From Mobula birostris (Eukaryota): a stretch of 64,000 nucleotides of DNA. The DNA is taken from positions 40,476,439-40,540,438 of the forward strand of contig NC_092371.1 in assembly GCF_030028105.1 (NCBI RefSeq), written 5' to 3'. Below the pieces are notes generated by a model. That model searched no databases and was not told where the DNA came from. It saw only the letters and a list, made by a program, of their open reading frames with translations. This document shows, piece by piece, positions 1 to 64,000 of this stretch (position 1 is the stretch's first letter; every line of letters begins with the position of its first letter). Position numbers and translations under genes: made by a program.

Positions 1-260
1 ACTCTATCTTTCCAATTTTCCAAAATGGATAACTTCAGGTTTATACACATTATACTTCATAAGTCATATATTTACCCACTCATCAATTGGTCTGAACTGA
101 CTTAAGCATTTGCATCTTCCTCACATCTCGCAATTGCACTAAGGGTTATATCTTGGCCAAACTTAGAAATGTGCTTCTCTCATCCAAGTCATTGCCATGT
201 ATTGAGAATAGCTGGCACCGAAGTACTGATCTCTGATGAGGCCTATTGGTCAGTATCTAC
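1..260 (-). mobile_element. Decayed CR1-like LINE RT fragment
   Basis: Resembles the antisense RT segment at 13060-13280 (CCAAAATGGATAACTTCA...CACATTATACTTCAT); heavily diverged. Confidence 0.45.
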
Positions 261-1160
261 CACCCCAAATAAATTGCAGGAAGTTGTTTTTGTGTCCGAT
301 GGCCATTGGCCAGGTTGCATGGAAGTTACAGGATCAAATTGACAGGTTCCTCCATGTTGCACGGTGTGGAGGTACATTCTCACTGTAGGCATGTATCTTG
401 AAGTTATATTACAGATGCAAGTATCCCTACAGTTTTTTTGTTGCCTAATAATATGGATCTCCATTCCCAGTGGTAGTCAACAGCTAGTCCTTCAACCTCC
501 CTCACTCAAAAAGTTTGGCTTTCTTGATGGAAAATTAACTTAAGATCCTTTCCTTGTGCATTGGTTTTAGGGCTTAAGGGTATTTTTGTACATTTATAAA
601 CTGAGCAACTTTATAAACAGTGCACATTTTGAGTATATTATGAGGTCATCTTTGTTCCTTTATGGATGTTTATATTTATTTAAGATTTTATCAGTTACAC
701 TCTCAGCAATTGTGTATAAATACTTGGAAAACTTCTGGAATGCGCTTAGGTGAAGGGAAATTGACAGTTTAAAAGGGCTTTAGGATGAGTTGAGGAAGCA
801 GTTTAATAAGCAGGCAAAGAAAGGCAAGAGGGTTTCTAATTTAATGCCCCAAGAGAAGTTACAGGCCTTTTGGATCCATTTTCCTAGATTCCTTACTCAT
901 AAATTTTGCTGCCAGATGTCAGTAAACACTCTTCCTCCAGATCATAATGACCTTCCAACAATTCCAACATCCCAATACTCCAAATCCAAGCACTCTCCCA
1001 TTATTACCCAGATCTACTGAAAACCTTCACCTTTCCACACCAATATGACCACATCCCAGTTTCAATCACCCATAGATACACCTGGTCCCAAAAAAAAGTC
1101 ATCGAGTTATGATTGATCACAGCAACTGCTGCTAAGGTTCCAGCAATTACAATCCACTTC

Positions 1161-1254
1161 AGTCCTGAAGAAGGGTCTCAACCGAAAATATGGACTCTTT
1201 ATTCATTTCCATAGATGCTGTGTGACTTGCTGAGTTCCTCCAGCATTTTGTGGG
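1161..1254 (+). mobile_element. Short Penelope-tail element with degenerate hammerhead motif, 16-bp TSD
   Basis: AATTACAATCCACTTC is duplicated at 1145-1160 and 1255-1270. The body matches the tail at 53673-53760. Confidence 0.85.
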
Positions 1255-2034
1255 AATTACAATCCACTTCCCTACTTACTACCAGTTTCCAGAACTCCAC
1301 AAAATACAAATTAAATGCAGAAACTGGAAATCTAAAATAACAACAGAAAATTCTGGAAGCACTCAGCAGGTCCAGCTGCATCAGTGTGAAGAGAAACAGA
1401 GTGATGCTTCAGGTCAAACAACCTTCATACCAGTTCCCTGCAAATCTCATACCACTCCTGATACCACCAAATCCCAGCAAAACCACCACACATCAGCTCT
1501 CCATCCTGAACCCATGCTACCCACGATACAATGAATTATCTTTGCAATGTTACCATATCCCAAAGACATCCTTTACTTCCATTGCCTCCAAATTACAGGA
1601 AGTGGCCTCTCACTGAGACTCCGGACCATTTTCCATGAACTACTGCTTTTCCTGAGCCATCATCCCATTACTGCTAGACCATGACCCCATCCCCACACTT
1701 TTCTAGTTCCCACCATTCCTAACTCGCTAAAAACTACTTTTCTTTATGAAAGCTCCTATTTACTATTTGCAAAGACATATAAAATATGCCATGCTACAGT
1801 GATGCATTTCCTGTCAGTGTGACAATTACTCTTGTAGTACTTCTCACTTGCACCAAAACTTTCCTCCAGTTTACTGCTTTTTCCATGCCTATCTCACTTG
1901 AACTTAGCTACTTTTAATCTCTACCTTTATACAGCCAACTTTCACAAGGCTAAAATTATCACCACCACTACCTCACCACCTTCTGAAGTAGCTAAATATC
2001 CACCAGCTCATAGAGAAAAGTTGAAGTATTGACA

Positions 2035-2960
2035 TTGGTATTGGTTTGTTATTGTCATATATACCAAGATGAAGTGTAAGGCTTGTCTTGCATAATGTTC
2101 ATTCAGATTAAATCATTGTGCAGTGCATTGAGGTAGAATAAGGCAAAACTATAACAATATAGAATAAAGTGAAAACTTACCAAAAAAATGCAGTGCAGGT
2201 AAATGATGAAGTGCTAGATCATAATAAGGTAGACTGTGAGGCTAAGAGTCCATTTTATTGTAGATGAGACCCTTTTAAGACTTTGAAAACAGTGGGATGG
2301 AGGCTGTCCTTAAGACTGGTGGTACATACTTTCAGGCTTTTGTACCTTCTGCCCAATGGGAGAGGGGAGAAGAGAGAATCTCCAAGTTTGGAAGGGTTTT
2401 TGATTATACTGGCTACTTTACTGAGGCAACAACAAGTATAGACAGAGTCCACAGAGGGGAGTCTGGTTCCTGTGATGTGCTGTGCTATGTCCACAGCTCT
2501 GCAGTTTCTTGTGATCATGTGCATAGCAGTTGCCGTACAAAGCCATTATACATCCAGGGAGATGTTTTCTATGGTGCATCGATAAACATTGCTAACAGTT
2601 AATGGGGCATGCTGAATTTCATTGGACTTCTAAGGAAGTAGAGGCATTGGTGAGCTTTCTTAGCCATGACAATGCGGTTGGACCAAGTCAGGCTATTGGT
2701 GATGTTTAACTGCTTGGAAGTTGAAGCTTTCAATCCTCTCAACCTCAGTATCTTTGATGTAGACAGGAGCATGTACACTGCCAGCTTTCTGTGGTCCAAC
2801 GACCAGCTCTTTTGTTTTGTTATCATTGAGGGAAAGGTTGTTGTTATAACATCAGGTCACTAAATTCTTTATCTCTGTCCTGTACTCCAACTCATTGTTA
2901 TTTGAAGTATGTCCCACTACAGTGGTGTCATCTGCAAGCTTGTTAGTGAAGTTAGAGCAG
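2035..2960 (-). mobile_element. Rex1/Babar-like LINE, 3' fragment
   Basis: Minus-strand peptides LTWSN...AKKAHQCLYFLR and SLFSPLPLGRRYKSLK match the Rex1/Babar ORF C-terminus; frameshifted. Confidence 0.75.
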
Positions 2961-3879
2961 AATCTGACTTGTTATTCATTTCCTTACTTCCTGAAGCATT
3001 CCCACTATTAACAATGGAGTGTGACAAGATACTCCCCAGAAGCATGAATAGTTCACCTCACATAATTATCAAGATGTTCCACACCACATAGTTCAATGCA
3101 ATGCACATATCCAGGACCCCATCACTACACCTCGCTACACCTTTACAAAACACATTTCATTTTCTCTCTAAGGATACTTAACTTCACCTCCCAATTCACA
3201 ACCTCTGCCAGCTAAAAGTACAGGGCAGAAGGTGCATGAGAAAACCCTGCGTTAAGATTATCCCCGTTATCAGTGCTGGTAAAAATACTGGACTTTTCCC
3301 ATCAATAAAGAGCATGGTTCTGTGCTTGCTGTACTTCTGAAGAGTCATGTTTTCGGCAAGAATTATTAGAAGTTGCAGTCAATTTTCATAGGTGTATCCC
3401 AATTCGTGATGCCTCATCTCATTTCCACCAAAACCAGCTAACTTAACTTGAGTAACCATACCCCCACAAGAGAGTCTGGCTCAGCTGTACACAATACAGT
3501 TCTGCTGAGCTATGAAAAGAATAACAATAAATTAAAAATAAAATGACATAGCTCGTAAATATAGCAAGTATTTTACATAATAGGAGAAAGAACTTGTATT
3601 TTTGTAGCATCATTCTTGATCTCAGCACCATGGAATCTTGAAAGCCAACAAAGTAAGTTTAATAAGTAGCAATTGTAAAATAGATTAACCCCTTATGGGA
3701 TATAATCTTGATGACTGCCCTCTTATTGTCATTAGTTGTTCATACCAAGAATTTGGCTACAGCTTAAAAAGGCTCCATCATACAAAGTATGCTGCGCTGG
3801 TTTATTGTGTTGTTAATTGCTTATACAGTATTTCATTCAAACTTAAATGACAGAATAACTGTGAAATATCAATTACACA

Positions 3880-4545
3880 AGTGCTTTGATCAACACAGTG
3901 ATTAATGTGGCTTGGTTGTGGCTAATATTAAGTCCTGTCTGAGCAAGGACTTGGACCCATTACAATTTGCCTACTGCTGCAACAGGTTTACAGTGGATGG
4001 ATTCTCACTGGCTCTCCATTTTGCTCTGGAGCACCTAGACAACTGCAAGATATACATCAGGCTGCCGTTTATCAATTACAGAATGGTGTTCAACACCGTC
4101 ATTCTTTCAATATTAATAAACAAGCTTCAAAACCTGGGCTTCTGCACTTCCCCATTCAGATGGATTCTCAATTTCCCTATTGGGAGACCAAAGTAAGTGG
4201 GGATCAGTAACAATATGCCCATCTATGTAAATTCACAGATGGCACCACTGCTGTTGGTACAATTTCAGCTGGTGATGGGAAGCTGAACAGGAGTGAGATA
4301 GATTAGCTGGTCGAGCGGTTTCACAACAGCAACATTGCACTCAACATCAGCAAGACTAAGGAATTGATTGTAGACTTCAGCAAGGGGAAGTTAGGAGATC
4401 ACACAACCATCTCCATTGAGGGGTCAGCTGCAGTAACGGTGAACAGCTTCTTGTTCTTCAGCATCAAAATCTCAGGTGGTTTATCCTGGGCCTGAATCTC
4501 AGGGTTGTATACTTCATACATACTTTGATAATAAATGTACTTAGA
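3880..4545 (+). mobile_element. Rex1/Babar-like LINE RT fragment
   Basis: LDPLQFAY...ALHFALEHLDN...IRLPFINYRMVFNTVI is a degenerate RT motif; contains internal deletions and stops. Confidence 0.75.
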
Positions 4546-4549
4546 ATCT

Positions 4550-4700
4550 ATGAGATTAAATTATTTATCACATGTGCATCAAAACACATAGTAAAGTGCA
4601 TTTGAGTTGACAACCAATGCAAACTAAGCATGTTCTGGGAGTAGCCCAGAAGTATTGTCACATGTTCCGGTGTCAATATAGCATGCCCACAATGTTCAGC
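4550..4700 (-). mobile_element. SINE 3' part, same family as 29905-30190
   Basis: Reverse-complement similarity to 30065-30190. Confidence 0.55.
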
Positions 4701-5044
4701 AGAAAAACACAAGCAGTAACAGGAACAGAACAAAACAACAACAACAAAACAGGCCCCTTTCCCATCCTCCCACCTATTGACCCACTGACACATACAGATA
4801 GGCCTCCAGACCCAGGACAGGTACCTTTCTTGGTGGTGGAGCATTCAGATTCAGGAGGGGCTGTTAGAATAGCCTGAACAAGCAACTGATTTGCATTTTC
4901 TAGATAACACAAGTCTGCTGCAACTTTGTTTAAAGCAGTTGCTGGGACCAATCCAGCAGGCTGTTTTGTCATCAACAATTTTGCTTGTTAGCAGCTGTTG
5001 GAGCTTCATTGATCCAGGTATTAGTGAGTCCTCTATCTGTGCCA

Positions 5045-5265
5045 TACCCTCCAAATATCCGGACCTGCCTCTCGGTTTTTTTGCTTTACCTCACTTTCCA
5101 TTTTTCTATTTTCTATTTATGATTTATAATTTAAATTTTTAATATTTACTATCGATTTGTAATCCAGGGAGCGGGAAGTGCAGAATCAAATATCGTTGTC
5201 ATGATTGTACACTCTAGTATCAATTGTTTGGCAGCAATAGAGTATAAAGTATAAGTATAAAGTAT
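5045..5265 (+). mobile_element. Non-LTR element 3' end with short tandem-repeat tail
   Basis: Ends in (AAGTATA)n-like repeats at ~5240-5265 and is CpG-richer than the flanks. Confidence 0.45.
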
Positions 5266-5269
5266 ACCC

Positions 5270-6100
5270 CTGCCATGTGCCTTGAGAAGGTTTTTTTGAG
5301 GCAAGAGAATACCTATCTATGACCTGCTTATATGGCTGGTCCAGTTGAGTTTCCTTTTAATAGTGACCCCAGGGTGTTGATCATGGGGTGTTTGGGTAAT
5401 GCTACTGAACATCAAGAATAAGTGGTTAGGATCACTATCGATGGTCGTCATCATCAGCTGCTACTTGCCATATGTCAGCCAATGCCTGAATGTTGACCTG
5501 TGTCATACAGGTATGTCCTTTTTCATTTGCAGTGGAGTTGAACATTATGCATTCATCAGCAAATGCCCCATTTCTGAACTTTTGACAAAGCAAGCTATTT
5601 CTTGAAGAGGTTGGTTGTGGTTGAACCCGGGTTACTGTTTTGAGGGACCACTACAATGATGTCTGAGCATTGGAGATGATTTACTTCCATCAGCCACAAC
5701 ACTTCTTGTGCAAAGTATGGCTCCAAATAGAGTGAGTTCTTAGTGATGCCCATTGGCATCAGTTTTACCAGATCTCGTTGAAACCACAGCCAGTCAAATA
5801 CTGGCTTGATGTAAAGAACATTCATTAATCTCATCTCTGGAATTCATAGTTGGTATAAAACTTTTGTTTATTTGATACAATTATTTGGTTTGGAATAAAG
5901 CTGTGGGGAAGTCTGAAGACATATGATCCTGGTGAACCCAAGTAGTCATTGGTAAGCAGGTTATTGGTAAATGTCACTTGATAGTACTATTAATGACATT
6001 TTCCATAACTTAGCTTGACTGACTGGCTGTAATTAGTTGGATTGTATTTGTTCTTCTTTTTTGTGAAAATAACATATCTCAGCAATTTTGCAGGTTGTTG
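5270..6100 (-). mobile_element. Old CR1-group LINE RT fragment
   Basis: The minus strand reads as a degenerate RT C-terminal region (…INTLGSLL…NW-like); many disruptions. Confidence 0.45.
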
Positions 6101-6352
6101 TGCAGATCCACTGAAATAGTTTGACTAAAGCATTGATAATTCTTGAGCAAAGATTGCATTTGGCATAGTTATTCCTTGACGTCAAGGACAATAATTTTCA
6201 GCAACTCCCTGGACTTCAGATTTGATACTTGCTTGTTCCAGGTTTGGAAGTGTGTAATTCTGCCAGAATTGCTATCCTGATGAAACCATCTGCCACTGTT
6301 AAACTATAGGCATTAATGGGTACTCAGCACTGAATGGAATCCTAGCATAATT

Positions 6353-7018
6353 TAGATTATGAGAACACTCAGTCCTCTTTTATTGTCATTTAGAAATGCA
6401 TACATGCATTAAGAAATGATATAAAGTTCCTCCAGAGCAATATCACAGAAAACAGGACAAATCAAAGACTAACACTGACAGAACCACATAATTATAACAT
6501 ATAGTTACAGCAGTGCAAAACAATACCATAATTTGATAAAGAACAGATCATGGGGATGGTAAAAAAAGTCTCAAGTCCTGATCGACTCCAGAATCCCCGA
6601 AAGCAGGCAGCAAAAGGGAGAAACTCCCTGCCATAAAGCTCCAAGGCAGCGACAACTGCCAATGCCTTGGAAGCAGCCGACCACAGCCGACACCGAGTCT
6701 GTCCATCCGAAAACTTCGAGCCTCTGACCAGCCCTTCCGATACAGCCCCCTGAGCGCCATCCTCTGCCGAGCACCTTTGACCTAGCCCCGGCCGCCGAAA
6801 CAAGCAAAGCCAAGGATTCGGGGCCTTCTGCTCCGGAGATTCCAGTTACCACACAGTAGCAGCGGCAGCAAGGCGGACATTTCAGAAGTTTCTCCAGATG
6901 TTTCTCCGTACTCTCACGTCTGTCTCCATCAAATCAGAATCCCCTACTTGACAGATTACAAATATCATTCACCGGAGAGGCCACGCGTGCTGCGTCGTGC
7001 CACCATCTTCTCCTCCTC
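6353..7018 (-). mobile_element. ~660-bp non-autonomous retroelement, copy 1
   Basis: Colinear with 41430-42060. Has a GC/CpG-rich 5' part beginning GGAGGAGAAGATGG and an AT-rich 3' part with AATAAA and an AATCT tail. Confidence 0.75.
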
Positions 7019-7892
7019 TTCTCTAAGTTTCATGCAAAGAAGGGATAGGATTCTAATGACTCTGGAAGGTTATAGTTGAACATGGGTTTTAACAATTTGC
7101 TTTCTACCATCATATTTATGTTACATCTATGACATATTTATTTTGCTATTTCTAACCTAACTGATAAGAAACATAAGAACAACTCATAGAAGAATGCAGT
7201 ATAGGTGCACAAAAGTTATAGGACATCAACAACCATGGCTTTATTATTTATGTTGGTTGCTGAAAATGCCCTACAGTATTAACAGCCTTATTATATGACT
7301 AAGGGGGAAAATAGTTCTCAAATTTGACTAAATTTTCATATAGTTGTCGCATTAATTCTACACAGTAATAGTAGTAAAATTAGATTAGTGTAGTTATGTG
7401 TAATGGCAAACTCCAGCAGCGAATACCAAGTGATTTAGTACGATATGGGAATGAAGGTTATAATTATCCAAAAGCTCATGGGGAAAACAAAATAGTTCAT
7501 AGTTAAGTGAAGTAAGTGAAGACTAAATAGTGAATACCTTGAAATAATGAGACATAGATTGTTCAATATCACTCCAATTTTTCAGTATAAGATTGGATAT
7601 TAATTAGAGAGTGAATATTTTCATTCACATTGTGAAGAGACAGGAAGAGGTAATTGGAGTGTGTTGTTCCGGGTTATTCATACACAACTGCAAGGGACAA
7701 ATTATATAGAAACATTGAAATGTTTCTTGGAATAGGTCACATACCATTGTGAAATCGTCGGAAGAATTCACATACAGGACTAGTTAGTAATTACATTGTG
7801 TCTTGCAATTATAAGTGAATAATGTTATGGTAATCCAAAGGTTTTAGTCGGTTTTCTAGCTGTGCTTTAGGTTGGTAATTTAACAGAACCAT

Positions 7893-8098
7893 TTGTTGTT
7901 CAGTCGTTGAGTCCAAATCTTCTTGACCTCATGGACCATAGGGTCCATAGGGTTTTCATGGCAAGATACGGAAGTAGATTTCAAGGCCTTTCTTCCGCAC
8001 AGATACTGCTGCTGTCCAGTTTGGGGCCCGGCTGGGTTTGATCTCAGGACCATCTGCCTTGAAGTCCAGTGCTGATGCCACCACATCACCAGCCAGCC
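7893..8098 (-). mobile_element. tRNA-head SINE with RTE/BovB-like 3' tail, 9-bp TSD
   Basis: CAGAACCAT at 7884-7892 and 8099-8107. The 5' end has degenerate A/B boxes. The 3' end reads GGTCCATGAGGTCAAGAAGATTTGGACTCAACGACTGAACAACAA. Confidence 0.75.
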
Positions 8099-8789
8099 CA
8101 GAACCATGTTGATGCCTAATAGCCTTTTTTCAACTCAAACACAGATGCAAACAGATATGCAGCCATGATGCTGTAACAATGTGCTTTTTGTACTCTAATG
8201 TTCTAATGTTCAGAATTCAGATTTTGACCATTTCCTTTGTCAAGTAAAGATTTTAATAAAACTTTTTAAGTATAGAAACTTAAAATACTGCACTGGAAGG
8301 AGAACAACAACTGCAAGTGAGAGTCAGGAAGTTATGAAACGTGAAGAAACAAAAACTGAGATGATGTTGCATGAATAGTGTGGGAAAAGCCATTTATGGA
8401 CCAGAACAAGGATTTGGGTAATGACTAAACACCATCTAACATTGATCATCTGATATCATAGGAGAGGTTAAGTTCAGAGGCAACAAATATGTGGATAATT
8501 GTTTAGAAGGCAATGTGCCTTATTAGTAGTGGACATGATCATAGAGATATAGAGTTACAGGGAACTACAATTTGGAAACATTCCTTTTAGCCTTTCTCAT
8601 CCATGCCAACTAAGGTGCTTTCCTGAGCTAGTACCATTTGTTGACATTTGGTCCATATACCTTTAAACTTTTAATGCCATAATATTTGAAACAGGCAATA
8701 TTTCTGATGAGATGGATATGGGTTAAAGCTCAGAGCAGATTGTACAAAGGAGTTTATTGAATAGTGAAAAATATTGATGGGTACTGAAA

Positions 8790-9170
8790 ATATGAAATAA
8801 GAACAGAAAAGGATACTCAGCAGATCAGAGAACAACAAAGAAAGGTGAAATATTTAATGTTTTAGCTCAAAAACTGTTCATCAAATGGTTAACGTTCAAC
8901 ACTGAAAACATCAGAGACTGCAGATACTAGAATTCAGATACTGGGGAAATTAGCCTCCAGCAGATTTTCTTTCTGTGGGAAAGAAGAAGTAACTGCTGAT
9001 ATTTCAAGTTGAAACCTTGCATCGGGACTGTACTACTCCTCTGCAAAGTCTCTTCAAAATGTGTCAAAATTAAAGAAATATTCTTCCTCTCTCCAATAGG
9101 AGTCCTGTGATACTCTCTCACTTTTCACCCTCTATGGATTTCACTATTCTCCAGCTCTTTGACCACCTTC
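8790..9170 (-). mobile_element. Cluster of old Penelope-tail fragments
   Basis: ACTCAGCAGATCAG, GACTGCAGATACTAGAAT and TTTCAAGTTGAAACCTTGCATCGGGACTG resemble the younger tails. Confidence 0.45.
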
Positions 9171-10559
9171 TTACCAATGGTTAATGTTTGTTTTGCAAGA
9201 CCAAGTAAACCAGTGGAAGTTGGTTCAAACTAAATCTAAGTACAAACGTATTTAGAGTATAGGAGTATTGTAATTACAGATTCATGAGATAAATATACAG
9301 GATTGTGTGGTGGTATTTCAATTATGGTGACACAATCTATTTGCATAATTTCAGAAGAAGATCATAACTTCACTCTCTGTTTCTTGCCTTCCTCTTATCA
9401 AATGCAATGACCATTCCCACCCATACTGATGCAAACAGATCTCAAGGGTTCAAACAATGACTGCTGAGGAACAAAAGAAAATGAAGCATGTTGCTTTGTT
9501 TTATTGCATTCTCAGTACTGAAAGGTGCATTCTGCTGTAATCAGGAGACTTAATGGGGAACTTCAGAACTTGTTGCTCTTTTGAAGTCCACTGTAGCAGA
9601 AAGTGTTATCTTCGGAGTTTTGTGCACCAGATACTTATTCAAAGGGCTTTTCTGCAGTGACACTGCTGTCAATGTTCCAATACTGGAAGCATTATTATAG
9701 CTCTGGCTTGCCAATCAAGTTGAGGTAAGGTCCTTGGGGTGGATGGCAGAAATATGTTCATCAGTGAGGAGACTTTTCCCAGTAAATTGTCAGAGGCACT
9801 GTATTCTATTTGCACTCCTTTGACAACCAATGTATTTGCAGGCTAAAATTTGTCAAGGTTGATGCGACTGAAATATATAAGGTCTGGATCATTATCCCAT
9901 TCTACTTCTGAAACCCTCATTCAGAACTTAGTACTCCTAAAACTTAGCAGACATGAAATCATGTTGGATACTGAAATGTGAGAAGAATCTAGAGAACGTT
10001 CAAGGCTACTTAGACAAATTGAGTAAGTAGGCAAATGCATGACAGTTGCAATGAGATGAAGTTCACTTTGGTGGGAGAAAAATGAAAAATAAAGAGTGCT
10101 GCATTAATGATTTAAGATTGAACATGTCAAAAGGTATCTGAGTGTGCTTGCACACTACTCAGTGATAGCAAATATGCAAATGTAGCAAGCAGTAAAGCAG
10201 ACAGATGTAACATCACAAGTAAATCATGAACTGCTCTGAACAGAGACATCTATCACTACTTTAACAATCATGTAGAATATGACCAGTATTTAACATTGTT
10301 CTTTACCTTCAGTTTATTTCTCCTCAGCAGCAGAGGGAAGATTCAAGGTACAGTCACAGTAAGATACTGTAAAGGACCAGTTGGATGTTTACAGTTGAAT
10401 CAGTTCCATTATCACCTCTATATTGGTCATCGTAGTGATGAACAGCAACACCATGTTCACCCAATGCTAATCTGATACAGATGATCATGATAATGTTCCG
10501 ATTTCCAACTGCAGCATTGTGACACATCTGCGATGATTAAACAGTTGACAATACAGTGG

Positions 10560-10782
10560 CAAACAAGAGAAAACCTGCAGAATTCCAAGCAACACACACA
10601 AAATGCTGGAGGAACTCAGCAGACCAGGCAGCATCTATGGAAAAGAGTACAGTCAACGTTTCAGGCCGAGACCCTTTGCAGGTCCTGCTGAAGCGTCTCT
10701 ATTTGAAACGTCGGCTGTACTCGTTCCATTGATGCTACCTGGCCTGCTAAGTTCCTCCAGCATTTTGTGTCTGTTGTGTGTA
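10560..10782. mobile_element. Fold-back (palindromic) Penelope-tail element, 15-bp TSD
   Basis: TTGACAATACAGTGG at 10545-10559 and 10783-10797. Inverted arms of ~90 bp are centred on GCAGG-T-CCTGC (10678-10688). Confidence 0.88.
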
Positions 10783-10791
10783 TTGACAATA

Positions 10792-11557
10792 CAGTGGATT
10801 CAGTTAATTGGGACTTCAGGAAATAGTTAAAAAGGTATAAAAATGACAAGCTACAGTTTAATTGAGTCACAAATTATGTATTTAATTTAAGTATAGAATA
10901 TATTAGAGCACTATCAATGCTACTACAATACGATAAAATTGTTGGTTCCTAATAGTTATCGACAGGAACTCATCCAGAGTATCGTGCCGGGTTCCTTTGA
11001 TTGACGGTAAGTGAACAAAATCAGTGCAGACAATGAAATGACATCATAAAATGCTATTGATTATATCCTCCTAATCTTTGTTTTCATCCTAACATTCTAG
11101 ATGATTGCCGATACCCCAAATTCTTCATAGTACCTAACTCGTTGAAGTAATGAAATAGTTTCTTTTTCACTCCCAGCCATTTCTGGCATCTTCAAGCCTG
11201 AATCCTTGAAGCTGCAGTGAGCAAAACAGTTCTGAATTGTCTTGCTGCTTATTTCTCACCAGCTATCAGTGACAAAAAAAAACACTTCTTTTTAAACACA
11301 AACACATGCAACTGGCACAATTTAAAAACTGTGCACTCTAAGTATAGTGTAGTGCCTAATGGCTATACAAGTGCATATGTCTGACACTAGTTAGAAACTG
11401 TTCAGCAACAGTCTCCTGCCCTAGTTAGGAAGCATAGTGTCCCAAATAAACAAAGGGGTTCCCAGCTGTTTTTTCTATTAGTTTTTGTTCTTGAAGAATT
11501 ATCCTAAATAAATGGCTGCCTCGTTTAACCAATGGCCCAATTAACCAGAATCAATTG
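10792..11557. mobile_element. Tc1/mariner-pogo (Tigger-like) non-autonomous DNA element
   Basis: TIRs CAGTGGATTCAGTTAATTGGG and CCCAATTAACCAGAATCAATTG, each flanked by TA. Confidence 0.75.
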
Positions 11558-12309
11558 TATTTGTGAAGTGTGAGAAGTGTTTGTGAGTGTTGGAATAATG
11601 GTAAATATGTGAATACATGTTGCTAATTTAATTTAATAACAGTGATTGATAGAGATTTTCTTCAGATATCTAAATGATTGTGCCACATAGCATTGAGCAG
11701 CAAATGTGTCTACAGCTGCAGTTCTTGTGAACTGAGTTTTTATCAACTGATTTTCATATTAGGTTATTATTTACCATCTCCAGCACTGCATCCAGGTCCT
11801 TGTAGGTCACTGCATCCTAGCAATACTTCTTTAATTCCACCCATGGGCATTTGAACTTTGAAATAAAAAGGAGTTAATATTGAAACACTCAACAAGTCAG
11901 GTAGCATCTGTGGAAAGATCCAGCACTCCTTGTCAGAACTCAGTGGGGAGAGAAGTGGGTAAATAGATTTTTAGTCACAGTCAAGAGAATGGTATGTCTT
12001 ACTGGTGTGTAAAACCTGAGGAGTTTTTGAAAGGGTAGAATCAGGCTACGTTGAGATTTGAATATAAAATTGAGATAAAGATGTAGTGGAAATAAGATCT
12101 ACTATGAGCCGCCATGTGCCCAGGTAATGATGACTGGGACCTACTGAGAGGATAAAGTCGAGATGGCAGAATTTTGGATGAGATGAGGAGGGCAGAAGGT
12201 GAAATTAATAACTGGTGAGAAATGAAGCATGGAATTATTGATGAGGGTTTTATTTTCAAGAATTAGAAATGCGTTGGATATCACAGAGGCAGGAGAGGTC
12301 ATGAAAATA

Positions 12310-14465
12310 GACAATGGGCGCAGGAGTCTGCCATTCAGCCCTTCAAGCCAGCACCACCATTCACTGTGATCATGGCTGATCATCCACAATCAGTACCCTT
12401 TCCTTGCCTTCTTCACTCCGCTATCTTTAAGAGCTCTATCTAACTCTTTCTTGAAAAAAAAGAGAATTGGCCTCCATTGCCTTTTGAGGCAGACCATTCC
12501 ACAGAACCACAACCCTCTGTGTGAAAAAGTGCTCCTCAACGCCATTTTAAATTACCTACCCCTTATTCTTAAACTGTGGCCTCTGGTTCTGAACTCCCCC
12601 AACATCGAGAACATGTTTCCTGCCTCTGGCATGTCCAATCCCTTAATAATCTTATATGTTTCAATCAGATCCCCTCTCATCCTTCTAAATTCCAGTGTAT
12701 ACACGCCCAGTCGCTCCAATTTTTCAACATATTACAGTCCCACTATCGCGGGAATTAACCTTGTGACCCTACGATGCACTCCCTCAATAGCTAGAATGTC
12801 CTTCCTCAAATTTGGAGACCAAAACTGTACACAATACCCCAGGTGTGGTCTCACGAGGGCCCTGTACAACTTCAGAAGGACCTCTTTGTTCCTATACTCA
12901 ACTCCCCTTGTTATGAAGGCCAACATGCCATTAGCTTTCTTCACTGCATGCTGTACCTGTGTGCTTACTTTCAGTGACTGATGAACAAGAACACTTAGGT
13001 CTCATTGTACTTCTCCTTTTCCTAACTTGACACCATTCAGATAGTAATCTGCCTTCCTGTTCTTGCCACCAAAGTGGATAACCTCACATTTATCCATGTT
13101 AAACTGCATCTGCCCACTCAACCAACCTGTCCAAGTCACCCTGCATTCTCATAACATCCTCCTCACATTTCACACTGCCACCCAGCTTTGTGTCATCTGC
13201 AAATTTGCTAATGTTACTTTTAATCCCTTCATCTGAATCATTAATGTATATTGTAAATAGCTGCGGTCCCAGCACCGAGCCTTGCGGTGCCTGACTAGTC
13301 ACTGCCTGCCATTCTGAAAAGGACCCATTAATCCCTAATCTTTATTTCCTGTCTGCCAACCAATTTTCTATCCATGTCAGTACCCTACCCCCAATACCAT
13401 TTGCTCTAATTTTGCACACTACCTCCTATGTGGGACCTTATCAAAGGCTTTCTGAAAGTCCAGGTACACTACATCCACTGGCTTTCCTATGTTCATTTTC
13501 ATAGTTACATCCTCAAAAAATTCCAGAAGATCAGTCAAGCATGATTTCCCCTTTGTAAATCCATGCTGACTTGGACTTATCCTGTTACTGCTATCCAAAT
13601 ATGCCGCTATTACATCTTTTATAATTGATTCCAGCATCTTCCCCACCACTGACGTTAGACTGACTGGTCTATAATTGCCTGTTTTCTCTCTCCCTCCATT
13701 CTTAAAAAGTGGGATAACATTAGCTACCCTTCAATCCACAGGAACTGATCCTGAATCTATAGAACATTGGAAAATGATTACCAATGCATCCACGATTTCT
13801 AGAGCCACCTCCTTAAGTACCCTGGGATGCAGACCATCAGGCCCTGGGGATTTATCAACCTTCAGTCCCATCAGTTTTCCCAACACCATTTTGTACCTGG
13901 TGCGAATTTCCTTCAGTTCCTGCGTTACCCCAGGTTCTCTGGGCACTATTACTTCAGGGAGATTGTTTGTGTCTTCCCTAGTGAAGACAGATCCAAAGTA
14001 CCTGTTCAGCTCGTCTGCCATTTCCTTGTTCCCCATAATAATTTCACCCGTTTCTGTCTTCAAGGGCCCAACTTTGATCTTAAATAATTTTTTCCTCTTC
14101 ACATACCTAAAGAAGCTTTTACTATCCTCCTTTATATTCTTGGCTAGCTTAACTTCATACCTCATTCCCCCCCCCGCCTCAACTGTATTGCCTTTTTAGT
14201 TATCTTCTGTTGCTCCTTAAAATTCTCCCAATCCTCTTGGCTTCCCATTCATCCTTCCTATGTTATACTTCCTCTCTTTTATTTTTATACTGTCCTTGAC
14301 TTCCCTTACTCCCTTTGGAACCTTTCCACAGTTGCCCCTTACTCCCCTTGGAACCTTTCTTCCTCTTTGGAATGAACTGATCCTGCACCTTCTGTATTAT
14401 TCCCAGAAATACCTGCCATTGTTGTTCCACTGCCATCGCTGCTAGGGTATCTTTCCAGTCAACTG
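12310..14465 (-). mobile_element. CR1/HER1-like LINE, 5'-truncated ORF2 plus 3' UTR
   Basis: Contains KSPGPDGLHPRVLKE, QHGFTKGKSCLT, VVYLDFQKAFDKVPH, PQGSVLGP, KFADDTKL and LVRPHLGYCVQFWSP, split by stops and frameshifts. Confidence 0.93.
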
Positions 14466-14664
14466 GAAATGTTGGTGAAGTCAACATAGACATTTGAAAA
14501 TTTGAATAAATCTCATATGATATCACCAAAGAACAGCATCAAAATGGTAAGAATAAGATGCCTAGAAAATGTCCTCCAAAGGACCTTTGATGGTTCCTGA
14601 GCTTCCAAACATAAACTTGAGTTTGAATTCACCAGGCAAATTTCTGGGATGAGATATCCTACTA

Positions 14665-15015
14665 TAAGAGACTAAATTGTTTAGGCTGTATTCCTTGGAG
14701 TTTAGGAAAATAGAAGGTGACCTTATTCAAACTTAATTTCTTAAGGAAGCTTGACAGGGTTTCAAGAAGAAATACATACAAGATTCGTTCTTCATGCAAA
14801 AGATGGTGAACCTTGGGAACTATCTGCCTCAGTGGATGGCAGAAGTAGGATCCTAATAAGCATTTAAAGAGGTGGTGGATCAATATTTGATAGATTGAGG
14901 AATGGAATATATGAAGAAATCATAACAAAGAGGAGTTGAAACTAGTATAGGTCACCCATTGACTATGTTAACTGGTTGAGCAGGGTTAAAGAGCCTGATG
15001 ACCTACTTCTGATCC
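14665..15015 (+). mobile_element. Old CR1 3' end
   Basis: LGCIPWSLGK…GDLIQ-like remnant followed by a CR1-type 3' UTR (AAGAGCCTGATGACCTACTTCTGATCCTAT). Confidence 0.5.
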
Positions 15016-16054
15016 TATTTGAACTTAACTCCCACAGATGTTACTCAACCCACTGTCCCTCCAGTAGATTGTTTGTTGCTCCAGATTCCAGTAACTGCAG
15101 GCTCTTGTGTCTTCTGCTCCTGTTTTCTGTGTTCTGCCTTTCTTCTTGATTTGAATCCTTATCTAAAAGAAAACACTTTTGACATTGGAGAACATTCCCA
15201 AAGAAATGGAAAAAGTTCTGATGAAAGTTCATCAACCTCAATTACTCCACTTCTCTGGCTACAAGTTATGATGACCAACCTCTTGATTATATCAATATTT
15301 TATGCTTTTATTTCAGAGTTCCGCAACCTGTAGCATTTTTCTTTACTTCCTCAAAGGAATCTAAATAGACTGGGAAAGTAATTGAACAATTCGGAAATTA
15401 CTGTGGGCAAATAAAAGATAATCATCAAGGGAGCTAAACATGGAATTAGATTACCTGTTTAAATATAGGAGAGATTAAATCCAATAAAAACTTTTCTAGG
15501 AAACATTCAATTCAAGTTCTAAATAATAAAATATACATAATACAAATTTTCATTGTTAATATTTGAAGGAATATACAGGATAGACCAAAGCCAGTTGATG
15601 TAAGTATCATATTTACTGTACATTTCTTACTAAAAATGTCATTCTTTACCTGTAATTCAGTTTTTTCCCTCTAGTGATTACTTAGTGCATGTAAAACATC
15701 TTCAACCATCTTCATGCCGATTTTTAACTTAAACTATGTTCATACATTGTCTACAGCATATAATATCTTAGTGCTTTGCCCTATGATGTGAAACTTAATT
15801 TATTTTTCATGTTTGATTGTCAGGATATGGTACATATTAACCAGAATATCATTTTTCTATTATTTGATACTTAGTATGGCTGAAATTAAACCTTATATTT
15901 CTGGTGATAAAGGCAATCCTGTGTTACTGTTAGCTTGTTTGCAGTTTATATTGATGATGTTTAAAACACTCTCAATAGTATGTGACTTCTCTGAACAGCT
16001 AAGCACATAATCTTATAATCATTATCTAATAATGTTCAATTGAAATTATATTAA

Positions 16055-16205
16055 AAAATGCTGGAAATACTCTGCAGGTCAGACAGCATCTGTGGTAGGA
16101 GAAATAGTTCAAGTTGCCTCAAGTTGAAAATGCTTCAAGTTGAAATCCTGACAAAAGGTTTTCCACTTGAAATGTTAACTATCTCAGAGTTCCGGCATTT
16201 GTGAT
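16055..16205. mobile_element. Older fold-back Penelope-tail element
   Basis: AAATGCTGGAAATACTC at the left end and GAGTTCCGGCATTT at the right end, with an internal CCTGACAAAAGG…TGAAATGTTAACT. Confidence 0.5.
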
Positions 16206-19004
16206 TATTTGATTTTTATTTTAGGTTTCATGCCCAGTTTTAATACCCAGTTAGTGTCAGCTAGGTTGCTGATGAACATCCATGAAGTGGCATTAGCAGC
16301 CTGGTTTTGGAAGGTAATTAACTAGATTATCCATCCTCTGTTTTTTAGGGAAAACAGAACTGGGGTTGGCTGTGATAACCCGTATAAAGAACAACTTTCA
16401 TTTCTACAGCACCTCAGAATATCATGAAGGGATAAATGTCAATAAATTATAAACACTGTTGTAATTAGAATTCTATAATTAAATAGTAAGTTAGCATGTA
16501 TCATCAGGGTTTGCATTTGACAAGTGGCCATTTTACAATGTACTGAGGAAATAACAGATGCAGGCGGAGTACAATTGAGAAAAAATTTGCATGAAAAAAG
16601 AAAGAAGTGCTATTAATCTTCAAATGGCCATTAAACTGGTTGGCAATGTGTTTGCTTCTAGCTGGTAACAAAAGCTCAAGCCAGACTTTTAAACTAGGCT
16701 ATTATCATTTTTAGTTTTGATTAAATAACCATTGTAACTAAAATAATGGATTTTTTTTATCACCAATACCTTTCTTAATGGCAATAGACTTAAGTTAATA
16801 TAAAAAGTATGAAACAAACAAGTTTTCTTTGTAGTTATTTACAAAATCAACCAAAATAGTTTCCTGTTTTTCTTCAGGAATGACTAATTGTCTCTCTGCA
16901 ATGACACCATCAAACTGAGCTCCAGGAAATAATGGCAGTAACCTAATTTATGAGGACTAGGATACGGCATCCAGATTTTAACAGATTATAAACCTGACAA
17001 ACAAAATAGGGATCAAAATACTAAGGGAAAGTTACTGGAATGAACATTATGCATCTTCATTTAATATTTTTTCACCATTTGATAATAACATTTTGAGAAT
17101 TTCTTTGTCTTTTTGCATCAAATAAGGTCTAATGAAAAGTCATTAAATTGAAAGGATAACTTTTTTTTCTCCGCAGATGCTACCTGATTTGTTGAGTATC
17201 TCCAGTGTTTCCTGGTCTTATTTTCTATAAAGGAGGGTTGTAGTTTGAACAAATTGCTCAATATTACATTATCTCACAACTATGGAAAATAATTGGTCAG
17301 TTATTGCATGAAAAATCCATCTTTTCATTAGTAACCTGATTGAGAGCTATGTGAACCAGAGCCAATGGAAAATAAATTGTCATCTGATGTACTGTAGTTT
17401 GCTAAATTAAAAAACTGCAACCACAATTTCTGCAACAATAGTATGGTACGGTACTTTTGCTGATGTGATATTGCTGATTAAAGTCATTATGGTTTGTAAC
17501 CTCTCAGGCCACAAAGTTATATTATGGATTTAGTTACCCTTAATAGAGTGGAGCTTTTCTATTCATCAAAAATAATGGAAATTTGGCTTTAAATATAACA
17601 GTACCTCAGTAAAATATTGCCTCCGGAATATCTGAAACCAAGCCCTGATATATAATGTACTGTCTTTTCTTATTAAGCTTCTTAATTCAGTTATTTTACC
17701 ATCATTGAGAACACTGCATTTTAATTGATATTTACAGTTCCAAAGTCATAACCGCAACTTTTACCACATATGAAGTATAACTGCGCAAAGCAGCAAAGTT
17801 TTTTCCATTGGTTATATTTAATTCAGATGTAATTTTGATGACATCATGTGACATGAACTGAGGCTTAATTTGTCTCCAGCAAGTTTTGACTAAAATTATA
17901 CTCATTAGCTTTACACATACATTTTCACCAAATTATTAGCATCAATGAGATACAATAAATAACTGAGAGAAAAAAATGTCCTGATTGATAATTGGACATT
18001 TTCTAAAGGTGTTTTCATATGGATCATATATTATCTGCAAAGAGAATAACATGAGACAACAATTTGAAAGAAGGTTTGAACCAAGTTTAGTGTTCAATTC
18101 TATGAGATGTTGCTGGTCTGTTGAACTCTAGTGAAGAAAAATATTGAATTATGATGATAATTTCATATTTTTCCTGTTGCGCTTAAGACAGAGCAGATTG
18201 GGAGCCAATCTTTATGCATGAAAGTATTCTAATACATATCAGACTACAGTGTACCTTGCCTATTCCCCAGTGGAAAACAAAATATATAGATAAGACATGG
18301 CTTCACTGAGGTATAAACTCTACTCGATCATTCATTTATGGTATTCCTTTATAAGAAAAATAAGCAATAGGTCCTGTACTTAATCACAAAACACTTGCCT
18401 CAATTAAAAAAAAAACAGAAAGGCAGGAATAGTTGAATTCTAATGGGTTCACAATACATCTCTTCCTCTCCTAAAATAAAAATAATATGAATTATAGAAA
18501 CCATGGACTTTCATAACACATAAGAATGTGTCTTAGCTATGCTAGAACTTTGAAGGAGCAAACCATTCTTCTGCCCTTTCCTCGGAACTCTGACATTTTT
18601 TCATTTTCAATTACAGTATAAGTCCAGTTATCTTTCAAAAGGCTTTGATGAATTGGATACATTTACCCTTGCTAGAATTGCATGTCTGATCATAATAAAA
18701 AATGATTTCAAAATATCATTTTGATTCAAAATATTAAATAGAACCATTCAATTTTGATCCTTCTAAGTCTCCTTTTTATTGGTTATACTCTGTAGAGAAA
18801 ATGTACCCCAGCTTCTTTGGTCTGTTCTGGTAAACCTTGTTTAATTATTTTTATACTTTTTTCCATGCTGTTTTTGCTGCTAGATTTGAACATTCCAATG
18901 TGCCTTTAAGCCAAACTTTCTACACTATGTAAAATTGAGTTCATCTTAAATTTAGGAAGTGTAGAAATTTCAGTTTGCAGTGTACTAACCTGTATCATAT
19001 TTTG

Positions 19005-19370
19005 AGAACCCGTCACCCCAGTGTTTGCTAGCCAACATTGGCTTCCAGTTAGGTCGTACATCTCAGTTGCACAATTCCCATTTTTATTTCCAGTTGCTTC
19101 GTTGCTAGCCTATCCTTAACTTTGTCATCTCCATCTGCCTCAAAACACCAAATTTAACTTTTCTATATTTTGTGGCTGTTCCTTTAGTTATCAAGGTCTT
19201 CAGCCTTGGAATCTCCCCCAAACTATTCTCTTCCTCCTTTCAAGATATCTCCTAAAATCTACAGTTGTCCTCTCTGATGTAGTTTAGTGTCAGATTTTGT
19301 TTGATTATATTATCAGTAAAATGCCTCATATGATTTGCTTCATTAATGAAAATAATATTGTTAAAAATGC
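19005..19370 (+). mobile_element. Old L2-like LINE 3' remnant
   Basis: GTCACCCCAGTGTTTGCTAGCCAACATTGGCTTCCAGTT translates to VTPVFASQHWLPV, similar to the L2 ITPVLxxLHWLPV motif. Confidence 0.55.
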
Positions 19371-20149
19371 CCTCTGTAGTGCCTTCAGATCATTTAAAAT
19401 CTGCGCCAGGAATTTAACAAAATGATCTGATTTGAAATGATATGAGTTCCTAATTCAATATTCTCTATCTGTAGAGAAAAGTATGTTCACTATATGTAGA
19501 TATGATAAATCAAAGCAAATCTTTAATCTTAGAAATCATGTTTTATGTTCATTTGAAGTCCTATCCATCCCAGCTTTTCCCATTATTGACTGACTGACAT
19601 CAAGATGGCCAGCCTTGGTGTCAAATCTCTCTATCCTGTGTATATTCTCTGTTTATGTGCATCCAACGACTCAAAGCCGTCCATTCTCTCTGCATCAATA
19701 ATTTTGCCATTATTTCATCCGTACTATCCCTGCAATCATTGAAAAACTTGTTCTTGATCCCAAAATATTATTAAAGCCGTGCTCCTTCATCATATCCAAC
19801 CTTTCCTATCCCCTCCCCTGTTAAGTATACCTCAATTTATGACGAGCAGTTTGGAGTTTTGCTGGCACTTTAATTTGTGTTTTCACATGAGATTAAATTA
19901 GTGTTTATTGACTTACAAAAATTAAAATATTTTGCACTAATTAGTGTTTAATTGATCAAGTCCCTTACAGCGATGAATGCATCACTTTCTACTTTCCCTT
20001 GGTAGCAATAATATTACATGTACAGGGCAAAATCTACATAAAATTAATAATCAAAGCAGAGATTCTCTGCAATAAAAATTAAAGTCAAGATAAGGTAAGT
20101 GTTTTACTCTGCCATTAATGTAATTCTACAGTTATGCAATTACTAATTT

Positions 20150-20423
20150 GAGGAGGAGCGCGAAGCAGCTGCGCTCACCCAGCACTACAGTCCCCAGAGT
20201 GCACTGCCCCGGGCGCGTGCGCGATTGCGCGCTCCCTTTTAATTTGAATAATCTGAGAGCCCTTGGATCCAAGCCAATCAGCTGTCAGGAGCCTATGATA
20301 AATCGCAATGCATTATTGATAATCATAATTACCATGACACATGCGCACTCCACTTAATGGAGCAATTTGGCAACTCCAAGAATTTGTTTGATTTTTTTTG
20401 TATTTGTTACTGATGCATCTACC
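20150..20423 (+). promoter_or_regulatory. SALL4 proximal promoter / 5' UTR
   Basis: Local CpG cluster in AT-rich DNA. ZNF143/SBS-like ACTACAGTCCCCAGAGTGCA (20184-20203). CCAAT box (20274-20278) abutting CAGCTGTCA (E-box/TALE site). AT-rich block GATAAATCGCAATGCATTATTGATAAT immediately upstream of exon 1. Confidence 0.75.
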
Positions 20424-20490
20424 ATGTCGCGTCGCAAGCAGGCGAAACCCCAGCACATCAACTCGGATGAACAGCTAATAGTTGGAAACG
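20424..20490 (+). CDS. SALL4: Spalt-like transcription factor SALL4, coding exon 1 (NuRD-binding N-terminal motif)
   Basis: ACCATG start, encoding MSRRKQAKPQHINSDEQLIVGN. MSRRKQAKP is the SALL NuRD-recruiting peptide, and HINS is typical of SALL4 (SALL1 has HFQS, SALL3 HLKS). The 67-nt exon is followed by a GTGAGT donor at 20491 (phase 1). Confidence 0.93.
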
Positions 20491-22578
20491 GTGAGTGCAT
20501 GGTGGGGGGTGCAAATAAGAGACCTTCCACTTCATATTTCATAGTTTATTTGATTAATCAACAGATTATAAAGGGAAAAAAAGAGAAATCGTGTGTATGT
20601 TTTCTCATTCATGGGAGTGCGGGTCCGCTCCGCGTTCGCTCAGATCCTAATGTCCCTTTGAACTGGTTATCAGATGTGAAAGCAGCAAATATCAAAAGCA
20701 TCGGATTAATTTCTTAGGTTTATCTCTCATGGGCAACTCTGGGATGAAATTGAGTGAGATGGGAAATAAAAAGTTTATGAATTCCGTTTCAAAGGCTGAA
20801 GTTAAGATGAAGAGGGGAGCGAGAGAGAGAGAGGGAGTTAGGTAAAAATGACCATTGCTTGTGCCCTTGCCATGGCCGGAGGGAGCAGGACCCGGGCTCT
20901 GACCACTGACCGATTGAAAACTCCTCGAATAAAATTCGACTAACACCCCACTCCATCTGTGTACATAAATGAGATTGAACTCCGTTTTCTCTGTGTGTGA
21001 TCGCTGGGATTAGTTTTACTGTAAAAGGATTATTTTTGGGGGTGTTTGACCCAATTATTGGTCGAGTCTGGTGCGCACGCTTAGCGTGACTCACTCCTAT
21101 TGATCGAGGTAGGTATAAATAGTTACAACATGTAACACAAAGAAGATCCTATCTTATCTTGTCACAATTATGTTTCAAATTTCATTTTCCTCTCTCTCTT
21201 TATCTCCCTCTTATTTATGTAGTAATTTAGGCTTCCTGTGCCTGGCGACCAGTTGATGTTGAAACTTGTTCAAAGGAAAAGGTTAACACGATTGTACTCT
21301 TCAAATGTTTGCAATAAAAGTTGGAAATAGCTGTGTTTCGTTTGAAAAATAGTGTTTCGCAAACTTAAAAAAACTTTCTTGCTTCCCTGATTCACCCTGG
21401 TACTCTTCAGCATTTCGTTGCATTTCATACCAAAGGTGGCTGTAGCTTTGTATGTTTGTGTATGTGTGTGCGCGCTGAGGGATAGGGCGAGATCGCGATC
21501 ACCCTGGACTCCGAGCCGTGACCTACAGCCATCTTTGATTTCCGACTTCCTACAGCCACTCAATGGACGCATTTGTTCTATTTTAAAAAATGTCACAGAA
21601 GTTGTAGTTGAAATTGCAATGGATGTCCAGGTTAAAAGTTAACCGTTAAAAAAATGAGACCTGCGCTACCTCCAGTCTGGCTACCAATCTGGATTTACAT
21701 GGTGCGATATTTAAACTTTAATTCGTAACACTGTAAGACCTTTTTTTTAAGATCCTCACAACAAAGTGACCGATTCTAGTGGATCGGTGTGAAATCAGCC
21801 TGAATTAATATCAAAAATTATTCCAAAAGCGCACACGCACTACTTTATTGTATACACTTCCCATAGCTAAGTGTGGGTGGCGGTTCTTGCGCCTTTTATC
21901 GCTCATACAAGTTTTAATCTTTATAAATTAGTATTTTCAGAATTGTAACTGCAGATTGTTTTAAAATGCGTTGCATTATAAATGATTGATGGGGGTCTAA
22001 TTCGGAGCACGTGGAGCACTTTTGCATTCGTACATATCCTAGCATTAAACCCTCAGCCACGTTTACTGTTAATTATCTCAATGGCAGGACTCTTGGTGGT
22101 GAAGTGTTGTATCCATAATATTTTTTTCCCAAAAGCTTTTGCACAAGGAATATTTTTCCTGACAAATTCATCAGCTGTAAAATATTGCCACATTTGCCCC
22201 TATTTTCCCTCTGTAAAGGGGTTTATTTATATCTCTCTAATGTAATACAGCTGGAGCCCATTAGTATTGCAGTTAATTGCTGTTGTGAGCAAGAGCCAAG
22301 GATGGCCAGACTCACTAACACACTTTTTAATCAGTTTGCTTGTAAAAGTAAATTGTAACTTGCACAACAGTTGCTGGTAGTAGAACTCTTTCTTCTCGTT
22401 CTCCTCCTCCCCCTCCAAACATTTGTTATTGTCCAAATGCTTAACTATCCCGTGGCCCACCCATTGTTTGCAGTGGCAAATCCCTTAAAGAAGCATTTTG
22501 AATGTTAATGTGCTCTGAAGAACCATTCTGTAACTTCTCCATTGCTTTGAATCTTATGTTCAGGTGGGGGGATGGAAG

Positions 22579-22600
22579 GTGTGTGTGTGTGTGTGTGTGT
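22579..22600. repeat. (GT)n microsatellite
   Basis: About 10 GT units, read directly. Confidence 0.9.
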
Positions 22601-25600
22601 TATATACATACAAACACAAAAAAAACTTGCAAACCTCTTGGACCTCTCTGTCACAAAGAAGCTTAACTGCACACTAGCTTTAAAAACAGGAGTTGCATCC
22701 CTTCTCCCACTATATAGAAGGGGCAGCATTGGTGTGCACAATGCTTTGAGGGGGAGAGGGATATTGTTAAGGAAGTGGGAGCCTTGTATGAGTTGTGGTT
22801 TAAGTGGTCATTCCTTTCAGTCTTGTTGTTTGTATACTCAGCCCCACCACCTCACACACACGTGTATAAAATTAGATTTTTTAAAATGAAATACAACTTT
22901 ATTTGGAGACCGTGTTAAATGCACGATTAAAATGTTTTTCTCCAGTTTGTAATTATAATTTCTTTATGGATGTGAGGGTAAAGCTATCACTTGTAAGTTC
23001 ATTGACAGAATTTAATGCTGTCTTATCCACACCTTTACAGAATGTGATCATTTGTTCAATAAACTTAAAACATAAATGGAGCAAGACTGTTAATAATGTA
23101 TTACAACTTTGCTTCTGTTTGGTATACTAATTATTATTTGTTAACTGTCAAGGATGAAAATGAAAAGTTAAAAACCAATCTAGGTAACAGTGTAGATGTC
23201 TAATGTGAGATTAGCGGCATAACATGAAATATAGCATCTTCTGTTCTGTCGGTTTTGACAGCATCTGAGTGCTGCATTGGATTATCTGCTTTTGAAAGTG
23301 TTAAGTTTTCTGGAGTTGTGCTTAGTGAATCTTCAGCTACTTTTTAGATGTCAGTCCCATTTATGTTCTTGATATGTGCTTGGCATACACTACACATGGA
23401 ATTCATTGTTTAATTTTGGAAGACTTGAGTATAAATAAAGCATATGTGTCTGATGAATATTGATTTGAGCTAGTCTGTAGTAATGCACAAATACTAAATT
23501 ACAAGCCAAAAGTATGAATTTTGTCCATTTATTTTCTTAATGTGGTACATTTGTGAATTGTTTTCTAATTTACAAAATGTTAATCATTGCCATTTTAATA
23601 AGTACTTTAAAGCTGCTTCGTTATCCTTTGGAAGAAAGTGCATCAGTTGAGGTGAATGCACTAGCTACACTTTTTAAAAAAATGTGACAATATTTGTATT
23701 ATTGGGAAATTAAAGGAGGGCCCATATGAAGCATGTTTTTGTGTTTTTAAGTAACATTGTTCTATGCAGGATGAAGTGGGGGGAGGAGATAAACAAACAT
23801 TCAGACTAGGGAGGCAGTATTTTTCAGTGGGTTGAATGTGTGAGATTTTAAAGATAAATTTCTTTCAAATGGGTATTTGCTAGAATCACTTAAAGGTTAT
23901 TAATCAATTGTGTGTAAGCTTGATTAAATTTTGTAATTCACTTATTCAAGGGAATATTTGTGCTACCACATGCAACTGTGTGGGGAACAGAAAATCCTGC
24001 CCTGTAACTAACTTTTCAGTAGTGGATCATTATTAAAGCTGTTTGTTTTATTTAGTTCATTGTGGTGTGTGTGTTTTAAACAAATATAATTTGGAACAAA
24101 AGCTATTGTCCAACACATCAAACCTCATGTCTCTCAGAAAATTTGTTAGATCAGTTGTTACAGTTGAATGTGCAAATACTAGAATAAATGGATTTGTGTT
24201 GAAATATCTGTAATATTTATGGTACTGTTTGAAAATTTGAGGTGTGTAAGGGCACACACTAATCTGCTGCTCACAATAGGAAGGGGATTTTTTTTCTCTA
24301 TCCCTATGCTTCTTAGCACAAAATACTATGCTTTTTGTACATCACACATCTATTTATACCCAGTATGCATTTGTTTCTGAAATTTCTTAGCAATTTCTAG
24401 TGAATTTGTCAATTTTTAAAAAAAATAAGACCTTGCTGCCTTTAGCATAAATATTTACGCACAAGACATAAATATTTTCATGACCAATTTAACATTTGGT
24501 CCTAGTATAGTTGAGGCGGTGGTAGGTTTTTGGGAAACACTTTAAGGATGGTTTTAAAATATTGTGACGAGCTATTTATTTCCTTTTTAGGAGGTACAGT
24601 ATATTGTAAGCATGGCATCTTTTTATTCCTTTTAATATGTACTGAAAATTTGCACAGGCAGGAATACTTATTGATGATCACTTTTTGTTATTGAGTTTCT
24701 TTTTTTGTGTGTGGTTTCTCTAGATTTGTATTTGTAATCAATACACCCAGGAAACCAGTGCTGTAGTGTATCTCTTCTCTTCTCTCACCTGGAGAGTAAT
24801 TAACAGTTCGAGTTACCAGGATACATAGTAACTTTGTCCTATTTTAATTTTCTTTTTATTTTATGATGTATGATTTAGCTTCTAGCTGTATCAACATTAA
24901 AGAAGTCTTCATGCCAGAGGATTACTGGAAATGTGAACAAATAGGAAAAGCATTGTTGACTTTGTTCAGAATCATATGGGGAGTAATTGACTTTGCTGAC
25001 TTGGGAACAAATGAAGTCGGTTGCCAAAAATACAAAACACAACACTGATACTTTTTACCCCTTCAAACCTAAATATGGGAATATTTACAAATTCTGTCTC
25101 AGCTGCATAATAGGATTAGAAGATGCAAAGACCATAGAAGCTTGACTTTTGTAGACTTTCTAAATATGGTGGCATGTTATCATTCTGTAAAATGAACTGA
25201 TCTAGATTATTCCATTTTTACCTTGCTCCGTGAAATGTTAAGTATTATACTGGATTGAAAGTTGTTGCTATTGATACAATTTCTGACTTCTGAGCGGAGT
25301 TATAGTATTTGTTGATTGTAGTTAATTCAACCTGGGGTGTTCTCTATCTAGCCAACCATCTTGTAATAAAAAGATTCTTGCAAACATAAAATCTAAACCT
25401 TTTCCTGAAAGATTGGAGGTTGTGAGACTTCCAACTATCTAAAAGATTTGCATTTTAGTTCAGGTTTAATGTCATGTTGTCTTGAATCTAAAATAAATTG
25501 TGTTCAAAAACAGTGGGCTGTGAAACATCTATGGGTGTGCGGGAAGGGAAAAAAAAAGGCAAAAGGTTTTGGTATCAACATGCATTTTAAAAATAAATTG

Positions 25601-28600
25601 ACCCAAATGTATTGCTGATCCTTTGCTTTCATTCAAGGCTGAACTGGCTGGCAGTACATTCGAAGAACAGATAAATTTTCTCCATTTTCCATTCTGGAAA
25701 TTTTTAGTTATAAAAAAGGGACGTCAGTGATCTGTATGAGTCAGCTCATGGATCTCTGAAGAAGAATGGGTTGCTGCAGTTATTAAAGGCCTGTAGTTAT
25801 GCTTGTTCATGTCTTTTTTTTTTGATGTGTGGCCTGAATGATCTTTAAACTCCAAACCAATCCCAATAGCTTCCTATGTATATTGCAACCCCAAATTGCC
25901 ATGGAGATGTACACACAGAATGGTCTATAAAACGAATTGGTCAATGCAGAGCCTATAAATTGTTACAACTGACAATTCCCAAAAGAGTGTGCAAAAGATT
26001 TCCTTTCAAAGGATATGTGTAGTTTGTATTTTAATATTGTCTGCATATGGAAGGAGAATTAGTATTCAGCTGTTGCCACAAAAATGAGTAGTTGTAGTTT
26101 GATAGACCTGTTTTCCGCTGAAGCGGAATAGTAGGCAAATCTTGTGCATGCCTTTGTTTTCCTTTCAATGAAATACAGTACAGCAGATTTCTGCAAGAGC
26201 ACCAACATCTTCAAGAAACTGCTGATGTAACCTTTGCCTCCTTCGGCCCGCTGGGCGGCAAGTTGATGTCAAGCTAACAATTAGGGCTCCCAAGCAATTG
26301 ACCTTGGCAGCAGGGTTTTTCGTTGTTTAGTTTACTGTTAACACCATGGTAGAGTTAAGCATGACTATGAATAGGCTGTTTACCAACTAAAGCTTATTGG
26401 TGGATGTACATTTATATTAGATGTGGTTACCAGGAGCATCCAATTTTAGTTTCTCTTTGTTAATCTTTTGTGGGTAGTACTTTTTCTTATTAAGAACAAA
26501 AATTGGAGATGGGACTGGGTTTCATTGTTTTCAATTCCCTTTTTCAAAAGTGTTCTGCCAAGTTGTTCACTATCTATCAGACATTTTTTTAGAAGGGAAA
26601 TTGGTTCTCTTAATTATTTAAAAATTAACTTGAGCCACATTTTGAAGTAAGTTTCTCCAAAGGGAGGGTTCCAAATTGTTTTGAACTTAAAAGTAACTGA
26701 TTGCCTTGTGTTGAATAACCGTACGCAACAGTTGACCTTCAAGATTTTCTGCAACTTGAAATATTTTGGGTAAAACATTAAAATGTTGACATTTTAATTG
26801 ATAAATCCTAACTTAATTCCTAAAGAGTAATTTTTTAAAATGCATGTTTTTGTTGTACTTTTGTGACTTTCTGTACAGTTGATAATATTTTTGTGCCATT
26901 ATAGAAATTGCATTGTAGTAACTGTGGCTTGTCATTGGTTTTATTTGAATCAAATAATTCACAGCCACTCTTAATGAATTGTGCATCTTTTTTCATTTGG
27001 ATAAGGGCTATGCCTATACAACAGTAGCAACCCCACATGAACTAGCTAGATTCACTCTCAAACCTGACTGGTGGCGAGGCTGTTTCTCTCCTGCCAGTCA
27101 TAGCCATGATAGATTTTACTTTGTTTGCCTCTCACTGTGAGGCCCATGCATCAGGAGCTGGCAGAACTAGCTGACTGACAATACAAAAACAACCTTAACA
27201 CAATACATGCTATGTTTCATCAGCTGCACTATACTGACCAGAAAGTCCCAAGCTTGACTCTTGGTCAGTGCTGTTATCAGTGCTATATTAAAGGCACTAA
27301 AATTGTAGGGCTTTTTTTTTGCCTGGTGTTTTTCATAAGTTTTTCTCTAGAAATGGATGGATACTCATCTTGTGGAGAAATGGCCTGTGACCGACCCTCT
27401 CTTCACCCACTCCCGTATGAATAATATTGCATTTGATTAAAGTAGAAGACTAGACTCCACTAGCAGCTATGGACCATCTCTGCTGGAGTAACTTCACCAA
27501 CAGAGAAGGTAAGCAAATCCAAAATGTTCAGCAAAACCTTGCTACCAAAATCCAAACTTTTTAGTCCTGTTCATCCATCATTCTGATCTCTATCAAGCTG
27601 TTGCCAGCAAGGGAATTGTTTATTTTTAATTTTTGGCTTTACTTTAAAATCTTTTACAGCCCCACAACCCCTGATATCACACAGATTCTAACATCTTGTA
27701 CCATACCTTTCCACCATTGACAGCTGTGTCTTTAGCTCTGAGGGCACTTATGTACTGGAATGCAACATATCGTTGCCTCCATTTAAGGAGGTTTTTTAAA
27801 CTTCTGCCTGTGTTTGTGACCATCTGTCCTGTCTTTTCATGGAATGATATCAACATTCCCCCCCCCCCCCATGTAATGTGCTTTGGAACATATTAACAGC
27901 ATTAAGGCTGTTAATGATTGTCATTGCTGTTTGTTAATTTACCTTGTGTTCCTCTGCTCAAATTTTTGAGATCAAAGTAATGGTTGCAGAAGGGAAGTAC
28001 TTCTAGTTTTGGGACAGGAGCAGAAAGTATAACCAGGAGAGTATCCTCCCCAAATATGCAACGTGTTGCAGTACAAGGAGCTTCCAGTTTCCACACAGCC
28101 ATGCATGTGAAGATTTCATGAGGAATAGTCTATATTGTCGTCCTACTGCGGCTAGAAGCTAAATCGAGATGTCATCTAGTGCCATTGAGATATTGAATTA
28201 AAAATAAGTGGAATTTGTTATAAAAGTGTATCAGTTTTATTTTTTAATTTTGTGGTCTTATTCATACTTCTGGACACTTCAGTGCTGTTTGCTTGACTTG
28301 GGTGCCCTCCTGTGTTAATCTTAATAGTTGCAGTTATTGTGCAAGTCATGTACAAGTAGAACAGATGTTTACTGGAGAGCTTTCAGCATTCTCCAACCCA
28401 GCAGGTGATCTAGTCCCTGTTTGAGATTAACTTTGCTTTTCAACTGCGTACTTCTGTGTCTTAATGTTTTAATTTTGCTTTTTTAAGTTAACAGTGTTCT
28501 AAATGTTAGCATGTCTTGCACTGATTGAATAAATGGAATGTAAGTGAAAATTTACTTTGATTTTTTTTTAGGGAGTTTTTTATCGTCATTGTGAAACTTA

Positions 28601-29904
28601 AAGCTTCTAGACAAATAATGCATTGGTCTGATTTGGGCACTGGAGCTAAATGTTTATCTTGTATGCTATTTATACAATGGCCATGGCTTTTTCAACTGTG
28701 ACATGTATTTTCTATATTAATTTATCTTTTTTAAAAAGAGAATAAGTACTTACAAAGCTGAAAGGGAGTTGCATGACTATGGAAGAGAAGTTGAATATAA
28801 TTCTGTTGAATCAGATGTCATTATTTGCCTGATGTAAAATAATATAGATTATATGACAGCTATCATAAACATAAACTAGTCTAATCTGGGGAAGATGGTG
28901 ACAAAGTCTCACATGGGAAGTGGGGGGGGGGCTGGCAATTCCATCTAGAATTTGATTTTTGACTTTGGCATTATTTTGATTCCATGAGATTTAATTGAAG
29001 GACCTTTTTTTTCAACCATAGTGTTTTCAGAAATACTGTTTACATGCCACTAAATAAGCAAATAGAAATGCTTGAGGAATTGATGCTTTTGTGAATAATT
29101 TAAGAGTTTGAATGTTATCAAGGTTCTGTGCTGCTGTATATGAAATGTTTATCTTCCTCCAGCCTTGCAAATAAATTTTCCCTAGAGTGCTCTGTTTCCA
29201 TATGAAGTGTAGGTGCATGGTATTTAAACTGTTAATTTGAACAACTTTTTAATTGTTCTGTTGGTTAACTAAGTATAATGCTGCCCTTATCTTCGCATCG
29301 GCTGGGTTGAAATCAGTTAGTGCTTTTTTGTCTTAATACCATTTGGCAGCACTTGGATCTCAAATCCCTGCTGAGTTTGGTGCATTCCCAACATTTATTG
29401 GATTACAGGATGCTTGGAGATTACATTCTTGAAATTCTAGGATCTAGATAAAAGAATGAAGTCGGAACAATGAAGTTTTCTTTTGAATGTCTTTTTGATT
29501 TGTAGTTCTCCACCCTCTGTGTCCCGATTAAACAATGATGTTGGGCAGAGATAATACATTCTGGATTTTTAATTGTTAAACTGTAGTTGCGTTATTTTGC
29601 TTGTTATTGGAAAGCTGCACTATTGCTTAATTGTTTAAAGCCAGGCAGGCTTGCATTTCTGAAAGCAACCTGTATTATTAGAGGCTGTTTGGCCTCTCCG
29701 TGAAGTAGAGCATGAAACACTAGTCAGTGCTATGCTGTGTCTGCTACTCTCATCCATAAAAAGAAAAACATTATTTATGATGGCAACAAGTGTTCTCTGC
29801 TTCTGGTTTACTTGAATCCATTTGGTTGTCTAATTGTAATTGCAAGTAAAGTTTAAGCTTGAGATAACTGCAAAGTAAGTTTGCTTGGCAATTGCTTAAG
29901 CAGA

Positions 29905-30190
29905 ATGAGGGTAGCGTATGCTTTACAGCCCCAGCGATTAGTGTTCAATTCCCGCTGCTGCATGTGAGGAGTTTGAACATTCTCCCCGCGGTGGCGCAGG
30001 TTTCTTCTAGGTGCTCCGTTTTCCTGCCATGGTACAAGGACTTGCGTGTTAGGATCACTAAACTATAGGCATGCAATGTCGATGCTGGAAGCATTGTGAA
30101 ACTTGCAGGTTGCTCCCAGCACATCCTTGGATTGTGTTGGTCGTTGATGCAAGTGATGCATTTTACTGTATGTTTCATAAAGCTAATCTT
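29905..30190 (+). mobile_element. tRNA-derived V-SINE-like element
   Basis: B box GTTCAATTCC, then a V-domain-like GGAGTTTGAACATTCTCCCCG…GGTGCTCCGTTTTCCTGCCA, ending ATAAAGCTAATCT. Confidence 0.75.
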
Positions 30191-32344
30191 GTAGATAATC
30201 GTGGATATGGATACTGAGCAAAATATTAAATTCGTCAGAATCATGCCTAAAATATCTGCATATGTATTTCCAATAATCAGATAATGGAATTTCAAAGGTT
30301 TTGGATCATGTTTTACTGTACTTGCTCAATTTGTCATCATGAAATACAGCTTTGTAAACTCCAGGTTTTAATTGCTTCAGTATTTGATGCATCTTGTAAA
30401 TGAGATTTCGATTGAGAAACCTGTTGCTGTTCACCATGTACTTTACTGTAAAAGACCACAATATTTGTTCTACTTAAACTGTTTCCAAATCAATGAACTG
30501 CTTTAATTTATTTGACCTTATCTAAGAAATCGGAGCTAACAAGGATGTGAACAGCAGCCTCTAGTGAGGGCAAGAACACTGATTACAATCTGTGCAGGAA
30601 ATTCAGAGAGCCTCACTAATGAGACAAAGGCAACTGTTTCTTAGGCTTTTAACTTACTTATGGAGTTCAGCTGCTTTCCTTTTGGCTCTGTAAGTGTATA
30701 TATTGGGAACTAAGGACTTGAATAGGGTATCTTGTTACAAGAGGTTAACAGGAAGTGGGTTTTACTGGTCAGTTTTAGTGTTGTGCATGAGTGAAGTGAA
30801 CAGCTATGTGCTAACTGCTATTGAATGGTACAGTTTTGCAGAATGGGTCGGCACTTAGGGTGGGGAAGGAGTGCTGTTAGTGCCATGTGACTGGAATATC
30901 TCTCGCATGTCTAAATGGCATGTTTCTCGTTTAAATATAGCTAGAAAATTTGTTTAATACATTTCCATTCTGGCAATTGTATGGCTATTATCTGTACAAT
31001 GTCTGTGACTTTATTTTGGAGAAGTCTTGTAAAATTATTCTCTCTTGCTTCCTTGTTATGGTGTGTTAATTTTTCTGGTCGCTATTGAGGGCATTGCTGC
31101 ATTCAGTTCCAGAAGTTCTCTGGTACTAGCATAGGTGTCTTTTGGTCAAGATGGTAAATATTTTAAAAATGAATGCAAAAAGCAGGAGAGTAGTTTGACT
31201 TTCTGCTCATACTATGTCAATGTATGTGCATGTCCATGGCAATTTATTTAGCATCAGTGGGCAGTGATGATGCTTGATTATGGTTTTCCTTTCACTAGGA
31301 TGAGGCAAAGAAACTAAAGTTAATGTTATCATTTACTTAACAGAAAGCAGTGGATAACTTCAAGCCATCTTGTGTCATTTAATGTAATCACTGAGCCTGC
31401 ACAAGGTTATGGATATTGTAACTCCTGTTGAAAATAAACCTTTGTATTCTACAGCAGTATGGCTGGCATGACATGGAATTAATAGAGTTAAACAAGCACA
31501 TTTAATCGTGAGTGGTTCAGATATGTTTTTGCAAAGTTGATGCAGTGTCAGCAGTTCTAAGAAAAATAATTGCACTTTATTGTGCCTTTAACAATGTTAG
31601 GATGTCCTAAGGGTAGTTTTGAAATGGAGTCTACTGTTGTGGTCTGTAAAGATCAAGACTTAATCCGTGACCAGGTGTAATTGAATGTGTCTGCTAATAT
31701 GCAAGTTGCAATAGCAGAGCTTTGGGAGCTCTGTACTTTAAGGTTAAATTGCAGAAATTGGTGATTTTTACATTTGGAGCAAAGAATATTGAGAGTGAAT
31801 TTAACATTAAAGCTCATACGGTAGATGGTTCAGACTTTGAGAAAGATTGAAAAATATTGAACAGTAGATGCAACGGGGAAGCGGGGTAATCTTTTTTTAC
31901 TCAAATTCTCTGCCAGTGAAGGTGATAGAAACCAAATCAATCAATAGCTTCCGAATAAATTGGGCAACGGAGAGAGAGCAGGGCAATGTGAAGGGTAAGA
32001 TTACTGCATTATAACTGGTATAGACTCAGAATCATTATGGTAGAGGTGTGGTTTCTCAGAAATTCAAAATCTGTCGAATATTTTGCTTACTGCTGTCTTA
32101 GCAAAAATAGTGGCTGATTCACTTAGCTAATTGCCTCACTATTGCTTATGATCTTACTTTGTTTAAAATTATTTCATTAGAATAGTGACTGCACTTTGGC
32201 ACTTTCGAAGGGCCCGGGGTTAGTTTGGAAGAATTTCCTAAAACAAAACAGAAGTTAGGAGGGAGAATATTTTCAAAGGCAGAGAAAAAGGTGAGGGCTT
32301 AAGGACAAAAGAGATGTGGGGTGGGGGGGAGAGATTAAGCATGA

Positions 32345-33150
32345 GCAGAGGCATGCCATTTTTTTGTGCCTACTGCGCCATTCCGTGAGGTCATGGCTGA
32401 TCTGGGTCACAAACTCCATAACCCTCCTTCTCCTCCCCCCCCCCCCCCATATCAAATAAAATCTTATAATTGCTGTTTTGAATATACTGAGGAAGTTGGA
32501 TTCTGCAAACACAAGCAAATGCTGGAGGAACTCAGCAGGTCAGGCATCATCTATGAAAAAGAGTAACAGGTCGAAGTTGGATTCCACAGCCCTTTGCAAT
32601 ATATTCCAATAATTCATTACACTCCATGAGAAGGAACAACTTCTCAGCTCTGTTCTGAATGGCTGCCCACCATTATTTTGAGAGATTAATCACTGGACCT
32701 CCCAGCCTTGGAGATATGAAACATCTACCCTGTCAATTTGATTTAAGAATTATGAAAATCCAGATTTGACAAAGGGCCTTGGACTTGAAATTTTCTTTTT
32801 CACAGATGCTGCCTGACCCACTGAGTGTTTCAAGCTTTTCTGTTTTTGCTTTAACGATTTTCTCTCACACTACTTGTTTTTCTAAACTCCTAGAGCTTAT
32901 GGGCCTAGCCTGTCTCGTCACTTCTCATAAAATAAATGCTAAAATGATCCAAATCTTTTAATGAACCTTTTGTACACTTCTATTGAAAATTTTCTTCCTT
33001 TGCTGGGCAGGCATTCCAGATGTGATCTCACTGGGGCTGTATATAATTGAAGCAATCTGTTTGTACTCCTGTGATAAAGGATGACATATCATTTGCTGCC
33101 TTAATTGCTTACTGAATCTTTAGTGGTTCTTGTACAAGACACCAACACAA
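32345..33150 (-). mobile_element. Decayed CR1 3' region interrupted by Penelope-tail insertions
   Basis: GCGCCATTCCGTGAGGTCATGGCTGATCTG is similar to the CR1 3' UTR at 12350-12380. Confidence 0.55.
32504..32572 (-). mobile_element. 69-bp Penelope-tail insertion, 12-bp TSD
   Basis: GAAGTTGGATTC at 32492-32503 and 32573-32584. The body matches the tail downstream of the hammerhead motif. Confidence 0.82.
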
Positions 33151-36100
33151 TTTGCCAACTTGTATTTTTTTTTTAAAGAAGTAGAATGGCTAGGTTTGGT
33201 AATTGTGATTACTTGGAAGAGAACTGTAAAGCGGAAACAATCAAAGTTATTTCTTGAGGTTAAGTTGAAGGAGGTTAAGAGGTTGCACTAGTCTGTATAG
33301 CTTGCATTGATAAGTGTTACCCGGAGAGCTCTTGCAAAATTGCAGGTGAAAATTGTAATATTTACTCCGAAAACTGAAGAAGTTTTTCAAGAAATGGAAG
33401 AATCCAAGAAAATATCCTGTCTGTGAATATACTATGAATGGTGCTTTTTCAGATACTACATGAGAGAAATTGGAGAGCTCCGCTCAATCAATGTCACTAT
33501 CTATAAACAGTGAGTGGCTGAAAATCTTCCAAGCTCCACCCATGGCACTCTCGAAATGTCTGACATGGTGTGCACTGCATTGCCTTCACAGGATTTAATT
33601 CTTTGCTGGAGAAATTTTTGGATCTCTGTTCTGATGAAAATGTTTTTATCCTAATTTTTTGATGCCAGTTTATGGTGAATCTTCAGGGGCAATGAATAAT
33701 ATAATCTAGTTACTGAGCATGTGGAATTCAAAGCCCCATGGCCTGGAATGGTAGTCTTCTGTTTAACAATGGTGCAGTCACAACCTGCCAGGTTTATTTA
33801 ATGCCAAGTTGTGTTGTGTTTCTTGCATTGTTAAGGGTTTACTCCATAAAGATGCAATTGGGCTTTAGATCGGTGTTGGAATAATATCTTGTCACTGAAC
33901 TTCATTATAAATAAAGCCAGAAAAGCTGGCAAAGGTTACTTTTGTGTTTCTTTTGTACTTTGCAGACATATAATTGGTGTTTTGTGTTATTAAGAGATTT
34001 CATGAATGTCTTTTCCAATCAGACTGGTTTGATAGAAGGTTTGAGATACAAAAACATGTTCTTGGCAGGCGGCCTTCGTGTGTAAGCAATAAAGGGCAAC
34101 TCATTTTCTGTGGTCCTCAAGTAAAACTAGTAAGTTCATAATATGTTAATGGAAAAATGCATTCTTGAACTAAGATAGCTTTTATGATTTAAGGACATTT
34201 CAGCACTCATTTATATTTAAAAAAACATTTTGCAATTAATGTGAACAAAGTAATTTCCTGCAAGTTGTATACAGGCTGATAAACTCTTATGTGGAAGGGA
34301 AGAGATCAAGGTTATTGTGATTTAGTAGTGAGATTGGTGGCAAACGTGTGGAGGGAAGAATTGGATACTACTGCAGTACAGTGCTCAGTGGGGTCTAAAT
34401 GGGTTGGTTAATTTGATAATGAGCAATTGTTTTTTTTTCAAAAAAGAACCTTTTTTTAAACAAAATATGTAAAATAAACTTATGCACCAGGAGGCAATTA
34501 TGCAGCATGGTTAGATCTTGGATCAGCAACCTACAACACTTTTATGGACATGTGTCAGTCTTGTCTGTAATTGACTGTACAGAGACTGATACAGTACACA
34601 CACCCCATACCATTTCAAGATCCACCCACAAGCCACCCAGTGAAAGGAAAGTTATCCTGTAGAGGCATTGTTGGGAACTGCTGGATATAACTCCTTGAAG
34701 GAGTAACTGATGTCATCATACAGTTTACCTCTGACCAGGAAGAGTGAATACCAAGAGGCAAAGACTGTTCTTGCATGTTGCAAGTTCAAGGACCTACCTG
34801 ATGCCAGTTTGAGACAGTAGGGGCCTGTCCCTCAGTGGGTAGATCTTGCATTGACAATGACTGCAATTTTTTCAAGACCTCTTAAGGAATTGGCACCAAT
34901 GGGATGGGCTGCAAGACTCTTAGAAATTTCTAGCAATACCCCAGTGTTTCTCTTTTGTTGTAGAAAGCCTTGTATTTGTGAACTTAAGAGATTCCAGATC
35001 AATCTGATGCCAAGAAGGAGGATGTTTTTTGAGGAAGGCTAGAGAAGAATTGAATTAGTCTTCTTAGTTTAGGGGAGTAGAAGACATCTGCTCTCTGAGA
35101 GAAAAAAAGCATGAACATTCAGGCTTTGAGAGATAAACAATGATCAGCTTTTTGTACTTTTTTTCTGAATGTTCTGGCACCCTCTTTAAAGGTTTATGAC
35201 CATGTTTCTGGATTGGTTAACTGTGTTTTCTGTTCAATATTATTCATGCAGTCCCTTTGTCTCATGTACATACTGTTTGTGAATGTTAACAAATGTATTT
35301 CAGATCTCGTTGTTGTGAGTGTCTTGATTATTTATTGAAATAGGAAGTACACACACCATGTACTTTCAGATATTGTTTCTGGTAACATTTGAAGTAAATG
35401 GCACTTCATTTGTTTCCATGTCTCCTGTATTTGATAATGTGGCTTAATGGGGATTACAAGTTTCTGACTGTGAGGTTAAATGTCAAAGCAAGTCCAGATG
35501 TAGTAATGCAGGAATCATTGGTTTCACCACTTTCCAAGATTCTTGCCTACTGCTTAGATAAGGGCAAAGCTTACAGAGTAAATTAGCATAATGATCAGTA
35601 GAGTAGGCCATGCAAGTTGATGGGAGAGGATAAGATGTGTTATGGGGGATATTGTAGTTGGTGTTTGGCAACAATGGACTAGGAGTTCCAAAAGGTGTAT
35701 TGTATGCCTTGTACCATGTTTAAATATAGTACCATTGGAGCCAAAGACATGCCCACAGTCCAAAGACACATCGGTTAATAGGCTAATTGGTCATTGTAAA
35801 TTATCCCATGTTTAGGCTAGAGTTATATTGGGGGTTGCTTGGTGGTGTGGCTTGAAGGATCTATTCCGTGCTGTATCTCCAAATAAATAGTAGTGATCAG
35901 TTATCTTGGATGATGTAGAAAGGAGCATGTGAAGGGAAAACTATAATCAAGTTCTTTTTGAGGGAGCTTGAAGGTTTGGTTCAAATTAAAATGTACTAAT
36001 TGCAGGGAAGTCACATTTTCTTTTTTGAGTCCAGTCTGGTAAAGTAGGAGAGTTTTCCAAATAAGTAAACCAGCCAAGGAAGAGGGTATTTTTGAAGTAT

Positions 36101-37317
36101 TGTGTAATGAATTTGACTGATTTTTCTCTCCTTGGTCTGAAGCAAGTCATACATCTGGATAAATTATCCACGTGTAGGGTGTATAGTGATTGTGATTAAG
36201 ATAGACTTGGAAACTATTAATATACCATCCGGTAGCTAATAGCAGACATTTAAGAAAATCATAGTACTGAGTATGCAAGTACAACTTGGAAATATTGTAA
36301 AAGAACAGGTATGATGATCAAAGTTAAGATAGTACAAAGCTTTTATTAGTTAAAAGGCAAGCTGGAGAATTTTTAGAATTTGACAAAAGATGACCAGACA
36401 TTCAGTGAGGAGGAAAATAAAAAAAAGCTTTAAGTTTGTATAGAAACGGTCAGCAAAAGAAGATGCAATCCATTTTTGAGGAAGATAAATTGGTAAATGA
36501 AGAATATAGATATTATGTCATTTCCCATTACTTCTATTTTTTTGTTTTGTCCTTGCAATGAGAATTAGAAACTTGAATTTCTTATTTAGTGAGTTTCTCG
36601 TTCTTATTAAAATAACCCCAAAATGTAATGTCATTAGAAAACAAACTGATCTCAAAAATCACTCTATCATCTACCATAGCTCCTGGAATGTTTTGAGTTG
36701 AGTAGTTTAGTTTATGATTCTCCAAAATGCCCAGGGTTTTAAAATATTCCGCATGGATTGGAAGACAAGTATAATGCTACAATTAAAGATGAGTTGGGTG
36801 GGGGGTGGAATTGGAACTATTAATCAGTCAGCCTCTTAGTTGGGGGAATTATTAAATTTTATTAACAAGGATATTGATGTAGATTTTAAAATAAATTATA
36901 AATGATACTTTTAAACATGTAAATAAGCTATGAACATGTTATTTTGATGATCAGGAGTTTGTAAATTGTGTGATTCAGATATCACTAAAAACTCCAGAAT
37001 TCTTGGGATTGATATTATTATGGATTTTCAAATACATTTTGTTTCGCAAACAATATGGGTGTTGGCTTTAGGAGCCCGTGATGTTGGTGAATTTGGAGTT
37101 GCATGTGAGTACACTGAGCAAGGAGGACATATTTCCCTTCTTGTCACTGTGTGAACGAAATGGGATTTTGCACCAATCCCAGCAGTTTGATGATAAACAA
37201 TAGGAATAAATGGGGGGGTGGGGCCTCATGGGTTGGCAGATGGTAACTACAGGGGCACTGATTATGTGTTACTTGGGCCTCACTATTCGGAATGGCATAG
37301 AAGAAGGTGTGTATTTG

Positions 37318-37645
37318 GCGCGCAAGGTGGTGCAGCTGGTAGGTCTGATGTCTCTCATTTCTCATGACCACAGTTTTGATTCTGACCTCTGATATTGTCT
37401 TCCTGGAGTTTTAGATGTTCTTTCTCCCTATGACCTCTTGGATTCCCCTTGGGTCCTCTGGTTTCCTTTCACATCCCAAAGATGTGCCGGTTAGTAGATT
37501 AAACTGCATTGTAGATATGCTGCTACTAAGGGCGGGTGAGTGGTAGCGTCTAGAGAGAATTGATGAGCCTGTGGGGAGAATAAAAAAAGGATAGTTGCGA
37601 GGCACCTGATGGGCCAAAGAGCCTGTTTCTATGCAGTAAGACTGA
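37318..37645 (+). mobile_element. HE1-like V-SINE with CR1-type tail
   Basis: Degenerate tRNA head, V domain (GGAGTTTTAGATGTTCTTTCTCCC…CTCTGGTTTCCTTTCACATCCCAAAGA) and tail GATGGGCCAAAGAGCCTGTTTCTATGC. Confidence 0.6.
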
Positions 37646-37904
37646 CCAAAATGCATAAGAATGTAAATGGGTGAAGTGAGTAATTTAAAACATGGCTATA
37701 AAATGTAATGGTAAGATTTGCATCTTGATTATAGGGGAAAAAATATTTCTTCAAAAAATAAGATTGTGAAATATTGATGCAGTTGGATGATCTTGTAGAT
37801 GAATCAAGGTAACATGGAATATCTCTAGAAATAGGGAAAACAGTAATATTAACCTTTTTAATTGTAATGGGATTGGAATCCAAAGGTAAAGAAGTCTTGT
37901 AGAA

Positions 37905-38683
37905 CAGCAGTCCCCAACCACCGGGCCGCAAAACATGTGCTACCAGGCCACGAGGAAATGATACGAGTCAGCTGCACCTTTCCTCGTTCCCTGTCATGCA
38001 CTGTTGAACTTGAACATAGGGTTGCCAACTGTCCCGTATTTGCCGGGACATCCCGTATATTGGGCTAAATTGGGTTGTCCCATACGGGACCGCCCTTGTC
38101 CCACATTTCCCCCGCTAAGGTAGAGCATTCCTATGAAACCTTCGTGCTGAAATGTCGTAAAGCGAAGAAGCAATTACCATTAATTTATATGGGAAAAATT
38201 TTTGAGCATTCCCAGACCCAAAAAATAACCTACCAAATCATACCAAATAACACATAAAACCCAAAATAACACTAACATATAGTAAAAGCAGGAATGATAG
38301 GATAAATACACAGCCTATATAAAATAGAAATAATGTACATACAGTGTAGTCAGGAAGATTAAGCCAAAACTGATTTGTAAGGGGAGAAAATCGGCTTGTA
38401 CGTGCATGCACACATCACATATGACGCACGTCATGCATGCGCAGTGCCCGCGCAAGGCTTCATGGTCATGGTAGTCTTTCCTGGGGCAAGCAGAAGTGCC
38501 CCGTATTTTGTCCCTTATTTGGGAGTGAGAAAGTTGGCAACCCTAACTGTAAAAGACATGTTGAGGTGAGTTTAACCCTCCTTAAACACCCCCCCCCCAC
38601 CACCACCACCGGGTTGGCTGGTCTGCAAGAATATTGTCAATATTAAACACCAGTCCGCGGTCAAAAAAGGTTGGGGACCCCTG
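37905..38683. mobile_element. hAT (Charlie-like) non-autonomous element, 8-bp TSD
   Basis: TIRs CAGCAGTCCCCAACC and GGTTGGGGACCCCTG. TTGTAGAA is duplicated at 37897-37904 and 38684-38691. Confidence 0.9.
38017..38545. mobile_element. Nested TIR element inside the hAT element
   Basis: Perfect 14-bp TIR TAGGGTTGCCAACT / AGTTGGCAACCCTA, with subterminal TCCCGTAT-like repeats. No clear TSD. Confidence 0.8.
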
Positions 38684-40147
38684 TTGTAGAATTTGTATTG
38701 GGTATTGCTGAGACCGAATCTGTATTTGAATCTTATGTAAGAACGTATTCCTCATTTTTTTTAGGAGGAGAATGCTGGAGAACTCTGGAGTGACTGAGTT
38801 ACTGTAAGAGAAGAAATTTAACCAGACCAAGTTTGTTTTTCTTGCCAAGCAGTGATCCTTCAGTTTTATAGGCAGAGCAGCTCTCTGAGCAAATGGAAAC
38901 GTTCAATATGAGAGCTATTTGAAGCACTGTTAATCCAGTAGCTGTATTCAATCGTGCATATTGTGCTATGCATATTTGCTCACACTCACATGCAAGTTTG
39001 GACCTAAACACAGTAGATTGTATCCACTGCCTCCTTCCTTGTTTCACATCCTCTTGAAACCTCACACCTGGAGTCCCCTCTCTTGCCTTTCACTGGCTCC
39101 CTGACCTCTTTTTGCCTGCACACAGACAGCCCATCTTCTCTCTCTCCCCCCCCCCCACCCCCACCCCCACCCCAGCATCTCCTTACGGAGCACACCAGTC
39201 CGCACTTGTAGCTGAGTTCAGGTTCTTGTGGGATCCACAGTTGGGATTGATGGTGTGATCTGTGGACCCTGTATTGAAGGATTTCTCCAGAGGTTACTTA
39301 ATTTCATCCAGTATTTAAATAAATGGGTGATTCTGAGGGGCTTACTTCATTGGCTAGGGAGATGCGAGTTAAGGTTGAAGCCTTGAACTGGAAGCTGGCT
39401 GTTTAGAAGATATTTACCCTTTGTTATTAATGAGCAGCTAGCATTATGTGAATCTGAAAGCTGTGGATGTGGATATGAAGTGAAATGGAGACTGTTGAAA
39501 AGGTGAACTGAGGTAAATCTGCTCTAATATGTAATAGTACAAAAGACTCCAAACAGCTGAGTGGCCTCTCCATGCTCTTTTATGGTTACTTAGCTACAGC
39601 TATTGTTCAAGTATCTTGATCTTGAAAGTGATGAGCTGTAGTGATGCATACCAATACCTGACTTGCCAAATCTCTATACACATTACCAAGCATTAAAGTG
39701 ACTGGGCGGATGGATTTTCTTCGGGGGCGCAGGCATCTGCCAGTAGGAATGTATGCCTCATCTCGTCCATGCTTTTGGGGGGAGGGGGAAACTCCTCCGT
39801 GAGTTGCAACTTCTAAGGTCGTGGATGTTGAGGAGACTCCCTAGCTTACTAAGTCCGTGAAGACATTTGCTGGCCACTATTCCCATGCCTGCTTGTTTTC
39901 CCCCATCACAGCTGTTTCTGTGACTCTTTCCCAGACACTTGTTTTTGTTCATTTCTGACTTGCAGACAGTTTGAGTTATAAACAGATCTCAGCAACGGGA
40001 CCCTTTTGTAACCTGGGAACTGCCTGTAGTGACTAAAACTTGTCTGATTGCTTCAACTTGCTTTTGCTCACTGACATTATGCATGGAAATGAAATAAATA
40101 TCTCTGTAGGTCTGAAGAGTTTGTTTGTTGTTTTGTCAACATAAAAA

Positions 40148-40530
40148 CCAATTGCCCACCATTGAGAACATCTACCATAAACACTGCCTGGGCAAGGCGA
40201 AAAGCATTATTGCATCTCACCCTAACCATGGATTTTTTTACTCTCCTCCCATCCGGTAGGCACTACAGGAGCCTCCGCTCCTGCACCAGCAGGCATAGGA
40301 AGAGCTTCTTCTCTGAGGCTGTGACCCTGCTGAACCTCACATCACAGCGCTAAGTAGTATTGCACCCATATTGTACTGTCTCAGTACTTTTATATTTGTG
40401 TACTGTAGCACTTTTTATTCGCAGTTATTTTGTAAATAACACTTTTTTGCATTTCTGGTTAGATGCTAACTGCATTTCATTGGCTTTGTATCTGTACTCG
40501 GTACAATGACAAAGTTGAATCTAATCTAAT
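40148..40530 (+). mobile_element. Rex1/Babar-like LINE 3' end
   Basis: FFTLLPSGRHYRSLRSCTSRHRKSFFSEAVTLLN, followed by a UTR and an (AATCT)n tail. Confidence 0.8.
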
Positions 40531-41429
40531 AAAATGAAGCATAAATAATTCAATGTCTTGAGAGAACTGTGTCTGTAGCATTTTTTTTTCAAAATTTGAC
40601 AAAAAGCTGGACTTTTGGTACTATCTATTGTGAAACATTCAACTAGTCTATCCTGCCACTTTTATATAAAGTAGAAATCCACTTGTGTATTATAGTTTTT
40701 AATTTAAAATTTTTATTACATTTTTGAGGTAAAAAAAAATTAGTTTTGAAAATATCTTGGTTGACTGGATTTGCATTTAGAATTGGAGTTGTGAAGTTGT
40801 AATACAATAGCTTTCTTCGCCATTCTTTGAAAGTCATGGCTTCTCAACTTGGGGTCTACAGACTACTCAGTTAATGATAGGTGTCCATGGCATAGACCTA
40901 TTGGCATCTGGTGAACATGCACTCTGATTCATGCAAATGTGTCCATTGGAAACCAGTAGTTAAGCTTAGCTTACCACTCTTGGAAATTAATCTCTTTATT
41001 TCTCTTCTATAAATTTAAAAAAACTCATAAGGCAAACATAATAAATTTCTGTTAAATAACTGGCTTAAGCCAAATAGGATTTAATTTTTCCAAAGGTTGA
41101 CTTGGTAGATTTAATTTAAATACAGGTTGTAAATTGATTTTAATTAATGCTATTTACAACATGAAAATTTATTGACAACGCTGAATAGTAAAGTTACTAA
41201 AAACCATAAGCCAAAGCCACACTGCTCCTCAAAGGCAGACCTTTTGTTTCCAGATATGAAGACAAAGCATTTAATATATCTTGGCCTTTTTCTGTTGCAA
41301 ACAGCTGCCTGAAACAAAGTTCTCTTGAATTTCACCATTATTTGCAAATCCTGCAAATACTACAACATGACATTTATAGGTAAAATTTATTGACTCATCA
41401 ACCTGGATAGAGAAGCTATTGTTTTTTTA

Positions 41430-42060
41430 AGATTGAGGATGCGCAGTCCTCTTTTATTGTCATTTAGTAATGCATGCATTAAGAAATGATACAATGTTCC
41501 TCCAGAATGATATCACAGAAACACAAGACAAACCGACTGGAAAAACTGACAAAAAACACATAACTATAACACATAGTTACAACAGTGCAAAGCAATACTG
41601 TAATTTGATGAAGAACAGGCCATGGGCACGGTAAAAAAAAAAGTCTCAAAAGTCTCTCGAAAGTCCCATCATCTCATGCAGATGGTAGAAGGAAGATGAA
41701 ACTCTCTTCCTGTCATGAGCTTCCAGTGCCACAAACTTGCCGATGCAGCATCCTGGAAGCACCCAACCACAGCTGACTCCTGAGTCCGTCTGAAAACTTT
41801 GAGCCTCCAACCAGCCCTCTGACACCGAGCGCTTCGGCCCCGGCAATAGGCAAAGCCGAGGATTTGGGGCCTTCCTTCCGGAGATTCTCGATTGCACAGT
41901 GGCAGCGAAGCAGGCATTTCAGAAGTTTCTCCAGGTGTTGCTCCGTGCTTCTCACGTCTGTCTCCATCAAATCAGGATTGTGCGCGGCCCCTAGTTAACA
42001 CATACGATTTCATTTCGGAGCGGCCGTGCACGCTGTGTCGCGTCGTCATCTTCTCCTTCC
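41430..42060 (-). mobile_element. ~630-bp non-autonomous retroelement, copy 2
   Basis: Colinear with 6353-7018. Confidence 0.75.
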
Positions 42061-42084
42061 CTCAGTCTATCACACAAAACCTCT

Positions 42085-43216
42085 TCAGTATCATGTGACA
42101 TGTCATCGCTACATCAACTTACCATACTGCTTGAGAGTAAAATCTTTTCAATTTCTTGTACTGCATCTTGTCCTAGCGTTTTACCCACTATGATTTTACA
42201 ATACTAGGTTCTCACCAACTGTGATTTTCTTTCCCCCTCTCTTCCTCCCCCGCCCCCACCCCACTTCTGGATAATAAGTTCTGCTTCTAAATAACTTGCT
42301 TCCTGAACCCTTTTACTGACTGTGAAATCATTAACAAAAGCTTTACTCTGTTTTGAGATTCCCAATAGTCGTTTAAAATAAATAACACTTTTATGTATCA
42401 TATGGCTGTGATTTGTAGTTAAGTGTCTTTTCAATTTGGCTGGAGCCATTGCTACATTTGCAAGTGGCTTGCCACAGACTAGGCACAATGGAATAGGACA
42501 ACTTGGATCACCAGTCCATGTAAAACCCATTGATCAGTAGCTTTCATTGTAATGATGGGCTTTTTTAATGTCTATTGTTGCACTAGTGCAGTGAAATGAC
42601 ACAGAAAATTGTACCATCAGCCAGACATGTATGTAAAACACAGGGGTTAATAAAATATAATAAAAAGAATGGCATAATAAATAACTAAACAAGAAAACTG
42701 CAAAAACTACGAAAACTTCACAATGTAACTCACTTCTAATCTACACAACCGACCTTTTTGTAACATTCACAACAGCAAAGTGGCAGGCCAGCAGCTAAAC
42801 TGTGGCATGTAAAAATAAATAAATAAAATTCCTTTAAAATGAAAATTTCCCTCCAATTTTCTACTACACTTGCAGCTTGTAAGGGAAACTTAGCGGAGGT
42901 ATTCGGGAGGGAGAGGCTGACGTCACGGCCCAAGTTGGGTGAGTCCATTCAATGCTTGGAAAACGAGTTTCATGCTCCCCATCTTGCTGTCCTTCCCTCT
43001 GTGTAATGCAGCGCTCACCATTTGTCAAAGGCCTCCCCATCTCACGTCACAAACTGGGAATAAAATAAACCAAATAATCATGGTCCCAGTGCGCACTGCC
43101 ACACTGGGCTGAGAGACCGCTAATGAGATTGCGAACGGGGCTGCTCAGCAGTCCGGGCACTAGTCTCGTACATTACGTGAAGTTCAAAAAAAACTTTCGA
43201 CCTCTCTTAAACCCTG
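42085..43216 (-). mobile_element. hAT Charlie/Buster-type transposon 5' fragment with transposase N-terminus (pseudogenised)
   Basis: MGFTWTGDPSCPIPLCLVCGKPLANVAMAPAKLKRHLTTNH is the BED-type finger of Buster/ZBED5-like transposases. A candidate terminus CAGGGTT lies at 43216, next to CTGTAGAG. Confidence 0.78.
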
Positions 43217-43414
43217 CTGTAGAGAGTCTATTCTGATTGTGTCGCATCCTTTAGAGCTAGATTGGAGTCTACCACTGATTTTTTTTTTCCTCTTTCTAGT
43301 TGGTGGATGATCTGATTTGGTTAGCCCTTTGATTCACTTTCAGTTCAAGGAACCTACCTTAAATACTGTACTTCATGGATTTGGGTGTGATAGAATGGGG
43401 TAGTTTGTGCTGAT

Positions 43415-43950
43415 TCAGCATGTCATCTAAAACTTTAGCACACTTCCGACAGATAAATAGTGAATAGCCTGACTGGTTGCACTATGGCCTGGTATGGAAA
43501 CACCAATGCCCAACACTGGAAAAGCCTACAGACAGGTGGTGAATACAGCCCAGTCCATCACAGGGAAAACACTCCCCACCATTAAGCACTGCCACAGGAA
43601 AGCAGCATCCATCATTAAGTATCTCCTCCATTCAGGCTATTATTGTTCTTCACCCATTATTCTACTGAACCAGAGTGAATAACCCACTCACCTCAACTCT
43701 GAGCTAATTCCACAAACTATGGACTTACTTTCAAGGACTCTAGAAATCATGTTTTCAGTATTATTTGTTTATTTATTATTTTATATTTTCACAGCTTGTC
43801 TTTTGCACATTGGTTGTTTGTCAGTCTTTGTAGTTTTTCATTGATTTGTAGTATTTCTTTGATCTACTGTGAATTCCTGCAAGGTAATAAATCTCAAGGT
43901 GGTGTATGGTGACATTATACATACTTGAATAATAAATTTACTTTTGAATT
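43415..43950 (+). mobile_element. Rex1/Babar-like LINE 3' end
   Basis: LTGCTMAWYG and QVVNTAQSITGKTLPTI…KAASIIK remnants plus a 3' UTR. Confidence 0.72.
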
Positions 43951-46790
43951 TTGCAACCTTGGAGAAAGTGAAGAATTCCCTGTTCTGTAATTTTAAAAGG
44001 TTTGCTTGTATGGTCTTTCAATAGGATAAAGTTTCCCAAGATGATTGAAGTGTTATCAAATAAGACTTGATGCAGACCCACAAAGATGGTCAAAAACTTT
44101 GGAGGGTTTTAAGGAGCACCTTTTTAAAGGAGACCACCAGTGCTGAGGTTTGAGGAAGAAATTCTATAACTTGGGGGGCCTATTCAATTATTGAAGGGGC
44201 TGTGAACGCAAGGATGTGCAACCAGCCAGAAAAGGAGCAGTTCGGATACCATGCTGTGTTTTCAAGCTGACAGGAGTGATTGAGATGAGGTGGGGTGGGC
44301 TACAGAGGGAATTGTAAATGAGAGTGAAGATCTTAAGCTAAAAAAAACTGCTAGGGGAACTCAGCAGGTTTCTTAGTTTTTATTTTGCCTCAGATTCTAG
44401 CGTCTGTGTTTTCTTGCCTCCAGTGAAGGTACTTTTAAAGTTGTGGCGTGAATGGACCAGGTGGGAGGGTAGACCAGTGAATATATGAGGTATTGATAAA
44501 ATGGCACTTAGTGGAAGTTAGGATATAGATGACAAAAAGTTTTGCATGAATTGAAGTTTATATGGTGTAAAAAAAAAGATTGGACTAATTGTATATCATT
44601 GTTAGGTAACATCTAAGCTGCTAAGAACGGTCAGTGTGTACATCTTTCTTCAAAGCATTGGTTATCTTAATTTTGTAATCAGGAATATGACTTGCATTTT
44701 CTTTATTTTGGGGTCTGATGCTGTTGCAGGATTATAATACTTATTATTTAATTTGCTTTCAAGAATGCCTGACATTTTTTTTGTTGCACCTTACTGGTTT
44801 TCATTAACTATGGAAGTTTGAGGACTGCAATGTGTTGGAGCTCCCTCTAGAGTTAAAATAACTAATGAAAAATGTGTGCGTTCAAGATTCTTTACAAGAA
44901 GCCTCTTGAATTGTATAAAAACAAGGTCTTCATCGTCCTGTTTTTTTTTGTTGCTTAATTTTTGTGTTTATTTATTCACTTGTCATTGCTGCCAAGCGCA
45001 CATATCCATTTTAACCTGGGTCTCATTAAACTGTTCCTGTCAACTAATTTATTTCCATTCCTTCACTTTCAACCTTTGTGGTCTTTTGTTCATGTGATTT
45101 GACCAAGGATTTAATTCTGACAATAGATCAAACTTCAGTGTAACATAGTAAACTAATTTTAAAAATGCATATTGCACATTTACCAGTAAAAGAATGTTTG
45201 TTCTACAATTAGCTAAAGTTTATATGGTGTTAAGGTAATATGGTTACATAACTTTTAAAATTAAAGGTGCTACTTGTGTGTTTGGAGGGGGGAAGAAGGT
45301 GAGAAGAGAGCACAAAGCTATGGGCATTTTGATTATCCTGTTTCTAATCTTAAATACACAGATGTTCAGTGATTATTTAGCATGGTGATTTAGTGTTGCT
45401 GACAACCCCTTCAGGCATTTCCTAATGGACTTAACTGGCAGTAATTAAACTGATTTGTTTGTGGTTTAATTTTAGTTTCTTCCATTTAAAGGGATGTTGT
45501 CGTCTTCATGATGAAATTCCAGGCCATGGTTAAATGCTGTAAATGAAGTAATAATCTGTTTTAAGAGAAAACATTCCGCAAGTTTAGTTTTTAAAAGATG
45601 CATTTTTACTTCATAGGATTTTGTACTTCAATGCAGATTGAATCTATTTACCTCTAATATATGTGCCACATCACATCTACACGTCTAGGTACATGCAACA
45701 GAATTGTGAGAATCCTGGGAGTTTGTAAGATCTTTTGTCCTGGGATCTTTCCTCATTGGGATTGAACTTCTGTTGACACAATCTTGATGTCTCAGATAAA
45801 ATAGAGAGATTGTGTGTAATGTTGAACAGTTGAGAGCATTTAAAGGGAGGGGGTGGAAAGAACTGAATTGCATCTGGTCATACTGGAAACTGTCCGGTTA
45901 AAAACAGATTCTGAAGTTATTTGAAGTTCTAAATTTGCAGTTAGAATTCAGAAGAAAATGCAATTTGTAAGTATGACTAATGGCATGGCTTGTTAAACAT
46001 AATAAGTAGTGTCCAATTGGCTTTGATACTATCCACTTGAGTAATTGAACTCTTAAGTCAGGATTTGTACAATACGGAAGGATTCTTTCTTTACAGTATC
46101 AGAATTGGAAATAAATCCTGAGAAATGGCTTTTGAACTTATTTTAGAAGTTGGTTTCTGCCTAAATCTGGTCATCTGATTAAATGTAGTTTTAATTGTTT
46201 TTAGCTTGCCTGCATTTGTTAACCATAATTGATCTGATATGAGGAGAATAGTAAGGAAATTGAAGGAAGAACGCCACTTGCAGCAGGTTTAAAGAAAACA
46301 TGTTTGGACATTGGAGGAAATCAATCAATAACAGGTCCCATTGTGTGTAATGAAATATTAAGCTACGTGAAGTTTGCAGAACAGCTCCAAAGATTTCACT
46401 GTGATTGTAAATGAATAGAATTAACTTGACTGATCACAGAAATAATATAATTTTTTTTTAAGAACACTGATTAAATCTATGTTCCCTCATGGCAGTAAGC
46501 ACACCTCGTATGTGTGATTTAGCTGGGCAGTAGGTGACTGGTATTTGTAGACAGGAGACTTTAGTCTTTTTGGGAATCCTGCTCTTGGTATCTGTGAGTG
46601 GCTTATCATACATAGTACTGGAAGCCAGATCACTAATTTTCACTTCCAAAATGAAACAGACTAAATGAAATGTTAACTCATTATGGTTTGCGCTTGCATT
46701 TTAATTGTATATTTTCCATCAAATTGCACCTACTTTCAAAGTATGTATACATTATACAACCTTGAGACTCGTCTCCTAACAGACAACCAT

Positions 46791-46795
<5 letters not shown>

Positions 46796-46834
<39 letters not shown>
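46796..46834. repeat. (TG)n microsatellite
   Basis: About 19 uninterrupted units, read directly. Confidence 0.95.
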
Positions 46835-46835
<1 letters not shown>

Positions 46836-47501
46836 TCTTTTTTTAAAAAAAAGACCATTGAATACCCAGTGTGCAGAGGCAAAAAAAACATCATTGCATA
46901 CAATAACTGCAAGCAGATAGCATTCTGAACTGAAGTCTGCAAAGAGCATCTCATAGTTCAGTGCAGACCTGAGTTGCGGAACAGCAATCTGAACCAGTTT
47001 GTCCCTCGCCTTGACACCCCGACACCCTGGCCTTCTCAATCTGGCCTAGCACCTAAATCGATGTCCAAACATCCGGTACAACCTCTCTGATACGCTGTGG
47101 GGCCAGGACTCCGCTGCCTCGATTCAGCCCTATACTTAAATCTCTGTCCAAACACATCGGGTTCAATGGTCCTGATCCACTCTGGTGTCTGGACCTCGCT
47201 GCCCTGATTCAGCCTGTAATCAACCTTTCTGATTTGGCCCTGTATTTGAGCCTCCGGGCAAACATTGCGTTCAGTCGATTAAGCAATTGAGAGAAGCTGC
47301 GCTTTCTTAATTGATATTCTCTATTTTTGTCAAAGTTGGCAAAAATAATGTGTTAAATCTAATAATTCTGTTAACTGGAGGGCTCATTTCATTAACAGGG
47401 TGGTGAGGGGAAATGCTCTAAAGGATGCTTTGCGAAGTCTGTTTAGAAGAATGATGGGTGTTTGTTGATACTAAGCAGTTACTGCTGTTATTGCTTTGCA
47501 G

Positions 47502-50117
47502 GTTCTCAAGTATGTCAAAACGACGGAGTTGGGGAAACAAGCGCAAAGAAATGCAGGACTGAAGAAACCAACATCTGTAAGAAATGTTGTGCTGAGTTCT
47601 TTGATCTTTCCAAGTTCCTTGAGCACAGGAAAAATTGCACTAAAAACCCACCAGTTTTGATTATGAATGAAGGCGAGAAGGAAATGCCTCCTAAGGACTG
47701 CCCAGAGTCTTGTCCAGATAACTTTCCGAATGGCCAAATGAACAATCAATCTAAAAATAAAGATAGCCCCGAAGAAAGAATGCGTGAAGAGAGTGAAACT
47801 GCTGAAATGAATGTTGATAATGTAGAATCTCAAAAACCATGTGCCTCTAATGCTGCTACAAGTTTACATCCAGCCTCTGATGTTAGCTATGTTTCCCAGT
47901 CTAAGATACCAAACACTAATGTCACATTGGAGACTATTCACAACACTAAAGTTGCAGTGACTCAGCACGTTCCAGACGATGCTTCTGCCAACAACTCAAA
48001 TGCAACTGCAAGCGTCAATGTCATTCCAATCTTGCTTGAGCAGTTGGTCTGCCTGCAGCAGCAACAGCTTCAACAGATACAGTTAACTGAGCAAATCCGC
48101 ATCCAGGTGGCAACGATGGCACCTCATTCTCTTCATCCATCTATTGTTGCAGCTGCAGACCCCCTTAAAGCATTGGGGGCACACCTTTCACAGCAGCTTT
48201 CGGCTGCTGCTGCTTTAATTGGGCAGAAAGTGGGTAGCCAAAGCTACTCGATAGAAGGTTTTAAGCCAGTACAGGTACCTCATTCTTCTGTTGGTTCAAC
48301 TCATTTTAACAAAAGCTTGCACCATTCCTCTGAGCCGGCGTCTCTCCAGACAACGAGCACCCTAACTTCACTGACTTCCAAACCTGATTCCATCTTGTGC
48401 TCTGAAAATCCAGCCAGGCTTAAGCATGGCAACCTTACCAGCTCGGTTGCAAGATTTCCAAATCCCTTGCTACCTCGGTCCCCAAATACAGCAACTATTC
48501 ACAGCCCACTGATTGGACTATCTGCAGCTTCAGCAGCACGAAATCAGAAAGGCAAGCCTCCGAACGTCGCCGTATTTGAAACAAAGTCTAATTCGGAAGA
48601 GTCCTTTTTCAAACACAAGTGCAAGTTCTGTGGCAAAGTGTTTGGAAATGACAGTGCCCTGCAGATTCATATCCGTTCTCACACAGGTGAGCGACCTTAC
48701 AAATGCAATATCTGCGGCAATCGTTTTACAACTAAAGGCAATCTGAAGGTTCATTTCCAGCGACACAAGGAGAAGTACCCGCATATCCGAATGAATCCAT
48801 ATCCTGTTCCAGAACATTTGGACAATGTTCCAACCAGCAGTGGAATTCCATATGGTATGTCTATACCTGTTGATAATTCTGCGAATTGGGCAGACACCAA
48901 ACCTGTCTTGCAAACTTTGCCCAATTCCATTGGATTGAATCTGTCGACTGCTTTTGAGGACACTTCAGATAAAGCACCAGCAAGTGATTTTCTGCAAAGG
49001 CGATCTCCAGCAGTAAGTGAAACTGCATCTTTGTCATCGAATATCAGCAGCTACGAGTCAAATGCTGAAGCTAAGTCTACAAATGAGAATGGCAATCCAC
49101 CTACTTCCATAATGTCTGAAACCTCAAAGCCCAAGCAACCTTTTGGTAATGTACTTGATAATAGCCAAACGTCTGAGACATCCAAGCTTCAACAGTTAGT
49201 GGAAAATATAGACAAAACATCAGCTGACCCAAATGAATGTGCTGTGTGCCATCGTATACTAAGTTGTCAGAGTTCACTGAAAATGCATTATCGTACCCAC
49301 ACTGGTGAAAGGCCTTTCAAATGTAAAGTTTGCGGCAGAGCTTTTTCCACAAAGGGCAACCTCAAGACTCACTATGGAGTTCATAGGGCAAAACCTCCTT
49401 TGCGGGTACAGCACTCGTGCCCGATTTGCCACAAGCGGTTCACTAATGCTGTTGTTCTTCAGCAGCACATTAGAATGCACATGGGAGGTCAAATCCCAAA
49501 CACCCCTCTGCCTGAAGGCTATTATGATGGTTCTGATCCAGAGCCAGCTTTAGCAGATGAAAATGCTGAACTTGACAGCAGTTTTACGGATGAAAATATG
49601 GATGAATCTGAGTTGGATGGGGAGAAAAGCGCAAAGGTGCCAGCAAGTGAGTATTCGAAACCAGTTTTGCCTTACAGTGACTTACCGGCCAACTCTCCTC
49701 TGCTGGTTTTCTCCAATATAGCTGCTTTGGAAAGTCAGATGAAAATGATTAACTCTAACTCTAATGTAAGCTTGCAGCGGCAGAGCAGTTTAAAATCCAG
49801 TGAGAATGGCTCTCCTGAAAGTGAAGGAATGGCTAATGATTCTCTTTCGGCAGTAGGAGATCAAGAACACCAGAATAACCAGAGCCCAGGTGCTGCGGAA
49901 TCCGCATTGTTTCAAGCTTCGTCTCCTGCTAACAGCTTTAATGGCAGCCACGTGTCCAAGTCGCCAGGATTCCCTAACGAAAATGTAGCAACAAAAACTG
50001 AGCCTGTTGAGACATCTGAACTGACAAATGATGCTGCGTTAGACTTAACATCTGCCAATATTCATCGGAAGGTTAAGGAAGAAGTCACTAATGTTCCGTT
50101 TACTAATGGGGATTGCA
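47502..50117 (+). CDS. SALL4: SALL4 large coding exon 2 (C2HC finger, Q-rich region, double and triple C2H2 clusters); gene continues beyond the window
   Basis: Acceptor TTGCTTTGCAG ends at 47501, and its phase matches exon 1 (G+GT = Gly). The open frame contains a C2HC finger (47576-47638), [19 protein letters not shown], a C2H2 pair with the SAL box FTTKGNLK, and a C2H2 triplet. Donor GTAAGT at 50118 (phase 1). The exon ends before a further finger pair, as in SALL4 rather than SALL1/3. Confidence 0.95.
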
Positions 50118-50857
50118 GTAAGTATGGAAAGAATATATGTAGTTTAAACTTTGCTATTTAATTTTGGTATGGTCTCCAGTCTATTCTTTGTGACTCTGCT
50201 CCATTAACATCGTAGCTTATAATTGGGTGCTCATTTCAATAGGCCTTGGTAATTGTAAACAGGAACCTTTTGTACAAAAATAAAACTTGTGTAAGTGAAT
50301 CTCAGCACTTTTAAAGTATGCTGAGATCTGATGAGATAAGTGAAGTGGTTTCGTGGTGTAAGACAAGCGATGGCTGGTCTCCCACCCTTCTGTCAAATAA
50401 AGAGGAAGAAGAAAACTATTGTTCTATTTCCTCTTGTAACTGTCTGTTTCTTGGGCAGTGATTGTTGTCCAGTAACTAATCCTGGCCTATTTCTGTATTA
50501 TTGCTGAGGAGGAAACTGATTTTAGTTCCCTTTTGACTGCCAATTTCAAGAAGCTTTGGAGCAGTCTTAAAACTGTCTTTATCACTGGTCAAGCTGAGAT
50601 CAGTGGTTTTGAGACCAGAGATTGAACCTGAGAACTTTTCAAAATAAAGTGTCTATCAACAGCATTTCATCAGAGAGATGGGGTGGGGGCACGTCAATGC
50701 ACTCTGAACTGCAAGGAAACTGAAGGTATTGAGTATCAGGGTAGTGCTATATTGTAGAACAAGATTTGTAACAAATGCCAGATATTTTCAGTGAATGAAG
50801 GATTGTTGCAAATAATCTTATGATTATAGACATAAAATATATTATAAGCAACGTTTC

Positions 50858-50990
50858 TCACATACAAATGCTGGAGGAACTCAGCAGGTCAGGCAGCACC
50901 TATGGAGAAGTGTAAACAGTCAACGTTATGGGCTGAGACCCTTTTTCAGGACTGGAAAGGAAGTGGAGACGTCCAAAATAAAAATGGAGA
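50858..50990 (-). mobile_element. Penelope-tail fragment with degenerate hammerhead motif
   Basis: The minus strand reads CAGTC CTGAAAA AGGGTCTCAGCCC ATAA CGTT GACTG, followed by the shared tail. Confidence 0.75.
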
Positions 50991-51630
50991 AGTTGAAGAT
51001 AAAATGTATCATGTCACTTAAGCAATTGGCTACGATTGATGGAAATTATCCAATCATCTCCGCCTTGTTTGGGAAAAGTGCTGGCACTTTTTCCTAATAG
51101 AATAACAATTAATTTTCTAATAAGCTCTTCTCAGGCTTCCAGTGGGGTACAGGTATCAGTTATACAGGTTATAATCAATACGTACCCATGTTGGAAGCCT
51201 GTGAAGAATTTATTTGTCATGTATGCTGGGAAAGCACTAGGTCCTTTTTCCAATTAATTTTCTGTTCAAATATTAACAACTTTGAATGTTAATTTGAACT
51301 TCATTATTAAAGTACACTTGTTCATGTTTTAAGTATCCCCAGCAAGTTTAATGTCTACAAAAAAAAACTGGATTGCTCCTCTGACCTAAAACTGGTTTAA
51401 CCTCCTATTTAACTAGTGTGTCCTACAGATTATCACCCTATTCCTTTCTTTGATAAAAGGACACAATAGAATGTTTGGTTTTAGTAGTACGTGCTCATGG
51501 TGATTACATTCAACTGCAATAGTGCAGTAAGAATGTATTTATTATTTGAATAGCGCAACAAAAGTTTAAATTGGAGAATATAAAATGCATTGATGGCCTG
51601 AAAGATGCAATGATAAGCAATTGAGCAGTA

Positions 51631-53815
51631 TCGCACACAAAAAATGCTGGTGAACGCAGCCGGCCAGGCAGCATCTATTGGAAGATGTACAGTCGACGTT
51701 TCGGGTCGAGCCTCTTCGTCAGGATTAACTGAAGGAAGAAATAGTAAGAGATTTGAAAGTGGGAGGGGGAGATCCAAAATGACAGGAGAAGACAGGAGGG
51801 GGAGGGATGGAGCTAACAGCTGGAAAGTTGATTGGCAAAAGGGATACGAGGCTGGAGAAGGGAAAGGATCATGGGATGGAAGGCCTAGGGAGAAAAAAAG
51901 GGGGAGGGGGTGCCCAGAGGATGGGCAAGGAGTTATAGTGAGAGGGACAGAGGGAGAAAAAAGAGAGAGGAAAAAAAGGGGCAAAAAATAAAAATAATAA
52001 TAAATAAGGGATGGGTACAAAGGGGAGGTGGGGCGATAACAGAAGGTAGACAAGTCAGTGTTCATGTCATCAGGTTGGAGGCTACCCATACGGAATATAT
52101 GGTGTTGTTCCTCCAACCTGAGTGTGGCTTCATCTTGACAGTAGAGGGGGCTGTGGATAGACATATCAGAATGGGAATGGGACATGGAATTAAAATGTGT
52201 GGCCACTGGGAGATCCTGCTTTCTCTGGCGGACAGAGTGCAGGTGTTCAGCGAAACGGTCTCTCAGCATGCTTCCGGTCTTGCCAATATGTAGAAGGCCA
52301 CATCGGGAGCACCGGACGCAGCATATCACCCCAGACGACTCACAGGTGAAGTGTCACCTCACCTGGAAGGACTGTCTGGGGTCCTGAATGGTGGTGAGGG
52401 AGGAAGTGTTAAGGGCATGTGTAATAGTTCTGCTTACAAGAATAAGTGCCTGGAGGGAGATTGGTGGGAAGGGATGGGGAGACGAATGGACAAGGGAGTC
52501 GCAGGGTGAGGGCAGGGTGAAAGTTGGAGGCAAAGTTAATGAAGTCAACGAGCTCAGCATGCGTGCAGGAAGCAGCACCAACGCAGTCGCAATGCAGTTC
52601 CTCAAGTTTACCTGGTCCATTTCCAACACCTCCTTCTCCTGATCTTTGTCATAAGCTGTCTCAAGATGTCCACCTTAAGCCTATGGACTCTCACAGCTAC
52701 CTGGACTATTCCTCTTCCCACCCTGTCTCTTGCAAAAATGCCAACCCCTTCTCGCAATTCCTCCGTCTCCGCTGCATCTGCTCTCGGGATGAGGCTTTTC
52801 ATTCCAGGACGAAGGAGATGTCTTCTTTTTTTTAAAGAACGAGGCTTCCCTTCCTTCTCATATCATTTCTCTGCCCCCCCCCCCAACCCCCATCCCTTCC
52901 CACCGATCTCCCTCTTGGCACTTATCCTTGTAAGCGGAACAACTACACATGCCCTTACACTTCTTCCCTCACCACTATTCAGGGCCCCAAACAGTCCTTC
53001 CAGGTGAGGCGACACTTCACTTGTGAGTCGTCTGGTCTGATATACTTTGTCCGGTGCTCCCGTTGTGGCCTATATATTGGCGAGACCTGACGGACGCAGG
53101 CTGGGAGACCATTTCACTGAACACCTACGCTCCGTCCGCCAGAGGAAGCAGGATCTCCCAGTGGCCACACATTTTAATTCCACGTCCCATTCCCATTCTG
53201 ATATGTCTATCCACGGCCTCCTCTACTGTCAAGATGAAGCCACACTCAGGTTGGAGGAACAACACCTTATATTCTGTCTGGGTAGCCTCCAACCTGATGG
53301 CATAAACATTGACTTCTCTAACTTCCGTTAATGCCCCACCTCCCCTTCATACCCCATCCCTTATTTATTTATTTATTATTATTATTTTAATTTTTCCCCT
53401 TTTTTTTCTCCCTCTGTCCCTCTCACTATAACTCCTTGCCCATCCTCTGGGCTCCTCTCCCTCTTTCTTTCTCCCTAGGCCTCCTGTCCCATGATCCTCT
53501 CCCTTCTCCAGCCTCGTATCCCTTTTGCCAAACAACTTTCCAGCTCTTAGCTCTATCCCTCCCCCTCCTGTCTTCTCCTATCATTTTGGATCTCCCCTCC
53601 CCCTCCCACTTTGAAATCTCTTACTATCTCGGGATCAATAAAGTATGTCTATGTCTATCTCTTCTTTCAGTTAGTCCTGACGAAGGGTCTCATCCCAAAA
53701 TGTCAACTGTACCTCTTCCCATAGATGCTGCCTGGCCTGCTGCATTCACCAGCATTTTTTGTGTGTGTTGCTTGAGTTTCCAGCATCTGCAGATTTCCTC
53801 GTGTTTGCATTTTTA
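51631..53815. mobile_element. Penelope-like element (GIY-YIG + partial RT) with inverted duplicated 3' region, 12-bp TSD
   Basis: GIY-YIG peptides occur on both strands (CSRCGLLHIGKT…RFAEHL…ATHFNS; LRLEEQHLIFCLGSLQPDGIN). The RT thumb KPMDSHSYLDYSSSHP…PFSQFLRLR is present. AATTGAGCAGTA is duplicated at 51619-51630 and 53816-53827. Confidence 0.9.
51690..51726 (-). ncRNA. Minimal type I hammerhead ribozyme motif (core intact, stems partly mutated)
   Basis: The minus strand reads AAUC-CUGACGA-AGAGGCUCGACCC-GAAA-C-GUC-GACUG. The CUGANGA, GAAA and GUC elements are in the correct order and spacing. Confidence 0.65.
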
Positions 53816-54324
53816 AATTGAGCAGTAAACATGTTTGTACAGCCACTGGCTTAAAAAAAAATGCAAGGGTTTTTCAAGTCATTTTTTTGTGTTCCCCTTA
53901 AGAGACAATAGGACAATTGGTTTGTCATCCCTCTTCTGTATATATTGTGGTTTCGGCTGAAGAACATTTCTTCTGGCTATTTGACGATGTAAATTGGTTT
54001 GCTTTTTGGGAAAAAAAAGCCTTTGGAAAATTATTGCTTGATTTTGCAGATTTCAAAAGATGATTTTGGTGTCTTCAATATTTATTTTACAAAACATCAT
54101 GCCCTGCTTGATCATTGCTCTTGATTTAGATTCATCAATGTATCCAGTTAGTTCTGTACATTTGTATATCTTTTCCCTTGTAATAGCATTTGATAGCTAT
54201 GTAAATGAATGGCCTTGGGAGCTGAACAGCTTTGATCTGTTCACCAATGGCATTGGATAGTTGCGGCATTTGGCCATCAACTCATTACCGGGCCATTATC
54301 ACACTGCTTAGCCCCTTCTCCTTA

Positions 54325-55109
54325 GGCTGCGTCACACTAGACTGGATAAATCCGTAACCAAAGCCTTTTCTCTTCTCTTTGACCCTCTGTCCACACTGAA
54401 ACGCCGTTTTCCTCCCCCAGAAACAGAGCTTTTCTGAGACGCTCTCTAGAGTTTTAAAATCTGAAAATGCCGGTTTTGCATTGTAGTGTGTACGGGGTAA
54501 CCGGAGGTTTCAAAAAAACTGTCGTCCCTTTCATCGTTGAAGAGACTATGGCTGTAGGAAATGTTTCCAGGGTGACCCCTCTGTGGGAGTGGGGAAGATG
54601 TTGGTGGGGCCACCCGAGGGTCTGTGTGTCCGTATGTGTAGCTATTGTAGTGGCTGTGAGGTTGGTATTGTGGCGGTGAAGAGTACTGGGTGGAAGCCAT
54701 CGTATTCCTCATCATTGCAAATCCCTCTGCAACAGAGTTGGTCAGGTTTTCAATGTTTGTCGTCAGCCAGATCATACTGTCCGTGAGCTCCCTGTCGGTT
54801 GCCTCCATATGCTCCAGTATTTGTTTTTTTAGATTTAAGTCCTCCTGCGCGAGAGCCAACGGCTGTCAGTTGTTTGGCAATTTCCTTTTAAGTTTCTCTA
54901 GTCTGTAACTGGACAAACGTGCACCAAGTATACCGTTTCCTCTTGGCTTGTTTTCTTAGATGTGTCCTGCGCATGCCCAGTAGGAGATTCACCCAAATAC
55001 CCGTTTTAATGTGGACGGAGGTATTTTCAAAACTGCCTGGTGCGGACGCCTATCGTTTTTATGCGAAACCGGTGTTTTCAAAATTATACGGTCTAGTGTG
55101 GATGTAGCC
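54325..55109. mobile_element. PIF/Harbinger internally deleted element, TTA TSD
   Basis: TIRs GGCTGCGTCACACTAGAC and GTCTAGTGTGGATGTAGCC, with TTA on both sides (54322-54324, 55110-55112). Carries a minus-strand coding remnant at 54446-54900. Confidence 0.85.
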
Positions 55110-55269
55110 TTAACTTAGCATTTATTTCCTTCACAGTAGATTTCTCTTTCTCCCTCTTGAATATCAGTATTTCAGCTGCAAGTAGTGCATTGTAGTATCA
55201 AATCTCGGGCTACTTTTAAAACATTCATCAAATCACTATTAATTATCTTTCGCTATATACTCTGTAATT

Positions 55270-55920
55270 TCTCATCAACCCTTCCCCCAGTGGAAATAAT
55301 TTGCCAGTACCCACCTTGTTCAGAAACTTGATCATTTTACATACTTGTATTGAATCTCCCTTCAGACATCTCTATAGAAAATAGTCCTAGCTTTCCCAAT
55401 TTCTCCGTGTAACTGTAATTCCTCAATCCCTGGATCCATTCTTTTTGCATCTTTTCTGGGATTCTCCAGTGTCATCTTATACTTCCTTTAATGAGGTGAC
55501 CAGAAATGAATGGAAAACTCCACTTGAAGCCAGACCAGTGTTTCATAAAGGTTTAGCATAATAGCTTGACTTTTATATTCTATACCTCTATAGATAAAAT
55601 GCAAATTGTGTAAGCCTTATCATTTTCTCAACCTGTGACACTGCATCCAATTACATGTGAACTCTCATACTTGTATTCTCCCTCTCACACGTCTTTTAAA
55701 ATTTTATATTGTCAAAATGCAGCATCTCTCCGTTTTCCACATTAAATACCATCTGCTCTGCATCTGCCACTCTACTAGGTTCTTTTATCCTGCTGCAATT
55801 ATTTCTTAGTTTCCAGCTATTAAGTTTTGTGTCATCCAGGCATTTTAGAAATTGTGGTTCCCATTTATGTAGGTCAATAGAAAAAAAAATGGTCCTGGTA
55901 TTGAGGACCACCCTCAAGAT
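55270..55920 (-). mobile_element. Old CR1 RT/3' fragment
   Basis: KCLDDTKL…QMVFNVENGEMLHF remnant of FADDTKL…WQMxFNxxKCEVxHF. Confidence 0.6.
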
Positions 55921-57057
55921 GGGGTAGGGGGGGGGGAACAATTGTTAACCACTGCTTAAACTTTGCTGATAAATGTTGACAACAATGAATGATCAGTAGT
56001 AATTTATTTGCATTCCAATATTGTAAGCTCTGTTCTGTTTTGTATCTTGGAGAATGATGCATTCAGTTGATTGTGTATCTATAACTAAACCCTTCAGCTT
56101 TTCTTGAACTGGTTCTTGGAATCTAAAATTCATAGAATTGTACACCATAGAAATGGAGCTGGCAACTTGGTGTTCTCTTTAGTTCATTCTGCCGTGGAAA
56201 ATACATTCTGCCCTGTTAAATTCTTCATTGGATCATCTTTCAACAGAACATAATTCTTTTACCCCAAGTGTTTTCATAACTAAAGGTTGATAACTTTTCC
56301 ACAAACTCCTTCCTGGTCTTGACCCTGTTCTTTTAAAATAAAATTCACAAAATGGAAACAACAATTTAATTGTAACTAAATGAATAATTTGTACAAATTT
56401 AGCACTACACAGATATTTAACATATAAAATAGTGTTTTGGAGTCCCATGTTCATGAAAGGCACAAACTAAATGTTTTCACTATTATCATTTCTGATTTTG
56501 AACTCGAAGGATTTTTTTTGTCAAACATCTGATCTTCAAGTATGCAGTCATTCATGTGTTGTTCTAACTCCTTTGTTTGGGGTGTGTGACTTCAGTTTGT
56601 GAATCTTGCTTTTCACTCTAGCAAATAGAGTGTTGCTTTCTGCCCGTTGGAATACAATGCACCAAAATATAATGCTGCATTAAAGCCTTATTGGGAATTT
56701 TACTTAATGAAGTATTTTCCAGGAAAACTCCACTTCTCATTTGCGTATAACTGTATGTAAACTCTGAGCAATATAATCTCTACCTAATATGATCCCTCTC
56801 AAGTTCTATCATCTATTTGATTGCATCATCCTGAAGACATAGGTAGTCTTCCATCATGAGGGATGCAGCTCAATAGACAGGGTCTTGTATTTATCACCAT
56901 TGACTTTCCATTTTTTAGGCAATCTCTAAGCATACTCCTGACTTACTGAAACAAAATAATGACTTTCCCCAGTTTCAGAGTGTTGCAAATGAGTTTAAAC
57001 ATGTTATTTATTGTTTTATTTGAATGAAGAGCACCGGCTGATTTGTGCATGTCAATG

Positions 57058-57900
57058 TAAGAACATTAGAAGCAGGAGTGGGATCATGCTTGACCGGCCA
57101 TCATTTTTCCACTGCACGGCCCCTGTGGATGGAGAATTCCAAAGATCAGTACACTCTGGATAAAGTAATTTTCTTCCCATCTTTGTCCTGAGTGACCAGT
57201 TACTTATTTTGAAGCTGTCACTTCTAGTAGAGATAGAGAAACATCATCTCTACATTTTTCCCTGTCCAGTTCAGGAAAAAGGTTGCATGTTTTGAGACTT
57301 TCCTTTCATTCTTCTAAGCGATCAAAAATGTATGCTTAATCTACTTGTAAGACAAAGCCACCAGTCCAGGAATGAACCTGATGAACCTTTTGCTACACTT
57401 TTATAGTGCAAGCAAGTGAGGAGAGCAGATGTGTACTCTAGAAGTGGTGTTGTCAGACAGTAAGATGACACTACTCTTGTACACATGGTATGCAGGATGC
57501 ATTCCCAGGTTGAAGATGCCAATAGCATTCACTTAAAGAGTTGTGTATGGAGAGATGTGTTATTGGCAACAAGGCTAGAAGGGGCCTAATAATGCAAAGG
57601 GTGATATAACAGGTCAGCAGTCTAAGCTGTGTGTTCAGATCCTATTGTAATAAATGACCATTTGCTGTGTTAGTTGCTTGCTGTATCAGTGGGCTATTTT
57701 TCAGTGATTCATGTATAGATACACCAAGTTTCCTTCTGAATACCACCATCTTTCATGTAATGTCCTGTCTGTCATATCCTTATGTATTTGTTTAGCCTGT
57801 GTATACCCTTGACCTCTCTGCACAGCTATCATAATTCACTGCCTCTTAGCCAGTTATCGGTAAAACTTGGATATATTTGATCATGTCATCCATATTATTG
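57058..57900 (-). mobile_element. Old CR1 3' fragment
   Basis: TAAGAACATTAGAAGCAGGAGT tail followed by sequence resembling 12320-12990. Confidence 0.5.
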
Positions 57901-58311
57901 CAATTAATTCAATTTGCGGGTATATTGACCAACTCTTCAAATTGGTTGAAGAATAAAATAGCAAGCTAGATATCGAAACCTACATTCTTATTCAAAAGTT
58001 GCATGGAATCTTCTACCTTCTTGCAGAGTCGGAAGTGGAAGCCACTGAAGTCTTGCCCAAGTGATTCTGACTAGCAGGATAGCACTTGTGCTTAAATACT
58101 TAAGTCTTTGGAGTGCAGATTTTACACATGACTTAGCAATGCCGCAAGCCAAAATTTACCAAACGTCTTTTTGAAATTTGTGGGTTAAACTTTCTCCTTT
58201 AACTAGGACATTTTTACAGTTTCCTCATGTAACTCAAATTCAGGATGATACCTGTTGTGCAGTTGGTCCACTAGGGGTGGGTTTACAATTGTGCTCTTAT
58301 GGTATATATTT

Positions 58312-60655
58312 TAGACCGTAAGATATAGGAGCAGAATTACGTCGTTTGGCCTACTGAGTCTACTCTATCGCTTCATCGTGGCTGGCCCATTTCCCTTTCA
58401 GCTCCAACCTCCTGCCTTCTCCCTTTAACCCTTCATGCCCTGACTAATGAAGAATCTATCACCGTCTGCTTTAAATATGCCCAATGACTTGGGCTCCACA
58501 ACTGCGTGTGAAAATGAATTCCACAGGTTCACCATTCGCTGGGTAAAGAAATTCTTCTTAATCTCCATTCTAAATGGACATCCCTCTGGTTTTAGACTCC
58601 CTGCCATAGGAGATAGCCTCTCTATATCCACTGTATTGAGGCCTTTCACCATTCAATAGGTTTCGATGAGGTTCCCTACCTGCCCCCCATTCTTCTGAAT
58701 TCCAGTGAATACAGGCCAAAAGCCATCAAATGCTCCTTGTATAATAAGCCTGTCAATCCCAGAATCATTTTTGTGAACCTCTTTTGAACTCTCTCCAATG
58801 TCAGCACATCCTTTCCAAGATAAGGGGCCCAAACCTGATGGCAATACTCCAAGTGAGGCCCCATCAGTGCCTTAAAGCCTCAACATTACATCCTTACTTT
58901 TAAATTCTAGTCCTCTTGAAGTGAATGCTAACATCACATTTGCCTTTCTCACCACCGACTCAACCTTTAGGGAATCCTCCATGAGTACTTTCAAGTCCTT
59001 TTCCACTCAGATTTTTGATTTTTTTTTCTCTCTCCATTTAGAAAATGGTCTACCATTTTTTTTATTTCTACCGAAGAGCATGACCATACAATTCTGGATA
59101 CTGTATTCCATCTGTCACTTTGCCCATTCTCATAATCTGTCTTAAGTCCTTCTGTAGCCTGTCTGCTTCCTCAACACAACCTGCCTCTCCACCTATCTTC
59201 ATATCATCAGCAAATTTGGCCACAAAGCCATCAATTTCATCATCCAAATGATTGACATATAATGAGAAAATAAGTGGTCCCCAACACAGAACCCTGTGGA
59301 AAACACGAGTCACTGGCAGCCAACCAGAAACCAAATCAGCCAATCTTCTATCCATGCTGGTATCTTTCCTGTAATACCATGGTTATTAACTTATTAATCA
59401 GCCTCGTGTGTGGCAACTTGTCAAAGGCCTTCTGAAAATCCAAGTACACAACATCAACTGATTTCTCCTTTGACTATCCTGCTTGCTATTTCTTCAAAGA
59501 ATTCCAAAAGATTTGTCAGGCAAGATTTTCCCTTGAGGACACCATACTGACTAAGGCCTATTTTATCATGTGCCTCCAAGTACCCTGAGACATTCTTAAT
59601 AATCAACTCCAACATCTTCCCAACCATTGAGGTCAGATTAACTGGCCTATAGTTTCCTTTCTTCTGCCTCTCTCCATTCCTGTCCTCTGAAACCATGACA
59701 AAATATGTTGATTCTTGAAAGATTATTTCTAATGCATCCACAACCACCTCTGCTACCTCTTTCAGAACACTGGGGTGTAGACCATCTAGTTCAGGTAATT
59801 TACCTATTTTCAGACCCTTCAGTTCCCAAGTACCTACTCCTTAGTGATGACAACTTCACTTGCTTCTGCTCCTGACACACTCGAATGTCCAGCATCCTGC
59901 TAGTGTCTTCCTCAGGGAAGACTGATGCAAAGTACTTAGTTCGTCCACCATTTCCTTGTCCCCCATTACTACTTCTTGAGCATATTTTCCAGTGGACTGA
60001 TATCTACTCACCTCTTCTACTCTTCATATACCTGAAGAAACTTTGGGTATCCTCTTTAATGTTATTGGCTAGTTTGCCTTTGTATTCCACCTTTTCCTTC
60101 ATTAAGATTTTTTTAGTTGCCTTTGGTTTTTAAAAGCTTCCCAATCCTCTAACTTCCCACTAATTTTTGCTCTGTTATATGCCCTCTCTTTGGTTTTTAT
60201 GTTGGCTTTGACTTTGACTTCCCTTGTCAGCCATAGTTGCATTCTGCTTTTAGAATACTACTACTTTGGGATGCATCTATCCTGCACCTTTTCAATTGCT
60301 CCCAGAAACTTCAGCCATTGCTATTCTGCCGCCATCTCTGCTAGTGTCCCCTTGCAATCAATTTTGACCAGCTCCTCTCTCATGCCTCTGTACTCCGCTC
60401 TATTACTGATACATCTGACATTAGCTTCTCACTGCAGGAGTGAATTCAGTCATATTATGATCATTGCCCATGAAGGGTTCTATTACTTTAAACTCTCTAA
60501 TCAATTCTGTTCATTGCACTACATCAAGTGCAGAATAGCTGATTCTCCTCATGGGCTCAATCATGAGCTGCTCTCAAAAGCCATCTTGTAGGTATTCTAC
60601 AAATTCCTCCTCTTTGGACCCACCACCACCTTGATTTTCCCAACCTACCTGCATA
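58312..60655 (-). mobile_element. CR1/HER1-like LINE, disrupted ORF2 + 3' UTR
   Basis: GNYRPVNLTS, GKSCLTNLLEFFE, KFADDMKIGG and PHLEYC…WAPYL motifs, with multiple frameshifts. Confidence 0.9.
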
Positions 60656-63574
60656 TTACTGCCTGTGTCACGTGACGGTGAGTACAGGAATAGAGCGAGG
60701 CAGAGGATAAACGGGTGACTGAGGGATTGGAGCAAGGGCAGTGATTCTAGATTTCTGGATCATTGGGACCTCTTTTGGGGTAGGGGTGACCTGTACAAAA
60801 AGGACGGGTTGCACTTGAATCCCAGGGGGGACCAATATCCTGGCGGGGAGGTTTGCTAAGGCTATTTGGGAGAATTTAAACCAGGATTGCTAGGGGGAGG
60901 GAACCAAACTGAAGAGACCGAGGAAGAGGCGGTTGGCTCACAAATAAAAAATGCTTGAGGACAGTGTGAGAGGGATGATAGGCAGGTGATGGAGAATGGA
61001 TGTGCTCACACCAGTGGTTTGAGATGTGCCTATTTTAATGCAAGGAGTATTATGAACAAAGTGGGGTGAGCTTAGAGCATGGATCAGTACTTGGAGATGT
61101 GATGTTGTGGCCGTTACAGAGACTTGGATGGCTCAGGGGCAGGAATGGTTACTTAGAGTGCCAGGCTTTAGACGTTTCAGAAAGGACAGGGAGGGAGGCA
61201 AAAGAAGTTGGGGCATGGCACTGTTGATCAGAGATAGTGTCACGGCTGCAGAAAAGGAGGAAGAGATGGAGGGATTGTCTACGGAGTCTCTGTGGGTGGA
61301 AGTCAGGAATAGCAAGGGGTCAATAAATCTACTGGGTATTTTTTATAGACCACCCAATAGTAACAGGAACATCGAGGAGTAGATGGGGAGACAGATTCTG
61401 CAAAGATGTAATAATAACAAGGTTGTCGTGGTGGGAGATTTTAATTTCCCAAATATTGATTGGCATCTCCCTAGAGTGAGGGGTTTAGATGGGGTGAAGT
61501 TTATTAGGTGTGTTCAGGAAGGTTTCTTGACACAATTGTAGCCTTATCTACATAAAGGAGAGACTTTATGTAGTACTTGATCTGGTATTGGGAAATGAAC
61601 CTGGTCAGGTGTCAGATCGCTCAGTGGGAGAGCATTTTGGAGATAGTGATCATAATTCTATCTCCTTTACCTTAGCATTGGAGAGGGATAGGAATAGATA
61701 AGTTAGGAAAGTATTTAATTGGGAGTAAGGGGAAATATGAGGCTATCAAGCAGGAACTTGGAAGCCTAAATTGAAAACAGATGTTCTCAGGGAAATGTAT
61801 GGAAGAAATGTGGCAAATGTTCAGGGGATATTTGCGTGGAGTTCTGCACACGTACGTTCTAATGAAACGGAAAGGATGGTAGGGTACAGGAACCGTGGTG
61901 TACAAAGGCTTTTGTAAATCTAATCAAGAAGAGAAGAAAAGAAAAGCTCACGAAAGATTCAAAACACTAAGTAATGATAGAGATCTAGAAAATTATAAGG
62001 CTAGCAGGAAGGAGCTTAAGAAAGAAATTAGGAGAGCCAGAAGGGCCCATGAGAAGGCCTTGGTGGACAGAATTCAGTTAAACCCCAAGACATTCTACAA
62101 GTATGTGAAGAGCAAGAGGATAAGACATGAGAGAATAGAACCAATCAAGTGTGACAGTAGAAGAGTGTGTATGGAACTGGAGGAGATAGCTGAGGTACTT
62201 AATGAATACTTTGCTTCAGTATTCACCACAGAAAAGGATCTTGGCAATTGTAGGGATGACTTACAGTGGACTGAAGAGCTTGAGTGCGTAGATATTAAGA
62301 AAAAGCATGTGCTGGAGCTTTTGGAAAGCATCAAGTTGGATAAGTCACTGGGACCAGACGAGATGTACCCCAGGCTACTGTGGGAGGCAAGAGAGGAGAT
62401 TGCTGAGCCTCTGGCGATGATCTTTGCATCATCAATGGAGATGGGAGAGGTTCCGGAGGATTGGAGGGTTGTTGATGCTGTTGCCTCATTCAAGAAATGG
62501 AGTAGAGATGGCCCAAGAAATTATAGCCCAGCGAGTCTTACTTCAATGGTTGATAAGTTGATGGAGAAGATCCTGAGAGGCAGGATTTATGAACATTTGG
62601 AGAGGCATAATATGATTAGGAATAGTCTTTGTGAAAGGCAGGTCGTGCCTTACGAGCCTGATTGAATTTTTTGAGGATGTGACTAAACACATTGATGAAG
62701 GTAGAGCAGAAGATGTAGTGTATATGGATTTCAGCAAGGCATTTGACAAGGTACCCCATGCAAGCGTTATTGAGAAAGTAAGGAGGCATGGGGACTTGTC
62801 CAAGGGTACCTTGCTTTGTAGATCCAGAACTGGCTTGCCCAGATGGCTTGTGTTCTGCATGGAGGTCGGTGAGCAGTGGTGTGCCTCAGGGATCTGTACT
62901 GGGACCCCTTCTCTTTGTGATTTTTATAAATGACTTGGATGTGGAAGTGGAGGGGTGGGTTAGTAAATTTGCTGGTGACACAAAGATTGTGTGTGTTGTG
63001 GATAGTGTGGAGGGCTGTCAGAGGTTACAGCGGGACATTGATAGGATGCAAAAGTGGACTGAGAAGTGGCAGATGGAGTTCAACCCAGATAAGTGTGAGG
63101 TGGTTCATTTTGGTAGGTCAAATATGATGGCAGAATACAGCATTAATGGTAAGACTCTTGGCAGTGTGGAGGATCAGAGGGAACTTGGGGTCCGAGTCCA
63201 TAGGACACTCGAAGATGCTGCACAGGTGGTTAAGGCATACGGTGAATTGTCCTTCATCAATCGTGGGATTGAGTTTAAGAGTCGAGAGGTAATGTTGCAG
63301 CTACATAGGACCCTGGTCAGACCCCGCTTGGAGTACTGTGCTCAGTTCTGGTCACCTCACTACAGGAAGGACGTGCAAACCATAGAAAGGGTGCAGAGGA
63401 GATTTAGAAGGATGTTGCCTAGATTGGGGAGCGTGCCTTATGAGAATAGGTTGAGTGAACTTGGCCTTTTCTCCTTGGAGCAATGGAGGATGAGAGGTGA
63501 CCTGATAGAGGTGTACAAAATAATGAGAAGAATTGATTGTGTGGATAGTAGAGGCTTTTTCCCAGGTCTGAAAT
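60656..63574 (+). mobile_element. CR1-like LINE: ORF1 esterase C-terminus plus disrupted ORF2 (APE endonuclease + RT)
   Basis: ORF1 remnant DHWDLFWGRGDLYKKDGLHLN (SGNH-type). ORF2 motifs YFNARS, AVTETW, YRPPNS, GDFNFP, YMDFSKAFDKVPH, SGVPQGSVLGP and KFAGDTK. Confidence 0.93.
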
Positions 63575-63815
63575 ACTTCCTCCTTTTCTGCAGCGGTGAC
63601 ACTGTCCCTGATCAACAGTGCCATGCCCCCACCTCTTTTGCCCCCCTCCCCGTCCTTTCTAAAACATCTAAAGCCTGGCACTTGAAATAGCCATTCCTGC
63701 CCCCGCACCATCCAAGTCTCACTAATGGCCACAACATCATAGCTCCAAGTGCTGATGCACGCTCTAAGCTCATCTGCTTTGTTCATAATACTCTTTGCAT
63801 TAAAATAGACACAGC
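63575..63815 (-). mobile_element. Inverted CR1 endonuclease N-terminal fragment
   Basis: MNKADELRACISTWSYDVVAISETW…ALLIRDSVTAAEKEE, closely similar to 61025-61263. Confidence 0.85.
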
Positions 63816-64000
63816 TATTGTAAATCTAGTCAGCTCCATCTTGGGTACTAGCCTACAAAGTATGCAGGACATCTTTAGGAAGCAGTGTCCCAGAAAGGCA
63901 GCGTCCATTATTAAAGACCTCCAGCACCCAGGGCATGCCCTTTTCTCACTGCTACCATCAGGTAGGAGGTACAGAAGCCTGAAGGCACACACTCAGCGAT
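63816..64000 (+). mobile_element. Rex1/Babar-like LINE 3' coding region (runs off window)
   Basis: KAASIIKDLQHPGHALFSLLPSGRRYRSLK. Confidence 0.8.

Follow-up and report, generated by a model that had tools for sequence, protein, structure and literature searches.

Decayed minimal hammerhead motifs in Mobula birostris are terminal-repeat ends of a high-copy Neptune-type Penelope-like retrotransposon

Minimal hammerhead motifs scattered through a 64,000-nucleotide stretch of the Mobula birostris genome (hereafter the window) are the decayed terminal-repeat (pLTR) ends of a high-copy Neptune-type Penelope-like retrotransposon. The account that best explains the data as a whole, and in which we place good confidence, is that of decayed pLTR hammerheads in an element whose RNA probably has the motif's first base as its start and is probably copied mostly in uncut form. 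The motif type and its association with Penelope-like elements have already been published and are notable here only for their scale, a single genome containing about 25,000 identical intact motifs and decayed ones in the hundreds of thousands. The family constitutes a fossil record bearing on the purpose of the Penelope hammerhead: the ends of copies suggest that the RNA begins at the ribozyme and was inserted uncut, and a core-mutant subfamily records amplification without the canonical core.

A sequence-only reading of the window had reported six motifs, and all are present at the positions and on the strands claimed: 1161-1195(+), 10650-10682(-), 10681-10717(+), 50917-50954(-), 51690-51726(-) and 53673-53709(+). 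The fainter, older copies it suspected, on the minus strand at 8995-9030 and on the plus strand at 16147-16180 and 32765-32790, are also real. A profile of only the tail downstream of the motif matched 13 copies in the window (Table 1), none of which (0/13) passed an intactness test comprising the core, the cut triplet and the three inner pairs of stems I and II, so the claim that every copy carries lesions stands. Taken individually, five of the six reported motifs depart from the CUGANGA / GAAA / UH core. The copy at 10681-10717 is indeed lesioned, but its C at core position 6 is not a private lesion, being instead the mark of a subfamily.

Table 1. Features located in the window
Positions	Strand	Feature	Details
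1161..1254	+	Solo stub of Penelope terminal repeat, older B1 type	16-bp target duplication 1145-1160 / 1255-1270; ends at about +90; motif 1161-1196 dead, stem II and cut triplet damaged
1342..1430	-	Additional old lineage-C copy	Absent from the sequence-only reading
8995..9030	-	Faint old copy	Variant type with C at core position 9
10560..10782	both	Head-to-head stub insertion, A6C (CUGC-N-GA core) subfamily	15-bp target duplication 10545-10559 / 10783-10797; long-tailed arm on - (motif ~10648-10684), short-tailed arm on + (motif ~10680-10716)
11887-11917	-	Tail remnant
16053..16180	both	Old lineage-C remains, opposite orientations	Tail 16053-16099 (-), motif 16147-16180 (+)
17167-17206	+	Tail remnant
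20424..50118	+	Host gene, spalt/SALL zinc-finger family	Inferred exon 1, 20424 to ~20490; inferred exon 2, ~47502-50118
32508..32850	both	Two old head-to-head copies	32508-32600 (-), 32765-32850 (+); both motifs broken
44340-44369	-	Tail remnant
50858..50969	-	Solo stub, B1 type	Motif 50917-50954: both stems intact; G8, G12 and A13 changed
51631..52499	-	Inverted 5'-truncated arm of lineage-A Penelope insertion	Endonuclease C-terminus 52042-52407, 3' UTR, motif, short tail; motif 51690-51726 has an intact core and mismatches in stems I and II
52507-52588, 52600-52865	-, +	Two reverse-transcriptase-region fragments, opposite orientations	blastn to L116, tblastn with L076 ORF; within the 51631-53815 insertion
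52886..53815	+	Forward arm of lineage-A insertion	Zn-finger linker and GIY-YIG endonuclease (52917-53325, broken), 3' UTR, motif, long tail; motif 53673-53709 has G12 -> A, predicted cut after 53704
51631-53815	both	Entire lineage-A unit	12-bp target duplication 51619-51630 / 53816-53827

That these motifs are minimal type I hammerheads belonging to Penelope-like terminal repeats, and that their palindromic stem III lacks a loop, was upheld by the core and stem pattern and by the literature. The proposed comparison with Rfam gave no hammerhead match for the window copies even at E<=10, and the identification therefore draws no support from an Rfam score. To describe the family beyond the window, the same tail-only profile was applied to 101 unselected 10-kb genome stretches, one of them all N. 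It found 166 copies, with no matches in the reversed control, confirming that the family is very abundant; sampling with the profile gives an estimate of ~0.5-0.8 million tails per genome, and exact young motifs number 25,092 genome-wide. The 99 copies of this blind sample that span the motif yielded a consensus identical to the one first proposed at every position but 11.1 (T 51, C 45), with the CUGANGA / GAAA / UH order in the majority at every core position. The extra base after A9 is A in 95 of the 99, and C15.2 and G16.2 are the majority bases, forming the palindromic, loopless stem III. The suggested decay at CpG is borne out as well: most CpG-prone positions are changed in ~25-40 of these copies, against ~2-18 elsewhere, G8 being an exception (6/99). 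The intactness test was passed by 17 of the 166 blind copies. In intact copies stems I and II fold, as anticipated, but covariation at the level of lineages is limited to one swap, in which U-A replaces C-G at stem I pair 1 of the old lineage C (a noisy majority of 16 copies), and to G-U wobbles that keep the stems paired in lineage A.

The parent element was recognized from loci carrying two motifs on the same strand. In 11 of 12 loci (L113-L124) two same-strand motifs are separated by ~3.5-3.7 kb that contain long gene frames, the remaining locus (L119) being a shorter tandem. The full unit of 3.5-3.7 kb consists of a motif, a leader of ~140 nt, a gene encoding reverse transcriptase (RT), a Zn-linker and a GIY-YIG endonuclease, a 3' UTR of ~300 nt and the motif again. 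A 961-amino-acid frame (L076) gave weak Pfam matches under the cut-off to RVT_1 (6e-5) and GIY-YIG (2e-3), and Atlas features of 0.98 for RT and GIY-YIG; a search of PDB sequences with the element ORF returned no matches. Read in translation, a CX4CXXC linker precedes the endonuclease, and the CX2-5CXXC and CCHH feature of Neptune is present; the Neptune placement comes from the linker and CCHH and not from an RT tree, a reduced form of the linker occurring also in Nematis. The hallmarks of endonuclease-bearing (EN+) Penelope-like elements, namely partial tandem pLTRs, an inverted truncated copy and an optional tail, are all found. An ORF start inside the motif, as in Anolis, was considered and rejected, the first ATG of the long frame lying ~140 nt past the cut site.

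The tails had been proposed to form a separate short, retrozyme-like mobile family. This is contradicted by the finding that each tail type represented by enough copies is present as well ~300 nt behind the Penelope endonuclease end (lineage A 92/196, B1 38/188 and B2 14/46 copies, in selected sets). Neighbors within 250 bp are head-to-head in 19 cases, tandem in 3 and tail-to-tail in 1, and TRF detected no motif array in the window; the rarity of tandem arrays, together with the 12-16 bp target duplications that three window units each possess, argues against a separate retrozyme family. A non-autonomous family that its own hammerheads excise and that multiplies as small (circular) RNA would account for the great number of short copies and for the 38 of 166 blind copies found in short head-to-head units, and Penelope-repeat-derived non-LTR retrozymes are reported from one cartilaginous fish (bioRxiv 10.64898/2026.07.22.740005). 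Retrozymes, however, are arrays of units joined head to tail, each with one ribozyme, whereas only 3/23 neighbor pairs here are tandem; a ribozyme-cut unit would begin at the cut site, and none of 62 copies does; and young stubs match a full-length copy at ~92-98%. With the A, B1 and B2 tails all found behind the endonuclease gene, this alternative is largely refuted and very improbable.

Copy ends were mapped relative to C3 of the motif. The 5' ends of 20 of 62 young lineage-A copies fall at the front edge of the motif, in a bin (-5..+7) picked after inspection of the data, as compared with 17 in the other 123 positions of -100..+35. None of the 62 ends at the cut site (+26..+30), where 0.7 were expected, a count that indicates no enrichment and from which depletion cannot be inferred. 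The first base of stem I is also the start of a full-length copy (L121) and exactly that of the window stub at 1161. The accumulation of ends at the front edge and the lack of ends at the cut site are consistent with transcription starting at stem I and with templates left uncut, and we consider this RNA start likely, as deduced from DNA ends. At the other side, insertions end at ~+95 or +129 behind C3, with 15 of 34 blind copies at +84..99 and 19 at +116..136. Target duplications measure 12-16 bp; among eight young solo stubs only four have a duplication of at least 9 bp, some of them offset.

The pile of 5' ends could instead be an artefact of insertion chemistry, produced by fold-back or microhomology at a short TCAG/CTGA inverted repeat. 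Such a repeat does cross the front edge in lineage A, and many front-edge ends are the joints of head-to-head pairs, where short microhomology could bias the position of the break. Solo copies and one full-length copy nevertheless share that start, as do older B copies devoid of the repeat (1161 in the window and several others), and the site fits the pyrimidine-pyrimidine-A pattern of an initiator, leaving the artefact a rather improbable explanation. Under the preferred reading, in which the RNA starts at stem I, the element's enzyme would nick an AT-rich site and prime reverse transcription within its own RNA at one of two points. Priming in the 3' repeat would generate long, variably 5'-truncated copies, and priming in the 5' repeat would likely generate stubs of 100-130 bp that run off the RNA at its 5' end, often as head-to-head pairs. 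For a Penelope-like element studied in vitro, an internal start of reverse transcription, cutting at ATT, and a protein-assisted hammerhead that is unneeded for insertion are reported (PMC11167929); an internal promoter with an initiator has also been described (PMC2377424).

The single-copy folds of the six window copies are no more stable than shuffles (z -0.3 to -1.7), and the probability of a monomer off-fold is 0.72 and 0.93 in two of three lineage-A copies and 0.26 in the third. With nearest-neighbor energies that omit tertiary contacts, the active dimer reaches -10.9/-16.1 kcal/mol versus -29.7/-33.5 kcal/mol for the inactive dimer. The ribozyme is predicted to be off as a monomer, its own 5' core pairing with the cut triplet, and to depend for cleavage on a second copy and, probably, on the protein of the element. 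Minimal Penelope hammerheads are reported to show weak activity, in dimers only (PMC4209133). An upstream hairpin that switches off the 3' ribozyme copy was also considered; the effect appeared in young copies, with one copy showing the opposite, and was rejected as evidence when, in tests on seven copies, shuffling the upstream sequence gave an equal effect in 1-33 of 40 trials.

The ribozyme is likely not required for insertion, because a subfamily in which A6 is changed to C amplified widely. Comparison of majorities indicates that the motif sequence is nonetheless under constraint in the master elements: late C6 and lineage A differ at 2/34 motif columns versus 58/218 flank columns, the flank rate being inflated by alignment slippage. 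Constraint of this kind could stem from an overlapping internal promoter and not from catalysis. It is conceivable that in this lineage the motif now serves chiefly as an internal promoter or as a site of protein binding, its hammerhead fold a non-cleaving vestige. The coincidence of the motif with the putative RNA start, the amplification of the core-mutant subfamily and the unfavorable energy of the active dimer all agree with such a role, as do data for Anolis, for which no reads ending at the cut site and insertion without need for cleavage are reported (PMC11167929). Lineage-level changes that preserve pairing (the U-A for C-G of lineage C, from its noisy 16-copy majority, and the G-U wobbles of lineage A) speak against it, and related Anolis and schistosome motifs cleave under some conditions (PMC11167929, PMC4209133). 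We regard a mere vestige as unlikely, if less so than the other alternatives above.

The core-mutant subfamily, which includes the window insertion at 10560-10782, was amplified with the core A6 changed to C. Exact copies number 31 for C6 versus 2 for G6 and 6 for T6, and C6 is tied to a short spacer (6/7 versus 0/35). With the older upstream flank, 42 copies are already C6 among the first 100 of 464 listed, and the later flank is nearly fixed for C6 (37/43 B-tail copies). Lineage A and late C6 share four derived flank sites (8-9 of 9 copies each), whereas position 6 alone groups lineage A with old A6. The four flank sites place the now-dominant A6 lineage after the C6 subfamily, suggesting that A6 was restored. 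Three of these sites fall within five bases of a pyrimidine-rich tract. An initial tree supported restoration, rejecting the monophyly of C6 (p-AU 0.006); two larger trees of individual copies failed to reject it (0.22, 0.20) and left the order of subfamilies unsettled. A tentative scenario, to which we give somewhat less than an even chance, is that the master lineage lost A6 through an A to C change and went on amplifying as two or more subfamilies in succession. A6 would then have returned, through back-mutation or template switch, on the branch leading to the dominant family. No paper on core mutation and reversion in Penelope-like hammerhead subfamilies was found in the literature searched. 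If true, this would be a natural record of loss and rescue, in which cleavage is dispensable for insertion yet selected over the long run; the return of A6 would be rare evidence of in vivo selection on catalysis, and old A6, C6 and restored A6 would form a ready series for testing the role of Penelope hammerheads.

Copies from 32508 onward sit in introns of the SALL-family gene, whose later exons fall outside the window. Both sense-oriented intronic motif copies (32765 and 53673) are catalytically broken by sequence, and no effect on the host gene is therefore expected.

The closest known systems compare as follows. Minimal hammerheads in the pLTRs of metazoan Penelope-like elements (Cervera and De la Peña 2014, PMC4209133) are likewise type I, with a short stem I, an extra nucleotide between 9 and 10.1, a palindromic 15.2-16.2 and no loop III; they occupy both terminal repeats and are dispersed en masse as single truncated copies and inverted pairs. 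Stem II has 4 bp here and 7-8 bp in the schistosome family, the youngest master here has G10.1-U11.1 in place of a conserved G-C, and the ~0.5-0.8 million tails compare with 4,000-9,000 motifs in coelacanth and Xenopus, by differing methods. Two of the three supplements of that paper, when searched, list no shark or skate; Lünse et al. 2017, known through a review passage (PMC6765202), may already include cartilaginous fish. The non-LTR retrozymes share the type I hammerhead and the Penelope-repeat origin (bioRxiv 10.64898/2026.07.22.740005; PMC7229834) but form tandem arrays with a ribozyme per unit (bioRxiv 10.64898/2026.07.22.740005), in contrast with the solo and head-to-head ends found here. 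The Neptune clade (Craig et al. 2021, PMC8557442) resembles the present element in its C-terminal GIY-YIG with CCHH, its CX2-5CXXC linker, its partial tandems, an inverted 5'-truncated copy and an optional tail of 30-40 bp. Poseidon PAc of Anolis (Frangieh et al. 2024, PMC11167929) similarly has two 3' ends ~35 nt apart, an AT-rich target starting (A)TT and a repeat hammerhead near the gene start, but its ORF begins at stem II, unlike the more distant first ATG here. The core change of the C6 subfamily is the same as in the A6C hammerhead of phage Bcep176, which is reported to be slow in Mg2+ and to favor Mn2+ (Perreault 2011, PMC3088659; Naghdi 2020, PMC7151607); in contrast to that phage ribozyme (PMC3088659), A6C here is the signature of a vertebrate retrotransposon subfamily that amplified, and it lies in a loopless, dimer-type motif of putative activity.

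All six motifs placed by the sequence-only reading are present, and the consensus that it proposed is the majority in 99 copies spanning the motif, save at position 11.1 (T in 51, C in 45). Substitutions in these 99 copies cluster at CpG positions, bearing out the suspected CpG decay. A profile built solely from the tail 3' of the motif, and hence free of selection on the ribozyme itself, detected 13 copies across the window and 166 across 101 stretches of 10 kb at round coordinates of large contigs (one stretch all N), against 0 in reversed sequence. The density of 1.64 tails per 10 kb (bootstrap 1.30-2.00) extrapolates to ~0.5-0.8 million tails in the 4.0-Gb genome. Every window copy has lesions, as had been claimed (0/13 intact); among the 166 blind copies 17 are intact, and the young 35-base motif occurs exactly 25,092 times (control, 0). 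An Rfam scan of the window gave the hammerhead copies there no score. The youngest master (young copies L113-L124 and L076-L087) carries T at 11.1 and retains the other CpGs, so that G10.1-U11.1, or an alternative A-U register, replaces the conserved G-C pair. An old type whose core position 9 is C, with the extra A next to it, recurs in about six copies (including L158:1275, L173:3211, L137:7074 and L141:4359) and may be a further core-variant subfamily.

The motifs of the window are minimal hammerheads of a Neptune-type element, an already known association. Each arm of the inverted insertion listed in the table holds the end of a GIY-YIG endonuclease, the 3' UTR and the motif. With its endonuclease peptide as query, 158,743 first-look candidates were obtained and a 961-aa frame was reached comprising RT, CX4CXXC linker and GIY-YIG, an order given as the Neptune-type arrangement in PMC8557442. 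Eleven of the 12 full loci examined carry two same-strand motifs ~3.5-3.7 kb apart flanking the gene, and some of these loci also have an upstream inverted copy; the motif lies ~300 nt past the stop codon and ~140 nt before the first ATG of the next unit.

The observation made from sequence was confirmed, and its interpretation held only in part: a separate, retrozyme-like short family is argued against by the stubs' own target duplications, by their head-to-head pairing and by tails shared with endonuclease-bearing copies. Among young solo stubs, 4/8 show a duplication of at least 9 bp (control, 8/500). Neighbours no more than 250 bp apart comprise 19 head-to-head, 3 tandem and 1 tail-to-tail pairs. 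The tails of lineages A (young, now dominant), B1 and B2 (older) each also occur downstream of the endonuclease's end; for old C tails the count is 0/15. The stubs are insertions of the Penelope-like element.

Features of the window
Position	Strand	Feature	Target duplication
1161-1254		Stub	16 bp, own
6370-7014; 41444-42057		Pair of copies (71% identity) of a different dispersed repeat, ~650 bp long	
8995-9030	-	Position-9 C variant	
10560-10782		Stub unit, member of the A6C subfamily	15 bp, own
12370-14460; 59068-63825		Degraded LINE remnants, presumably CR1-type, retaining RT and endonuclease-like frames	
42204-42533	-	Fragment with Spin-doc zinc finger, likely derived from a DNA transposon	
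51112-51220		Isolated inverted repeat, ~30-bp arms, in second intron of SALL-family gene; miRNA-model matches weak, far below threshold; possibly a small DNA-transposon remnant	
51631-53815		One insertion: two inverted arms around two RT fragments	12 bp
54446-54865	-	139-aa frame, no Pfam match	

The window overlies a spalt/SALL-family gene, in which both sense intronic motif copies are broken. Elsewhere, L267 and L268 (G000:C17:81867249 and C17:87109795) share an identical copy with identical flanks, inverted relative to each other at a distance of 5 Mb, and represent either a recent segmental duplication or an assembly duplicate.

In the best predicted monomer fold stems I and II are closed and G5-A6-Y7-G8 pairs with the cut triplet region, which is, as modelled, an off state. 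The double hammerhead is predicted at -10.9/-16.1 kcal/mol versus -29.7/-33.5 for inactive dimers, tertiary contacts excluded. An off-state monomer and a disfavored active dimer are in line with the weak, dimer-only and protein-assisted hammerhead activities reported in PMC4209133 and PMC11167929, respectively. An upstream-hairpin switch of the ribozyme failed controls.

In the A6C subfamily core position 6 is C, a change that abolishes the predicted off state, whose pairing has a probability of 0.00-0.02 in two copies; PMC3088659 and PMC7151607 report that A6C slows other hammerheads in Mg2+. C6 is linked to a short spacer (6/7 versus 0/35; Fisher 1.3e-6) and also sits behind the endonuclease gene. 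Exact counts are A6 115, C6 31 (C7 form only), T6 6 and G6 2, and the excess of C6 over T6 and G6 shows that C6 came down from a master and did not arise by separate mutation of each copy.

Whether by back-mutation or by template switch, A6 might have been restored in lineage A after C6, a tentative reading of the sequences that we place slightly short of an even chance. The older upstream flank accompanies A6 in 53, C6 in 42, G in 3 and T in 2 copies (hand count of the first 100 of 464 matches), and the later flank C6 in 37/43 B-tail copies from selected sets. Lineage A, defined by its tail, has A6 in 125/126 copies. At four flank sites, three of them no more than 5 bases apart in low-complexity DNA and three also used in defining the late-C6 group, 8-9/9 lineage A copies show the late-C6 state versus 0-4/11 old A6 copies, and position 6 is the sole site grouping lineage A with old A6. 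Late C6 and A majorities differ at 2/34 motif columns (position 6 and one CpG effect) and at 58/218 flank columns, the latter figure inflated by slippage; the motif constraint might also reflect an overlapping promoter. In a first tree (41 rows, with 14 of 66 lineage A rows retained) lineage A fell within C6, and monophyly of C6 was rejected (p-AU 0.006); neither a tree restricted to the endonuclease (58 of 97 rows; p-AU 0.22) nor a larger UTR tree (61 rows; p-AU 0.20) rejected that monophyly or separated the order of C6 and A. No earlier claim of A6 restoration was found in the literature covered. L281 (G000:C26:2660350-2664023) has a B-type tail, G6 and an endonuclease region sister to lineage A (99/97); this copy is an intermediate or, alternatively, a chimera. 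Upstream of 1563 (-) in L241, a C6-bearing lineage-A-type tail adjoins a C6 element, a possible chimera of the two lineages.

Copy ends were mapped on 62 young copies aligned to genomic copy L116, drawn from 36 rows (2 misassigned older copies removed) and 30 loci (query locus and one internal deletion removed). Within -5 to +7 of motif base C3, a bin picked after the data were seen, 20/62 copies start, ~11x the local per-base background; 0/62 start at the cut site (0.7 expected). The full-length copy L121 and the stub at 1161 start with the first nucleotide of stem I. An RT stalled by structure would be expected to halt on reaching the fold, at its 3' rather than its 5' edge, and the simplest reading is that the RNA starts at stem I and that templates are uncut at the 5' motif. 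Such a start agrees with the internal promoter that PMC2377424 describes for Penelope in Drosophila. The 3' ends form two classes, +84 to +99 (15/34) and +116 to +136 (19/34), resembling the pair of internal positions at which RT starts in PAc, the Poseidon element of Anolis. Finally, the three target duplications of the window all start with (A)TT, the sequence at which the enzyme from Anolis is reported to cut preferentially (PMC11167929).
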